Source: Geobacter metallireducens GS-15 (GTDB lineage: Bacteria; Desulfobacterota; Desulfuromonadia; Geobacterales; Geobacteraceae). From it: a stretch of DNA of 32,000 nucleotides. The notes beneath the pieces were generated by a model, which did not search any database, was not told the origin of the DNA, and saw only the letters and a list, made by a program, of their open reading frames with translations. The DNA is taken from assembly GCF_000012925.1 (NCBI RefSeq), contig NC_007517.1, positions 2,790,001 through 2,822,000 of the forward strand, in the 5' to 3' direction. Within the stretch, counting starts at the first letter, position 1. Each line of letters starts with the position of its first letter. The position numbers and the translations under genes were made by a program. This document shows positions 1 to 32,000 of the stretch, piece by piece.

Positions 1-255
1 GAGGGACTTATCGACTGCATCTCTGTCAGCCTCAACGCTGCCGACGCCGAAACCTACGCCCGCCTCTGCAACACCCCCTTCGGCACGGCGGGTTTCGACG
101 GCATCTGCCGGTTCCTCACGGAAGCGACGAAGCATATCCCGAAGGTAGTGGCCACGGCGGTCACCGTGCCGGGGGTTGACATCGCAGCCGTGCGGAGCCT
201 TGCCGAGACTCTGGGGGTGGAATTCCGGGAACGGGAGTACGCCGAGGTGGGATAG
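1..255 (+). CDS. radical SAM family protein, C-terminal fragment (5' end lies upstream of the window)
   Basis: Frame 1 is open from nt 1 to TAG at 253-255. The translation EGLIDCISVSLNAADAETYARLCNTPFGTAGFDGICRFLTEATKHIPKVVATAVTVPGVDIAAVRSLAETLGVEFREREYAEVG resembles the C-terminal half of small radical SAM proteins (from memory, the TatD-associated subfamily). An intrinsic terminator follows. Confidence 0.5.
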   Translation, partial: EGLIDCISVSLNAADAETYARLCNTPFGTAGFDGICRFLTEATKHIPKVVATAVTVPGVDIAAVRSLAETLGVEFREREYAEVG

Positions 256-292
256 CACCTGCCGGAACCGGTATTTTTATTTTAACTAAATA

Positions 293-318
293 AAGCCTGC
301 CCTCGGCGGGCTTTTTTT
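293..318 (+). terminator. rho-independent terminator after the radical SAM gene
   Basis: Hairpin AGCCTGCC-ctc-GGCGGGCT (one G-U wobble) followed by a run of seven T (312-318). Confidence 0.8.
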
Positions 319-343
319 ATTATCGCTGCTGCAACCATTCTCC

Positions 344-359
344 TTGCATTCATGCGAAT
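344..359 (+). promoter_or_regulatory. copy 1 of direct repeat TTGCATnnnTGCGAAT (possible activator/enhancer-binding site)
   Basis: TTGCATTCATGCGAAT at 344-359 recurs as TTGCATGATTGCGAAT at 469-484 (13/16 identical). Both lie upstream of the sigma-54-like promoter at 580-595. Confidence 0.25.
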
Positions 360-468
360 CAATCGCACCCGCGCCAATCACAAGCCTAACACCTTAATTT
401 TACTAACCATTACAACCGCACCACATCCTTGTCATCGATCTTGAGTCCGCCAAACGTATAACTAAATT

Positions 469-484
469 TTGCATGATTGCGAAT
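469..484 (+). promoter_or_regulatory. copy 2 of direct repeat TTGCATnnnTGCGAAT
   Basis: See copy 1. This copy lies about 100 bp upstream of the -24/-12 element, a typical distance for bacterial enhancer-binding protein sites. Confidence 0.25.
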
Positions 485-579
485 TACCGGAACAATCACC
501 CTCTGGCCACGCAAGCGACCAACATTCATAACCAATCGATTTACTTGAATTTTGTAAAATATACTCAATTTTATAACAA

Positions 580-595
580 TGGTATGCAAGTTGCT
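580..595 (+). promoter_or_regulatory. sigma-54 (RpoN) type -24/-12 promoter candidate for the MFS transporter
   Basis: TGGTATGCAAGTTGCT compared with consensus TGGCACG-N4-TTGCW. The GG and GC dinucleotides have the correct 10-nt spacing. The predicted start is about 50 nt upstream of ATG 657. Confidence 0.45.
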
Positions 596-656
596 GAAGG
601 AGAGATGTATGAAAAATCGTTAAATGTCGCGAACGTCATAAAAGGAGGTATCAACC

Positions 657-2021
657 ATGTCGGACACGGTCAAGAACAGGGGATGGCAAGTGACCCTGGC
701 GGGGACAGGCATCAACCTGGCCCTGGGAGTTCTCTACGCATGGAGCATCTTCAAGGGGGCGATCAAGTCGTCCATCGAAAAGGGGGGCCCCGGCGCATTC
801 AACTGGGACAAGGCCTCCATCAACGACCCCTACGCAATCTGCTGCCTCGCCTTCGCCTTCTCCATGATCATTGCCGGCAAGGCCCAGGACAAGATCGGTC
901 CGGCACGCACCGCCCTCATCGGCGGCGTTCTCGTGGGCACCGGCTTTGCCATCCTCTCCCAGAGCAACAGCTACCTAGCCTGGGTAATCGGCTTTGGGAT
1001 CCTGGCCGGCTCCGGCTTCGGCTTCGGGTACTCGGCGGCAACGCCCCCGGCCCTCAAGTGGTTCCCCTCCAGCAAGACGGGTCTCATCGCCGGCATTGTC
1101 GTGGCCGGTTTCGGCCTGGCGCCGGTCTACATCGCCCCCCTCGCCACCTGGCTCCTGGGCTCCGTGGGGATCCAGACCTCCATGCTCATCCTGGCCGCAG
1201 CCTTTGCGATTGTGGTCTGCGGCCTCTCCTTCTTCCTGGTGAACCCTCCTGCCGGGTACGTTCCGGCCGACGCTCCCAAGAGTGATGCCGCAGCCAAGGC
1301 GGCGCCTGCCAAACCGACGGTCAATGCAACGGCGGGCGAAATGCTCAAGTCGGGCAAGTTCTATATCCTCTGGATCACCTACTTCATTGGCGCCGGCGCA
1401 GGCCTCATGGTCATCGGCAGCGTGGCCGGCATCGCCAAGAAGAGCATGGGCTCCATGGCGTTCCTGGCGGTTGCCATCATGGCGCTGGGCAACGCGGGCG
1501 GCCGCGTCGTGGCCGGCATCCTCTCCGACAAGATCGGCCGGATGGCAACCCTCTGCATCATGTTCGTCTTCCAGGCGGCCCTCATGTTCGCCGCCATCCC
1601 CCTCGTGGGGGCCGGGCACCCCAATGCCGTTCTCATCGTGCTCCTGGCCACTTTCATCGGCTTCAACTACGGCGCCAACCTCTCCCTCTTCCCCTCCTTC
1701 AGCAAGGACTACTGGGGGCTCAAGAACTACGGACTCAACTACGGCCTCCTCTTCACCGCATGGGGCGTGGGGGGCTTCGTGATGGGGCGCGTCTCCGAGA
1801 TGCTCAACACCTCGACCGGCAGCTTCACCACCTCCTTCACCCTGGCCGGCTCGCTTCTGATCGGCGGCGCGGTCATGAGTCTCGCGCTGCGGCCGGCCAA
1901 GGCGGCCAAGCCGGCCGAAGTCGCCATTGCCGAGCCTTCAGCCCGTGGCGTGTTCATGGAAAGCTTCATGCGCGGCTGCGCCGACTTCCTCGGCTTCACC
2001 CCCAGTCCGCGCGGCTTCTGA
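657..2021 (+). CDS. MFS transporter, oxalate/formate antiporter (OFA) family-like
   Basis: 454-aa ORF with strong SD AAAGGAGG 8 nt upstream of the ATG. About 12 hydrophobic segments. The N-terminus GWQVTLAGTGINLALGVLYAWSIF and the NAGGRVVAGILSDKIGR loop are typical of OFA-family MFS proteins. A terminator follows. Confidence 0.9.
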   Translation: MSDTVKNRGWQVTLAGTGINLALGVLYAWSIFKGAIKSSIEKGGPGAFNWDKASINDPYAICCLAFAFSMIIAGKAQDKIGPARTALIGGVLVGTGFAILSQSNSYLAWVIGFGILAGSGFGFGYSAATPPALKWFPSSKTGLIAGIVVAGFGLAPVYIAPLATWLLGSVGIQTSMLILAAAFAIVVCGLSFFLVNPPAGYVPADAPKSDAAAKAAPAKPTVNATAGEMLKSGKFYILWITYFIGAGAGLMVIGSVAGIAKKSMGSMAFLAVAIMALGNAGGRVVAGILSDKIGRMATLCIMFVFQAALMFAAIPLVGAGHPNAVLIVLLATFIGFNYGANLSLFPSFSKDYWGLKNYGLNYGLLFTAWGVGGFVMGRVSEMLNTSTGSFTTSFTLAGSLLIGGAVMSLALRPAKAAKPAEVAIAEPSARGVFMESFMRGCADFLGFTPSPRGF

Positions 2022-2054
2022 CGCCGGAAACAGCAACATCCATCATGCAAACGG

Positions 2055-2082
2055 AAAGGCTCCGCTCCAGCGGGGCCTTTTT
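2055..2082 (+). terminator. rho-independent terminator after the MFS gene
   Basis: AAA-GGCTCCGC-tcca-GCGGGGCC-TTTTT; 8-bp stem with one G-U pair. Confidence 0.75.
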
Positions 2083-2117
2083 CGTTCCCTGAATGATGAC
2101 TACCGACACGAGAGAGC

Positions 2118-2147
2118 TTGACAAGGCGTGGCGCCGGCACGTATATC
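2118..2147 (+). promoter_or_regulatory. sigma-70-like promoter candidate for exeA/gspB
   Basis: TTGACA (2118-2123), 18-nt spacer, TATATC (2142-2147); about 60 nt upstream of ATG 2209. Confidence 0.4.
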
Positions 2148-2208
2148 CAATGGGATTCCCGATTATTTCAAGCACGCTCCGGCCCCCCGCCGGATTCGGT
2201 GAAACCCC

Positions 2209-3897
2209 ATGTACTGCGACCATTTCGGCTTCAGCGAACACCCCTTTGCCCTCACCCCGAACCCCGCGTTCCTCTTCCTGAGTTCGCGCCATCAGGAGGC
2301 GTTCGCCCACCTTCTCTATGGCATCGACACCCGCGCCGGCTTCATCGAGCTGTCGGGAGAGGTGGGCACCGGGAAGACCACTGTCATCCGGACCTTCCTC
2401 AACCAGCTCGACCCGGAAACCCATCGGACCGCCCTCGTCTTCAACCCGACGGTTTCCCCCCTGGGGCTCTTGCAGGGAATCATCCGGGAGTTCGGCCTCC
2501 CCGGCACGAGCACCGAGAAGAGTGAGCTCCTCGAAACCCTCAACCGCTTCCTCCTGGACGAAAACCGGGCCGGCCATACGGTGGTCCTGGTCATCGACGA
2601 GGCCCAGAACCTCTCCCCCGAGGTCCTGGAGCAGATCCGGCTCATCTCCAACCTGGAGACCGAGCGGGACAAGCTGATCCAGATCGTGCTCGTGGGACAG
2701 CCGGAACTGAGACACCTCCTGGCCCGGCAGGAACTCCGCCAACTGGACCAGCGGATCACGGTCCGCTACCACCTGGAGCCCATGGGACTCGACGACACGA
2801 AAAACTATATCCGCCACCGGATCAGGATCGCCGCCGGGGGGCGGGAGCCGGTGATTTTCTCCGCCGGCGCCGTAAAGAAGATATTCGGCTTTTCCGGGGG
2901 ACTTCCCCGGCTCATCAACGCCGCCTGCGACCGGGCACTCCTCCTGGCCTACACCACCGAGGCCCGCGAGGTTTCGCCCGCCATGGCAGCCGCTGCCATT
3001 GCCGACGTGGCCACGGAAGCCCGCCCCCCCTCGCCGTCCCGACGCTTCGCGGTCGCTGCCGCCCTCATCCTGGTGGCGGCCCTGGGGGCAGGAACCTTCG
3101 CCGTGACGCGGAAAGGGGGCGAATCCCTTCCGTCCGCATCCCCTCCCCCGACCGAGCCGGCCGCATCCGGCGAGCAACCCCTCAAACGCACGGCGGCCTT
3201 AGCCGGCCTTGCCGCCGTGCCGGAGAAGGACAACCTCTCGGCCGCGGTCAATACCATCCTCCGGTCGTGGCAGGCTCCACCCGTCGCCTCCAGTCCGTCA
3301 CCAGCCGATCTCCGCTCCCTTGCCCGGGAGCGGGGGCTGACCGTGACCGAACTCTCGGGCACCCTCAATGACCTGGCCCGCCTCGACACCCCCGCCCTTC
3401 TCCACATCACCCTTCCCCAAGGGGGGAAACGCCTCGTGGCCCTGACCTCCCTCGACAAAGGGCACATCGGCATCGATCCACCCATTGCCGGACACTCGAC
3501 CCTGACCGGGGGTGAGCTGTCGACACTCTGGAGCGGCCGCGCTTCGGTGATCTGGAAGAATTTTCATGGCATTCCCTCCCGGCTGAAGCCGGGGGGGAGG
3601 AGCAAAGCGGTCGGACAACTGCAGGAACTGCTGAAGGGAGCGGGATACTACGCAGGGAGGATATCCGGAACCTACGACACCGTCACCCAGGAGGCAATCC
3701 GCTCTTTCCAGACGGCGGAGGGGCTCGATGCCGACGGCAGGACCGGGGAAAAGACCCTGCTCCTCCTTTACCGGAGAGCCGGAGGGTTCTTTCCGCCCGG
3801 CCTCACCCAGGGAAAAACGGCTGCCCGGACAGAGGCGGGTGACCGTTCCCGGGGAAAAGTGGCACAGACACGATCAAACGGAGAGCAGAGCCGATGA
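2209..3897 (+). CDS. gspA: ExeA/GspA-like AAA ATPase with C-terminal peptidoglycan-binding domain (type II secretion accessory protein A)
   Basis: Walker A GEVGTGKTT (2356-2382) and Walker B VVLVIDEAQNL. One TM segment (FAVAAALILVAALGAGTFAV). Periplasmic PG_binding_1-like motif VGQLQELLKGAGYYAGRISGTYDTVTQEAIRSFQTAEGLDADGRTGEKT (about 3610-3771). The stop overlaps the next start (ATGA). Confidence 0.85.
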   Translation: MYCDHFGFSEHPFALTPNPAFLFLSSRHQEAFAHLLYGIDTRAGFIELSGEVGTGKTTVIRTFLNQLDPETHRTALVFNPTVSPLGLLQGIIREFGLPGTSTEKSELLETLNRFLLDENRAGHTVVLVIDEAQNLSPEVLEQIRLISNLETERDKLIQIVLVGQPELRHLLARQELRQLDQRITVRYHLEPMGLDDTKNYIRHRIRIAAGGREPVIFSAGAVKKIFGFSGGLPRLINAACDRALLLAYTTEAREVSPAMAAAAIADVATEARPPSPSRRFAVAAALILVAALGAGTFAVTRKGGESLPSASPPPTEPAASGEQPLKRTAALAGLAAVPEKDNLSAAVNTILRSWQAPPVASSPSPADLRSLARERGLTVTELSGTLNDLARLDTPALLHITLPQGGKRLVALTSLDKGHIGIDPPIAGHSTLTGGELSTLWSGRASVIWKNFHGIPSRLKPGGRSKAVGQLQELLKGAGYYAGRISGTYDTVTQEAIRSFQTAEGLDADGRTGEKTLLLLYRRAGGFFPPGLTQGKTAARTEAGDRSRGKVAQTRSNGEQSR

Positions 3898-4550
3898 GCC
3901 TGATACTCGATGCACTGAGAAAAATGGAGCAGGAACGCAAGGCCCGCCAGGGTGGCGGCATTGACATCCGACCGGATGTGCTGGGGCATACCCGTATCGA
4001 ATCCGCAGGGAGGTCATGGGGAAGCAAGCCCTTCATCCTCGTTGCCGCCGGCATCGTCCTCCTGGCGGCGGGCGTCGGGACAGGCATCGTGCTGAAGAAG
4101 GGAACCGAAGGTGAAAAACCGGAACAGTCCCGCTCCGTCGACCGGAACAGGCCACTTCCCGTTGAGGAGGTGACCTCTGTCACAGTCCCTTCCCCCCCAC
4201 CCCTCACGCCCACCCCAACGGAAGCGCCACCGGCTGCCATACCGGCGAAACCGGCAGCGCCCCCAGCACCCGTCGCGGCACCGGCTCCGGCGCCGAAACC
4301 GGTTCAGCGCTCTGTCGCAGCGGAGCAGCCGGCACCTTCCGAGTATCCCGGGGCGAACCTCACCGTCTCGGGCATTGCCTGGCAGGAGGAGCGGAGCCTG
4401 CGGCGGGCCGTGGTGAACGGGAACCTTGTGGGAGAAGGGGCCGAGGTTGCCGGCGCCCGGGTGGTCGAGATCGGCGAGCGGCGCGTGAAATTCTCTCAGG
4501 GTGGCCGGACCATCAGCGTATCGCTTTCATCTCCGTTCCAGGGGCGTTGA
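3894..4550 (+). CDS. gspB: GspB/ExeB-like type II secretion accessory protein
   Basis: N-terminus MSLILDALRKMEQER, one TM segment, a Pro/Ala-rich linker, and a C-terminal GIAWQEERSLRRAVVNGNLVGEGAEVAGARVVEIGERRVKF motif typical of the T2SS protein B domain. ATGA overlap with gspA. Confidence 0.75.
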   Translation: MSLILDALRKMEQERKARQGGGIDIRPDVLGHTRIESAGRSWGSKPFILVAAGIVLLAAGVGTGIVLKKGTEGEKPEQSRSVDRNRPLPVEEVTSVTVPSPPPLTPTPTEAPPAAIPAKPAAPPAPVAAPAPAPKPVQRSVAAEQPAPSEYPGANLTVSGIAWQEERSLRRAVVNGNLVGEGAEVAGARVVEIGERRVKFSQGGRTISVSLSSPFQGR

Positions 4551-4573
4551 CTGGAAGAAGACGCGGTTGAGCG

Positions 4574-5380
4574 TTACCTGTTCCCCTTCTTCCGGGTGGG
4601 GCGCTCGAAGCGGCTGACGGGAATGGTGATCCCCTTCTTTACGTCGCCATAGTCCACATTGACCGCCGAGGGGATATCGCCCCCAAAGGTTGCGTAGACA
4701 GTCCCCTCGGCGGGTTCCCCACCGCCGTAGACATCCCTCACCTTCAGATAATACACCCCGCCCGCCGCGACCCGCAGAAGGTAGTTTCCCTCCTTGCCGG
4801 ACCGCTCCGAGACGAAAAGCGGCTTTCCCACCATTGTTGGCGAGGTGAACGCAAAGACGATGACCCCCTCAACGGGTTTTCCATCCCCATCGACGATTGT
4901 CCCTTCAATGGCGGTAAACCCCGCGGGACGTGCCGCTGCCGTTTCTTTGCCAAAGGGACGAACGCCGGCAATGGTCCCGGCGCCGGCCGTTTCCCCACCC
5001 TTTACGGTGAACGTCGCAGGCATTCCCTTGGCATCGGCGGCAACAAGAAAGAGCTCCCCATCCTTCGGCGGACCGATCTCCTTGCGGTTGTTCCGCTTGA
5101 TCGCCGCCAGGTAGTAGGCGCCCGCCTCCACCGCGACCGAGAACCGGCCGTCATCGTCCAGATCCTCCACATAATCGGGAACCAGCCAGTACCGGTCCGG
5201 GGCCGGCGGCGGACCGGCGCCCCGCCTGAACAGCACAACCGAGCCGTTAGCCAGCGGATTTTCCCCCTCGCCCAAAACCCGTCCGTTCAGCGTTCCGGTC
5301 TGCACCGGACCGGCCGCTACGGCGCCACTCGCCACAAGCAGACCGAGAACCGCTCCCCACAGCAGCCTGAAAATCATCAT
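4574..5380 (-). CDS. secreted protein with two tandem CarboxypepD_reg (transthyretin-like) domains
   Basis: The track ORF starts at 5581 and overlaps the giant gene. The ATG-ATG at 5380 is preceded by GGGGAGG and gives the signal peptide MMIFRLLWGAVLGLLVASGAVAAG. There are two repeats of the G-x-V-x-(G/D)-x-(G/D/E)-x-P-(L/V)...G-x-Y-x-L pattern (GTLNGRVLGEGENPLANGSVVLF..GAYYLAAI and IEGTIVDGDGKPVEGVIVFAF..GVYYLKV). Confidence 0.75.
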   Translation of the reverse strand: MMIFRLLWGAVLGLLVASGAVAAGPVQTGTLNGRVLGEGENPLANGSVVLFRRGAGPPPAPDRYWLVPDYVEDLDDDGRFSVAVEAGAYYLAAIKRNNRKEIGPPKDGELFLVAADAKGMPATFTVKGGETAGAGTIAGVRPFGKETAAARPAGFTAIEGTIVDGDGKPVEGVIVFAFTSPTMVGKPLFVSERSGKEGNYLLRVAAGGVYYLKVRDVYGGGEPAEGTVYATFGGDIPSAVNVDYGDVKKGITIPVSRFERPTRKKGNR

Positions 5381-5420
5381 TGCCTCCCCGGTGTATGGCC
5401 CACACGGCCCATGAACATTC

Positions 5421-8400
5421 CTATTTGCAGTTGCTGTCGCCCGGCACATAGGCCTGGGTCGTGGCTGACGCGGTGTTGCTGTAAGGCGATTTATCGCTGC
5501 CCCGATAGGCCCGCACCCGGTAGGTATAGCTCTTGAGGGGTTCGATGCCAATGGCATCGACATAGGTGGTAACGTTGGCACCCACCGTGGCCGTCTTCAC
5601 CCACTTGTCGTTCCATGCCTTGACCTCGATTTCGTACCCCTCTTCATCCGATGCCATGTCGGCCCAATTCAGCCTGATCGTGAAGGCATTGAGGGGGGTG
5701 GCGGTCAGGGTCTGGGGCTGGGCGGAGATGGCCGTCCCGCAGGCGATGTTCGTGTAGAGCGCCTCCCAGCCGGTGGTGCAGGCAGCGGTTTTCTCGGCCT
5801 TGACGCGGTAGCAGTACTGGATCGACGGGGTAAGGCCCGGATGCGTGTAAATCGCCGTCCCCCCCGCAACGGTGGCGATCTGCGTTGCGCTGGAGCAGTC
5901 ACCATTGTTGCACCCGTAGATGACGAAGCGGGTCTCGTCGGGGATCGGGTCGCCCCAACCGAGCAACAGCGAGGTATCCGTTGCCGGCGTGACGGTCAGG
6001 ACACCCGGCGCAACGGGAGCGGGTGTGGTTGCTGTGGCGGTGGCGCTGGCCGGCCCCGTGTACCCGGCGGTGAAGGTATACCCCGCCGACTGCTCCTCGG
6101 CGCCGACGGTTGCCGACGGCTCGGTTGCCGCGTACTTGCGCACCCTGATCCAGTCCCAGTCCGTGGCGTAGGGCTGGTCGTTGGAGGCGTCGGTATCATA
6201 GCGGCGCCCCAAGACGATGGGCTCCGCCGCCACGCCGTTGTTGACGTTCCCCGCGTTCCAGTAGAGGACGCCGGTATCGAAGTTGGTCGCCTGCATATTG
6301 ACCCACGACGCATCTATCACGGCCATGGAGTAGAGCATGTTTGCGGTGGTCGTCGGGGTTCCCCCCTTGGCGGTGTAGGAATTGTTATTGATAAAGTGGA
6401 CATAGGCGGGGTGCTCAAGCCACCCCACGTTATTGTACGACCCGGCAGAGAACCCACCGATGATCTGTCCGTCGATGGCAAACGAGGTGGTCTTCGCCTT
6501 GATGTCGAGAATGACTCCCGGCGAATAGCTGGTTTTGGATGTCAGTCGGCCCGTCACGTTGGTGCCGTGGAGATAGCCGCCGGAGACCGAGAAGCCGGTG
6601 CCGTCGGTGACCGTCCATTTGGTCGTGTCAATGGCGTTGTCGGTGAAATCATCGAAGAAGTCGAAGACGAGAGCGCCGCTGGCGATGCTTTCGGCGTTGG
6701 GATTCCCGTAGTAGAGATGGATGGTGCTGCTGGTCCTGGTCTTCACCCAGACCGTGGCGGTGGAGCTGTCGGTCTTCTTCTCGATCCAGTAGGGGAGTTC
6801 CTGGTTGGTGGCGGGATCGAAGAAGCGGATATCCGAGAAATCGGCTTTCATGCCGGCATCATAGGCAACCGTCATCTTTGTCTGGAAGTTGGGCTGGAAG
6901 TTGGCAATGGTGATCGGCTTGCGGCGGGTCCACGAACCTCCCCCGCCAGAGGAGAGCCCCACGTTCACCGCCTTGATCTGGTAGGTGTATGCGGTGCCGG
7001 GGCAGACACCGGTGTCCTCGTAGCTGGTGGCGTGACCCGGCGAATAGCCAACGAGCGAGAAGTTGCTGCATGGGTTCCCCATACACCGCTCAATCCGGAA
7101 ACCGGTGTCGGAGGGTGAATTGTCGGTCCAGCGCAGGGTGACGGAGGTACTGCTGGATGCGGAGGCGGTCAGACTGGTGGGCGCCAGGACCGTCGTGGAT
7201 GCCGAAACGATGCCGTTGGTGTTGTAGGCGCTGTAGGAGGTGCAGGATGCCGTCCGCTTGGCATGGAGCCGGTACCGGTACGTGGTGTCGGGGAGAAGCC
7301 CCACGTCATTGTAGGACGTGGGGCCCGCGGGAAGCTCGATGGTGTCCGCTCCGCTGAAATCGCACGTGGCGCCGCTGCAGCGCTCGATGACGAAGTTGGT
7401 CTCGTCGTTGCTGGCGTCGGTCCAGGTCAGGTTGATCTGGGATTCGCTTCCCCTTGTGGCGCTGAAGCCGGTCGGGGCCGCGATGGTCGGCGTGGTGATC
7501 GACTTGGTGGCGCTCGGCTGGCCGGTGTAGAGCCAGTCGGAGGTATAGCAGCCGCCGGCCTGCTCTTCAGCCCCGAGGGAAACCGTGGGAATGGCGGCGG
7601 CATAGCGGGAGGTGATTTCCTGGGCGGTGAGCGCGCGGTTGTAAATCCGCACCTCGTCTATAAGGCCGTTGAAGTAGCGGCCGGGATAGTCGAGGACACC
7701 GACCGCCAGGTTGACGGAAGAGAGATTCGGCAGATAGGGGAGTGTCGTGGCCCCCACCTGCTGGCCGTTCACGTAGAGCGTTGCCGACTGGCCGTTCAGG
7801 ACCGCAGCCACGTGGTTCCAGGCGTTGAGGGTGGCCGTGGCGCCGCTTCCCGGCACATAGTCGTTGCACCAGGTCGGCATGCTGGGACGGCCGCTGTTCT
7901 GGATGCTCAGGGCGAAACCGAGGCCGTTGCAGCCACGGCTGCTCCAGGAAACGATGCCGTTGTATGAAGCGTCGGCATAGACCTTGGGATAGATCCATGC
8001 CTCCACCGTCGCGACACTACCAGTCGGCACGTTGGGGGCCGCCCGGTTGGCCCAGGCCCCGCCACCGTTCAGGCTGAGGGCATTGCCGTAGGGGCCGCCG
8101 CTCACAACACCGTAGGGAGCGCTGAAACCGTTCATGGTCAGGTCGTTACCGGCGCCGCTGAAGTCCTTCGTGGTACCGGTGGTGGTCCCGGCATTTTCAT
8201 TGAAAGGAAAGTAGGCCATGAGGCCGGAACCGAACACCCCAGATTGGGAACCGACAGCCAATGCCGACGGGTTGCCATAATACAGATAAATGGAAGCCGT
8301 TTTGCCGGTCTTGAGCCACAAGGTGGCCGTGGCGCCGTTGGTCTTGCTCTCGATCCAGTAGGGGAGCTCTCCACCGGTGCCTTGATCGATGAAGCGCAGG

Positions 8401-11400
8401 TCGTTGAAATCGGCCTGCATGTCGGCATCGTAGGGGATGGTCAGTTTCACGAGGAAATCCGGCTGGAAGTTCGCAATCGTCAGGGGAGCGCGCCTGCTCC
8501 AGCAGCCGCCGCCGGCGGAGGAGAACCCTTCGTTGACCGGCCGAACCTGGTATGTGTAGCTCGTGCCGCTACAGACGCTTGAATCGGTATAGGAAGTGAC
8601 GCCGGCGCTGACCGAACCGACCTCGCTGAAGGTGGAGCAGCCGGCATCCTGGCACCGTTCGATCTTGAAGGAGGTTTCCGAGAAGGTGGTGTCGGTCCAC
8701 GAAGCCGCCACCTGGGTGCTTGAGGGCGTGGTGAGGGTCAGGCCCGTCGGAAGCGGGACCGTGGTGGCAACCTCCTGCTCGGCGCTGTAGGGGGTATCCC
8801 AACCGCACCCGCCCCCCTTGTAGGCCCGCACGCGGTAGCGGTAGGTCGTGTTGGGAAGGCGTCCGTAGTCGGTGTAGCTCGTCACGTTGGCGGCGACCGT
8901 CGCGATCTGGCTGAACGTCGTACAGCCGGTGCCGGTGCACCGCTCGATCTTGAAGCCGGTTTCGTCGCTGGTGTTGTCGGCCCAGCCAAGGACGACGGAT
9001 ACCTCGGACTGGGCAGTGGCCGTGAAGGCCGATGGTGCCTGGGGATCGGAGAGGGTGGCGGGAACCGCGGCGGTATAGGTTGCAGGCCAGCCGGTGACCC
9101 ACGGTTTGATGGACTTCACCCGGTACATGTACGTTCCGGCGCAGGCGGTGGTATCGCTGTAAGTTACGGTAGCAGTGGCATTCTGGGGAATGGTCACCGG
9201 GAAGCCGCTGTCAAGGGTGGTGAAGTCGCAGTTGAGCCCCTCACACCGCTCGATCTGGAATCCGTCCTCGTTGGTGGTGGTATCGGTCCAGGAAAGGTCC
9301 ACGCGGGTGCCGCTCACCGCCGTCACCAGGCCGGCCGGTGGCGCGGGGGTCGAGGTGCTCTTGCAGACCACGTCGGAATATGCCGAATCCCCCGTGGGGA
9401 TCAGCGTCTTTATCCGGTAGCAGTAAGTCTGGGCAGCATCCACCCCCCGGTCCACATAGGATGTCGTATTGGCAGCGGACGTGTCGATCTGGACGAAGTT
9501 GCTGCATCCGGCGCCGGTGCAGCGCTCGATGCCGAAGCCGGTTTCCGACCCGGAGTTGTCGCTCCAGGCGAGCGTTATCCGGTCCACTGCAAGGGGCGTC
9601 GTGTCAAGCAGCGGGAGGACTGCCTGGTAGTTGCTGAGCGCCGCCGCCCCCGTGGCCGTATGGTTGACGGTAAGGGGGATGCGGACGGCAAACGTTGCAC
9701 CGCCGAGGGTAAAGGGGCCATACTCCTTCGTGCCAGCGGTGGCGGTCGGGGCAACGGCAGCAAGCTTTCGCACCAGAACCCAGTACCAGTCGGTCTGGTA
9801 TGCCTGGCCGCCGTAATAGTCCCCGTAATAGGTCAGGCCAAGACCGAGAGGCTTATTGTTGATGGAATAGCTCTTGGACATTGGACTTATGTACCACGCG
9901 CCGGTGTCCCAGTTGTACCCCTGGATCGTCGTAGTGGCGCCATCGGTGCTGTATATTGAATAGCCCATGTTGTTGGCCGGCACCGAGGTGGTGGTCACGG
10001 CGGTAATCCATTCGCCGTATAGGTTATACCCGCCGTGGCTGGGCCCCACCGAGATGCCGAAGTAGTCGTAGGTCCCGTTGTAGACACCGCCCACCATGTG
10101 GGTGTTGGCAGCCAGGGTCGTCGTCTTGACTTTGAAGGTGGCGAGCATGCCGTTAAGCATCTTGAACGTTGACACCAGCCTTCCGCTGCTGTTGTTCCCC
10201 CGCAGGGTCCCGTTCTGGACAGTGAAGTTACCGGCGCTCCCAAGGGTCTGGGTCCACTTGGCGCCGTTGATGGCAGTGTCGGTGAAGTCGTCGAAGAACT
10301 CGAAGGTGGCATCGCCGTTGTCAACGGAGGGCGCAGTGGTGTTGCCGTAGTAGTAGTAGAGGGTCTTGGTCCCCACGGGGATGGAGGAGACTTTCTGCCA
10401 GATTCTGGTGCCTGTGGTGTTGCACTGGAGTTGCTGCACCCACTGGCTGAGAAGCGTCCCGTCACTCTCGGTGGCGCGGATATCCTCGCAGCCGGTCGTA
10501 ACGGCGGGGCTGACGGCAAAGGCCGCCGGCGGCAGGACCGTCGTCTGGGCGGTGGAGGTGACGCTCTCCAGCTCCCAGCCGCAGGATGCCGTCTTGAAGG
10601 CCGCGACCTTGTACGTGTAGCTGGTGCCGGGGGTCAAGCCGGTGTCCTTGAACGATGTGGTATTTGCGGGAAGATCGCTGCCGACCTTGCTGAAGACGGA
10701 ACACCCTGCGCCCGCACAGCGGTAAATCCGGAACCCGGTTTCATCACTGGTGGTGTCGGTCCATGCCAGATCGATCTGGACCTCAGTGCCACGGCTTGCC
10801 GTAAACCCAGAAGGGGGCATGGGGGTTGGCGTTGTCACGCTACGGGTATTACTTGCTAGCCCGTCCCACATGATGGGGAAGGTACCGCCGAAAACCGCTT
10901 CCTCCCCGAGTGTCACTGTGGGCTCCGGGGCTGCGAACTTGCGAACCCGCGCGTTGTCGAGCTTGAATACCTGGTTGTAGTTGGCGAAGCCCACCTTGAA
11001 TGATGGAGCCGTGCTGTAAGTGCTCGCATAGAAGGAGGTGGCGTCGCTGGAGCTGGTGCCGTGATAGTAGTTGGCCCCCGTAGTCGGCAAGACTTCGAAC
11101 CGGAAGTATTGCCACACATCCGAAGAGATCGCCTTCTTGTTGTCCCCGCGGCTGTTTCCATCCTCGTAGACCGCCAGGCGGTTCCCGCCGCCGTCATAGA
11201 TCGGGTAGGCCGCATAGGCGAAATCGGTGTAGCTGACGTCGGCGGTGGTCGACTTGATACCGGGCATCATATATTGGCCGCCCGAGCGGTAGTGGTTCAC
11301 CTCGAAGACAAAGGGACGGCTGAAGTTCGCAACGGAGTACATCCCCGTGGACCAGCTGCCTGGGCCGCCGCTCGACAGGAACTCGCCGCCGGTTTGTGAG

Positions 11401-14400
11401 TAATAGGCGCCCGACGTGGTCCACTTTGAGGTGTCTATGGCAGCGGAAGCAAAGCCGTCGAAGAGCTCGAATACCAGCGGACCGTTGCCGGCACCCGTGG
11501 CGCCCCCATTACCGTAATACAGGGAAATCGTATTGAACCCGCCGGTTTTGATCCAGAATGTGGCGGTCGTGCTGTTGGTCCTGCTCTCGATCCAGTAGGG
11601 AATCTCCCTTTGGGTCGTCTCGTCGTAGAAACGGATGTCGGTAAAATCGGCCTTCATGTCGGCATCGTAGGGGATGACGACTTTTGTCTGGAAGTAAGGC
11701 TGGAAATTGGCGATGGCGAGGGGAACCTTCCGGCTCCAGGTGCCGCCGTTGCCACGGGAAAGGCCCTGGTTTACGGCGCGGACCCGGTAGGTATAGGTGG
11801 TCGAATTGCAGGCTGATGCATCTGAAACGCTTGTCGCGCTGGGGGCGGTGAGGACGACGACGCTGTAATCCTGTTCGGCACAGGTCGTGCCAAGGCAGCG
11901 CTCGACATTGTAGCCGGTTTCGGATCCGGCCGTATCGGTCCAGGCAAGGCTTACGGTGGTGGTGTCCGCCGCCGTGGCTGAGGTCAGGCTTGGGGCTGCG
12001 GAGGTTGTGGTTGCCTCGGCGACGCCGCTGTAGGGGCCGTTCCAGCCGGCAGCCGACGTCTTGTACGCCCGAATCTGGTAGCGATAGAGCGTGTCCGGCT
12101 GTACCGCCACGATGTCGCTGTAGGAGGTGGCGCTGGCGGCAACCGTATCGATCTGGGTGAAGGTGCTGCATCCCGATCCGGTGCAGCGTTCGATTTTGAA
12201 ACCGCTCTCGTCGTTATTCGAGTCGCTCCAGGCGAGGTCGATCTGCCCCTCGCTCCCCCTGGTGGCGGTCAGGCCCGTGGGGGCCGTGGGGGTCGGCGTC
12301 GTGGCACTGGCGGGCGTGGAGAACTGGGACTGCCAGTCAGCGGTCTTGTAGGAAAGAACCTTGTAGGTGTAGGTGGTGGCGGCGGTGACGCCAGTGTCGC
12401 TGTAGGTGGTGACGTTGGACGCGACGGAGCCGATCTCCGCGTAATCCGCGGCACTGCAGGACACAGTGCTCCCGGTGCAGCGGAAGATGCGGAAACCGGT
12501 CTCGCCGGTGGTGTTGTCCTGCCAGGTGAGATTGACGGTGGTGGTGTTGGCGGCAACGGGGGTCACGACGCTGGGGGGCGGCGGGCTGGTAAGCACGATA
12601 TCGCGCTCGATCCAGCGCTGATCCGGCTGCCCGCTCTTGAATGGCCGGACGCGGTAGCAGTACTCTTCGCCGACGTTGAGCCCCGTATCCGAGTAGGCGG
12701 TCGTATTGGCGGCAGTGGTAGTGAGCAGCTGCCAGGGGTTGGATGAAGTGCAGTTCCCCACCTGCCGCTCGATGGTGAACCCGTCCTCGCCGGTGGAGGT
12801 ATCGGTCCAGGCGAGATCGGCCTTTGTGTAGAAGGGAGAGGCGGTAAAGGGGGAGCTCGCCTGCAGCGGCGTGCCGTCTCCCTTGAAAACGAGGTAATCG
12901 GCGTTTCCCGTAGCGTTGGTGGTATACCCCGCCACCAGGGTCTCGCCCAGGGAGTTGACCGTCACCGCCAGGGCCTGGTCGTAGCCGTTGGCAGCGCCGT
13001 TGTAGATGGTGGCGGCGAGGAGGTTTCCCGCGTAGTCGAATTTCACCGCCATGGCATCGGTGGTCAATCCGCTGGCAGGCCCCGTATAGCCGACGACACT
13101 AACGTTGCCGCTGACATCCATGGCCATGGCGGTTGCATAGTCATCGCTCGAGGGGCGGAGGTGGACCTTCTGCCAGACCACGTTTCCGGCGCTGCTGTAG
13201 CGGATGATGATGAAGTCGTGGTCGCCGGTTCCCGTGAGGGTCGTGCCGGCCACCACCACGGTGTCGTCGATCAGGTCGTATTTGACCGTGATCCCCTTGT
13301 CGTCGGCATTGGGGTTGCCTGCGGTAGTTCCGTCGTAGCTCTTCTGCCAGATGACCCGGCTGGCGGTGGGCACCGCCTTTCCGTCATACTTGACGAGGAT
13401 GATGTCGTCGTTGCCCGCGGCGTTGCGGGTGCTGCCGGTGACGTAGACGTTACCCACCGCGTCCACGGCCAGGCTCTGGCCATAGTCGTCGCCGTGGCCG
13501 GCGCCGTCGAGGATGTGGTCCCAGATTTTGACGCCGGTGGCGCCGTTGTATTTGGCGGTGTAGATGTCGTAGTTGATGCCGTTGTGACGGTAGCCGGTAA
13601 TGACGATGTTCCCGTCCTTGTCAAAGGCAACGGCCGAGGGATAGTCGTTGCCGCCGCCGTCGTAGGGGGTGGCCGACCAGGCGGGTATCGCCTTGCCGAA
13701 GCCGTCCAGGGGCGGGGTGGCGGCATACTTGAGCAGGTAGATGTCGTCATTGTTGGCGGCGTTCTTGCCGTACCCCACCACCGCCACGTTGTTGGAGCCG
13801 TCGACGGCGGTGGCGATGGCCCGCGCCCGGTCGTCGATGCCGCCGGGACCGTTGTACTGCCCTTCCCAGAGGGGAATCCCCCCGGCAGCGGGATACTTGA
13901 GCGTGAAGACGGAATTGATGTTCCTGGCCGCCGGGGCGTAATAGAGAGAGGAGTAGCCGGTCACGATGGCGGTGTTGCTTCCGTCCACAACCACGCTCTT
14001 GGCGATGTCGAGCTCGCTGTCCACATCGTTATAGCGCTCTGACCAGAGGAGTGCTCCGGTTGTATGGTCGAGCTTGACCGTGTAGTAGTCGAAACCGGTC
14101 AAGGTGGCCAGGCTGTAGCCCGTAACCACGGGGTTATTGTCGGGCCCCACGGCGATCGCTTCCGCGTAGTCCTCGCTGTTGTCGCTGCTGTTGAAGACGT
14201 AGTTCCAGGTAGGCGCGAGATAGTTCACATACAGGGTGATGACGCTGATCTCGTCAGAGGGGTTTGAGCTGCCGTTCAGGGCGTTGTAGGAACGGACCCG
14301 GTAGTAGTAGGTGCTGTTGGCCGTGAGCCCCGTGTCGGTGAAGGTGGTCACGTTGGCCCCCACCGTGCCGACCTCGGCCCAGATCCCCTCGCTGGTGAGC

Positions 14401-15944
14401 TTGCGCTCGATGCGGAAGCCGTCCTCGTTGGTGGAGTTGTCGGTCCAGTCGACCTTGACGGACGTGTTGGAGAGGACCGTCGCGGTCAGGTTGCCCGGCG
14501 AATTCAGGCTCCCGGCGTCCAATACCACCTGCCAGTAGTCGTAGTCCGATGCGCCGGCGGTCCAGACATCGGACCATCCCCCAACAACCACCACGAACTC
14601 GTTGTCCGTGGTCTTGATGCCGAGCCCCACCGCCTTGTCGCTCTTACCTGCCGTCCCGTTGAAGGCCGTGTGCCAGAGCTCGCCGGCACTGGCGGCTCCG
14701 TTCTGGTACTTGATGCAGAGCATGTCGGTGGTGCCGGCACCCGTGAGGGTGTAGCCGCCCACATAGACGTTACCGCCGGCATCCAAGACGATGTCGGTGC
14801 CGAAGTCGTGCCCCCCTCCCCCCGAATCGTAGAGCTTGTCCCACGCCTTCGTGCCGTTGGTCGAATCATACCGGATGACGACGAGATCCTCGTTCCCGGT
14901 GAGGGTGGTGGCATACCCCGTCACATAGACGTTTCCCCCTCCGTCCAGCGCAAGGGCGGTCGGCTCGTCGTCCATGTTGGTCGGTCCGTTGTAGGTAGCG
15001 CTCCAGAGCAAGGCGCCATTGGTCCCGTTGTACTTTGCCGTGTAGATGTCGACGTTGGTGCCGTTATTGACCGAGGCGGCAACGACAACGTTCCCCGAGC
15101 CGTCCACCCTCACCTTCCGTCCCGCGTCGGCATTGGTGCCTGCCGAGCTGTCGCGGTTTTCCCAGAGCTTGGTGCCGGCGTAGTCGTACTTGATGGTGAG
15201 AACGTCGAAATCGGTGCCGTTCCACGACTGCCCCGTCACCGCCACTCCCCCCGGCCCCGTGGCTATCGCCGCCAGCTTGTCCGTGCCGTTGGCTGTTCCG
15301 TTCCAGGTGGCGATCCAGAGGGGGGTACCGTCGGGGTTCGGTCCGTTCACGCCGAACTTCAGGACGATGTAGTCCTCGTTGCCGGACGCGTTCTGCACAG
15401 AGCCGCCCACATAGACGTTGTTGAGCCCATCAACGGCGATGGCCGTGCCGATGTCGTTGCCGCCGGCCGGAGCGTTATAGGTATTCTCCCAGAGCTTTGC
15501 ACCGTCGCTTCCCCGGTACTTGACCGTGTAGATGTCAAAGTTGCTGCCGTTCCAGGCAAAGCCGGTGACGATGGCGTCATTGTTGGAGTCCACGGCGATG
15601 GCAGTGGCTTGGTCGGAGCCCCCCGCCCGGTTGTAGGAGGCGCGCCACGCTACCGTGCCGTCGGGATTGAACTTCACGGTCCAGTAGTCGTCATCGGTCA
15701 GGCCCGCAAGGTTACGGTAGCCGGTAACGATGAGCCGTCCGTCACCATCCACTACCGACGCCTTTGCCTCCTGCTTCCCCGCCTGGGGGGTGTCACCCGC
15801 ATCCCGGAGCTTGTCGCCGCCTGCGCCGAAAACCGGTACCGCCATGGACGCCACAAAGAACAGCAGCAAAGCCAACCGTGAAATAGCACCGGCTGCCGTG
15901 CCACGAACCAATTGTCTTAACGCATATATCATCGCAATCACCAT
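5421..15944 (-). CDS. giant secreted/cell-surface protein (~3,500 aa): 2 SBBP beta-propellers, 14 FN3 domains, 4 DUF2341 + ConA/LamG-like modules
   Basis: Uninterrupted ORF. The track start at 16181 overlaps the cytochrome gene. Plausible starts are ATG 15944 (overlapping the cytochrome stop) or ATG 15932 (GGTGA 5 nt upstream). Signal peptide: ..LRQLVRGTAAGAISRLALLLFFVASMAVPVFGAGG. Domain motifs are listed in the findings. Stop is TAG at 5421-5423. Confidence 0.9.
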   Translation of the reverse strand: MVIAMIYALRQLVRGTAAGAISRLALLLFFVASMAVPVFGAGGDKLRDAGDTPQAGKQEAKASVVDGDGRLIVTGYRNLAGLTDDDYWTVKFNPDGTVAWRASYNRAGGSDQATAIAVDSNNDAIVTGFAWNGSNFDIYTVKYRGSDGAKLWENTYNAPAGGNDIGTAIAVDGLNNVYVGGSVQNASGNEDYIVLKFGVNGPNPDGTPLWIATWNGTANGTDKLAAIATGPGGVAVTGQSWNGTDFDVLTIKYDYAGTKLWENRDSSAGTNADAGRKVRVDGSGNVVVAASVNNGTNVDIYTAKYNGTNGALLWSATYNGPTNMDDEPTALALDGGGNVYVTGYATTLTGNEDLVVIRYDSTNGTKAWDKLYDSGGGGHDFGTDIVLDAGGNVYVGGYTLTGAGTTDMLCIKYQNGAASAGELWHTAFNGTAGKSDKAVGLGIKTTDNEFVVVVGGWSDVWTAGASDYDYWQVVLDAGSLNSPGNLTATVLSNTSVKVDWTDNSTNEDGFRIERKLTSEGIWAEVGTVGANVTTFTDTGLTANSTYYYRVRSYNALNGSSNPSDEISVITLYVNYLAPTWNYVFNSSDNSEDYAEAIAVGPDNNPVVTGYSLATLTGFDYYTVKLDHTTGALLWSERYNDVDSELDIAKSVVVDGSNTAIVTGYSSLYYAPAARNINSVFTLKYPAAGGIPLWEGQYNGPGGIDDRARAIATAVDGSNNVAVVGYGKNAANNDDIYLLKYAATPPLDGFGKAIPAWSATPYDGGGNDYPSAVAFDKDGNIVITGYRHNGINYDIYTAKYNGATGVKIWDHILDGAGHGDDYGQSLAVDAVGNVYVTGSTRNAAGNDDIILVKYDGKAVPTASRVIWQKSYDGTTAGNPNADDKGITVKYDLIDDTVVVAGTTLTGTGDHDFIIIRYSSAGNVVWQKVHLRPSSDDYATAMAMDVSGNVSVVGYTGPASGLTTDAMAVKFDYAGNLLAATIYNGAANGYDQALAVTVNSLGETLVAGYTTNATGNADYLVFKGDGTPLQASSPFTASPFYTKADLAWTDTSTGEDGFTIERQVGNCTSSNPWQLLTTTAANTTAYSDTGLNVGEEYCYRVRPFKSGQPDQRWIERDIVLTSPPPPSVVTPVAANTTTVNLTWQDNTTGETGFRIFRCTGSTVSCSAADYAEIGSVASNVTTYSDTGVTAATTYTYKVLSYKTADWQSQFSTPASATTPTPTAPTGLTATRGSEGQIDLAWSDSNNDESGFKIERCTGSGCSTFTQIDTVAASATSYSDIVAVQPDTLYRYQIRAYKTSAAGWNGPYSGVAEATTTSAAPSLTSATAADTTTVSLAWTDTAGSETGYNVERCLGTTCAEQDYSVVVLTAPSATSVSDASACNSTTYTYRVRAVNQGLSRGNGGTWSRKVPLAIANFQPYFQTKVVIPYDADMKADFTDIRFYDETTQREIPYWIESRTNSTTATFWIKTGGFNTISLYYGNGGATGAGNGPLVFELFDGFASAAIDTSKWTTSGAYYSQTGGEFLSSGGPGSWSTGMYSVANFSRPFVFEVNHYRSGGQYMMPGIKSTTADVSYTDFAYAAYPIYDGGGNRLAVYEDGNSRGDNKKAISSDVWQYFRFEVLPTTGANYYHGTSSSDATSFYASTYSTAPSFKVGFANYNQVFKLDNARVRKFAAPEPTVTLGEEAVFGGTFPIMWDGLASNTRSVTTPTPMPPSGFTASRGTEVQIDLAWTDTTSDETGFRIYRCAGAGCSVFSKVGSDLPANTTSFKDTGLTPGTSYTYKVAAFKTASCGWELESVTSTAQTTVLPPAAFAVSPAVTTGCEDIRATESDGTLLSQWVQQLQCNTTGTRIWQKVSSIPVGTKTLYYYYGNTTAPSVDNGDATFEFFDDFTDTAINGAKWTQTLGSAGNFTVQNGTLRGNNSSGRLVSTFKMLNGMLATFKVKTTTLAANTHMVGGVYNGTYDYFGISVGPSHGGYNLYGEWITAVTTTSVPANNMGYSIYSTDGATTTIQGYNWDTGAWYISPMSKSYSINNKPLGLGLTYYGDYYGGQAYQTDWYWVLVRKLAAVAPTATAGTKEYGPFTLGGATFAVRIPLTVNHTATGAAALSNYQAVLPLLDTTPLAVDRITLAWSDNSGSETGFGIERCTGAGCSNFVQIDTSAANTTSYVDRGVDAAQTYCYRIKTLIPTGDSAYSDVVCKSTSTPAPPAGLVTAVSGTRVDLSWTDTTTNEDGFQIERCEGLNCDFTTLDSGFPVTIPQNATATVTYSDTTACAGTYMYRVKSIKPWVTGWPATYTAAVPATLSDPQAPSAFTATAQSEVSVVLGWADNTSDETGFKIERCTGTGCTTFSQIATVAANVTSYTDYGRLPNTTYRYRVRAYKGGGCGWDTPYSAEQEVATTVPLPTGLTLTTPSSTQVAASWTDTTFSETSFKIERCQDAGCSTFSEVGSVSAGVTSYTDSSVCSGTSYTYQVRPVNEGFSSAGGGCWSRRAPLTIANFQPDFLVKLTIPYDADMQADFNDLRFIDQGTGGELPYWIESKTNGATATLWLKTGKTASIYLYYGNPSALAVGSQSGVFGSGLMAYFPFNENAGTTTGTTKDFSGAGNDLTMNGFSAPYGVVSGGPYGNALSLNGGGAWANRAAPNVPTGSVATVEAWIYPKVYADASYNGIVSWSSRGCNGLGFALSIQNSGRPSMPTWCNDYVPGSGATATLNAWNHVAAVLNGQSATLYVNGQQVGATTLPYLPNLSSVNLAVGVLDYPGRYFNGLIDEVRIYNRALTAQEITSRYAAAIPTVSLGAEEQAGGCYTSDWLYTGQPSATKSITTPTIAAPTGFSATRGSESQINLTWTDASNDETNFVIERCSGATCDFSGADTIELPAGPTSYNDVGLLPDTTYRYRLHAKRTASCTSYSAYNTNGIVSASTTVLAPTSLTASASSSTSVTLRWTDNSPSDTGFRIERCMGNPCSNFSLVGYSPGHATSYEDTGVCPGTAYTYQIKAVNVGLSSGGGGSWTRRKPITIANFQPNFQTKMTVAYDAGMKADFSDIRFFDPATNQELPYWIEKKTDSSTATVWVKTRTSSTIHLYYGNPNAESIASGALVFDFFDDFTDNAIDTTKWTVTDGTGFSVSGGYLHGTNVTGRLTSKTSYSPGVILDIKAKTTSFAIDGQIIGGFSAGSYNNVGWLEHPAYVHFINNNSYTAKGGTPTTTANMLYSMAVIDASWVNMQATNFDTGVLYWNAGNVNNGVAAEPIVLGRRYDTDASNDQPYATDWDWIRVRKYAATEPSATVGAEEQSAGYTFTAGYTGPASATATATTPAPVAPGVLTVTPATDTSLLLGWGDPIPDETRFVIYGCNNGDCSSATQIATVAGGTAIYTHPGLTPSIQYCYRVKAEKTAACTTGWEALYTNIACGTAISAQPQTLTATPLNAFTIRLNWADMASDEEGYEIEVKAWNDKWVKTATVGANVTTYVDAIGIEPLKSYTYRVRAYRGSDKSPYSNTASATTQAYVPGDSNCK
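6132..6932 (-). repeat. DUF2341 + ConA-like module 4
   Basis: WTRRKPITIANFQPNFQTKMTVAYDAGMKADFSDIRFFDPATNQELPYWIEKKTDSSTATVWVKTRTSSTIHLYYGN, then LVFDFFDDFTDNAIDTTKWTV...TDWDWIRVRKY. Confidence 0.7.
7602..8504 (-). repeat. DUF2341 + Laminin_G_3 (LamG) module 3
   Basis: WSRRAPLTIANFQPDFLVKLTIPYDADMQADFNDLRFIDQGTGGELPYWIESKTNGATATLWLKTGKTASIYLYYGN, then a classical LamG_3 signature ..LMAYFPFNENAG..ALSLNGGG..TVEAWIYP..WNHVAAVLNGQSATLYVNGQQVG..YFNGLIDEVRIYNRALTAQEI. Confidence 0.75.
9762..10499 (-). repeat. degenerate DUF2341-like + ConA-like module 2
   Basis: CEDIRATESDGTLLSQWVQQ..TRIWQKVSSIPVGTKTLYYYYGN, then ATFEFFDDFTDTAINGAKWTQ...TDWYWVLVRKL. The N-terminal half of DUF2341 is missing. Confidence 0.55.
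10917..11732 (-). repeat. DUF2341 + ConA-like lectin/glucanase-fold module 1
   Basis: WSRKVPLAIANFQPYFQTKVVIPYDADMKADFTDIRFYDETTQREIPYWIESRTNSTTATFWIKTGGFNTISLYYGN, then LVFELFDGF..IDTSKW...LDNARVRKF. Confidence 0.7.
12882..14219 (-). repeat. intragenic repeat block: second SBBP-type beta-propeller (7-8 blades)
   Basis: DYYTVKLDHTTGALLW, VFTLKYPAAGGIPLW, DIYLLKYAATPP, DIYTAKYNGATGVKIW, DIILVKYDGKAV..VIW, DFIIIRYSSAGNVVW, DAMAVKFDYAGNLL. Confidence 0.7.
14532..15764 (-). repeat. intragenic repeat block: seven SBBP-type beta-propeller blades (propeller 1)
   Basis: Seven recurrences of D-(Y/I/V/L/M)-x-(V/I/T/C)-(V/L/I/A)-(K/R)-(Y/F)-...-G-...-W, each followed by a D..GN.YV.G strand. Examples: DYWTVKFNPDGTVAW, DIYTVKYRGSDGAKLW, DVLTIKYDYAGTKLW, DIYTAKYNGTNGALLW, DLVVIRYDSTNGTKAW. 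Confidence 0.7.
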
Positions 15945-18900
15945 TGTGTCTTGGAGTTCCAGGAGTTGTCGGGCCACACGCCAGTCGGGTGACAGTTCAC
16001 GCGACTCTGCCCTTTCCCCTTCGGGAAGGTGCCGCTCCCCTCGCCGGCGGCGCCGCCGGAAGCCACCCGGCCGCGGTGTTTCACATCGAGGCAGTTGGTC
16101 TGCATGAGCCGCGGGAGGCTCGAAACGTGGGGAACGTGGCACTTGGAGCAGGTGAATGTGTGCATGTCGTTCTTGCCCCACCCTTTCACCGTCTGGTGAA
16201 CGCGGTCAACGCCTTTCCACGGCTTCGTCTTGTCAGTGCCGGCAGTCAGGTTCGACTTGGGATGGCACCGCATGCAGAGACCGGCAAACTTCGTGTCTTC
16301 TTCCGTGATCCTGCGCCAGCCGAAAGTCCCCTGGTCAAGGTTGACATAGGGGGTCGGTGTCGGGTTCTGGTATCCTCTGCTACCCCGGCTGCCGGTGATC
16401 GCTCCGTCCAGGGGGAACTCTTCCTTGTAGGGAGAGGTCATCCAGGTCCCCTTCAGAAGCGGGACGGCATAGGCCTGATCGCTGCCGAGGGACGGGCTGA
16501 CCCCGTGGGGGTCGTGGCAGGGGGTGCAGAGACCGTCGATGGTACCCATGGCATTGTTCGTAAGGGAGGACGATGCCTTGAAGTGCCCCCCTTTGACCGT
16601 GATGCCCTTGAACGACGTCCGCTTCATGTATCCCGCCTGCCCCTGGCCGAACTTGTCGGTATCGCGATACCCCCTCACCGAGGAGATTGCGCCGAAGGTG
16701 GAGAAATAACCCCAGGGGGTGATGCCGCTGTTGCGGGTCAGGTGGCAGTCGAAGCACTGGCCGGCGCCGGTGTTGTAAGGGTTGACCGAATTGCTGTCCG
16801 AATTCGACGACGCCTTGTAGGTCATGGCGTAGCCCCCCTTGCCCGCCTGGGTCTCCTTCAGGTTGCCGCCGTTCTTGGTGCCGTTGAAGGTGACGTAGCT
16901 CGTGGTTGTGCCGTTGGCCTTGGAGCCGTGGGAGCTGTGGCAGTCGTAACACTGGACCGCCTGGCCACCGCCGCGGGTATTGGGTATGTCGCCGTCGTAG
17001 CCGGTCTGGGTGCTCCAGCCACCCCGGTTTGCCGTCGCATTGCCATGGGCGGAAAAGGCCTTGGTCTGGTTCTTCCTGGCGGCATTGGCCGTGCCGGCGT
17101 ACTTGCCCCAGGTCGTGGTGCCGGTCTGCTGGTAGCGGGCGGCGATGCTGGAGCGGTCCCACGCATACTGACGCGGGGTCTTGCAGTCGCCGAAGACATC
17201 GGTGTCGTTGTTCTGGTCGCTGTGGCAGCCGATGCAGTGGTTGGTAACCTTGGCCGCCTCGGCCCGCTCCGAGGCGGTCCCGATGTTGGAGGCCAGGAAC
17301 TGGATGGCCGTGGTGGTGTTGTAGAAGGTGGGGCGGACCCTCGGCTTCCAGACCACCAGGTCCACCTTGGCGTTCTTCACCGACGAGTAAATCTTGTAGT
17401 TGTACCCCTCGTGGTAGTCCACATCGATGAGCCCCTGGGGGGTGGCCTCCCAGTGGCACTGGTAGCAGTCGGTGTTCTTAACCTCGCCGTTGGCCCGCTG
17501 GACGTGGTGGGAGTTGGAGCGCATCTGTCCCATGATGTCCATCCGCTTGCCGATGGTTCCCGAATGACACTTGGTGCAGTCCCGCGGCAGGCCAAAGGCG
17601 GTATGCTTCGGGATCGGCTTGGCGTTCTCGTGGCAGCTGTTGCACGCCTGCTTGTTGGCGTGGCTGTCGGCGAAGCGGTGCTCGTGGCAGGTGGTGCAGA
17701 CCCGGCTCACGTTGTGGCCGTCGCCGCTCACGCTGGTGAAGTGTCTGGCGGAAGGTGAATGGCAGACGTTGCAGATGCCGTTGTAGGGCGCCGTGGTCCG
17801 GGCATAGTCAAGACCGCTCTGCTTCTTGGTGAATACCACGTCGGCACGGGTTTTCGGGATACCGAAACGGCCGTCGGAGGTGGTGGCCACCTTGTCGTGG
17901 ATCATGTAGATATTGGAGTCCCCATGGGGGTCATGGCAGTCCCAGCAGAACTTGCCCCCCTTCCAGCTTCCCTGGTAACTGGAATAGGTACCCCATATGG
18001 GTGACTTGGTAGCTGAAGGGATCTTCGTCCACCCGCCCGAATCCTTGAATGCACGGTAGTGCTTATAGCCGAAATGGCCGGCCGAAGCCCGGGCCCTCTT
18101 CGGCTTGATGAAGCGGGTCCCCGACATCAGCGGATCGAAGCCGAGCGAGTACTTCAGGGGGTCATTCTCAGGAGCCCGGTGGCATTCGGTGCACTGGCCG
18201 CCGCTGTCGTCGTCATGGCACTGGAGGCATACCCCCATCATCAGGTACTGGTTCCTGACGTCATCCTTCTGCTCCGCCGTCCAGGTTCCGGCATTGACGT
18301 CGTGCCCCTTGTGGGTGCCGCTGGCGAAGGTGCCGCTGTCGGAGTCATGGCAGTTGACGGCCGTGCAGCCGGTCACCTGGATGTGACTGGGAAACTGCGT
18401 TACCGTGCTCCAGTTGCTCTGCCTGAAAACGATACCGACGGCCGTGGCCTGGGGGGCCAGGGAATCGGCCTGCCCCACGTGGCAGCCGATGCACTCGTCG
18501 TCGCTGCGGGTCATGTGGCAGTAGACGCACTCCTTCACGAAGCGGCGCTCGTACTGGCGGTGCATTCTGAGCCGGAAGGGATTGGTGGCGTCCTTGTGCA
18601 GAGCGTTGTTGTCGTGGCAATACCAGCAGGGGTTGCCGGGGAAATTTGCCGCCGGGTTCCCCGAAACCGGATAGGCGCCGGCAGAGGAGTAGCGGCCGTG
18701 GCCGGACACCGTCCACTGGGTGAGGCTGATGCGCGCCTGGGTGCCGTTGAATGAGTTGTAGTCGTCCTGGTCCGCACCGGTCGTCCCGTGGCAGCCGAGG
18801 CAGGTGACCGCCCCCGTCACCGCCCCCCCCCAGACCGGGTCGGTTCCGCTGGTATGGCACTTGGTGTTGGAGCAGGTTTTGGCAACCGGGTTGTAGGAGC

Positions 18901-20503
18901 CTCCATCCTTGAAGACCACGTCCTTGGTCTTGTTGACGTGGTAGGTGCCGTTCAGGTGCGAAGACTCCCCCATGCTCCCGATGGGAATGCCGTTGCTGTG
19001 GCAGGAAGCGCAGTCCCCGATAACGGTGGCGGCATGGCAGTTGTCGCAGCTGAAATTCGTTTCCGAGTGGCGGGGATGGGAGTTGGCGCGGGGAGTACCC
19101 GCCCCCTGGTTGGCGAACATCGGCATCGCCTCCATCCACTCCTGGCCAGTCGGGAAGGCGTACGCACCAAGCGCCCCAAAACGTGAGGGGAGAGTCCACA
19201 CCTTCCCGCCTTCTATGCGTCCGTCATGGCAGCCGGTGTCAGAACAGCCGCCCCGCAGGTGGCCATGGCAGTCGTTGCAGCCGGCTTTGGTGGCGGTCCA
19301 GGGGAAGGCGCGGACGGTCTCGGGATCGGTGGTGCCGTCGCTGTGGCAATAGACATTGGAACAGACCTTGGTTGTTGAATCATAGGACGCATCCGTTCGC
19401 CCCACGATGTTCCACTGGGATGCCATCTTCACATCCCTCGTGCCGTTTACATGCTTCGTCGTATCGATGATGTTACCGGCACTGTCAGCCGTGGCACTGT
19501 GGCAATAGGAGCAAGGGTACTTCCGGATCCAGTGGGAGCCCACCAGCTTATTGTGGCCGTTGCTGCTCATGTTGAGATAGGGGGAGCACTTTGTTTTGTC
19601 GCTGTCCCAAGTGCCTCCCACGCTGGTGCAGTTGGCCTCGGTGCTGTCGGAGCTGCGGCCCCGGTGGCACGAATAGCACTGGATGGTGCCCGAATCGGAC
19701 CAGCGCGCTACCGTGAACGGTGCACCGCCGCGACCATCGCTGTGACAGTAGAGATTGGCGCAGGTTCCGTTGCGGGGCGGGTTCTGGCTCGGCAGATAGC
19801 CGGGATAGGTGAGGACTCCGCTGTACGTGCCGCCGCTGTTGGGCGTTTTGGTGAACTTTACGACGAGCGCGCGCTTGGCGACGCTCGTGGCGTGGGCAAA
19901 GGGACGCGCCTCGGCGGTGTGGTCCGTGTGGCACGAGGCGCAACTCCCCGTCCCGGTTCCCAGGTAGTCGCCGTGTTTCTTGCCGGAACCAGAGACCGCC
20001 GGGTGGTTTCCGTCGCTTGGCGCCGCGCCATGGCAGGCGGAACAGCCGGTCGGGGCAGCAAGGGGCGAAGAGCCCCAAATCGGGGTCGCCGCCTCGAAGT
20101 GGCAGTTGATGTTCGTGCAGCTTCCGGGGGTGGGAGTTGCGCTCTGGGGGGATGAGGTGTGATTGCGGAAGGCGGTTGCAAGGGGTGAATTGTTGATGCG
20201 GCTCGAAATCCTGATGCTGCCGTTGCGGTGAGAAGCAGTGTACGAAGCGCTCCCCGGATGGCATTGGGAGCAGCTGCCAGGCACGGCGGAGGCGTCCATG
20301 TGGGTTCGGTGGTTCCCCTGAAAACCGCCCGAGCTTATGTTGCGGTAGGCATTGTCAGCGGGCCGGTAATCCACCGGGCTCGAAGAGCCGTGGCAGCTGT
20401 AACATTCCAGCGCTCCTTCGGCTGGGCCGGCCAGTGACAAGACGCCGACAAACAATAGCATCAACGACGAGCCAACTCTCTGACAAGTGCTCTTGCCTAC
20501 CAC
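15938..20503 (-). CDS. giant multiheme c-type cytochrome (~1,520 aa; 27 CXXCH + 6 CX4CH motifs)
   Basis: The track ORF begins with TTG at 20524. The in-frame GTG at 20503 follows GGGGAGGGG by 5-6 nt and gives the signal peptide M-VGKSTCQRVGSSLMLLFVGVLSLAGPAEGA; ATG 20461 is another option. The first heme motif CYSCH is at 20390-20404 and the last CSKCH at 16136-16150. Stop is TGA at 15938-15940. Confidence 0.9.
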   Translation of the reverse strand: MVGKSTCQRVGSSLMLLFVGVLSLAGPAEGALECYSCHGSSSPVDYRPADNAYRNISSGGFQGNHRTHMDASAVPGSCSQCHPGSASYTASHRNGSIRISSRINNSPLATAFRNHTSSPQSATPTPGSCTNINCHFEAATPIWGSSPLAAPTGCSACHGAAPSDGNHPAVSGSGKKHGDYLGTGTGSCASCHTDHTAEARPFAHATSVAKRALVVKFTKTPNSGGTYSGVLTYPGYLPSQNPPRNGTCANLYCHSDGRGGAPFTVARWSDSGTIQCYSCHRGRSSDSTEANCTSVGGTWDSDKTKCSPYLNMSSNGHNKLVGSHWIRKYPCSYCHSATADSAGNIIDTTKHVNGTRDVKMASQWNIVGRTDASYDSTTKVCSNVYCHSDGTTDPETVRAFPWTATKAGCNDCHGHLRGGCSDTGCHDGRIEGGKVWTLPSRFGALGAYAFPTGQEWMEAMPMFANQGAGTPRANSHPRHSETNFSCDNCHAATVIGDCASCHSNGIPIGSMGESSHLNGTYHVNKTKDVVFKDGGSYNPVAKTCSNTKCHTSGTDPVWGGAVTGAVTCLGCHGTTGADQDDYNSFNGTQARISLTQWTVSGHGRYSSAGAYPVSGNPAANFPGNPCWYCHDNNALHKDATNPFRLRMHRQYERRFVKECVYCHMTRSDDECIGCHVGQADSLAPQATAVGIVFRQSNWSTVTQFPSHIQVTGCTAVNCHDSDSGTFASGTHKGHDVNAGTWTAEQKDDVRNQYLMMGVCLQCHDDDSGGQCTECHRAPENDPLKYSLGFDPLMSGTRFIKPKRARASAGHFGYKHYRAFKDSGGWTKIPSATKSPIWGTYSSYQGSWKGGKFCWDCHDPHGDSNIYMIHDKVATTSDGRFGIPKTRADVVFTKKQSGLDYARTTAPYNGICNVCHSPSARHFTSVSGDGHNVSRVCTTCHEHRFADSHANKQACNSCHENAKPIPKHTAFGLPRDCTKCHSGTIGKRMDIMGQMRSNSHHVQRANGEVKNTDCYQCHWEATPQGLIDVDYHEGYNYKIYSSVKNAKVDLVVWKPRVRPTFYNTTTAIQFLASNIGTASERAEAAKVTNHCIGCHSDQNNDTDVFGDCKTPRQYAWDRSSIAARYQQTGTTTWGKYAGTANAARKNQTKAFSAHGNATANRGGWSTQTGYDGDIPNTRGGGQAVQCYDCHSSHGSKANGTTTSYVTFNGTKNGGNLKETQAGKGGYAMTYKASSNSDSNSVNPYNTGAGQCFDCHLTRNSGITPWGYFSTFGAISSVRGYRDTDKFGQGQAGYMKRTSFKGITVKGGHFKASSSLTNNAMGTIDGLCTPCHDPHGVSPSLGSDQAYAVPLLKGTWMTSPYKEEFPLDGAITGSRGSRGYQNPTPTPYVNLDQGTFGWRRITEEDTKFAGLCMRCHPKSNLTAGTDKTKPWKGVDRVHQTVKGWGKNDMHTFTCSKCHVPHVSSLPRLMQTNCLDVKHRGRVASGGAAGEGSGTFPKGKGQSRVNCHPTGVWPDNSWNSKTQW

Positions 20504-20601
20504 GCCACCCCTCCCCCATTGCAATGCAAAGCACAGATTACGTCAAATGACTGAATATCACGCTCTTGTTTACAAGCGCCTCAGATCATTAGTGAATATC
20601 T

Positions 20602-20629
20602 CTTATATACCTAATAATCCAATCAACAA
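20602..20629 (-). promoter_or_regulatory. sigma-70-like promoter candidate for the cytochrome operon
   Basis: On the - strand: TTGTTG (20629-20624), 16-nt spacer, TATAAG (20607-20602). It sits inside the AT-rich island, about 95 nt upstream of GTG 20503. Confidence 0.3.
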
Positions 20630-20738
20630 GTTATTGACACTATCCCTAGCCAAATAGCCGGCAACGTGGGTGAGCCACACACAAAAATATGCAATATCAC
20701 CAAGTTGTATCTTGTCTGTAAATGTTTGAATGAAAAAA

Positions 20739-20755
20739 ATGCAATAGTCGAGCCC
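20739..20755 (-). promoter_or_regulatory. sigma-54-like -24/-12 candidate for the cytochrome operon
   Basis: The - strand reads GGGCTCGACTATTGCAT (consensus TGGCAC-N5-TTGCA). GG/GC spacing is correct and the -12 element TTGCA is perfect. It would give a leader of about 225 nt. Confidence 0.3.
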
Positions 20756-20816
20756 ATTCTCGAACAATAAAGGTGAAGATCTCCCCGGCGCGCAGAAGGA
20801 GATCAGTAGAAGGAAT

Positions 20817-20844
20817 AAAAAAAGGAGCCGCTCGGCTCCTTTTT
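20817..20844 (-). terminator. rho-independent (bidirectional-looking) terminator ending the rmlB-rmlD-cupin transcript
   Basis: AAAAAAA-GGAGCC-gctc-GGCTCC-TTTTT. On the - strand the stem is followed by seven U residues. Confidence 0.85.
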
Positions 20845-20955
20845 CAATACACCTATTTTCCCTTGGGATACATGTCGCTGGGGGGAGCGACGCCCCGTCC
20901 TTCAACCGGTCGATACTATGCGGCTACCGTCCTGGCGAGGAGACGCCGTTGTCGC

Positions 20956-21336
20956 CTAATCAGTTTCTCCGGAGAAAGTCTCCGTTCCCGGCTCACAGCG
21001 ATTGTAGTCGTCGTCGAAGCGGACAATGTCGTCTTCGCCCAGATACTCGCCGCTCTGTACCTCGATGATGACAAGGGGGATCTTGCCGGGGTTCTCCAGC
21101 CGGTGGTTCCGGCCGATGGGAATGAAGGTGGACTCGTTCACGTTGACCACATACTCCTCATCACCGCAGGTCACCCTGGCAGTGCCGGAAACCACGATCC
21201 AGTGCTCGCTCCGGTGGTGGTGCATCTGGAGCGACAGCCGCTGCCCCGGATTCACTTCGATCCGCTTGATCTTGTAACTGGTGTTTTCCTCAAGGACCGT
21301 GTAGGTCCCCCAGGGGCGTTCTCCTCGTTCCAACAC
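20956..21336 (-). CDS. mannose-6-phosphate isomerase type II C-terminal cupin domain protein
   Basis: 126 aa. ERPWGTYTVLEE..YKIKRIEVNPGQRLSLQMHHHRSEHWIVVSGTA..NESTFIPIGRNHRLENPG..LVIIEVQSGEYLGEDDIVRFDDDY is the PMI-type cupin signature. GTG start is preceded by GGGAGGGAG. Confidence 0.85.
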   Translation of the reverse strand: MLERGERPWGTYTVLEENTSYKIKRIEVNPGQRLSLQMHHHRSEHWIVVSGTARVTCGDEEYVVNVNESTFIPIGRNHRLENPGKIPLVIIEVQSGEYLGEDDIVRFDDDYNRCEPGTETFSGETD

Positions 21337-21351
21337 AGGGTCTCCCTCCCG

Positions 21352-22194
21352 TCAGCTTCTTACTGCCGGCTGACGCCTTTCCAGATAGTTTTTAAGGGCC
21401 TCGCGCCAGTCCTCCAACTCAAGCCCCGCATCATGGGTAAGCTTGTCGCAGTCGAGGACCGAATAGAGAGGACGGGGCGCCGGCCGTCCCAGCTCTTCCG
21501 TGCTCTGGGGGCGCACCGTCATCCCGACGCCAGCTTCGGCGAAGATCGCCCTGGCGAATTCGTACCAGGAGCAGGTGCCCCGGTTGGCGGCGTGGTAGGT
21601 GCCCCGACAGTTGTTCTCGATGAGTTCGGTGATGGCGAGGGAGAGGTCCGCGGTCCAGGTGGGGGAGCCGATCTGGTCATCCACCACGGCGATCTCGGTC
21701 CGCTCCCCGGCAAGCCGCAGCATGGTCTCCACGAAGTTCTTTCCCCCATGGCCATAGAGCCACTGGGTCCGGACGATGAGGTGGTCGGGGTTCTCCCGGG
21801 CCTTTTTCTCCCCCACGAGCTTCGATTTGCCGTAGACGCTCAGGGGATTGACCCGATCATCCTCAACGTAGGGTGTTCCCTTGGTGCCGTCGAAGACGTA
21901 ATCAGTGCTCACCTGAACGAGGAGCGCTCCGATTTCCCGGGTCGCGGCTGCCAGGTGCCCCACACCGTCCCCGTTCACGCGCATGGCGAGGTCGACGTTG
22001 GTTTCGCACCCGTCGACATCGGTGTAGGCGGCGCAGTTCACCACCACCCGGGGCTTGAGGGTCAGGAGCACTCGACGCACCGACTCAGGCGAGGTGATGT
22101 CGATCTCCTCGATGTCCACCCCGCGCACGTCTCCCGGCAGCACCCGCATGAGGTCCTGGCCGAGCATCCCCTTGGCGCCGACGACGAGAATCAT
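21352..22194 (-). CDS. rfbD: dTDP-4-dehydrorhamnose reductase
   Basis: MILVVGAKGMLGQDL Rossmann motif and YGKSKLVGE catalytic YxxxK. ATG 22194 overlaps the rfbB stop (ATGA) and follows GGAGGAG. The track ORF start at 22260 is an extension. Confidence 0.9.
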   Translation of the reverse strand: MILVVGAKGMLGQDLMRVLPGDVRGVDIEEIDITSPESVRRVLLTLKPRVVVNCAAYTDVDGCETNVDLAMRVNGDGVGHLAAATREIGALLVQVSTDYVFDGTKGTPYVEDDRVNPLSVYGKSKLVGEKKARENPDHLIVRTQWLYGHGGKNFVETMLRLAGERTEIAVVDDQIGSPTWTADLSLAITELIENNCRGTYHAANRGTCSWYEFARAIFAEAGVGMTVRPQSTEELGRPAPRPLYSVLDCDKLTHDAGLELEDWREALKNYLERRQPAVRS

Positions 22195-23267
22195 GACTCT
22201 CCTCCATACTGTTTCTCGTAATAGTCCCGATAGGCCCCCGAGGTGACCTCCTCGACCCAAGCGCCATTGGCCAGGTACCAGTCAACGGTCTCGGCAATCC
22301 CCCGCTCGAAGGTGTACGAGGGCTCCCAGCCGAGCTCCCTCTTGATCTTTGCGGCGCTGATGGCATAGCGCCGGTCGTGGCCCAGGCGGTCCTTCACGAA
22401 GGTGATGAGCCCCCGGCTCTCCCCCTTTGGCCTGCCGAGCCGCTCATCGAGGAGATCGCAGAGGAGTTGGACGATGTCGATGTTGAACCACTCGTTGTTT
22501 CCGCCGACATTAAAGACCTCCCCCGGCTTTCCCCCCTTGAGGACCGTCTCGATGGCCGAGGAATGGTCCTTCACGTGGAGCCAGTCGCGGACGTTCCTGC
22601 CGTCGCCATACACCGGAAGGGGCTTGTTCGCCACGATGTTGTGGATCATGAGGGGGATGAGTTTCTCGGGAAACTGGTAGGGGCCGTAGTTGTTGGAGCA
22701 GCGGGTGATGAGGGCCGGGAACCCGTAGGTTTCATAGTAGGCCCGCACGATGAGATCGGAACCCGCCTTGCTGGCCGAATAGGGGGAGTTGGGTGCGAGC
22801 GGGGTCTCCTCGGTGAAGTAGCCGGTTTCACCAAGGGTGCCGTAGACCTCGTCGGTGGATACGTGGAGAAACCGGAACCGCTCCACACCCTTCGCCTCCC
22901 AATGCCGGCGGCTTTCTTCCAGCAGCACCTGGGTGCCGAGGACGTTGGTGCGGACGAAAATTTCCGGGCCAGTGATGGAGCGGTCCACGTGGGACTCGGC
23001 GGCGAAGTGGACCACCGCCTCGATCCGCTCCTCGGCCAGGAGTTCACGGACCAGTTCCCCATTGCAGATGTCCCCCCGGACAAAGCGGTAGTCGGGGTTT
23101 TTCTCAACCCCCACGAGATTCTTCAGGTTCCCCGCATAGGTGAGGATATCCAGGTTGACCACTCGGCAGCCGGGGTTAGCGGCCATGAAGTGGGTGATGA
23201 AGTTGGAGCCGATAAATCCGGCGCCGCCGGTGACGAGAATGGCGCGTGGAACAAACATTTCAGGCAT
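22191..23267 (-). CDS. rfbB: dTDP-glucose 4,6-dehydratase
   Basis: ILVTGGAGFIGSNF, HVSTDEVYG and YSASKAGSD motifs. ATG 23267 lies 5 nt after GGAGAGG. The track start at 23285 is a possible alternative. Confidence 0.92.
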   Translation of the reverse strand: MPEMFVPRAILVTGGAGFIGSNFITHFMAANPGCRVVNLDILTYAGNLKNLVGVEKNPDYRFVRGDICNGELVRELLAEERIEAVVHFAAESHVDRSITGPEIFVRTNVLGTQVLLEESRRHWEAKGVERFRFLHVSTDEVYGTLGETGYFTEETPLAPNSPYSASKAGSDLIVRAYYETYGFPALITRCSNNYGPYQFPEKLIPLMIHNIVANKPLPVYGDGRNVRDWLHVKDHSSAIETVLKGGKPGEVFNVGGNNEWFNIDIVQLLCDLLDERLGRPKGESRGLITFVKDRLGHDRRYAISAAKIKRELGWEPSYTFERGIAETVDWYLANGAWVEEVTSGAYRDYYEKQYGGES

Positions 23268-23315
23268 GGAGACCTCTCCTGTCATACGATGTGCTCGGTT
23301 GAAAACCCGTCGGGA

Positions 23316-25409
23316 CTAAAACAGCCTGACCGTCCCCAGGGACCCGATCCCCGCGAGGTTGAAGTTCACGAAGAAATCCTTGGTGTCGACGCGGTCCCGG
23401 TAGGTGACGCTGACACTCCAGCACTGGTGACGGTATTCAACGGAATAGAACGACTCCAGGAAGTCCTTCTTGTCGAAAGAGTAGCGTGCGGAGTAGCTCA
23501 GGAATACCGGCTTCAACAGGGCCACGGAGGCCCTCCCCTCCAGGTAGTCGACCTCATCGCGGGCGAAGCGATATGTCACCCCCACGGCGTTGCCGCTTTC
23601 GTCCTTGGCATCGGCGGAAACGGCTGTCGTGGAGATGTTGGCATCATACACATTGAACCGGCTGTCGAGGGAGAGGGATACCTGCTTCAGGGGATTGACC
23701 CGGGCCTCCAGCATCACGTCGGTGAAAGGCCGCTTCTTGTCCACGAGCGTCAGGAGATCGCGCCGGTCGCCGCTGAAGTCGTACCCCTGGGAAAGCCGCA
23801 GGTAGAGCAGTTCCCGGTACTCGGCGGTATCTCCCGCACCGGCGAACTTGCCGGTCACGTAGTTGGCCAGGGAGTAGACGACGCGGTTTTCGTGAACGAG
23901 ACGGTCGTTGTAATCGAAAAAGGGGAGCCCCTGCTGCTGCCGGTTCTGCACGAAATTGTACCGTACCTCGGGGATCAGGACGTGGCGGACCTTGGGGACG
24001 GCCGCGTACCCTGTCTCGTAGACCCGCGCCAAGGTTGACGAGAGCGCTCCCCCACCCGTGAAGAGCCCCATGCCGTGGTAGCCGTCGGCATCAGGAAGAT
24101 TATTGGGGTCGTTGGGGGGTACATCGAAGGCATTGTAGAGCCGAAGGCGGTAGCCGGCCCATGCCGTGGCCTCGATGGTATCGAAGGGCTTCGCATAGGC
24201 GGTCAGGACCGGGTGGAGGTCGAGCCGCTGCCCCTTGATCCCCTCGCTGCGGTAGAAGTTGGTGAAGCTCGATTCGTGGGAGACAAAGAGCGGCGAGCCG
24301 AAGAGCCGTTCCCGGACGCCGAAGAGGCTGATGACCGGGAGTTTCTGGAGGGTTTTACGGTTGTCGAGAATTTCCTCCCGCAGATCCTCCACGTACTTGA
24401 ATTCTCCGACGAGCACCTGCCGGTGGAACTGTTTGGTCAGGGAAAGGGACGAATCGAGCTGGTTCCGGTTGTAATCCCCGGTCTGTTCGGCGAAATCGCG
24501 GTAGAAGTCGCGGTCGGTGACCAAGTTGATGTCCGACTTGATGTTGAAGGTATCGGAAATGATCTCCTGATGCTTCTGGCTCATGTCCCCGCGGAACCGC
24601 TGCTGGTTGGAGTCGTAGATGGCATAGCCCCGGAAACTCCCTTCGCTCCCCCGCTTCCGGATGTAGCGGTAGTCGACGCCGAGCCCCTCGCCGCGCTTGC
24701 TCTGGATGTCGAGGTTGATGGTGGCATCCTGGCTCGGGCTGATGGCCCAGTAGTAGCCGAGATTAAACGTGAGCCCCTTCTTGCTGGAGTTACCGCCGCG
24801 AGGAGTAAGAAAGCCCGACTGCCGCTCCGTCTTTACCGGAAACACGATATAGGGGAAATAGAAGATCGGCACGTCGCTCAGGTAGAAGAGGGCGTGCTTG
24901 CCGGTGGCGTATTCGCCAAGGGTAACGTTCACGTCGGAGGCCGAAAACTTCCAACTGGGGCGCTCGGCATCGCAGGTGGTGAAGGTTCCTTTCTCGAGCC
25001 GGTAACTGTCGGTGCCCAGCTTGTACATCCGGGCGGCGCGGACATGAAAGTTCCCTTTCTTGATGAAGGCGTCTCCCTGCTCCACCTCTCCCGTCTCATC
25101 CTCGTAGTTGATCCGCAGCCGGTCGGCGCGCAGCATGTCACCGTCGCTCTTGAGGGACACGTTTCCCAGGGCCTCGGCTTCATTGCGATCCGGGAAAAGG
25201 AGCGCCTTGTCCGACAGGAGCGTCATCCCCCGCCCCCTTATCCGGACACTCCCCGTGGCCTCGATGCGGTCCTGGGCCGCCTCGTGGGTGAGGGTATCCG
25301 CCTCCACATGGACCGGACCGCCCGCGTCGCCCTGGGCTAACGCCGCTGCCGGTACCGAAAGAAAAACTGGCGCAAAGAGAAGGAGGTGTCTGTATGAAAA
25401 AATTCCCAT
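23316..25409 (-). CDS. lptD: LPS-assembly outer-membrane protein LptD (OstA family)
   Basis: 697 aa. Signal peptide MGIFSYRHLLLFAPVFLSVPAAALAQ. OstA-like N-terminal domain (VHVEADTLTH..ATGSVRIR..). Motifs RPSWKFSASDVNV..ATGKHALFYLSDVPIFYFPY..FPVKTERQSGFLTP, then a beta-barrel-type C-terminal region ending GTVRLF. Confidence 0.9.
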   Translation of the reverse strand: MGIFSYRHLLLFAPVFLSVPAAALAQGDAGGPVHVEADTLTHEAAQDRIEATGSVRIRGRGMTLLSDKALLFPDRNEAEALGNVSLKSDGDMLRADRLRINYEDETGEVEQGDAFIKKGNFHVRAARMYKLGTDSYRLEKGTFTTCDAERPSWKFSASDVNVTLGEYATGKHALFYLSDVPIFYFPYIVFPVKTERQSGFLTPRGGNSSKKGLTFNLGYYWAISPSQDATINLDIQSKRGEGLGVDYRYIRKRGSEGSFRGYAIYDSNQQRFRGDMSQKHQEIISDTFNIKSDINLVTDRDFYRDFAEQTGDYNRNQLDSSLSLTKQFHRQVLVGEFKYVEDLREEILDNRKTLQKLPVISLFGVRERLFGSPLFVSHESSFTNFYRSEGIKGQRLDLHPVLTAYAKPFDTIEATAWAGYRLRLYNAFDVPPNDPNNLPDADGYHGMGLFTGGGALSSTLARVYETGYAAVPKVRHVLIPEVRYNFVQNRQQQGLPFFDYNDRLVHENRVVYSLANYVTGKFAGAGDTAEYRELLYLRLSQGYDFSGDRRDLLTLVDKKRPFTDVMLEARVNPLKQVSLSLDSRFNVYDANISTTAVSADAKDESGNAVGVTYRFARDEVDYLEGRASVALLKPVFLSYSARYSFDKKDFLESFYSVEYRHQCWSVSVTYRDRVDTKDFFVNFNLAGIGSLGTVRLF

Positions 25410-25422
25410 GGGTAACTGTCAC

Positions 25423-26697
25423 TTATCCTCGGAAAGGTTCGAACCGCTGGGCGAGAAGCGCCGACCGGGCCTCTCCCACCGTAAAGAGGGAGCCGCAGAC
25501 AAGGATCAGATCATCGACCGCGGCCATGTTGCGGGCCATGGCAAGCCCCTCGGGCACGCGTCCGCCGTCGGTAGCGGAAACGCCCAACCGGCGGCACAGG
25601 GCGGCAAGCTCGGCCGAGGACAACCCCCGCTCCACCGCCGGGGTAACCGCCACCACCTCGTCAGTAAGGGGAAGGAGCGGCCCGAGGATTCCGGCGGCAT
25701 CCTTATCCCCCATGACCCCGACCACCACGATCAGACGCCGGCGCGGCACTCCCGCCAGGGATTCGGCCAGGGCCAAGGCACCTGCCGGATTGTGGGCCCC
25801 ATCAAAAATGATCCGGGGGGGGCCGGCAAAATATTCCATTCTCCCTGGCCAGCGGGCTTGGGAGATACCGCTGCGCAGCGCTTCATCCGCAAGTGAGTAG
25901 CCGACGGTGGTCAGAAGCTCCGCGGCAGCCAGGGCAGTCGCCGCATTCACGGCCTGATAACGCCCGCCGATTCCCAGTGTGAGACCTGACAGCACCCGTC
26001 CCATCCCCTGGTAGTCAAGCCCATCCGTTCCCCAAGATGCGCCGAAATCGCTGCCGAAGCGTACCAACGGGCTATTGAGGGCCGTGCTCCGCTCCTTGAT
26101 GACGTCAAGAACCTCCGCCTGCTGCTCCGCAAGTACCACCGGCCTCCCCGGCCTGATGATGCCGGCCTTCTCCCGGGCGATTGCCGCCAGCGAATCGCCG
26201 AGCCACACGCAGTGATCAAGGGCCACGGGAGTGATGACGGAAAGGATTCCGAAAGCGGCGCTGGTGGCGTCGGAGCCTCCCCCCATACCCGCTTCGAGAA
26301 TGGCGACAGTCACCTGCTCCTCGGCAAAATAACGGAGCGCCATGGCGGTCACGATCTCGAAAAAGGTGGTGCCATCCGGGGCGGCAGCCATGACCAGCCC
26401 GGCAATGCGGCAAACCGCATCCTCGGCGATCTCGGTGCCGTCGATGCGAATCCGTTCGGTGAATCGGGTGAGATGGGGAGAAGTGAAGAGGCCGGTCCGA
26501 TACCCGCCTGTCGTCAGGATGGAGGCCAGGAACGCCGCCGTGGACCCCTTGCCGTTGGTCCCTGCCACGTGAACGACCCGCAGCCGCTCGTGGGGATTGC
26601 CGAGCCTCTCCAGAAGCGTGGCGATCCGTTCGAGCCCGGGTTTGATCCCGAAACGCCTCAGGCCGTAGATATGTGTCAGGGTCTCCTCGTAGGTCAT
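25423..26697 (-). CDS. folC: bifunctional folylpolyglutamate synthase / dihydrofolate synthase
   Basis: 424 aa. N-terminus IKPGLERIATLLERLGNPHERLRVVHVAGTNGKGST (Mur ligase-type P-loop); the remainder is FolC-like. Confidence 0.9.
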   Translation of the reverse strand: MTYEETLTHIYGLRRFGIKPGLERIATLLERLGNPHERLRVVHVAGTNGKGSTAAFLASILTTGGYRTGLFTSPHLTRFTERIRIDGTEIAEDAVCRIAGLVMAAAPDGTTFFEIVTAMALRYFAEEQVTVAILEAGMGGGSDATSAAFGILSVITPVALDHCVWLGDSLAAIAREKAGIIRPGRPVVLAEQQAEVLDVIKERSTALNSPLVRFGSDFGASWGTDGLDYQGMGRVLSGLTLGIGGRYQAVNAATALAAAELLTTVGYSLADEALRSGISQARWPGRMEYFAGPPRIIFDGAHNPAGALALAESLAGVPRRRLIVVVGVMGDKDAAGILGPLLPLTDEVVAVTPAVERGLSSAELAALCRRLGVSATDGGRVPEGLAMARNMAAVDDLILVCGSLFTVGEARSALLAQRFEPFRG

Positions 26698-26707
26698 GAC
26701 GGGCGGG

Positions 26708-26713
26708 ATTATA
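26708..26713 (-). promoter_or_regulatory. perfect TATAAT -10 box 10 nt upstream of the folC ATG (internal promoter candidate, near-leaderless mRNA)
   Basis: The - strand reads ..TGGATT-N17-TATAAT-CCCGCCCGTC-ATG. There is no SD sequence in front of folC. Confidence 0.3.
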
Positions 26714-26760
26714 CGGGAAGAGAGGGGGAAAATCCACCGCTTTGACCCACGAAAGCAACA

Positions 26761-26785
26761 GGGGCGGAGAGAACACCTCCGCCCC
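26761..26785 (-). terminator. perfect 9-bp GC hairpin between accD and folC (terminator/attenuator candidate)
   Basis: GGGGCGGAG-n7-CTCCGCCCC. On the - strand it is followed by UGUUGCUUUC, a moderately U-rich tail. Confidence 0.45.
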
Positions 26786-26815
26786 TGCCGGTCAATCGCT
26801 CGCCACCTCTCCGCT

Positions 26816-27658
26816 TCAGCGGCGGTAGAGCATCGAAAGGATCTGGGCCAGCCTTGCCCGCATATCCTTACGCTCCACGATCAAATCCACCATGCCGTGG
26901 TCCAGGAGGTACTCGGCACGCTGGAATCCCTCGGGAAGTTTCTGCCGGATGGTCTGCTCGATGACGCGCGGTCCGGCAAAACCGATCAGGGCCTTGGGCT
27001 CGGCCATATTGACATCGCCCAGCATGGAAAAACTTGCCGTTACGCCGCCGGTGGTGGGATCGGTGAGGATCGAAATGTAGGGAAGCCCCAGATCCTTCAG
27101 CTTCGCCAGGGCTGCCGAGGTCTTCGCCATCTGCATCAGCGACAGAATGCTTTCCTGCATCCGAGCGCCGCCCGAGGCGGAGATGATGATGACCGGGGTC
27201 CGCTTCTCAATCCCCCGCTCGATGGCGCGGGTGATCTTCTCCCCCACCACGCTCCCCATGCTTCCCCCCATGAAGGAGAAGTCGAAGACAGCCAGCTGCA
27301 CCGGGACAGCGTCAATCGCCCCCTCGCCGCAGACAACGGCGTCACGGGAGCCCCCCTTGGCAACCGCCTGCTGGATGCGGTCCTGATAGCTCTTGGAATC
27401 CTTGAAGTTGAGGACGTCCACCGACGTCATGCCGGCGTCGTGCTCCGCAAAACTCCCCGGATCCATGAGCAGATCGATCCGCTGCCGGGCCGAGATCCGG
27501 TAGTGGTGGCCGCACTGGGGGCAGACATTGATGTTTTTCTCCAGATCCTTCGTTAGGAGGTTAGCCTTGCAGCTCACGCACTTGGTAAGCAGCCCCTCGG
27601 GAACCTTCACCTTCTTGTCTGCCGCGCCCGGCGCCTTGTCGCGTTTGAACCACGCCAT
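26816..27658 (-). CDS. accD: acetyl-CoA carboxylase carboxyltransferase beta subunit
   Basis: MAWFKRDK N-terminus, Zn-ribbon CVSCKANL..CPQCGHH, then the carboxyltransferase domain. ATG 27658 lies 8 nt after GGAG. The track start at 27667 is a GTG extension. Confidence 0.92.
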   Translation of the reverse strand: MAWFKRDKAPGAADKKVKVPEGLLTKCVSCKANLLTKDLEKNINVCPQCGHHYRISARQRIDLLMDPGSFAEHDAGMTSVDVLNFKDSKSYQDRIQQAVAKGGSRDAVVCGEGAIDAVPVQLAVFDFSFMGGSMGSVVGEKITRAIERGIEKRTPVIIISASGGARMQESILSLMQMAKTSAALAKLKDLGLPYISILTDPTTGGVTASFSMLGDVNMAEPKALIGFAGPRVIEQTIRQKLPEGFQRAEYLLDHGMVDLIVERKDMRARLAQILSMLYRR

Positions 27659-27742
27659 ATCTTTCACTCCGTCGGGACAAGCAACGCCCCGGATATTTTT
27701 AGTAAAAATGAAGTCCTCTGGTACCAGAAATCGACGACAAAG

Positions 27743-28552
27743 TCAATTGTCGTATCTTCCCCGGTCCACTGCCTGCTTCAGCGATGAGACAAAGGTTGCC
27801 AGTGCTCCCTTGAGTTCCTCACCCCGGTGCTTCTCGAAAAGCTTCACAATGGCGCTGCCGACCACCACGCCGTCGGCCGTGGCAGCCACCTCCCCCGCCT
27901 GTTCGGGGGTGGCGATACCGAATCCTACTGCCACCGGCACCTTAGAGCACTCCTTGATGATGTTCACGTTGCCGGCCACCGATGCCTCTATGCCGCTGCG
28001 GACACCGGTCACGCCGGTTACGGAGACATAGTAGATGAAGCCACGGGCACGGTTGGTCACCGTGCGGATCCGCGTCTCGTCGGACGTGGGAGTGAGGAGG
28101 AAAATGACGTCGATCCCGTGCCGGTCGGCGCACGCCTTGAACTCCCCCGCCTCTTCGGGGGGAAGATCCACCAGCAGGACGCCGTCGACCCCTGCCGCGG
28201 CCGCATCGGCGGCAAACCGTTCGAGGCCGTAGCTGAAGATCGGGTTGAAGTATCCCATCAGGACGATGGGGACCTGGGTGCGACCCCGGACGGATTTTAC
28301 TGTAGCTAAAATCCTCGACAGGGTTGTGCCGGCGGCAAGGGCACGCTCGGAGGAGAGTTGGATCGTGGGGCCATCGGCCATGGGGTCGGAAAAGGGTACC
28401 CCCAGCTCGATGATGTCGGCGCCGTTCTCCGCCAGGAGCGGTATCAGCTCTTCTGTCGTTGCAAGGTCCGGATCACCGGCCGTGATAAAGGTCACCAAGG
28501 CCTTTTTTCCGGTTCGTTTCAACTCGGCAAATGTACCGGTAATTCTACTCAT
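27743..28552 (-). CDS. trpA: tryptophan synthase alpha chain
   Basis: [63 protein letters not shown] signature motifs. Start is ATG 28552; the track start at 28579 is TTG. Confidence 0.92.
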
Positions 28553-28593
28553 TGTTAAACCTTTCGGAGGTGGTGACAACTACATTGCTGGCC

Positions 28594-30795
28594 CTAACCC
28601 TTGGGCACTGCTCCCTGATTTTCAACCTTGAAGCTGTTCATTTCTCCCTGAAGCACTTCAAGCTGGCGGGAGAGCCGGGAGACCGAGTCCTCCATCATCT
28701 TGGCGGCCCCAAGGTTTGTATCCGTTGATTCCTGGATGTTTTCTACGGCGCGGATAATCTGCTCGCTCCCCCGGGTCTGCTCGTCACAGGCCCTCTTGAT
28801 CTGGCGGATCATGGTGGTGATATTCTCCGTGGAACTGGCAATGAAATTCCCGACTTTTGCCTGCTCCTTGGTGGAGACCCTTACCTGGGAGGTGAGCCCC
28901 TTCATCCGCTCGGCAGCCCCCATAATCATGTCGCTCCCCTTGCTCTGCTCACGGGTGGCGCTGGCGATCTGGCCGATCATGTCGGAGACCTGCTCCATGG
29001 CCTCCCGGATCATCTGGCTCCCCTTGGCCTGCTCCATGGTGGCCCGGGCGATGCTTTCCACCTGTGCGGTGGTCTCCTGGACCCCGGTAACGATCTTGGC
29101 GAGGGCCTCGCCCGACCGCTGTGACAGAATCTCTCCGTCGGCGATGCTCTTCTCGGCCACCTCGATCGCCTCCACGGCCCGGGCGGTTTCGTCCTGAACC
29201 CCCTTGATGAGCAGGGAGATTTCCCGGGTGGAACTGGAGGTCCGTTCGGCCAACTCCTTGATCTCGTCGGCCACCACGGCGAACCCCTTGCCGTGCTCCC
29301 CTGCCTGGGCGGCGATGATGGCGGCGTTCAACGCCAGGAGGTTGGTCTGCTCGGCCACTTCGTCGATGACCGAGAGGATCGCGCCGATATCGCTGACCCG
29401 CTCCGAAAGGGTTTCGATCACCTCGGAGGTAATCCGGGACGAGCGCTTGATCTCGCTGATGCCCGCAATGGTGGCCTCAACCGAAGCCTTGCCCGTTTCG
29501 GCGTCACGGCGGACTCCCTCGGAAATGGCCGCGGATTCCATGGCGTTTTTCTCGACCTGCTTGATGGAGCTGTCCATCTCGGCCACCGAAGAAGCAGTGG
29601 ATGAGGTCGCCTCCATGAGGCTCGCGACACTGCCGCTGATCTGCTTGATGGACGCCACCATCTCCACGACCGAAGAGCTCACCTCCTCAACGGACTGGGC
29701 CAGGGCCTCCGCGTTCAAGGCCACCTCTTCGATGCTCGCGGCCATCTCCAGGATGGAGGACGAGGTCTCCGACGACGAGAGCGAAAGACTGTCGACCCCG
29801 GAGGAAACTTCCTTGATGGAAGCATTGATCTCGGTCACCGCGGAGGATGTCTGGGACCCCCCCTCGGCCTGAACCTCGGCCGCGGAGAGGACCCGGCGGG
29901 AGACCTCGAAGATGTTGGCCGAGATCTGCCCCACCTCCACCAGGGAGCGATTCACCTTCTTAACGAGTTCACCGAGCTTCTCCAGCATGGTATTGAAGTC
30001 ATCGCCGAGTCGGCCGAGTTCATCTCCCGACGTGATGGGCACCCGGGAGGAGAGATCCCCCTCCGCGCCGCCCTTCACGGCCTTGACCATCTGATCGACG
30101 CGGCGAATAATGTTGCGGGTAGCAACAATGCCGAACGAAAAGGCGAGGGCCGCGGCACCGATAATCACGAAAATGAAGGTTATGGTTACGGAGGTTTTGA
30201 CCCGCGACGTCTCCTTCCCCGCATCCTTCATCATCCCCTTGACCGTTTCGATGAGATCGTCGATATCACGGGCAACGAACTCGCTGGCACCGGAAAGCTC
30301 CGAGATGAGGCGGGACTCGGACAGCGTGGACGGAGTCTGTTGGCCGGCAATAACAGCGGTTTTGTAAGCGATGATCTTCTCGGCAACCTTTTCGTATTCG
30401 CCCCATGTTTCCGTGAGGGTCTCGGCGTGGGATTCCATGACGCTGTCCTTGGGCGCCGGGTGAATCCCCAGCGCCTCGTCCCCCTTGAGAAGTCCCGTTG
30501 AGTAACGGCGGATGAGATCGCGGTTCTTGGTATATGAGTCGAGGTGCTCCTTCATTCCCTTTTCGTCAAGGTGCCCCATCAGTCCCTCAAGGAGGTCCGC
30601 CCGGACGGTCCGCTCGGCCGACTGGAGCTGGAGCGCCACCTTCTGCTGATCGTACTGTTCCTGCAGGACGGTCCCGACACGGCTTGAAACCATGTTGATG
30701 CTCCGGATGCCGATCAATCCGGTCACCGCCACGATGACGGCCATAATGATGAAGGATCCGATAAGCCGTACGCCGAGTTTCATATCCTTGAGCAT
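28594..30795 (-). CDS. methyl-accepting chemotaxis protein with very long (~64-heptad) signalling domain
   Basis: Two TM segments (aa ~10-30 and ~203-225) flank a ~170-aa helical periplasmic domain. A HAMP domain follows (..[21 protein letters not shown]). Conserved hairpin tip: [38 protein letters not shown] at aa ~483-518. Confidence 0.9.
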
Positions 30796-30838
30796 AAAGT
30801 GCCCCTGCGCATGAAAAATTTAATAATCAACTGGTCTT

Positions 30839-30867
30839 GATATAACAGCCAAGGTCTGATTTTTCAA
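30839..30867 (-). promoter_or_regulatory. sigma-70-like promoter candidate for the MCP gene
   Basis: The - strand reads TTGAAA (30867-30862), 17-nt spacer, TATATC (30844-30839); about 45 nt upstream of ATG 30795. Confidence 0.35.
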
Positions 30868-30908
30868 GCGAAAAGAGGCTACCGACGCGGTTTCCCGAGC
30901 TGCCGGGC

Positions 30909-32000
30909 CTACGCCTCCGACCGCTTGGTTTCGAGCTCTTCCCAGCGAAGGAGAAGTTCCTCCAGTTTCTCTCCCATATGGGCGAATTCCGTGGAAAGGG
31001 CCGCTATCCCCCCCGGCGCCCCAGCATAGGCGGCAGGATCCGCCAGGGCGGCTTCCACCTCCGCCGTCCGGAGCTCCAGGTGGGCGATCTCCGCCTCGAC
31101 CCGCTCGAGCTCCTGCCTTTCGGCAAAGGTGAGCCCCTTCTTGCGGGGCCGTTCGCGTACCGCAGGAGGTGCCGCAACGGGCCTGCCACTCCCGCCCTTA
31201 TTCTCTTCTTTCAGATTTTGCGCTCTCAGCTCCCGGTAGAGGGTGTAGTTCCCTTCGTAGAAGACGGTCCTCCCCTCTCCCTCGAAGGAGAGGATGCCCG
31301 TTGCCACCTTATCGAGGAAAAAGCGATCGTGGGTCACCATGAGGATACAGCCGGGAAAGCGGGTCAGGGCATCGTCCAGAAGCTGCAGCGTCGGGATGTC
31401 GAGGTCGTTGGTGGGCTCGTCCAGGACGAGGAGGTTGGCGTCCGCCAGCATGAGGCGCGCCAGGATGAGGCGGCTCTTCTCGCCGCCGGAGAGGGTGGCG
31501 ATCCGCCGCATCCGGTCGGACGGCGGAAAGAGGAACTCCTCCAGGTAGCCAATCTTGTGGCGCCGCTCCCCCCCCACCGTCACGTAATCCCCCTCGCCGA
31601 GGAAATCATAGAGGGTCAGTGACGGATCGAGGATTTCCCGGTTCTGGTCAAAGTAGGCGATGCGGGTCTTGGCACCGATTACCACCGTCCCGCCATCGGG
31701 CGGCTCTTCCCCCATGATCATCCGCATGAGGGTGGTCTTGCCGCAGCCGTTGGGGCCAATGATCCCGACCCGGTCGCCGCGCTTCATGAGGAAGGTGAGG
31801 TCGTCCACCAGGAGCTGTCCCCCCAGGGACTTCCGCACCCCCTGGAGCTCCATGATGGTGCCACCCAGACCATCACCGGGGGTGAAGGCGATGGTGGTCT
31901 CCCGGGTCGTCTCCACCTGTGCACGGGCCTCAAGGTCGTGGAACCGGTCGATGCGGGCCTTCTGCTTGGTGGTGCGGGCCTTGGGGCCCCGCCGCATCCA
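30909..32000 (-). CDS. ABC-F family ATPase (Uup-like), 3' part; gene continues beyond the window
   Basis: The inter-domain linker (RTTKQKARIDRF) is followed by the second NBD: Walker A GPNGCGKTT, signature LSGGEKSRL, Walker B LLVLDEPTNDLD. The C-terminal coiled coil is ERQELERVEAEIAHLELRTAEVEAAL. The frame is open to nt 32000. Confidence 0.85.
   Translation of the reverse strand, partial: WMRRGPKARTTKQKARIDRFHDLEARAQVETTRETTIAFTPGDGLGGTIMELQGVRKSLGGQLLVDDLTFLMKRGDRVGIIGPNGCGKTTLMRMIMGEEPPDGGTVVIGAKTRIAYFDQNREILDPSLTLYDFLGEGDYVTVGGERRHKIGYLEEFLFPPSDRMRRIATLSGGEKSRLILARLMLADANLLVLDEPTNDLDIPTLQLLDDALTRFPGCILMVTHDRFFLDKVATGILSFEGEGRTVFYEGNYTLYRELRAQNLKEENKGGSGRPVAAPPAVRERPRKKGLTFAERQELERVEAEIAHLELRTAEVEAALADPAAYAGAPGGIAALSTEFAHMGEKLEELLLRWEELETKRSEA

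Follow-up and report, generated by a model that had tools for sequence, protein, structure and literature searches.

We identified a multiheme cytochrome gene of Geobacter metallireducens GS-15, Gmet_2470, that forms a dedicated, co-inherited and very probably co-translated unit with the gene that follows it, Gmet_2469, which encodes a giant protein. A homologue of the giant gene lies next on the same strand after the cytochrome gene in all 77 related loci counted, namely those with more than 1.6 kb of downstream sequence. Since this adjacency recurs throughout, an undescribed two-protein electron-transfer unit is more likely than a chance neighbourhood, and this is what the pair looks like. 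Our preferred reading, to which we give a probability of about 0.45, is that the two proteins are the subunits of an exported heme-wire and carrier complex, with the product of a third gene, Gmet_2468, as an optional accessory.

Gene layout, export and expression

The window, which is the whole stretch of 32,000 nucleotides analysed here, contains Gmet_2470, Gmet_2469 and Gmet_2468, all three on the minus strand, together with the following features.

20818..20845, minus strand: intrinsic-terminator-like hairpin (12-bp stem, 5 GC pairs, then a T-run)
20504..20817, minus strand: leader and promoter region of about 310 nt, lower in GC, from sequence inspection
20722..20693, minus strand: sigma-70-like site TTTACA-N18-GATATT, within the leader
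Ahead of the GTG at 20503, minus strand: Shine-Dalgarno sequence GGGGGAGGGG, within the leader
15938..20503, minus strand: Gmet_2470, multiheme c-type cytochrome with a Sec signal (GTG start, 1,521 aa, 163.5 kDa)
17183..17185, minus strand: codon of cytochrome Cys1107 (FGDCKTPRQYAWD), a conserved cysteine outside the heme motifs
15938..15944, minus strand: 7-nt stop/start overlap ATGGTGA between the cytochrome and giant genes, read from the sequence
5421..15944, minus strand: Gmet_2469, giant protein with a Sec signal (ATG start, 3,507 aa, 371.8 kDa)
4574..5380, minus strand: Gmet_2468, Sec-signal protein of 268 aa (ATG start)

The sequence-only reading had described three packed same-strand open reading frames, and all of them are present where it had placed them. 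It had also proposed that the unit is insulated upstream, and both the terminator hairpin, which ends the upstream cupin (PMI-type) gene and marks the 5' boundary of the unit, and a lower-GC spacer bearing a sigma-70-like site were found. No riboswitch or other Rfam family was detected in the leader and promoter region (20504..20817). Downstream, the convergent genes were confirmed, but the one taken for gspB is only a weak T2SSB match (23.3 bits, below the Pfam cut-off of 28.4); it is accompanied by a GspA-like AAA_22 and PG_binding protein. The cytochrome stop and the giant start, said to overlap or abut, overlap by 7 nt: the junction reads ACA CAA TGG TGA on the minus strand with the ATG of the giant gene inside it, and an alternative ATG lies at 15932. 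The 40-nt gap between the giant stop (5421-5423) and the ATG of Gmet_2468 at 5380, with GGGGAGG before that ATG, was likewise borne out. Neither a beta-barrel porin gene nor a periplasmic partner cytochrome adjoins Gmet_2470 in the window, and the same holds for related loci. Nothing in these neighbourhoods, here or in the related loci, points to a soluble substrate.

Each of the three products has a single N-terminal signal-like hydrophobic segment and no other, in agreement with the earlier description of Sec-type signals without a lipobox or a second transmembrane segment. All three thus look Sec-exported and free of a membrane anchor. Gmet_2470 has no lipobox, and lipobox-like starts were seen in only four of 114 cytochrome homologues. 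In co-cultures all three genes are transcribed, and Gmet_2470 and Gmet_2468 shift together (2.75x and 2.94x) in one comparison; the location of Gmet_2470 is entered there as 'Unknown' (PMC10989804).

The two proteins and their conservation

The sequence of Gmet_2470 is 100% identical to ABB32695 and matches TIGR01904 at 99 bits (cut-off 27), GSu_C4xC__C2xCH, Cytochrome_C7 and, weakly (34.8 bits), MtrC/MtrF domain II/IV. Our recount agrees with the 33 heme motifs reported earlier, 27 CxxCH and six CxxxxCH; a possible extra site, C1471...C1504-H1505, gives a range of 33-34, compared with 31-55 among relatives. The first 1,020 aa contain 26 of the motifs versus seven in the C-terminal 500 aa, and this C-terminal third, though heme-poor, is the most conserved part. 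Within the cytochrome family two invariant cysteines, 32-74 residues apart, give rise to an odd 'NC..D..H[RK]G...CH' element. The AF2 model is poor (pLDDT 61) and found no Foldseek match in the PDB, so the wire shape is assumed from heme-motif density; the sequence itself matched no PDB chain.

Gmet_2469 contains no heme motifs. Pfam and NCBIfam searches returned four DUF2341 domains, fn3, Laminin_G_3, SBBP and delta-60 repeats, which are arranged as follows.

14511..15821, minus strand: first 8-bladed SBBP/delta-60 beta-propeller, residues 42-478, conserved core (AF2, tblastn)
14235..14504, minus strand: fn3 domain between the propellers, residues 481-570 (domain search, AF2)
12885..14222, minus strand: second 8-bladed beta-propeller, residues 575-1020, conserved core (AF2, tblastn)
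6075..12872, minus strand: variable middle, residues 1025-3290, 11 fn3 domains interrupted by four DUF2341 modules (domain search)
Residues 1395-1490, 1787-1879, 2474-2569 and 2997-3092: the DUF2341 modules
Residues 1490-1691, 1880-2080, 2576-2790 (the Laminin_G_3 match) and 3092-3290: LamG/ConA-like domains, one after each DUF2341
5424..6017, minus strand: two terminal fn3 domains and the conserved tail ...TQAYVPGDSNCK, residues 3310-3507
5427-5429, minus strand: codon of Cys3506 in the tail

In the AF2 model of the N-terminal region (pLDDT 89.9) one fn3 domain separates two 8-bladed propellers, the first of which has 32 strands, or 8 x 4. The best Foldseek matches of the propellers include the enzymes CylK (TM-scores of 0.45-0.47 on the target, 18-20% identity) and tetrathionate hydrolase; equally good matches are the ROS1 and Sevenless ectodomains, propeller-fn3 arrays with a purely structural role, and the Foldseek matches reflect generic beta-propeller similarity. 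Residues 2577-2781 match an S-layer-domain protein (PDB 4qvs), and C-x4-C pairs, as are usual in extracytoplasmic proteins, occur in the fn3 domains. The T9SS sorting domain PF18962 is frequent on SBBP-propeller relatives in Bacteroidota, which indicates that this type of propeller is used on secreted proteins.

The 77 loci cover Geobacterales, Desulfobulbia and Nitrospirota MAGs with otherwise unrelated flanking genes, and every paralogous copy within one genome keeps the cytochrome next to its partner. Stop and start overlap or abut in the related loci, and the identical -7 ATG/TGA overlap occurs in about 30 of the 77. Both propeller regions are matched in all 77 partners at 30-84% identity, the first being conserved throughout by tblastn. 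The partners share an N-terminal layout of an 8-bladed propeller, an fn3 domain, a second 8-bladed propeller and at least 10 fn3 domains, and the terminal fn3 with a '...PAYxxGDxTC' tail is present in about 43 of the 51 complete partners, while the middle ranges from only 10 fn3 domains to insertions of about 1,000 aa. What is conserved is the N-terminal propeller pair, the fn3 run and the terminal fn3 with its near-terminal cysteine. The lengths of cytochrome and partner are uncorrelated (r = 0.03), so the partner is not a length-matched sheath. No cytochrome-propeller fusion was found in 149 family representatives, and genes for secretion, a porin or anchoring are not conserved near the related loci. 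NosD/pectin-lyase-type beta-helix genes, of a carbohydrate-binding fold, recur next to these modules.

The sequence-only reading had proposed a dedicated three-gene module with a multi-lectin/propeller protein as the tether, and in that form it is not supported. DUF2341 occurs in 35 of the 77 partners, the fourfold DUF2341+LamG layout is confined to the G. metallireducens clade, and both DUF2341 and LamG are entirely missing from minimal partners, which are about 2,000 aa long; the multi-lectin part is thus not the core of the mechanism, and the modules are lineage-specific insertions. Co-occurrence of the three families stood for the cytochrome and giant pair (77/77) and failed for the small gene, a homologue of which is present in 19 of the 51 loci that include the end of the giant gene and missing in the other 32. 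Gmet_2468 has two transthyretin-like (CarboxypepD_reg / DUF4198-like) domains and neither cysteine nor histidine. In Geomobilimonas luticola and Geobacter sp. AOG1 a member of its family adjoins another cytochrome, one of 2,050 aa, so the family is not specific to this unit; Gmet_2468 is an optional accessory of the pair.

Position 1107 is a cysteine in all 80 family loci with a match except three (Y, Y, S), and these three are exactly the loci whose partner retains the tail but has lost its cysteine. All 43 Cys-tailed partners are paired with a Cys1107 cytochrome. In four loci Cys1107 is kept and the partner has no Cys tail; of these four partners, two appear to be frameshifted and the others carry different C-terminal domains. 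The exceptions are limited to one clade (L029, L075, L076), so the covariation of the two cysteines counts as one evolutionary event only.

Geobacter hydrogenophilus has the same chromosomal site, with flanking genes at 91-97% amino acid identity. Its module is 69% (cytochrome) and 41-48% (propellers) identical to that of G. metallireducens, groups in a different clade and has neither DUF2341/LamG nor the small gene. Such a swap at a fixed site is typical of exposed surface structures.

Proposed complex and alternative readings

We propose that the products of Gmet_2470 and Gmet_2469 join in a single exported complex, and that translational coupling on one message yields the two subunits in nearly equal amounts. 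Gmet_2470 would act as a single-polypeptide heme wire and Gmet_2469 as its dedicated non-heme carrier, holding the cytochrome by the two conserved propellers and by the C-terminal fn3 and Cys tail, which is probably disulfide-bonded to Cys1107. At the cell surface or in the matrix, the long fn3 chain may serve as an elongated stalk or scaffold, and the variable middle may adapt the complex to the contacts of each lineage, here with four DUF2341+LamG lectin-like modules. Gmet_2468 would be an optional structural accessory common to other giant cytochromes. Electrons would then travel tens of nanometres along the unit, which would link the outer-membrane conduits of the cell to insoluble acceptors or to partner cells. 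The physical complex, the disulfide bond, the extracellular location and the electron-transfer role of the pair are what we infer here.

It is unlikely that the two products are co-expressed but independent, with the giant as an adhesin of general use in biofilm or matrix, the cytochrome as an extracellular electron carrier that is free or loosely bound, and an operon shared only because surface growth needs both. Giant fn3/propeller proteins do occur without cytochromes (many SBBP-repeat proteins, other phyla), and the missing fusions and uncorrelated lengths are in keeping with independence. However, co-regulation alone leaves unaccounted the 77/77 adjacency and stop/start overlap over large phylogenetic distances, the conserved partner ends with a free middle, and the matched loss of two cysteines. 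The sequence-only reading favoured a three-subunit redox-adhesin, in which the heme wire is attached to matrix polysaccharide or mineral through the giant's lectin domains, with Gmet_2468 as the anchoring subunit. We consider this distinctly unlikely, since the small gene is missing from most complete loci and accompanies other cytochromes, Gmet_2468 lacks any hydrophobic anchor apart from the signal peptide, and more than half of the partners, including that of the sister species at the same site, lack DUF2341/LamG, so that lectin tethering is at most a lineage-specific elaboration. The points in its favour are the tight packing of the three genes here, with the 40-nt gap and Shine-Dalgarno before the third, the four modules themselves, the recurrent beta-helix genes, and the position of the small-protein family, next after the giant gene in 11 related loci and one gene further on in four more.

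A periplasmic or envelope-spanning complex, with the cytochrome storing electrons or bridging the periplasm on a periplasmic scaffold, would agree with the Sec signals as the only export signals, the lack of a recognisable outer-membrane secretion or sorting signal and of conserved secretion genes nearby, and the fact that wire-like periplasmic multiheme cytochromes are common in Desulfuromonadia (PMC11492766). Yet 14 fn3 domains, two propellers and four lectin-like modules (372 kDa) far exceed the length of the periplasm, a problem shared by a 27-heme Geobacter cytochrome (350 versus 170 Angstroms; PMC11492766). The propeller and LamG relatives are secreted or S-layer proteins, and module replacement between sister species fits an exposed structure, which makes a periplasmic location very unlikely. 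We see an equally slight chance that the cytochrome is an enzyme, with a catalytic centre in the C-terminal 500 residues (the C...CH site and Cys1107) and a propeller protein that supplies substrate binding or a second active site. The conservation of this heme-poor region, its odd two-cysteine element and the propeller matches to CylK and tetrathionate hydrolase would suit such a role, but those matches are generic and equalled by ROS1/Sevenless, one active site does not need at least 30 hemes, and the neighbourhood gives no hint of a soluble substrate.

Comparison with known systems

The pairing is described neither in solved structures nor in the literature, where the genes are mentioned only in transcriptome tables, and these searches agree with the earlier statement that no characterised system has such a composition. 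OmcS, OmcE and OmcZ are polymerised Geobacter cytochrome nanowires, homopolymers of small 4-8-heme subunits. Like them, Gmet_2470 would line up c-type hemes at short spacing outside the cell, an arrangement believed to conduct electrons over long distances, although here the wire is a predicted one; it differs in being one polypeptide with 33-34 hemes and in having an obligatory partner gene for a non-heme protein. Multiheme cytochromes that serve to move electrons past the outer membrane also make up the porin-cytochrome conduits (MtrCAB; Geobacter PccF/PccG and Ext clusters), and Gmet_2470 has its weak MtrC/MtrF II/IV match, but its partner is a soluble propeller/fn3 protein and no porin adjoins it.

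LapA and MpIBP are T1SS RTX adhesins, giant repetitive proteins with inserted lectin-type ligand-binding modules. Gmet_2469 resembles them in its several thousand residues, Ig-/fn3-like repeats and strong variation between strains. Unlike them, it starts with a Sec signal, its Pfam hits show no RTX or T1SS features, no ABC/MFP genes lie nearby, and it is conserved at its two ends and always paired with a cytochrome.

The cluster in G. luticola and Geobacter sp. AOG1 comprises an NHL-repeat protein, the 2,050-aa CxxxxCH/CxxCH cytochrome, a CarboxypepD_reg protein and a NosD-like protein. It likewise places a giant cytochrome of the same domain family beside a beta-propeller protein and includes the same CarboxypepD_reg family. 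However, the propeller protein there, of the NHL type, is only about 310 aa long and lies upstream, the cluster has no fn3 array, and its cytochrome has Gly at the Cys1107 position and branches outside the Gmet_2470 family. Gmet_0556-0558 we take to be a second Geobacteraceae cluster that pairs a beta-propeller protein with a giant cytochrome.

In ANME, giant multiheme cytochromes with 20-86 hemes have S-layer domains (MHC-A/B) or a pectin-lyase-like domain (MHC-C) as part of the same protein (PMC9012536). As in the Geobacter module, a very large cytochrome is combined with non-heme structural or carbohydrate-binding modules, which place the ANME proteins in the outermost cell layer, and the beta-helix genes beside Geobacter modules recall MHC-C. 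Whereas the ANME modules are fused in one polypeptide, often with a C-terminal membrane helix, the Geobacter module consists of two separate, translationally coupled genes with propeller, fn3, DUF2341 and LamG domains in diderm hosts.

Gene layout and surroundings of the cytochrome locus

We assigned the three genes to Gmet_2470, Gmet_2469 and Gmet_2468, since the supplementary tables of the genome paper place LptD at Gmet_2474 and the chemotaxis receptor (MCP) at Gmet_2478. The cytochrome and the giant protein match ABB32695 and ABB32694, respectively, with 100% identity. Identity with Gmet_0571 or Gmet_0581, the 34-heme cytochromes studied by deletion, was rejected because those genes share a cluster with ResB/ResC-like genes. 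The sequence-only reading had described three tightly packed ORFs on the same strand, and this layout was confirmed in every detail. The ORFs occupy 20503..4574 (-), the cytochrome stop and the giant start overlap by 7 nt (ATGGTGA at 15938-15944), and 40 nt carrying a GGGGAGG separate the giant stop from the third ATG. Upstream, a hairpin and T-run (20845..20818) closes a cupin gene and is followed by a leader of about 310 nt with lower GC, while convergent gspB-like and gspA-like genes form the downstream boundary. Each product has one N-terminal hydrophobic segment and no further candidate membrane span.

Genes of the locus, 20503..4574
Minus strand: cytochrome, Gmet_2470; 1,521 aa, 163.5 kDa; 27 CxxCH and 6 CxxxxCH motifs
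Minus strand: giant protein, Gmet_2469; 3,507 aa, 371.8 kDa; 0 heme motifs
Minus strand: small protein, Gmet_2468; 268 aa; 0 Cys, 0 His

Other genes near the cytochrome and giant-protein genes (hereafter the module) are rmlBD, lptD, the cupin gene, the gspA/B-like genes and an MFS transporter gene. The stand-alone cupin of 126 aa (20956-21336, minus strand) sits between the terminator and rmlD, and it resembles GMP/PMI enzymes only in their C-terminal mannose-6-phosphate isomerase part (TIGR01479 positions 361-467). The convergent GspA-like (AAA_22 plus PG_binding) and GspB-like genes lie just downstream of the module at 2209-4550 (plus strand). Besides the window, they accompany only four of the 77 related loci (L005, L008, L009 and L041), and at L005 the upstream genes differ from those of the window despite the gspA/gspB-like genes. 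A functional link to secretion was rejected on account of this rarity, and the association was treated as local synteny. A riboswitch or other RNA element in the leader was also rejected, because Rfam at gathering thresholds gave no matches in the whole window and, with permissive settings, the stretch 20400-21000 yielded nothing beyond chance matches below threshold, all on the terminator.

Anatomy of the cytochrome and the giant protein

The cytochrome belongs to the CxxxxCH/CxxCH family, with paired motifs and scores beyond the curated cut-offs of TIGR01904 (99 bits against 27, over four stretches) and PF09698 (58 bits against 21.7). In homologues the signal peptide has an AxA-type end immediately ahead of the first CxxCH, and the predicted signal and conserved CxxCH motifs mark the protein as a putative Sec-exported multiheme c-type cytochrome. 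Conservation runs over its whole length as far as the C-terminus (‘...WPDNxWNxVTPW’), and nearly all heme-motif Cys and His residues are invariant in alignments of 20 and of 83 sequences. The mature protein has five cysteines outside the heme motifs. C292 and C306 are likely to form a disulfide pair, and C1107 has no obvious partner within the cytochrome. C1471 and C1504-H1505, invariant among homologues with 32-74 residues between the two cysteines, make up the element ‘NC[LIVM]D..H[RK]G...CH’ near the C-terminus (15989-16093), which may form the annotated 34th heme site or something else. The C-terminal region is represented by about 200 sequence clusters at 50% identity. In many family representatives of 1,900-2,200 aa (P0399, P0405, P0416 and others), the stretch matching the C-terminal 500 residues sits in mid-protein, and none of these runs on into propellers.

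The giant protein is one of the SBBP/delta-60 repeat beta-propeller proteins, whose tandem repeats are of about 55 aa (PF06739, 33.2 bits against 20.5; TIGR02608, 78.4 bits against 76.5). AF2 modelled residues 42-1120 confidently (pLDDT 89.9, 53 aligned sequences) in the order 32 strands (8 blades), a 7-strand fn3 domain, a further 32 strands (8 blades) and a second fn3 domain. It also belongs to the DUF2341 plus LamG/ConA-like module proteins, with 280 bits for PF10102 over four stretches and 98 bits for PF13385. Its domains were mapped with HMMs built out of the protein's own repeats.

Domain map of the giant protein (residues)
1-41: signal peptide
42-478: propeller 1
481-570: fn3
575-1020: propeller 2
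1025-1411: four fn3
1395-1691: DUF2341 and LamG-like
1707-1802: fn3
1787-2080: DUF2341 and LamG-like
2109-2490: four fn3
2474-2790: DUF2341 and Laminin_G_3
2820-3013: two fn3
2997-3290: DUF2341 and LamG-like
3310-3496: two fn3
3497-3507: tail, ending ...GDSNCK

Among 51 complete orthologues, the partner of the cytochrome is conserved at both ends and variable in the middle. The minimal form, of about 2,000 aa, has two propellers and about 11 fn3 domains without DUF2341 or LamG, and in others there are a DUF2341 module or two, several Laminin_G_3 domains or insertions of other kinds of about 1,000 aa. DUF2341 is present in 35 of 77 partners and the four-module layout is confined to L006, L007 and L025, the nearest kin of G. 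metallireducens, so the lectin-like part is a lineage-specific elaboration. The extreme C-terminus is kept from Geobacter to Nitrospirae as the last fn3 domain, ‘...TPAYxxGDxTC’ and 1-3 more residues. We found no Pfam or NCBIfam match to a C-terminal sorting domain (T9SS CTD, PEP-CTERM, LPXTG and similar) and no C-terminal hydrophobic segment in the giant protein; the family-specific tail ‘...PAYxxGDxTC’ stands there instead. Most of its fn3 domains (window 5424-12872) have an ‘ERC-x4-C’ cysteine pair, for example 1254/1259 and 2142/2147, and there is almost no Cys in the first fn3, the last fn3 or either propeller.

Conservation and replacement of the two-gene module

A first survey covered five cytochrome homologues on long contigs, from Geotalea daltonii, Geobacter sp. 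DSM 9736, Citrifermentans pelophilum, a Nitrospirae MAG and a Geobacter MAG. The flanking genes are unrelated each time, and each of the five cytochrome genes is followed on its own strand by a gene for an SBBP/fn3 protein of 2,000-4,500 aa. A wider survey, with the cytochrome alignment against one genome per species, added 79 loci, and partners were sought by tblastn with giant residues 1-480 and 600-1130 at loci with more than 1.6 kb beyond the cytochrome stop. Both regions were found directly downstream of the cytochrome in 77/77 such loci, at 30-84% identity, a set that takes in several paralogous copies from single genomes. At about 30 loci the first in-frame ATG of the partner and the cytochrome stop share exactly the 7-nt overlap of the window, and at the remainder this ATG lies mostly within a few tens of bases. 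Adjacency and overlap are far beyond chance and indicate, from gene order, probable co-translation of two jointly needed products. Family members reach subsurface Nitrospirota and Desulfobulbia MAGs, and no relative of the module in G. sulfurreducens was among the matches listed. None of 149 representatives is a Rosetta-stone fusion of the cytochrome with a propeller.

The three genes had been proposed as a single unit; the pair recurs throughout, and the third gene does not hold its place. A homologue of Gmet_2468 was found in 19 of the 51 loci that contain the end of the giant gene, directly downstream in 11, one gene further in 4 and upstream in 4; any gene in between codes for a CarboxypepD_reg plus NosD-like beta-helix protein. 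The family is narrow (140 matches, about 265 aa, two transthyretin-like domains). In Geomobilimonas luticola and Geobacter sp. AOG1 it follows a different cytochrome of 2,050 aa, with an NHL propeller gene ahead and a NosD-like gene after, and at two other sites it lies amid TPR and glycosyltransferase genes. Gmet_2468 is thus, on this distribution, a general optional accessory of giant cytochromes rather than a defining third subunit. When all flanking ORFs were clustered, the commonest recurrent neighbour of the modules was the CarboxypepD_reg/beta-helix group (20 loci), and no porin, secretion or anchoring gene recurred among about 75 loci.

The loci of Geomobilimonas luticola and Geobacter sp. 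AOG1 (L085, 2503-20534, and L086, 2484-20464) form a separate giant-cytochrome cluster. The NHL propeller, CxxxxCH/CxxCH cytochrome, Gmet_2468-family protein and NosD-like beta-helix protein (815 aa) are followed by a second CarboxypepD_reg protein, ResB-like, NicO/DsbD-like and TPR genes, and finally by another NosD-like gene, PqqD and two radical-SAM/SPASM genes.

We compared the whole locus of Geobacter hydrogenophilus DSM 13691 (L008) with window 657-25409. The neighbourhood is the same, with lptD, rmlB, rmlD, cupin, gspA, gspB and MFS genes at 91-97% amino acid identity, whereas identity falls to 69% for the cytochrome and to 41-48% for the propellers. There the partner has 2,051 aa without DUF2341 or LamG, the small gene is absent, and the cytochromes of the two species sit in different clades of the tree. 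Conserved flanks around a divergent module of another clade therefore point to a replaceable cassette. Such behaviour would resemble that of genes for exposed surface structures, which are often replaced in this way.

Two cysteines may connect the proteins of the pair.

Paired cysteines
5427-5429, minus strand: codon of giant Cys3506, near the C-terminus
17183-17185, minus strand: codon of cytochrome Cys1107, outside the heme motifs

The only family loci in which position 1107 is not Cys are L029, L075 and L076 (Y, Y and S), and these are exactly the loci whose partner retains the tail minus its Cys; Cys-tail partners are paired with a C1107 cytochrome in 43/43 cases. Since the three exceptions form one clade in the cytochrome tree, the joint loss is one evolutionary event, suggestive of a link and not statistical proof of it. 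The pattern is the one to be expected from an intermolecular disulfide or a shared site, and a stable Cys1107-Cys3506 disulfide-linked two-protein complex is putative, on covariation from one clade. Cysteine counts did not single out an unpaired Cys in the giant protein.

Models for the pair and comparison with known systems

The module would belong to the multiheme-cytochrome machinery for extracellular electron transfer. Our main reading, to which we give a probability of about 45% as a whole, is that the cytochrome and giant protein form one complex in which the propellers and C-terminal tail would hold the cytochrome, the fn3 chain would act as a stalk or scaffold, and the variable middle would set contact specificity, the LamG-type modules here pointing to glycans. 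A length-matched sheath, with the fn3 chain running along the heme wire, was rejected, since the lengths of cytochrome and partner should then correlate and r = 0.03.

All three genes are expressed in transcriptomes, Gmet_2470 and Gmet_2468 shift together in one comparison (2.75x and 2.94x), and in co-culture with G. sulfurreducens Gmet_2470 exceeds its levels in co-cultures with three Methanosarcina species by factors of 5.7x, 2.1x and 1.7x (PMC10989804). Judged by sequence, the pair is co-inherited, coupled and exported, has lost, in one clade, one Cys per protein together and has been swapped as a unit between close species. The pair could instead be two independent co-expressed proteins, a periplasmic scaffold or an enzyme. 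An extracellular location is favoured by the partner's size, the C-x4-C pairs in its fn3 domains, the T9SS sorting domains on SBBP-propeller relatives, the resemblance of the LamG_3 module to an S-layer-domain protein and the cassette behaviour. No function can be read from the modelled fold of the giant protein: Foldseek against the PDB returned only generic propeller relatives, among them CylK (E = 1e-18, 20% identity) and, with their propeller-plus-fn3 ectodomains, ROS1 and Sevenless. The sequence-only reading was centred on lectins, with the giant's lectin domains tethering the heme wire and the small protein as accessory or anchor in a three-subunit assembly. It is partly supported: the two-gene pair stands, and three-family conservation and the lectin part as core do not.

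G. sulfurreducens is the focus of research on how Geobacter and its relatives make electrical contact with minerals, electrodes and partner cells. Should the two proteins form a complex, this would reveal what holds a very long single-chain heme wire and sets its position outside the cell, and would explain the giant non-heme proteins that accompany such cytochromes. Handles for testing are the two mutable cysteines, the two conserved ends that can be truncated, and the natural allelic replacement between sister species. For annotation, a CxxxxCH/CxxCH cytochrome ending in ...WNxVTPW and followed by a double-propeller/fn3 protein ending in ...GDxTC can be called as the module.

The module is not a porin-cytochrome conduit (Mtr/Pcc/Ext), since no porin or periplasmic multiheme partner adjoins it in the window and no porin-like family recurs in the flanks of about 75 loci. 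The cytochrome is not a polymerising small cytochrome; no likeness to OmcS, OmcE or OmcZ was found by phmmer against PDB sequences, which gave no relevant match, or by Foldseek with a low-confidence AF2 model of residues 322-1521 (pLDDT 61), which gave 0 matches. The giant protein is not an RTX-type adhesin of T1SS; it has a Sec-type N-terminus, no RTX/hemolysin-type Pfam matches and no transporter genes nearby. As the sequence-only reading had supposed, no characterised system of this composition emerged from the full-text literature searched, where the pairing is undescribed and the genes occur only in transcriptome tables. The genes are already annotated; apparently new to the literature are the two-gene module as a conserved unit, the division of its anatomy into conserved and variable parts, its cysteine pair and its behaviour as a cassette.

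It is possible, if doubtful, that the module gives diderm bacteria a third architecture for extracellular electron transfer, next to porin-cytochrome conduits and the filaments of polymerised cytochromes. This would be a single-chain cable of 31-55 hemes, clamped by a disulfide and non-covalently to a giant propeller/fn3 stalk whose exchangeable middle chooses the contact, and inherited in Geobacterales, Desulfobulbia and Thermodesulfovibrionia as a cassette that can be swapped. A survey of Desulfuromonadia cytochromes described long single-chain wires, probably extracellular and outside porin operons, and does not mention propeller or fibronectin partners (PMC11492766). The nearest concept is that of the giant ANME cytochromes, which are fused to S-layer or pectin-lyase-like domains (PMC9012536); those are single polypeptides of archaea, whereas the Geobacter module is divided between two genes.

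Follow-up and report, generated by a model that had tools for sequence, protein, structure and literature searches.

The interval 5421-15944 on the reverse strand of the window, by which we mean the entire 32,000-nucleotide stretch of Geobacter metallireducens GS-15 DNA analyzed here, is a single intact gene, Gmet_2469, whose 3507-aa product of roughly 370 kDa is identical in sequence to GenBank ABB32694.1 and UniProt Q39ST0. The open reading frame extends over 5421..16181 (-), the actual start being the ATG at 15944; residues are numbered here from this ATG, and adding 79 gives the numbering used in the preliminary description of this DNA. On 23 independent Logan contigs, gene callers choose the same start and yield an identical intact protein; therefore, the gene is not a pseudogene, and the uninterrupted frame proposed earlier is upheld. 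Misassembly or a recent repeat expansion was also considered and rejected, as identity does not exceed 78% among the DNA repeats and is 21-56% among the FN3 copies, and the protein is the same in all 23 contigs. The product has a pI of 4.6 and an acidic composition rich in Thr, Ser, and Gly. The features of the gene and its surroundings, in window coordinates, are the following.

15825..15944 (-), start codon and Sec-type signal peptide (aa 1-40), MVIAMIYALRQ...AVPVFG followed by AGGDKL, with predicted cleavage between the two
14517..15764 (-), β-propeller 1 (aa 61-476), 7 full delta-60/SBBP repeats and a closing half-repeat
14238..14516 (-), FN3 no. 1, between the propellers (aa 477-569; Pfam and self-profile)
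12870..14237 (-), β-propeller 2 (aa 570-1025), 7 full repeats and two half-repeats
11739..12869 (-), FN3 nos. 2-5 (aa 1026-1402; self-profile)
10896..11738 (-), cassette 1, DUF2341 core and GH16-like ConA jelly roll (aa 1403-1683; Pfam 80 bits, custom core and jelly profiles)
10563..10829 (-), FN3 no. 6 (aa 1706-1794; self-profile)
9621..10496 (-), cassette 2, DUF2341 strands 3-7, jelly roll, and orphan strands 1-2 at aa ~2076-2108 (aa 1817-2108; Pfam 98 bits)
8502..9617 (-), FN3 nos. 7-10 (aa 2110-2481; self-profile)
7545..8501 (-), cassette 3, DUF2341 core, then Laminin_G_3 replacing the GH16-like jelly roll (aa 2482-2800; Pfam)
6933..7490 (-), FN3 nos. 11-12 (aa 2819-3004; self-profile)
6093..6932 (-), cassette 4, DUF2341 core and GH16-like ConA jelly roll (aa 3005-3284; Pfam 92 bits, AF2, Foldseek)
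5463..6023 (-), FN3 nos. 13-14 (aa 3308-3494; self-profile)
5421..5462 (-), conserved C-terminal tail ...QAYVPGDSNCK and stop codon, penultimate Cys3506 invariant in the family
15938..20461 (-), Gmet_2470, a 1507-aa multiheme c-type cytochrome with 27 CxxCH and 6 CxxxxCH motifs
4574..5377 (-), Gmet_2468, whose secreted 267-aa product has a CarboxypepD_reg domain, lying downstream of Gmet_2469 after a 43-nt gap, with a strong ribosome-binding site (GGGGAGG)
20845-20818 (-), terminator-like hairpin closing the upstream GDP-sugar genes (consensus match only)
20722-20693 (-), promoter-like site ahead of Gmet_2470 (consensus match only)

The module order given in the preliminary description, i.e. 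propeller-FN3-propeller followed by cassettes preceded by FN3 repeats, was borne out by Pfam and by self-built profiles with boundaries agreeing within about 10 residues, and all four families named there (SBBP, fn3, DUF2341, and Laminin_G_3) were recovered above cut-off. At the N terminus, orthologues show canonical AXA cleavage sites directly before a conserved (A)GGD(K/L) mature end; the supplement of PMC10989804 credits Gmet_2469 with a single TM helix and gives it no signal peptide. Both propellers matched SBBP (PF06739) weakly, at 28.2 and 27.1 bits (cut-off 20.5), and the delta-60 repeat TIGR02608 of NCBIfam, at 78.4 bits, was marginally above its cut-off of 76.5. A self-built blade profile delineated 17 repeat units, and each propeller, a fold assigned here from these repeats, probably has eight blades; when the propeller profile was run against PDB sequences, FN3 entries were the sole matches. 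The fn3 family (PF00041) reached 228.6 bits (gathering 25) with 8 stretches reported by Pfam, and a self-built profile resolved 14 copies, each at E<=1e-27 and grouped 1+4+1+4+2+2, of which 11 carry a CxGxxC cysteine pair. The C terminus (...PGDSNCK) has no hydrophobic stretch and gave no Pfam or NCBIfam match (E<=0.01) to PEP-CTERM, T9SS Por_Secre_tail, LPXTG, PGF-CTERM, or comparable sorting signals. Because no outer-membrane export or anchoring signal was recognized with these two databases, the extracellular location of the protein is assumed. The penultimate cysteine, Cys3506 in Gmet_2469, is conserved across the giant family.

DUF2341 (PF10102; gathering 23.4) was matched four times, at 80, 98.4, 50, and 91.8 bits, and the whole protein scored 280 bits in Pfam, the 50-bit match in cassette 3 covering only profile positions 1-65 of 84. 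Cassette 3 is also the only one to match Laminin_G_3 (PF13385; 103.5 bits, positions 2-150 of 151, cut-off 27.6), in agreement with the earlier DUF2341/LamG_3 assignment. For cassettes 1, 2, and 4, previously assigned as DUF2341/ConA-like, the DUF2341 part was found by Pfam and the jelly-roll part had no Pfam match; the ConA fold was confirmed by structure for cassette 4 only (AF2 and Foldseek) and assigned to cassettes 1 and 2 by their homology to cassette 4 (32-35% identity). Structure prediction of single cassettes, which had been put forward as a check, was thus confident for cassette 4 (mean pLDDT 82.5, pTM 0.85) and poor for cassette 2 (pLDDT 65). The cassette 4 model returned 182 PDB matches at E<=1e-3 in Foldseek, topped by GH16 enzymes and lectins, with GH16 enzymes and the lectin domains of Emp47 and of a Vibrio sialidase as the best. 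Its jelly roll resembles those of the 6T2P O-glycanase, the Rv0315 orthologue 4XXP, the Emp47p CRD (2A6Z), and the V. cholerae sialidase (2W68), with Foldseek E values of 4e-8 to 1e-5 and a target-normalized TM of 0.5-0.6 against such GH16/ConA-like domains, and the start DDFxGxxLDxxKW is common to the Gmet_2469 jelly roll and GH16. On the other hand, identity is only 9-17%, the cassette lacks ExDxxE, and it carries an extra β-sandwich of ~85 residues, the DUF2341 core, on the N-terminal side. Going by the cassette 4 model, each cassette consists of a small β-sandwich set against a ConA jelly roll of GH16-like type that is devoid of catalytic residues. An entry related to 4XXP, 4WZF, is titled a pseudo-glucanase.

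These likenesses bring up the idea that Gmet_2469 is a polysaccharide-degrading array of GH16-like domains on an FN3 stalk, because the best Foldseek matches of cassette 4 include GH16 glucanases, agarases, and O-glycanases, and because a cassette profile searched against PDB sequences, among which no solved DUF2341 structure was found, gave marginal GH16 matches only, located at the DDFxGxxLDxxKW start. This enzymatic role is highly improbable and was rejected on the missing catalytic motif: ExDxxE (E-x-D-x(x)-E) occurs in none of the four ConA-like domains nor anywhere else in the protein, no GH16 match was obtained with Pfam on the whole protein or its segments, and conservation across the family alignment is confined to the DUF2341 core and to two strands of the jelly roll, its first and its last, whereas the central part of the jelly roll is hypervariable and has no invariant acidic residues. 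The jelly rolls yielded no identifiable site for binding sugars or metals. Cassette 2, formerly described as degenerate, contains the best-scoring DUF2341 of the four, and the two strands missing from the usual place at the start of the domain lie outside the span of the Pfam model. It looks circularly permuted rather than degenerate, a candidate reading based on the order of its segments: orthologues also show the arrangement CT-jelly-NT, with scores of 16-32 bits for their orphan NT segment. When cassette 2 and its C-terminal extension were modeled with AF2 (mean pLDDT 65.4, below 50 in the extension) from an alignment that does not cover the segment, the segment was left undocked.

The cassette profile matches 29,085 representative proteins, and the best 150 of these all carry between 2 and 21 DUF2341 cores (at least four in 69 of them, 21 in one); several cassettes per protein are therefore not unusual, and the earlier view of four copies as an unusual multivalent design does not stand. 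The FN3, DUF2341, and LamG parts already figure in the public name of the protein ([quoted passage not shown]), so that its architecture cannot be called new; taken alone, this is of an ordinary kind and was annotated before. The module order is exactly the same in the orthologues (83%, 63%, and 62% identity) of G. grbiciae, Geobacter sp. DSM 9736, and Desulfuromonadaceae MAGs; the giant orthologues were taken from genome and metagenome scans and a representative-protein search, and single-cassette searches returned short proteins only (265-545 aa), giant orthologues being absent. That DUF2341 has no assigned function, as stated previously, agrees with Pfam and with the literature searched that mentions the domain.

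DUF2341 cassettes are also found on prepilin-like, T9SS-tail, and PGF-CTERM proteins, all of which are surface-displayed. With other PF10102 proteins (archaeal proteins of type IV pilus loci, MJ1470 type; Patescibacteria surface giants; N-terminal appendages of ExbB/TolQ-like subunits), Gmet_2469 shares the domain itself, an extracytoplasmic nature, and the often very large size and multiple copies, but it has neither a pilin signal nor an ExbB/TolQ channel, and its cassettes are joined to two delta-60/SBBP propellers and genetically linked to a giant cytochrome. An association of DUF2341 with cytochromes is not mentioned in the literature searched that cites the domain. A link of DUF2341 to type IV pilus loci has been reported (PMC4858521), and Gmet_2469 might accordingly be the tip adhesin of a pilus or pseudopilus, like the DUF2341 proteins of archaeal and Patescibacteria type IV pili. 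For example, the closest single-cassette homologues (P0001 and P0002) have a prepilin N-methylation domain and adjoin pilin-like genes, and GspB-like and GspA/ExeA-like genes lie just downstream of the Gmet_2469 locus on the opposite strand. Yet the signal peptide of Gmet_2469 is Sec-type and not class III, Pfam gives no match to the prepilin family PF07963 (N_methyl), genes for pilins or an assembly ATPase are missing from the window, and the L008 and L009 flanks examined showed no GspA/B-like pair, so that we give a pilus role very little credence.

The value of the locus lies in the cytochrome linkage and not in the architecture. Gmet_2470, directly upstream, encodes a protein of pI 8.8 with 33 heme motifs, and the end of its reading frame, stop codon included, overlaps the start of Gmet_2469 by 7 nt; Gmet_2469 itself is free of CxxCH and CxxxxCH motifs. 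Gmet_2468 is probably the third gene of the operon, and CarboxypepD_reg genes occupy the corresponding place in orthologous loci too. In a DIET comparison (PMC10989804), Gmet_2470 and Gmet_2468 were up together (2.75- and 2.94-fold, respectively) and Gmet_2469 was expressed; in the literature searched by locus tag, Gmet_2469 appears only in the supplementary expression tables of that study, with no published function, partner, or structure. An Rfam scan of the leader upstream of Gmet_2470 gave no riboswitch and one sub-threshold sRNA match. The upstream GDP-fucose genes and LptD were considered as members of the system and rejected, as the terminator-like hairpin lies between and different genes are found there in the related loci L007 and L008.

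A cytochrome with 24-35 CxxxxCH/CxxCH heme motifs lies immediately upstream in seven of seven loci encoding a twin propeller and an FN3 stalk, over a range of 35-83% identity; these loci (the window, L007-L010, L012, and L013) are related by descent and so do not count as independent. Propeller-only relatives of ~950 aa have no multiheme cytochrome neighbor. In addition, P0122, P0115, and P0145 are single chains fusing a Gmet_2470-like heme module (38% identity, E 2e-61, for P0122, which shares a 90%-identity cluster with a protein of a Geobacter sp. MAG) with surface domains, namely FN3 and three DUF2341 cassettes that are 35-38% identical to Gmet_2469 (E 1e-105), together with PKD, CarboxypepD_reg, SdrD_B, and LamG_3 domains, and no propellers. 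In P0058, P0094, and P0106 (about 6-6.5 kaa), the last of which clusters with an Actinomycetota MAG protein, a DUF2341 cassette is flanked by CxxCH clusters. Since the fusions have no propellers and the L010/L013-type partners no DUF2341, no single module constantly accompanies the cytochrome. Given the translational overlap, the linkage at all seven loci, and the natural fusions, the cytochrome neighborhood is a real, conserved functional context for Gmet_2469, as the preliminary description had anticipated from the position of the gene behind a cytochrome.

It is conceivable, albeit doubtful, that Gmet_2469 is a general biofilm-matrix or cell-surface adhesin merely co-regulated with the cytochrome and having no specific partnership with it. 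Its combination of FN3, lectin-like, and propeller modules is typical of large bacterial adhesins, its acidic, Thr/Ser/Gly-rich composition is in keeping with this role, and, of the multi-cassette DUF2341 giants in the best 150 representatives, most are free of heme motifs (at least three CxxCH in 6; another 11 are the Gmet_2469 family), but the 7-nt overlap, the linkage retained down to 35% identity, and the repeated heme fusions exceed what co-regulation would predict. β-Propeller proteins are encoded beside other Geobacter outer-surface cytochromes, and the twin propeller is always retained beside the cytochrome, even in family members free of DUF2341 (L010, L013, and L007_up), which would fit an export, folding, or assembly factor in which the propellers serve as chaperone or assembly platform and the remainder is a support spanning the periplasm or envelope. 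Such a factor seems unlikely, as 3500 aa with 14 FN3 spacers and four lectin-like heads would make a costly chaperone, the fusions retain the FN3/DUF2341 part and not the propellers, and no chaperone-like or protease domain was found in Gmet_2469 with Pfam.

We favor, with a probability of about one-half, the reading that Gmet_2469 is a secreted, non-enzymatic scaffold or adhesin working with Gmet_2470 and probably with Gmet_2468. As judged from sequence comparison, the fixed pairing or fusion with a giant cytochrome suggests that the protein tethers or positions the cytochrome outside the cell. The twin propeller and its FN3, as the constant part of the family, would be the likeliest module to contact the cytochrome and to dock or organize it. 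The 14 FN3 domains may form a long spacer, estimated at ~80-90 nm when fully extended, displaying the four DUF2341 and ConA-fold modules as variable binding heads. Their putative ligands are glycans (of the own matrix, LPS, or a partner cell) or mineral surfaces, and the cytochrome would thereby be held in an extracellular position for extracellular electron transfer. Long β-sandwich spacer rods with terminal ligand-binding modules are a feature of RTX-type adhesins such as LapA, SiiE, and MpIBP. Compared by description, Gmet_2469 shares this design principle but has no RTX/T1SS signal and no Ca-binding BIg repeats, its binding modules are interspersed along the rod, and its gene is coupled to a cytochrome gene.

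More tentatively, Gmet_2470-2469-2468 and their relatives may represent an undescribed "cytochrome on a tether" apparatus, in which a ~90-nm FN3/lectin-like stalk would carry a 33-34-heme cytochrome and fix it to matrix glycans, minerals, or partner cells, the DUF2341 and ConA cassette being the attachment element. If true, this would provide a first function for DUF2341 and account for the anchoring of some extracellular cytochromes outside the outer membrane, a subject on which a 2025 review calls for work on "secretion and anchoring" (PMC12307469). The giant cytochrome and the giant scaffold, a conserved pair that is coupled in translation and in places fused, make a concrete candidate in a model organism open to genetics, and through them the function of DUF2341, whose cassette profile reaches about 29,000 representative proteins, could be approached. 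The building blocks of the three-gene operon, i.e. a CxxxxCH/CxxCH heme module, CarboxypepD_reg, LamG_3, FN3, and DUF2341 cassettes, recur in the fusions of the Geobacter MAG type (P0122, P0115, and P0145) and in P0106 of the Actinomycetota MAG type, whereas in G. metallireducens they are split over three genes, Gmet_2470 is much larger (33 motifs versus 9-11), and Gmet_2469 adds two propellers.

The giant gene Gmet_2469 lies directly behind a cytochrome gene, as the preliminary description had stated, and this placement recurs across related loci. The TGA stop of Gmet_2470 (ABB32695.1, annotated in the look-up as 'cytochrome c'; 27 CxxCH plus 6 CxxxxCH motifs, matching the Geobacter CxxxxCH/CxxCH family) overlaps the ATG of the giant gene (ATGGTGA), and Gmet_2468, preceded by the ribosome-binding site GGGGAGG, starts 43 nt past the giant and encodes a 267-aa carboxypeptidase-regulatory-like protein (ABB32693.1). 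Upstream, a hairpin that ends genes for a GDP-mannose dehydratase, a GDP-fucose synthase-like protein and a cupin, together with a promoter-like site, marks a probable operon boundary, and an Rfam scan found no riboswitch in the leader ahead of the cytochrome gene. The boundary elements are:
20818-20845, minus strand: terminator-like hairpin, 12 bp, GC-rich, with a T-run, ending the upstream GDP-sugar genes
20693-20722, minus strand: promoter-like site ahead of the cytochrome gene

Seven loci with giants carrying two propellers and an FN3 stalk were examined (the window, L007, L008, L009, L010, L012 and L013; 35-83% identity), and in 7/7 a 24-35-haem cytochrome of the Gmet_2470 type is encoded immediately upstream on the same strand; this holds for L010 and L013, whose giants lack DUF2341, carry ten FN3 and differ in their C-terminal domain. 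No cytochrome neighbour was found for shorter propeller-only relatives. The giants of L007, L008 and L009 likewise have CarboxypepD_reg genes after them. L007, the nearest relative among the MAGs, has a further, partial giant upstream of its cytochrome gene (37-4950, plus strand; a propeller, then ten FN3, without DUF2341 but sharing the C-terminal Cys tail), so that two giants flank this cytochrome gene. A second 34-haem cytochrome of G. metallireducens, Gmet_0581 (PMC10989804), might have its own giant partner of this type. Two further observations concern the flanks. Convergent with the operon, window 2209-4550 (plus strand) encodes a 562-aa GspA/ExeA-like protein (AAA_22 and peptidoglycan-binding domains) and one of 218 aa that matches T2SSB (GspB) weakly, a pair that may have a link to giant or cytochrome export; the gene for the 562-aa protein is present in L007 and was not seen in the L008 and L009 flanks fetched. 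A 482-aa ORF at 20773-22221 (plus strand), which has no Pfam match and runs antisense to epimerase-family and cupin genes called there, is almost certainly spurious, a product of the genome's GC richness.

Natural fusions reinforce the linkage between giant and cytochrome, which is real and conserved. A cassette profile searched against 1.84 billion representative proteins matched 29,085 representatives at E<=1e-3 (8,799 at E<=1e-30), and haem motifs occur inside the cassette protein itself in 6 of the best 150. In three of these (P0122, which shares a 90%-identity cluster with a Geobacter sp. MAG protein, P0115 and P0145), the chain opens with a haem module that is a homologue of the Gmet_2470 N-terminus (38% identical across 403 residues, E 2e-61, in P0122), followed by PKD, CarboxypepD_reg, SdrD_B and Laminin_G_3 domains; its last part, FN3 and three DUF2341 cassettes, is homologous to Gmet_2469 (35-38% identical across 640-724 residues, E 1e-105). 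A single polypeptide thus contains the domain types that G. metallireducens distributes over three genes. The other three (P0058, P0094 and P0106, ~6-6.5 kaa; P0106 clusters with an Actinomycetota MAG protein) carry a cassette between CxxCH clusters near the C-terminus, apparently an independent fusion. In the literature searched, we found neither a discussion of the cytochrome-giant linkage nor a link of DUF2341 to extracellular electron-transfer proteins.

By exact-sequence look-up, the 3507-aa product of window 5421-15944 (minus strand; Geobacter metallireducens GS-15) is GenBank ABB32694.1 and UniProt Q39ST0, publicly named 'fibronectin type III repeat, DUF2341 repeat and LamG-like domain protein'; its architecture was thus already annotated. 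The gene also appears in the supplementary tables of Holmes et al. 2022 (PMC10989804), under fibronectin type III, surface structures, and the operon locus tags used here come from those tables. A pseudogene or interrupted ORF is ruled out by 23 contigs of independent sequencing runs, on which the identical intact protein is called with the same ATG as its start; these contigs, with intragenic DNA repeats of only 60-78% identity and FN3 copies 21-56% identical in pairwise comparison, also rule out an assembly artefact, and the divergence of repeats and FN3 copies indicates that the duplications are old.

The domain map drawn earlier is confirmed and agrees within ~10 residues at every boundary once 79 is subtracted from its numbering, and Pfam recovers DUF2341 x4, fn3, one Laminin_G_3 and, weakly, SBBP repeats, to which NCBIfam adds a delta-60 repeat. 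A profile built from the giant's own copies finds 14 FN3, grouped 1+4+1+4+2+2, and in each propeller a profile of the blades detects seven full ~60-aa repeats and closing half-repeats, so that each propeller is probably eight-bladed. The pairing by similarity of FN3 copies 4/5, 9/10 and 11/12, each pair with its own cassette, shows FN3(a)-FN3(b)-DUF2341-ConA to be the unit of duplication. Module order is exactly the same in the orthologues of L007, L008 and L009 (83%, 63% and 62% identity); the design is fixed within this lineage. In 11/14 FN3 (copies within window 5463-12869), an ERCxGxxC motif supplies two cysteines that probably close a disulfide hairpin. The multivalent design had been considered unusual, but DUF2341 arrays are commonplace and the multivalency of the giant is ordinary: in the best 150 of the 29,085 matches, a list ranked by total score and biased towards multi-copy proteins, all have >=2 DUF2341 cores, 69 have >=4 and one has 21, 54 exceed 3000 aa, and 11 combine twin propellers, FN3 and cassettes.

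Homologues spanning the whole cassette conserve W-x-x-R-x-x-I-x-I at the start, DFSDIRF, YWIE and YYGN up to FDFFDDF...KW in the middle, and, after ~150 hypervariable residues, DWIRVRKY..PEP at the end. AlphaFold2 gave a confident all-beta model of cassette 4 (mean pLDDT 82.5, pTM 0.85), in which seven strands occupy the first ~75 residues and a jelly roll comes next. Foldseek returned 182 PDB matches to it at E<=1e-3, the top ones including GH16 glucanases, agarases and O-glycanases, a GH43 C-terminal sandwich, the Emp47p lectin domain and the Vibrio cholerae sialidase lectin domain. A motif search found the GH16 ExDxxE motif in 0/4 ConA-like domains of the giant, and a PDB sequence search found no DUF2341 in solved structures. 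The Pfam DUF2341 model, spanning DFSDIRF to FDFFDDF, corresponds to strands 3-7 of the small sandwich together with jelly-roll strand 1; its boundaries thus differ from those of the structural domain, omitting two sandwich strands and including one jelly-roll strand. In cassette 3, where Laminin_G_3 takes the place of the GH16-like jelly roll whose first strand ends the model, the match is therefore confined to profile positions 1-65 of 84. The cassettes bearing on these boundaries are:
10896-11738, minus strand: cassette 1
7545-8501, minus strand: cassette 3
6093-6932, minus strand: cassette 4

Cassette 2, previously called degenerate, in fact has the best Pfam DUF2341 score of the four. Its N-terminus lacks the first two strands, with only ~15-20 linker residues after the preceding FN3. 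A profile of DUF2341 strands 1-2, built from 458 unrelated family members, detects an orphan copy of these strands directly after the cassette 2 jelly roll in orthologues (L008, 22 bits; L009 and P0037, 24 bits; P0038, 30 bits; P0060, 32 bits; P0071, 16 bits), and this copy, where present, outscores the canonical N-terminal copies of the same protein. The G. metallireducens segment, FAVRIPLTVNHTATGAAALSNYQAVLPL, is diverged and recognisable by eye; AlphaFold2 left it unplaced in the window's cassette 2 (pLDDT below 50). The resulting order of DUF2341 strands 3-7, jelly roll and DUF2341 strands 1-2 is that expected from circular permutation by duplication and trimming, which makes cassette 2 a candidate circular permutant, supported at the sequence level. 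Cassettes in this order are:
9621-10496, minus strand: cassette 2 of the giant (aa 1817-2108)
L008, aa 1904-2193: cassette of the orthologue
P0038, aa 1981-2276: cassette of an orthologue
P0060, aa 1529-1818: cassette of an orthologue

Every family member ends in ...P-x-Y-x-P-G-D-x-x-C-x (PxYxPGDxxC[KPRNQ]). The invariant cysteine is the second or third residue counted from the C-terminus, and no hydrophobic helix follows. Another cysteine, ~104 residues upstream and just before the last FN3, is kept in 11/12 sequences:
5424-5462, minus strand: C-terminal tail (aa 3495-3507)
5736-5741, minus strand: upstream cysteine (aa ~3402)
The simplest explanation is that the tail cysteine probably forms an intramolecular disulfide stapling the tail; it could also be an intermolecular attachment site. 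To our knowledge, this tail matches no known sorting signal.

Most economically, the giant would contribute the non-haem portion of an extracellular cytochrome assembly, for which we infer function, contact, location and ligand; the FN3 domains would act as spacer, the ConA-fold cassettes as variable binding heads and the propellers as a constant module, possibly cytochrome-facing. Consistent with this reading are the signal peptide, with a cleavage site that orthologues share, the FN3 cysteine pairs, the opposite net charges of giant and cytochrome (pI 4.6 versus 8.8) and the surface-display signals of other DUF2341 proteins (prepilin, T9SS tail, PGF-CTERM). Pfam and NCBIfam revealed no export or anchoring signal in the giant itself. 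Further in line with the reading, Gmet_2470 and Gmet_2468 showed parallel modest up-regulation in one DIET comparison (PMC10989804). At another locus (L029, 2947-5779), the gene for the single-cassette homologue P0002, a prepilin N-methyl domain with a DUF2341 cassette, adjoins two other large pilin-like genes, so that the cassette is also displayed on pilus-type proteins.

Follow-up and report, generated by a model that had tools for sequence, protein, structure and literature searches.

This locus raises the question of whether a very large multiheme cytochrome acts on its own or as one half of a unit with the giant protein encoded beside it. The window analysed is a stretch of 32,000 nucleotides of Geobacter metallireducens GS-15 (NC_007517.1, positions 2,790,001 to 2,822,000), and the open reading frame at 15938..20503 on its reverse strand is Gmet_2470: the product is 100% identical to ABB32695.1 in a database comparison, and the gene order matches published tables, running from trpA (Gmet_2477) to the cytochrome, the fn3 protein (Gmet_2469) and the CarboxypepD_reg protein (Gmet_2468). 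The coordinates in the first-pass annotation proved to be those of the GenBank CDS and its residue numbering, from 20524, that of the longest ORF; residue numbers for all parts of Gmet_2470 here also follow the 1528-aa frame (TTG at 20524). RefSeq places the start at an ATG at 20461, and 6 nt upstream of the GTG at 20503 there is a GGAGG. The features of the locus are collected in Table 1.

Table 1. Features of the Gmet_2470 locus, in window positions
Feature	Position	Strand	Content or basis
Gmet_2470 cytochrome gene	15938..20503	-	GenBank CDS, GTG start, 1521 aa plus stop
Longest ORF of Gmet_2470	15938..20524	-	TTG start, 1528 aa
Predicted Sec signal peptide of Gmet_2470	20414..20503	-	MVGKSTCQRVGSSLMLLFVGVLSLAGPAEG, with A following the predicted cleavage site; translation inspected by eye
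Heme-dense N-terminal region, residues 38-790	18155..20413	-	21 motifs
Conserved C-terminal core module, residues ~910-1528	15941..17797	-	11 CXXCH plus C...CH pair
Non-canonical pair C1478-x32-C1511-H1512 (LMQTNC...VNCHP), probable heme site	15989..16093	-	conservation, published heme counts
ATGGTGA overlap, 7 nt	15938..15944	-	Gmet_2469 start codon over last sense codon and stop of the cytochrome; junction CAATGGTGATT
Partner gene Gmet_2469, 3507 aa	5421..15944	-	signal peptide, delta-60/SBBP beta-propeller repeats, 6 fn3, 4 DUF2341, 1 Laminin_G_3
First 480 aa of Gmet_2469	14505..15944	-	signal peptide and ~8 propeller blades
Gmet_2468, 268 aa	4574..5380	-	signal peptide, CarboxypepD_reg domain, GGGGAGG ribosome-binding site
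Promoter candidate, sigma-70-like, TTTACA-18-GATATT	20693..20722	-	consensus match only; AT-rich leader ~190 nt upstream of Gmet_2470 start
Intrinsic terminator	20818..20845	-	12-bp stem plus T run; closes upstream rmlB-rmlD-cupin operon

A signal peptide is also recorded for Gmet_2470 in the supplement of Holmes et al. ('yes'); inspection of the translation found no lipobox in it, and CYSCH, the first of the heme motifs, lies 3 residues past the predicted cleavage site. The leader region contains the promoter candidate, although promoter-like matches there are no more numerous than in shuffles. The terminator further upstream ends the rmlB-rmlD-cupin operon, so that the cytochrome operon is isolated from it.

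A regular-expression search of the 15938..20524 translation returned the same 27 CXXCH and 6 CX4CH motifs that had been counted by hand, the latter at residues 136, 255, 388, 427, 551 and 720 with the peptides originally read there, and found no CX3CH or CXXCK. By comparison, 2000 shuffled versions of the protein held 0.32 motifs on average and never more than 3. Five of the CX4CH motifs had been described as followed by a CXXCH within 17-39 residues, and the intervening residues number 18, 21, 21, 17 and 39. The uneven distribution was likewise borne out, with 21 motifs in residues 1-785 and 12 in the remainder. Across 102 homologs of 50-70% identity each of the 33 motifs is conserved at 97% or more, and all six CX4CH sites at 99-100%. 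The same alignment contains 36 non-motif histidines conserved at 90% or more, about enough to provide distal ligands for 34 hemes, although such counts are compatible with either 33 or 34.

The first-pass annotation overlooked a 34th 'CH', C1511-H1512, which together with C1478 is a probable further heme site. C1478, C1511 and H1512 are each 99% conserved in the 102 homologs, whilst the spacer varies from 28 to 74 residues; the pair persists, with spacers of 39-109 residues, in 17 of the 18 distant homologs that carry fusions. Published heme counts are one above the regex result both here (34 against 33) and in G. daltonii (37 against 36). The residues could alternatively form a disulfide with an adjacent ligand histidine, and this is one form of a broader view in which some CX4CH sites, the C-x32-CH pair or both are unloaded, C1478-C1511 being a structural disulfide and H1512 a distal ligand. 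The spacer of 28-109 residues is indeed far beyond the heme-binding motifs in the literature, which extend up to CX17CH, and the conserved histidines suit either 33 or 34 hemes. Nevertheless, we consider a shortfall of hemes unlikely: CX4CH is an established heme-binding motif in the literature and all six of its sites are almost invariant, the invariant Cys-His dyad at 1511-1512 bears the signature of proximal ligation, and genome curators' counts in two species are those expected if the extra site is included.

The heme count itself is not new, since Gmet_2470 is already annotated with 34 hemes (2022, PMC10989804), in an entry of identical sequence whose count equals ours once the C-terminal C...CH pair is added. 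The earlier suggestion that 33 sites would exceed a 27-heme maximum is therefore outdated, and other cytochromes go higher: motifs reach 87 in Desulfuromonadia. Other very large Geobacter cytochromes with similar heme numbers, predicted to be outer-surface or extracellular, are Gmet_0571 and Gmet_0581/OmcN (34 hemes each), G. sulfurreducens GSU0702 (listed with 35) and OmcN (listed with 34), and GSU2887 (27).

Both the motifs and profile searches support the assignment of Gmet_2470 to the multiheme c-type cytochromes of the Geobacter CxxxxCH...CXXCH family. The family proposed from the motif pattern was recovered by PF09698 (58 bits, cut-off 21.7, in three stretches) and by TIGR01904, GSu_C4xC__C2xCH (98.9 bits against 27, in four stretches), and the protein shares the repeat H-x-N-G ... 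CxNxxCH-(S/T)-(D/S)-G ... W ... CxxCH-G. The suggested likeness to the doubled-CXXCH family did not hold, for although CWDCHDPHG (860), CTPCHDPHG (1333) and CSKCHVPH (1459) are all present, Paired_CXXCH_1 scored 12.9 bits, under the curated threshold of 20.6. The Cytochrome_C7, Cytochrom_c3_2 and MtrC/MtrF II-IV profiles were also above their cut-offs. CX4CH is the motif of tetraheme cytochrome c3, and these sites, together with bis-His ligation, would liken Gmet_2470 to the c3 and triheme c7 (PpcA) cytochromes. Dodecaheme GSU1996, built of c7-type domains, offers a comparable design of small heme domains chained in one polypeptide; Gmet_2470 is far larger than any of these and has an extra, non-c7 C-terminal module.

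The TIGR01904/PF09698 model covers only a repeat of ~70 residues and is silent on this module and on the partner. The bipartite architecture first proposed from the distribution of motifs is upheld by the C-terminal part, which recombines as an independent module. The N-terminal region includes five CX4CH...CXXCH units (TIGR01904 repeats), of which four are good and one is divergent, and averages 56% identity to homologs, compared with 62% for the whole C-terminal half (residues 791-1528). The core module has about one heme per 52 residues, ends in a near-invariant ...WNxVTPW, and is the part common to distant homologs, elsewhere being fused to heme-free domains. AlphaFold2 models of the two halves, calculated without hemes, are of low confidence (pLDDT 58.6 and 68.1) and matched nothing in the PDB; similarity to a solved structure was also not detectable by sequence or profile. 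The lower heme density and higher conservation of the C-terminal half might indicate a redox enzyme, with a catalytic open-coordination heme as in octaheme reductases, but we regard this as very improbable: CXXCK or another known catalytic motif is absent, the conserved histidines suffice for bis-His ligation of each heme, and searches gave no profile or fold match to solved enzymes.

Among genomic loci offering sufficient sequence, all 75 encode a homolog of the first 480 aa of Gmet_2469 directly downstream of the cytochrome on the same strand; in 74 of these the gap is between -77 and +119 nt, and eight other loci have the identical 7-nt overlap. Tested in reverse, from partner homologs at 36% identity or above, the cytochrome was paired in 27 of 27 loci, whereas none of 15 more distant propellers (35% identity or less, 1 kb or more of DNA upstream) is so paired. 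Flanking genes are otherwise unrelated. Between the distance matrices of cytochrome and partner the correlation is r=0.82, a value reached in 0 of 999 permutations. Strict synteny and correlated divergence are also expected from simple linkage, and binding is not proven by them. Gmet_2470 and Gmet_2469 appear to be co-transcribed and are probably translationally coupled. Gmet_2468 starts about 40 nt past the Gmet_2469 stop and is an optional third gene, with a homolog present after the partner gene at 12 of 39 loci.

Only the first 480 aa of the partner are conserved across all paired loci; the remainder differs in domain content and ranges from about 2000 to over 3500 aa in length. In Gmet_2469 itself no heme motif was noted. 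Fusions of the cytochrome's core module also occur. Amongst 109 distant representatives (50% identity clusters of proteins reaching the end of the module), 38 continue past it with a tail of at least 300 further residues; no CXXCH occurs in the 17 tails examined, and three of five scanned with Pfam have fn3, RCC1 propeller, Laminin_G_3 or Ig domains. The constant pairing or fusion of the cytochrome with a giant surface-type protein suggests that the two work as one unit.

Our main reading, to which we give a probability of roughly 60%, is that Gmet_2470 is an exported heme wire working with Gmet_2469 as its surface scaffold. The Sec-exported cytochrome, of roughly 160 kDa, would bind about 34 hemes covalently. 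The sites would be 27 CXXCH, six c3-type CX4CH and, at the very C-terminus, probably a C-x32-CH with its long loop; most or all of the hemes are likely bis-His ligated and would form an intramolecular electron-transfer chain, for which the first-pass annotation had proposed a length of tens of nm if the hemes are stacked. A variable heme-dense N-terminal extension of CX4CH...CXXCH units precedes a conserved core, roughly 600 residues carrying 12 hemes. The Gmet_2469 propeller may bind this core, whilst its long non-heme array would anchor or extend the wire, either on the cell surface or within the biofilm matrix, for electron exchange with minerals, electrodes or partner cells.

Two other readings bear on location and on the partner. 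The cytochrome could be a periplasmic electron store ('capacitor', an idea that exists in the literature for very large cytochromes) or a periplasm-spanning relay, its giant neighbour being an unrelated adhesin that shares the transcript. The Sec signal without a lipobox, and the lack of an outer-membrane porin or dedicated secretion gene in the operon, are consistent with this, as is one paper that predicts 'Extracellular/Periplasmic' (another gives 'Unknown'). We hold it unlikely, though credible, since the pairing is strict in both directions, the module is covalently fused in relatives to fn3, propeller and LamG arrays, which makes functional unrelatedness hard to explain, arrays of fn3 and LamG domains this long (2000-3500 aa) typify surface proteins, and an extracellular location is predicted for every Desulfuromonadia cytochrome in the class of about 35 motifs. 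Alternatively, the propeller may be a folding, export or anchoring chaperone, the mature cytochrome acting alone or polymerised like OmcS/OmcZ filaments. Conservation limited to the propeller would fit such a role, and ...WNxVTPW could be its recognition tag, but 2000-3500 aa of fn3, LamG and DUF2341 domains are superfluous for a chaperone, the non-heme array stays covalently joined in fused relatives, and no sequence or fold similarity to solved filament cytochromes was found, which leaves a biogenesis role distinctly unlikely.

The proposed wire and scaffold would share with the OmcS, OmcE and OmcZ nanowires and with MtrC/OmcA a presumed role in long-range extracellular electron transfer. 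Gmet_2470 has no sequence or fold match to the solved members, and its length would stem from a single polypeptide instead of polymerisation. Its match to MtrC/MtrF domains II/IV is marginal (36 bits against 30), and no MtrAB-like porin genes lie nearby, in contrast to the MtrC/OmcA decahemes. Comparable in layout are the multiheme cytochrome and NHL beta-propeller clusters of D. ferrophilus (DFE_0451 and DFE_0463) and Gmet_0556-0558, with a second such pair in locus L008, where a beta-propeller gene also adjoins large outer-surface cytochromes. The Gmet_2469 propeller differs in being of the delta-60/SBBP type and in heading a 2000-3500 aa fn3/LamG protein, and the Gmet_2470-type pairing in being strict both ways. 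An NHL-repeat protein of G. metallireducens, said to be Gmet_0556, was reportedly found by Smith et al. in 2013 to be essential for Fe(III) oxide reduction.

In the literature searched, Gmet_2470 is found only as expression-table entries; the two-part build, 34th site, obligate partner gene, stop/start overlap, two-way pairing counts and heme-free fusions were not found there, nor was a deletion phenotype. Deletions of Gmet_0571 or Gmet_0581 were tested in DIET co-cultures by Holmes et al., whose list of 18 mutants does not include Gmet_2470. Its expression in DIET co-culture was 5.7-fold greater when the partner was G. sulfurreducens rather than M. barkeri, and rose (log2 1.09) in a strain with high c-di-GMP; these changes are modest.

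The heme-motif protein is an annotated and published gene, Gmet_2470, in GenBank since the GS-15 genome and tabulated with 34 hemes. The window protein matches 'cytochrome c [Geobacter metallireducens GS-15]' (ABB32695.1, Q39SS9, WP_148206084.1) at 100% identity, and the reading frame is assigned to this locus by the minus-strand gene order (MCP, trpA, accD, folC, lptD, rmlB, rmlD, cupin, cytochrome, giant fn3 protein, CarboxypepD_reg protein) together with the locus tag of trpA in the genome paper, Gmet_2477. The novelty claimed for it therefore falls away, and the heme count by itself changes nothing. Public records use three starts (20461-20524, minus strand), namely TTG (1528 aa), GTG (1521 aa, GenBank) and ATG (1507 aa, RefSeq), of which only the GTG is preceded by a GGAGG ribosome-binding site and yields a signal peptide whose n-region is charged. 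An N-terminal signal-like sequence is apparent on inspection of the translation, and the Holmes supplement lists 'signal peptide: yes'. Residue numbers follow the 1528-aa frame.

Features of the cytochrome locus, in window coordinates
Feature	Position	Strand	Remarks
Longest ORF	15938..20524	-	TTG start, 1528 aa
GenBank CDS	15938..20503	-	GTG start, 1521 aa; coordinates identical to those of the first-pass annotation
C1478...C1511-H1512 pair	15989-16093	-	Extreme C-terminus; Gly-rich loop of variable length
Conserved Trp tail, ...WPDNxWNxxTPW	15941-15961	-	Cytochrome C-terminus
C299 and C313	19586-19630	-	Residues 299-313
AT-rich leader	20530-20820	-	∼300 nt, between terminator and start codon
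Terminator, strong	20845-20818	-	Ends upstream rml operon
Gmet_2469 (partner)	5421..15944	-	3507 aa
Gmet_2468	4574-5380	-	Secreted CarboxypepD_reg-domain protein; start ∼40 nt past partner stop
Divergent gene pair	2209-4550	+	Downstream of operon; AAA_22 ATPase and T2SSB/GspC-like protein

A regular-expression count on the translation returned 27 CXXCH and six CX4CH motifs, in exact agreement with the counts, residues and peptides of the first-pass annotation, and no CX3CH or CXXCK motif. This density is not due to chance, since 2000 shuffles of the protein gave a mean of 0.32 motifs and never more than three. The finer claims also held: a CXXCH lies 17–39 residues beyond five of the six CX4CH motifs, residues up to ∼785 contain 21 motifs and the remaining residues 12, and the three CxxCHxPH peptides are all present. 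Across 102 aligned homologs (1440–1740 aa, 50–70% identity) all 33 motifs are at least 97% conserved, with 99–100% for the six CX4CH motifs; the 120 best homologs contain between 24 and 56 motifs, with a median of 33. In the same 102 homologs, 36 histidines outside the motifs are at least 90% conserved, which is about the number that bis-His ligation of 34 hemes would use. A less likely rival to full occupancy of these sites is partial heme loading of Gmet_2470, to be weighed against this conservation of the motifs. Among the remaining cysteines, C299 and C313 (small insert EANCTSVGGTWDSDKTKCSP), each with 91% conservation, may be joined in a disulfide, and a lone C1114 is 88% conserved, with no obvious partner.

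The proposed membership of the CX4CH...CXXCH repeat family was upheld by HMM searches, with scores above the curated cut-offs for both TIGR01904 (98.9 bits versus 27, in four stretches) and PF09698 GSu_C4xC__C2xCH (58 bits versus 21.7, in three stretches); Cytochrome_C7 (PF14522, 70.4 bits versus 24.8) and Cytochrom_c3_2 (PF14537, 32.5 bits versus 25) were also passed. The suggested likeness to the doubled-CXXCH family was not borne out, Paired_CXXCH_1 (PF09699) scoring 12.9 bits against a gathering cut-off of 20.6 (E = 0.089); some distant fused homologs (P0166, P0185 and P0233) do pass this model. Judged on its repeated CX4CH...CXXCH units and HMM scores, Gmet_2470 is a CxxxxCH/CxxCH domain c-type cytochrome, and the conserved motifs with an export signal mark it as a multiheme c-type cytochrome at the level of sequence.

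Thirty-three sites had been thought to exceed a maximum of 27 hemes, a claim which does not stand. In published tables Gmet_2470 itself is listed with 34 hemes, as are Gmet_0571 and Gmet_0581, the G. sulfurreducens proteins GSU0702 and omcN have 35 and 34, an Anaeromyxobacter cytochrome has 40 motifs, and a survey of the Desulfuromonadia reached 87 motifs per polypeptide, with a spike near 35 made up only of predicted extracellular proteins. The published heme counts for Gmet_2470 conflict, being 34 (Holmes 2022) and 27 (2025 c-di-GMP paper), the latter evidently a count of CXXCH motifs only. Its predicted location also differs between papers, 'Unknown' in one and 'Extracellular/Periplasmic' in another, and a periplasmic capacitor is a less likely rival reading of the protein that the second of these would accommodate. 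The nearest published parallel, a G. metallireducens cytochrome with 27 motifs, has a predicted length of 350 Å (35 nm), from which we simply extrapolate that 34 hemes could span 30–45 nm if arranged linearly. It is the genomic context that could matter. No structure has been solved for any of the very large Geobacter cytochromes, nor is their role clear, and the authors who describe them state that they do not know what these proteins do outside the cell.

The sole Cys-His dyad outside the 33 motifs is C1511-H1512. The dyad and C1478 are each 99% conserved in the 102 homologs, with a spacer of 28–74 residues between the two cysteines, and distant fused homologs retain the pair with loops of 39–109 residues, in the signature LMxTNC...CH...WNxVTxW. 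Because curated heme counts exceed the regular-expression count by exactly one (34 versus 33 here, 37 versus 36 in G. daltonii), this pair is taken to be the putative 34th heme site. Alternatively, C1478 and C1511 could form a disulfide, with H1512 acting as a ligand histidine. The longest heme-attachment motif in the literature is CX17CH. A C...CH with a loop of 28–109 residues would be far longer and, if heme-loaded, would widen the known range of such motifs; one would then have to ask which cytochrome maturation system deals with the site. We found no description of this long-loop conservation in the literature searched. Beyond the pair lies the Trp tail, which could serve as a tag for docking or recognition: Trp is the exact last residue in 78 of 103 homologs, and in the fused homologs the same Trp stands at the junction with heme-free domains.

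The C-terminal half of Gmet_2470 (residues 791–1528) gave 614 matches at E ≤ 0.001 among 1.84 billion representative proteins, 222 of them at E ≤ 1e-30. The distant matches cover residues ∼910–1528 only, and there they follow N-terminal heme regions of widely differing length and kind. The bipartite architecture put forward in the first-pass annotation is therefore real, comprising a variable heme-rich extension and a conserved core of ∼600 residues and ∼12 hemes that is recombined in the distant matches. The N-terminal 750 residues contain five CX4CH...CXXCH units, four of them good and the fifth divergent, which show up only in a motif-anchored alignment; self-BLAST of Gmet_2470 found no internal repeats. 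Mean identity to homologs is 56% in the N-terminal region versus 62% in the C-terminal half.

Of 109 representatives that match to the end of the module, 67 stop there like Gmet_2470 and 38 run on for 300–1200 residues. No CXXCH was present in the 17 continuations inspected, and three of the five scanned contain Pfam fn3, RCC1-type beta-propeller, Laminin_G_3 or Ig domains. As read from the sequences, then, one heme module is linked to heme-free propeller/fn3/LamG arrays, either in the same polypeptide or through an adjacent gene. Fusion in some relatives and adjacency in others is Rosetta-stone evidence of the classical kind for a joint function. The fused tails themselves are not Gmet_2469 orthologs; they match at a weak fn3/LamG level and share domain classes only. 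Many fused homologs (P0166, P0198, P0202, P0222, P0230, P0233 and others) also have a conserved heme-free C-terminal domain of ∼450 aa with the signature …SSCPF(V/L)(Y/F)xWDG…Y…TD…EPLPFHGMSxYPY…YNTR, for which no Pfam family was found at E ≤ 1e-4 in P0166 and P0233, the two scanned.

The stop codon of Gmet_2470 overlaps the ATG of Gmet_2469 by 7 nt (ATGGTGA). The partner consists of a signal peptide, delta-60/SBBP propeller repeats, six fn3, four DUF2341 and one Laminin_G_3 domain, and appears to be a protein of the secreted, surface-associated type. The same pair was found at five loci from different genera, in otherwise unrelated surroundings. Scanning species-representative genomes located 281 places that encode a relative; wherever 1.5 kb or more of DNA was present downstream (75 of 75 loci), a homolog of the N-terminal 480 residues of the partner followed directly on the same strand, with a gap of −77 to +119 nt in 74. 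The reverse test, run on metagenomes from the partner propeller (eight-sequence partner alignment), found the cytochrome C-terminal half upstream in all 27 loci with propeller identity of at least 36% and some upstream DNA, and upstream of none of 15 more distant propellers (≤35% identity, 1 kb or more of DNA upstream). Partner conservation is confined to the first 480 residues, the remainder ranging from about 2000 to >3500 aa. We did not find this strict cytochrome-scaffold coupling described in the literature searched.

Divergence of the propeller follows that of the cytochrome half (correlation of the distance matrices, r = 0.82, a value reached in none of 999 permutations). Since the loci compared include genomes with several paralogous pairs, the two genes duplicate and move together. 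Three to five pair copies were seen in each of two genomes, the Desulfuromonadaceae MAG SMAG_U4716 (loci L009, L035, L037, L056 and L070) and Geobacter sp. OR-1 (L022, L027 and L043). The link between cytochrome and scaffold, seen also as gene fusions, is spread across Geobacterales, Desulfuromonadales, Desulfobulbia and Nitrospirota/Thermodesulfovibrionia; outside Desulfuromonadia the module occurs in the last two of these and in one Gammaproteobacteria MAG. This taxon spread, with the paralogs, suggests that the pair has been duplicated and horizontally transferred as one unit. At a Geomonas sp. RF6 locus (L008, 4918-9857), a second pair, made up of a 1202-aa cytochrome and, after it, an NHL beta-propeller protein of 439 aa, lies directly upstream of the module, so the cytochrome-propeller pairing recurs with another propeller type.

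Gmet_2470 shares with the MtrC/OmcA-type outer-membrane decaheme cytochromes a match to MtrC/MtrF domains II/IV (PF22113, 36 bits versus 30, best stretch 554–728), which is marginal and at domain level only, but it has no lipobox. The 32-kb window contains neither a porin gene nor a periplasmic decaheme gene, and the DmsE family model (TIGR03508) gave 15.5 bits against a cut-off of 192. Searches of the PDB by phmmer and profiles returned only a chance match (E about 0.5). AlphaFold2 models of the two halves, from 61-sequence alignments, were weak (pLDDT 58.6, pTM 0.60; pLDDT 68.1, pTM 0.50), and with these low-confidence models Foldseek found nothing in the PDB at E below 5. No sequence or fold likeness to the solved subunits of the polymerising filaments OmcS, OmcE and OmcZ was thus found, with the caveat that the fold models are of low confidence.

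What is observed, then, is an exported-type protein with 33 strictly conserved canonical heme motifs and one conserved non-canonical pair, whose gene shares an operon-like unit with that of a giant protein. On the reading we favour, the hemes would form a continuous chain, the propeller of the partner would bind the C-terminal module, and the fn3/DUF2341/LamG array would anchor or extend the wire on the surface of the cell or within the matrix. A bolder and less certain reading, to which we give a probability of roughly 0.35, is that Gmet_2470 and Gmet_2469 together make up a widespread device for extracellular electron transfer, in two parts and so far undescribed. The length of its wire would be set by the variable N-terminal CX4CH/CXXCH units, and the ∼12-heme core would end in an unprecedented long-loop heme site, C-x(28-109)-CH. 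The core would always be joined to a giant heme-free beta-propeller/fn3/LamG array, covalently in the fused relatives or through a dedicated delta-60 propeller 'socket' supplied by the next gene. The scaffold would keep a single-polypeptide heme wire of 30–40 nm off the cell, as an alternative to polymerised cytochrome filaments. The strict gene coupling could also, with lower probability, be read as a partner needed for biogenesis only; the fused relatives, in which module and array are one polypeptide, are the observation that speaks for joint function. An enzyme role for Gmet_2470 is a further, unlikely rival. A strict and evolutionarily mobile link between one such cytochrome family and a giant surface-type scaffold offers a concrete hypothesis for genetics and structural work.

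Gmet_2468 is not an obligatory third component, a homolog following the partner in only 12 of 39 loci, and is better regarded as an optional third gene; it was 2.9-fold up in a published DIET comparison. The divergent AAA_22 ATPase is ExeA-like, with a peptidoglycan-binding domain, and scores 292.8 bits against the XrtA/PEP-CTERM-associated TIGR03015 (cut-off 324.5). This gene pair may be related to secretion or exopolysaccharide; a dedicated secretion system was rejected, no such ExeA-like and GspB/C-like genes being seen in the other inspected loci.

The 20001-21000 bin, with a GC content of 0.55 against about 0.63 elsewhere, contains the AT-rich leader. The promoter call there is weak, because the scan that gave a sigma-70-like match did no better than on shuffled sequence. 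c-di-GMP riboswitches often precede Geobacter cytochrome genes. An Rfam search of the leader found no riboswitch, c-di-GMP elements included, and only sub-threshold noise over the terminator. Gmet_2470 is absent from the 18 deletion mutants of Holmes et al., and no phenotype was found in the literature searched. In published expression data, DIET co-cultures with G. sulfurreducens exceed those with three Methanosarcina species 5.7-, 2.1- and 1.7-fold in expression of the gene, and it is also up in a high c-di-GMP strain.
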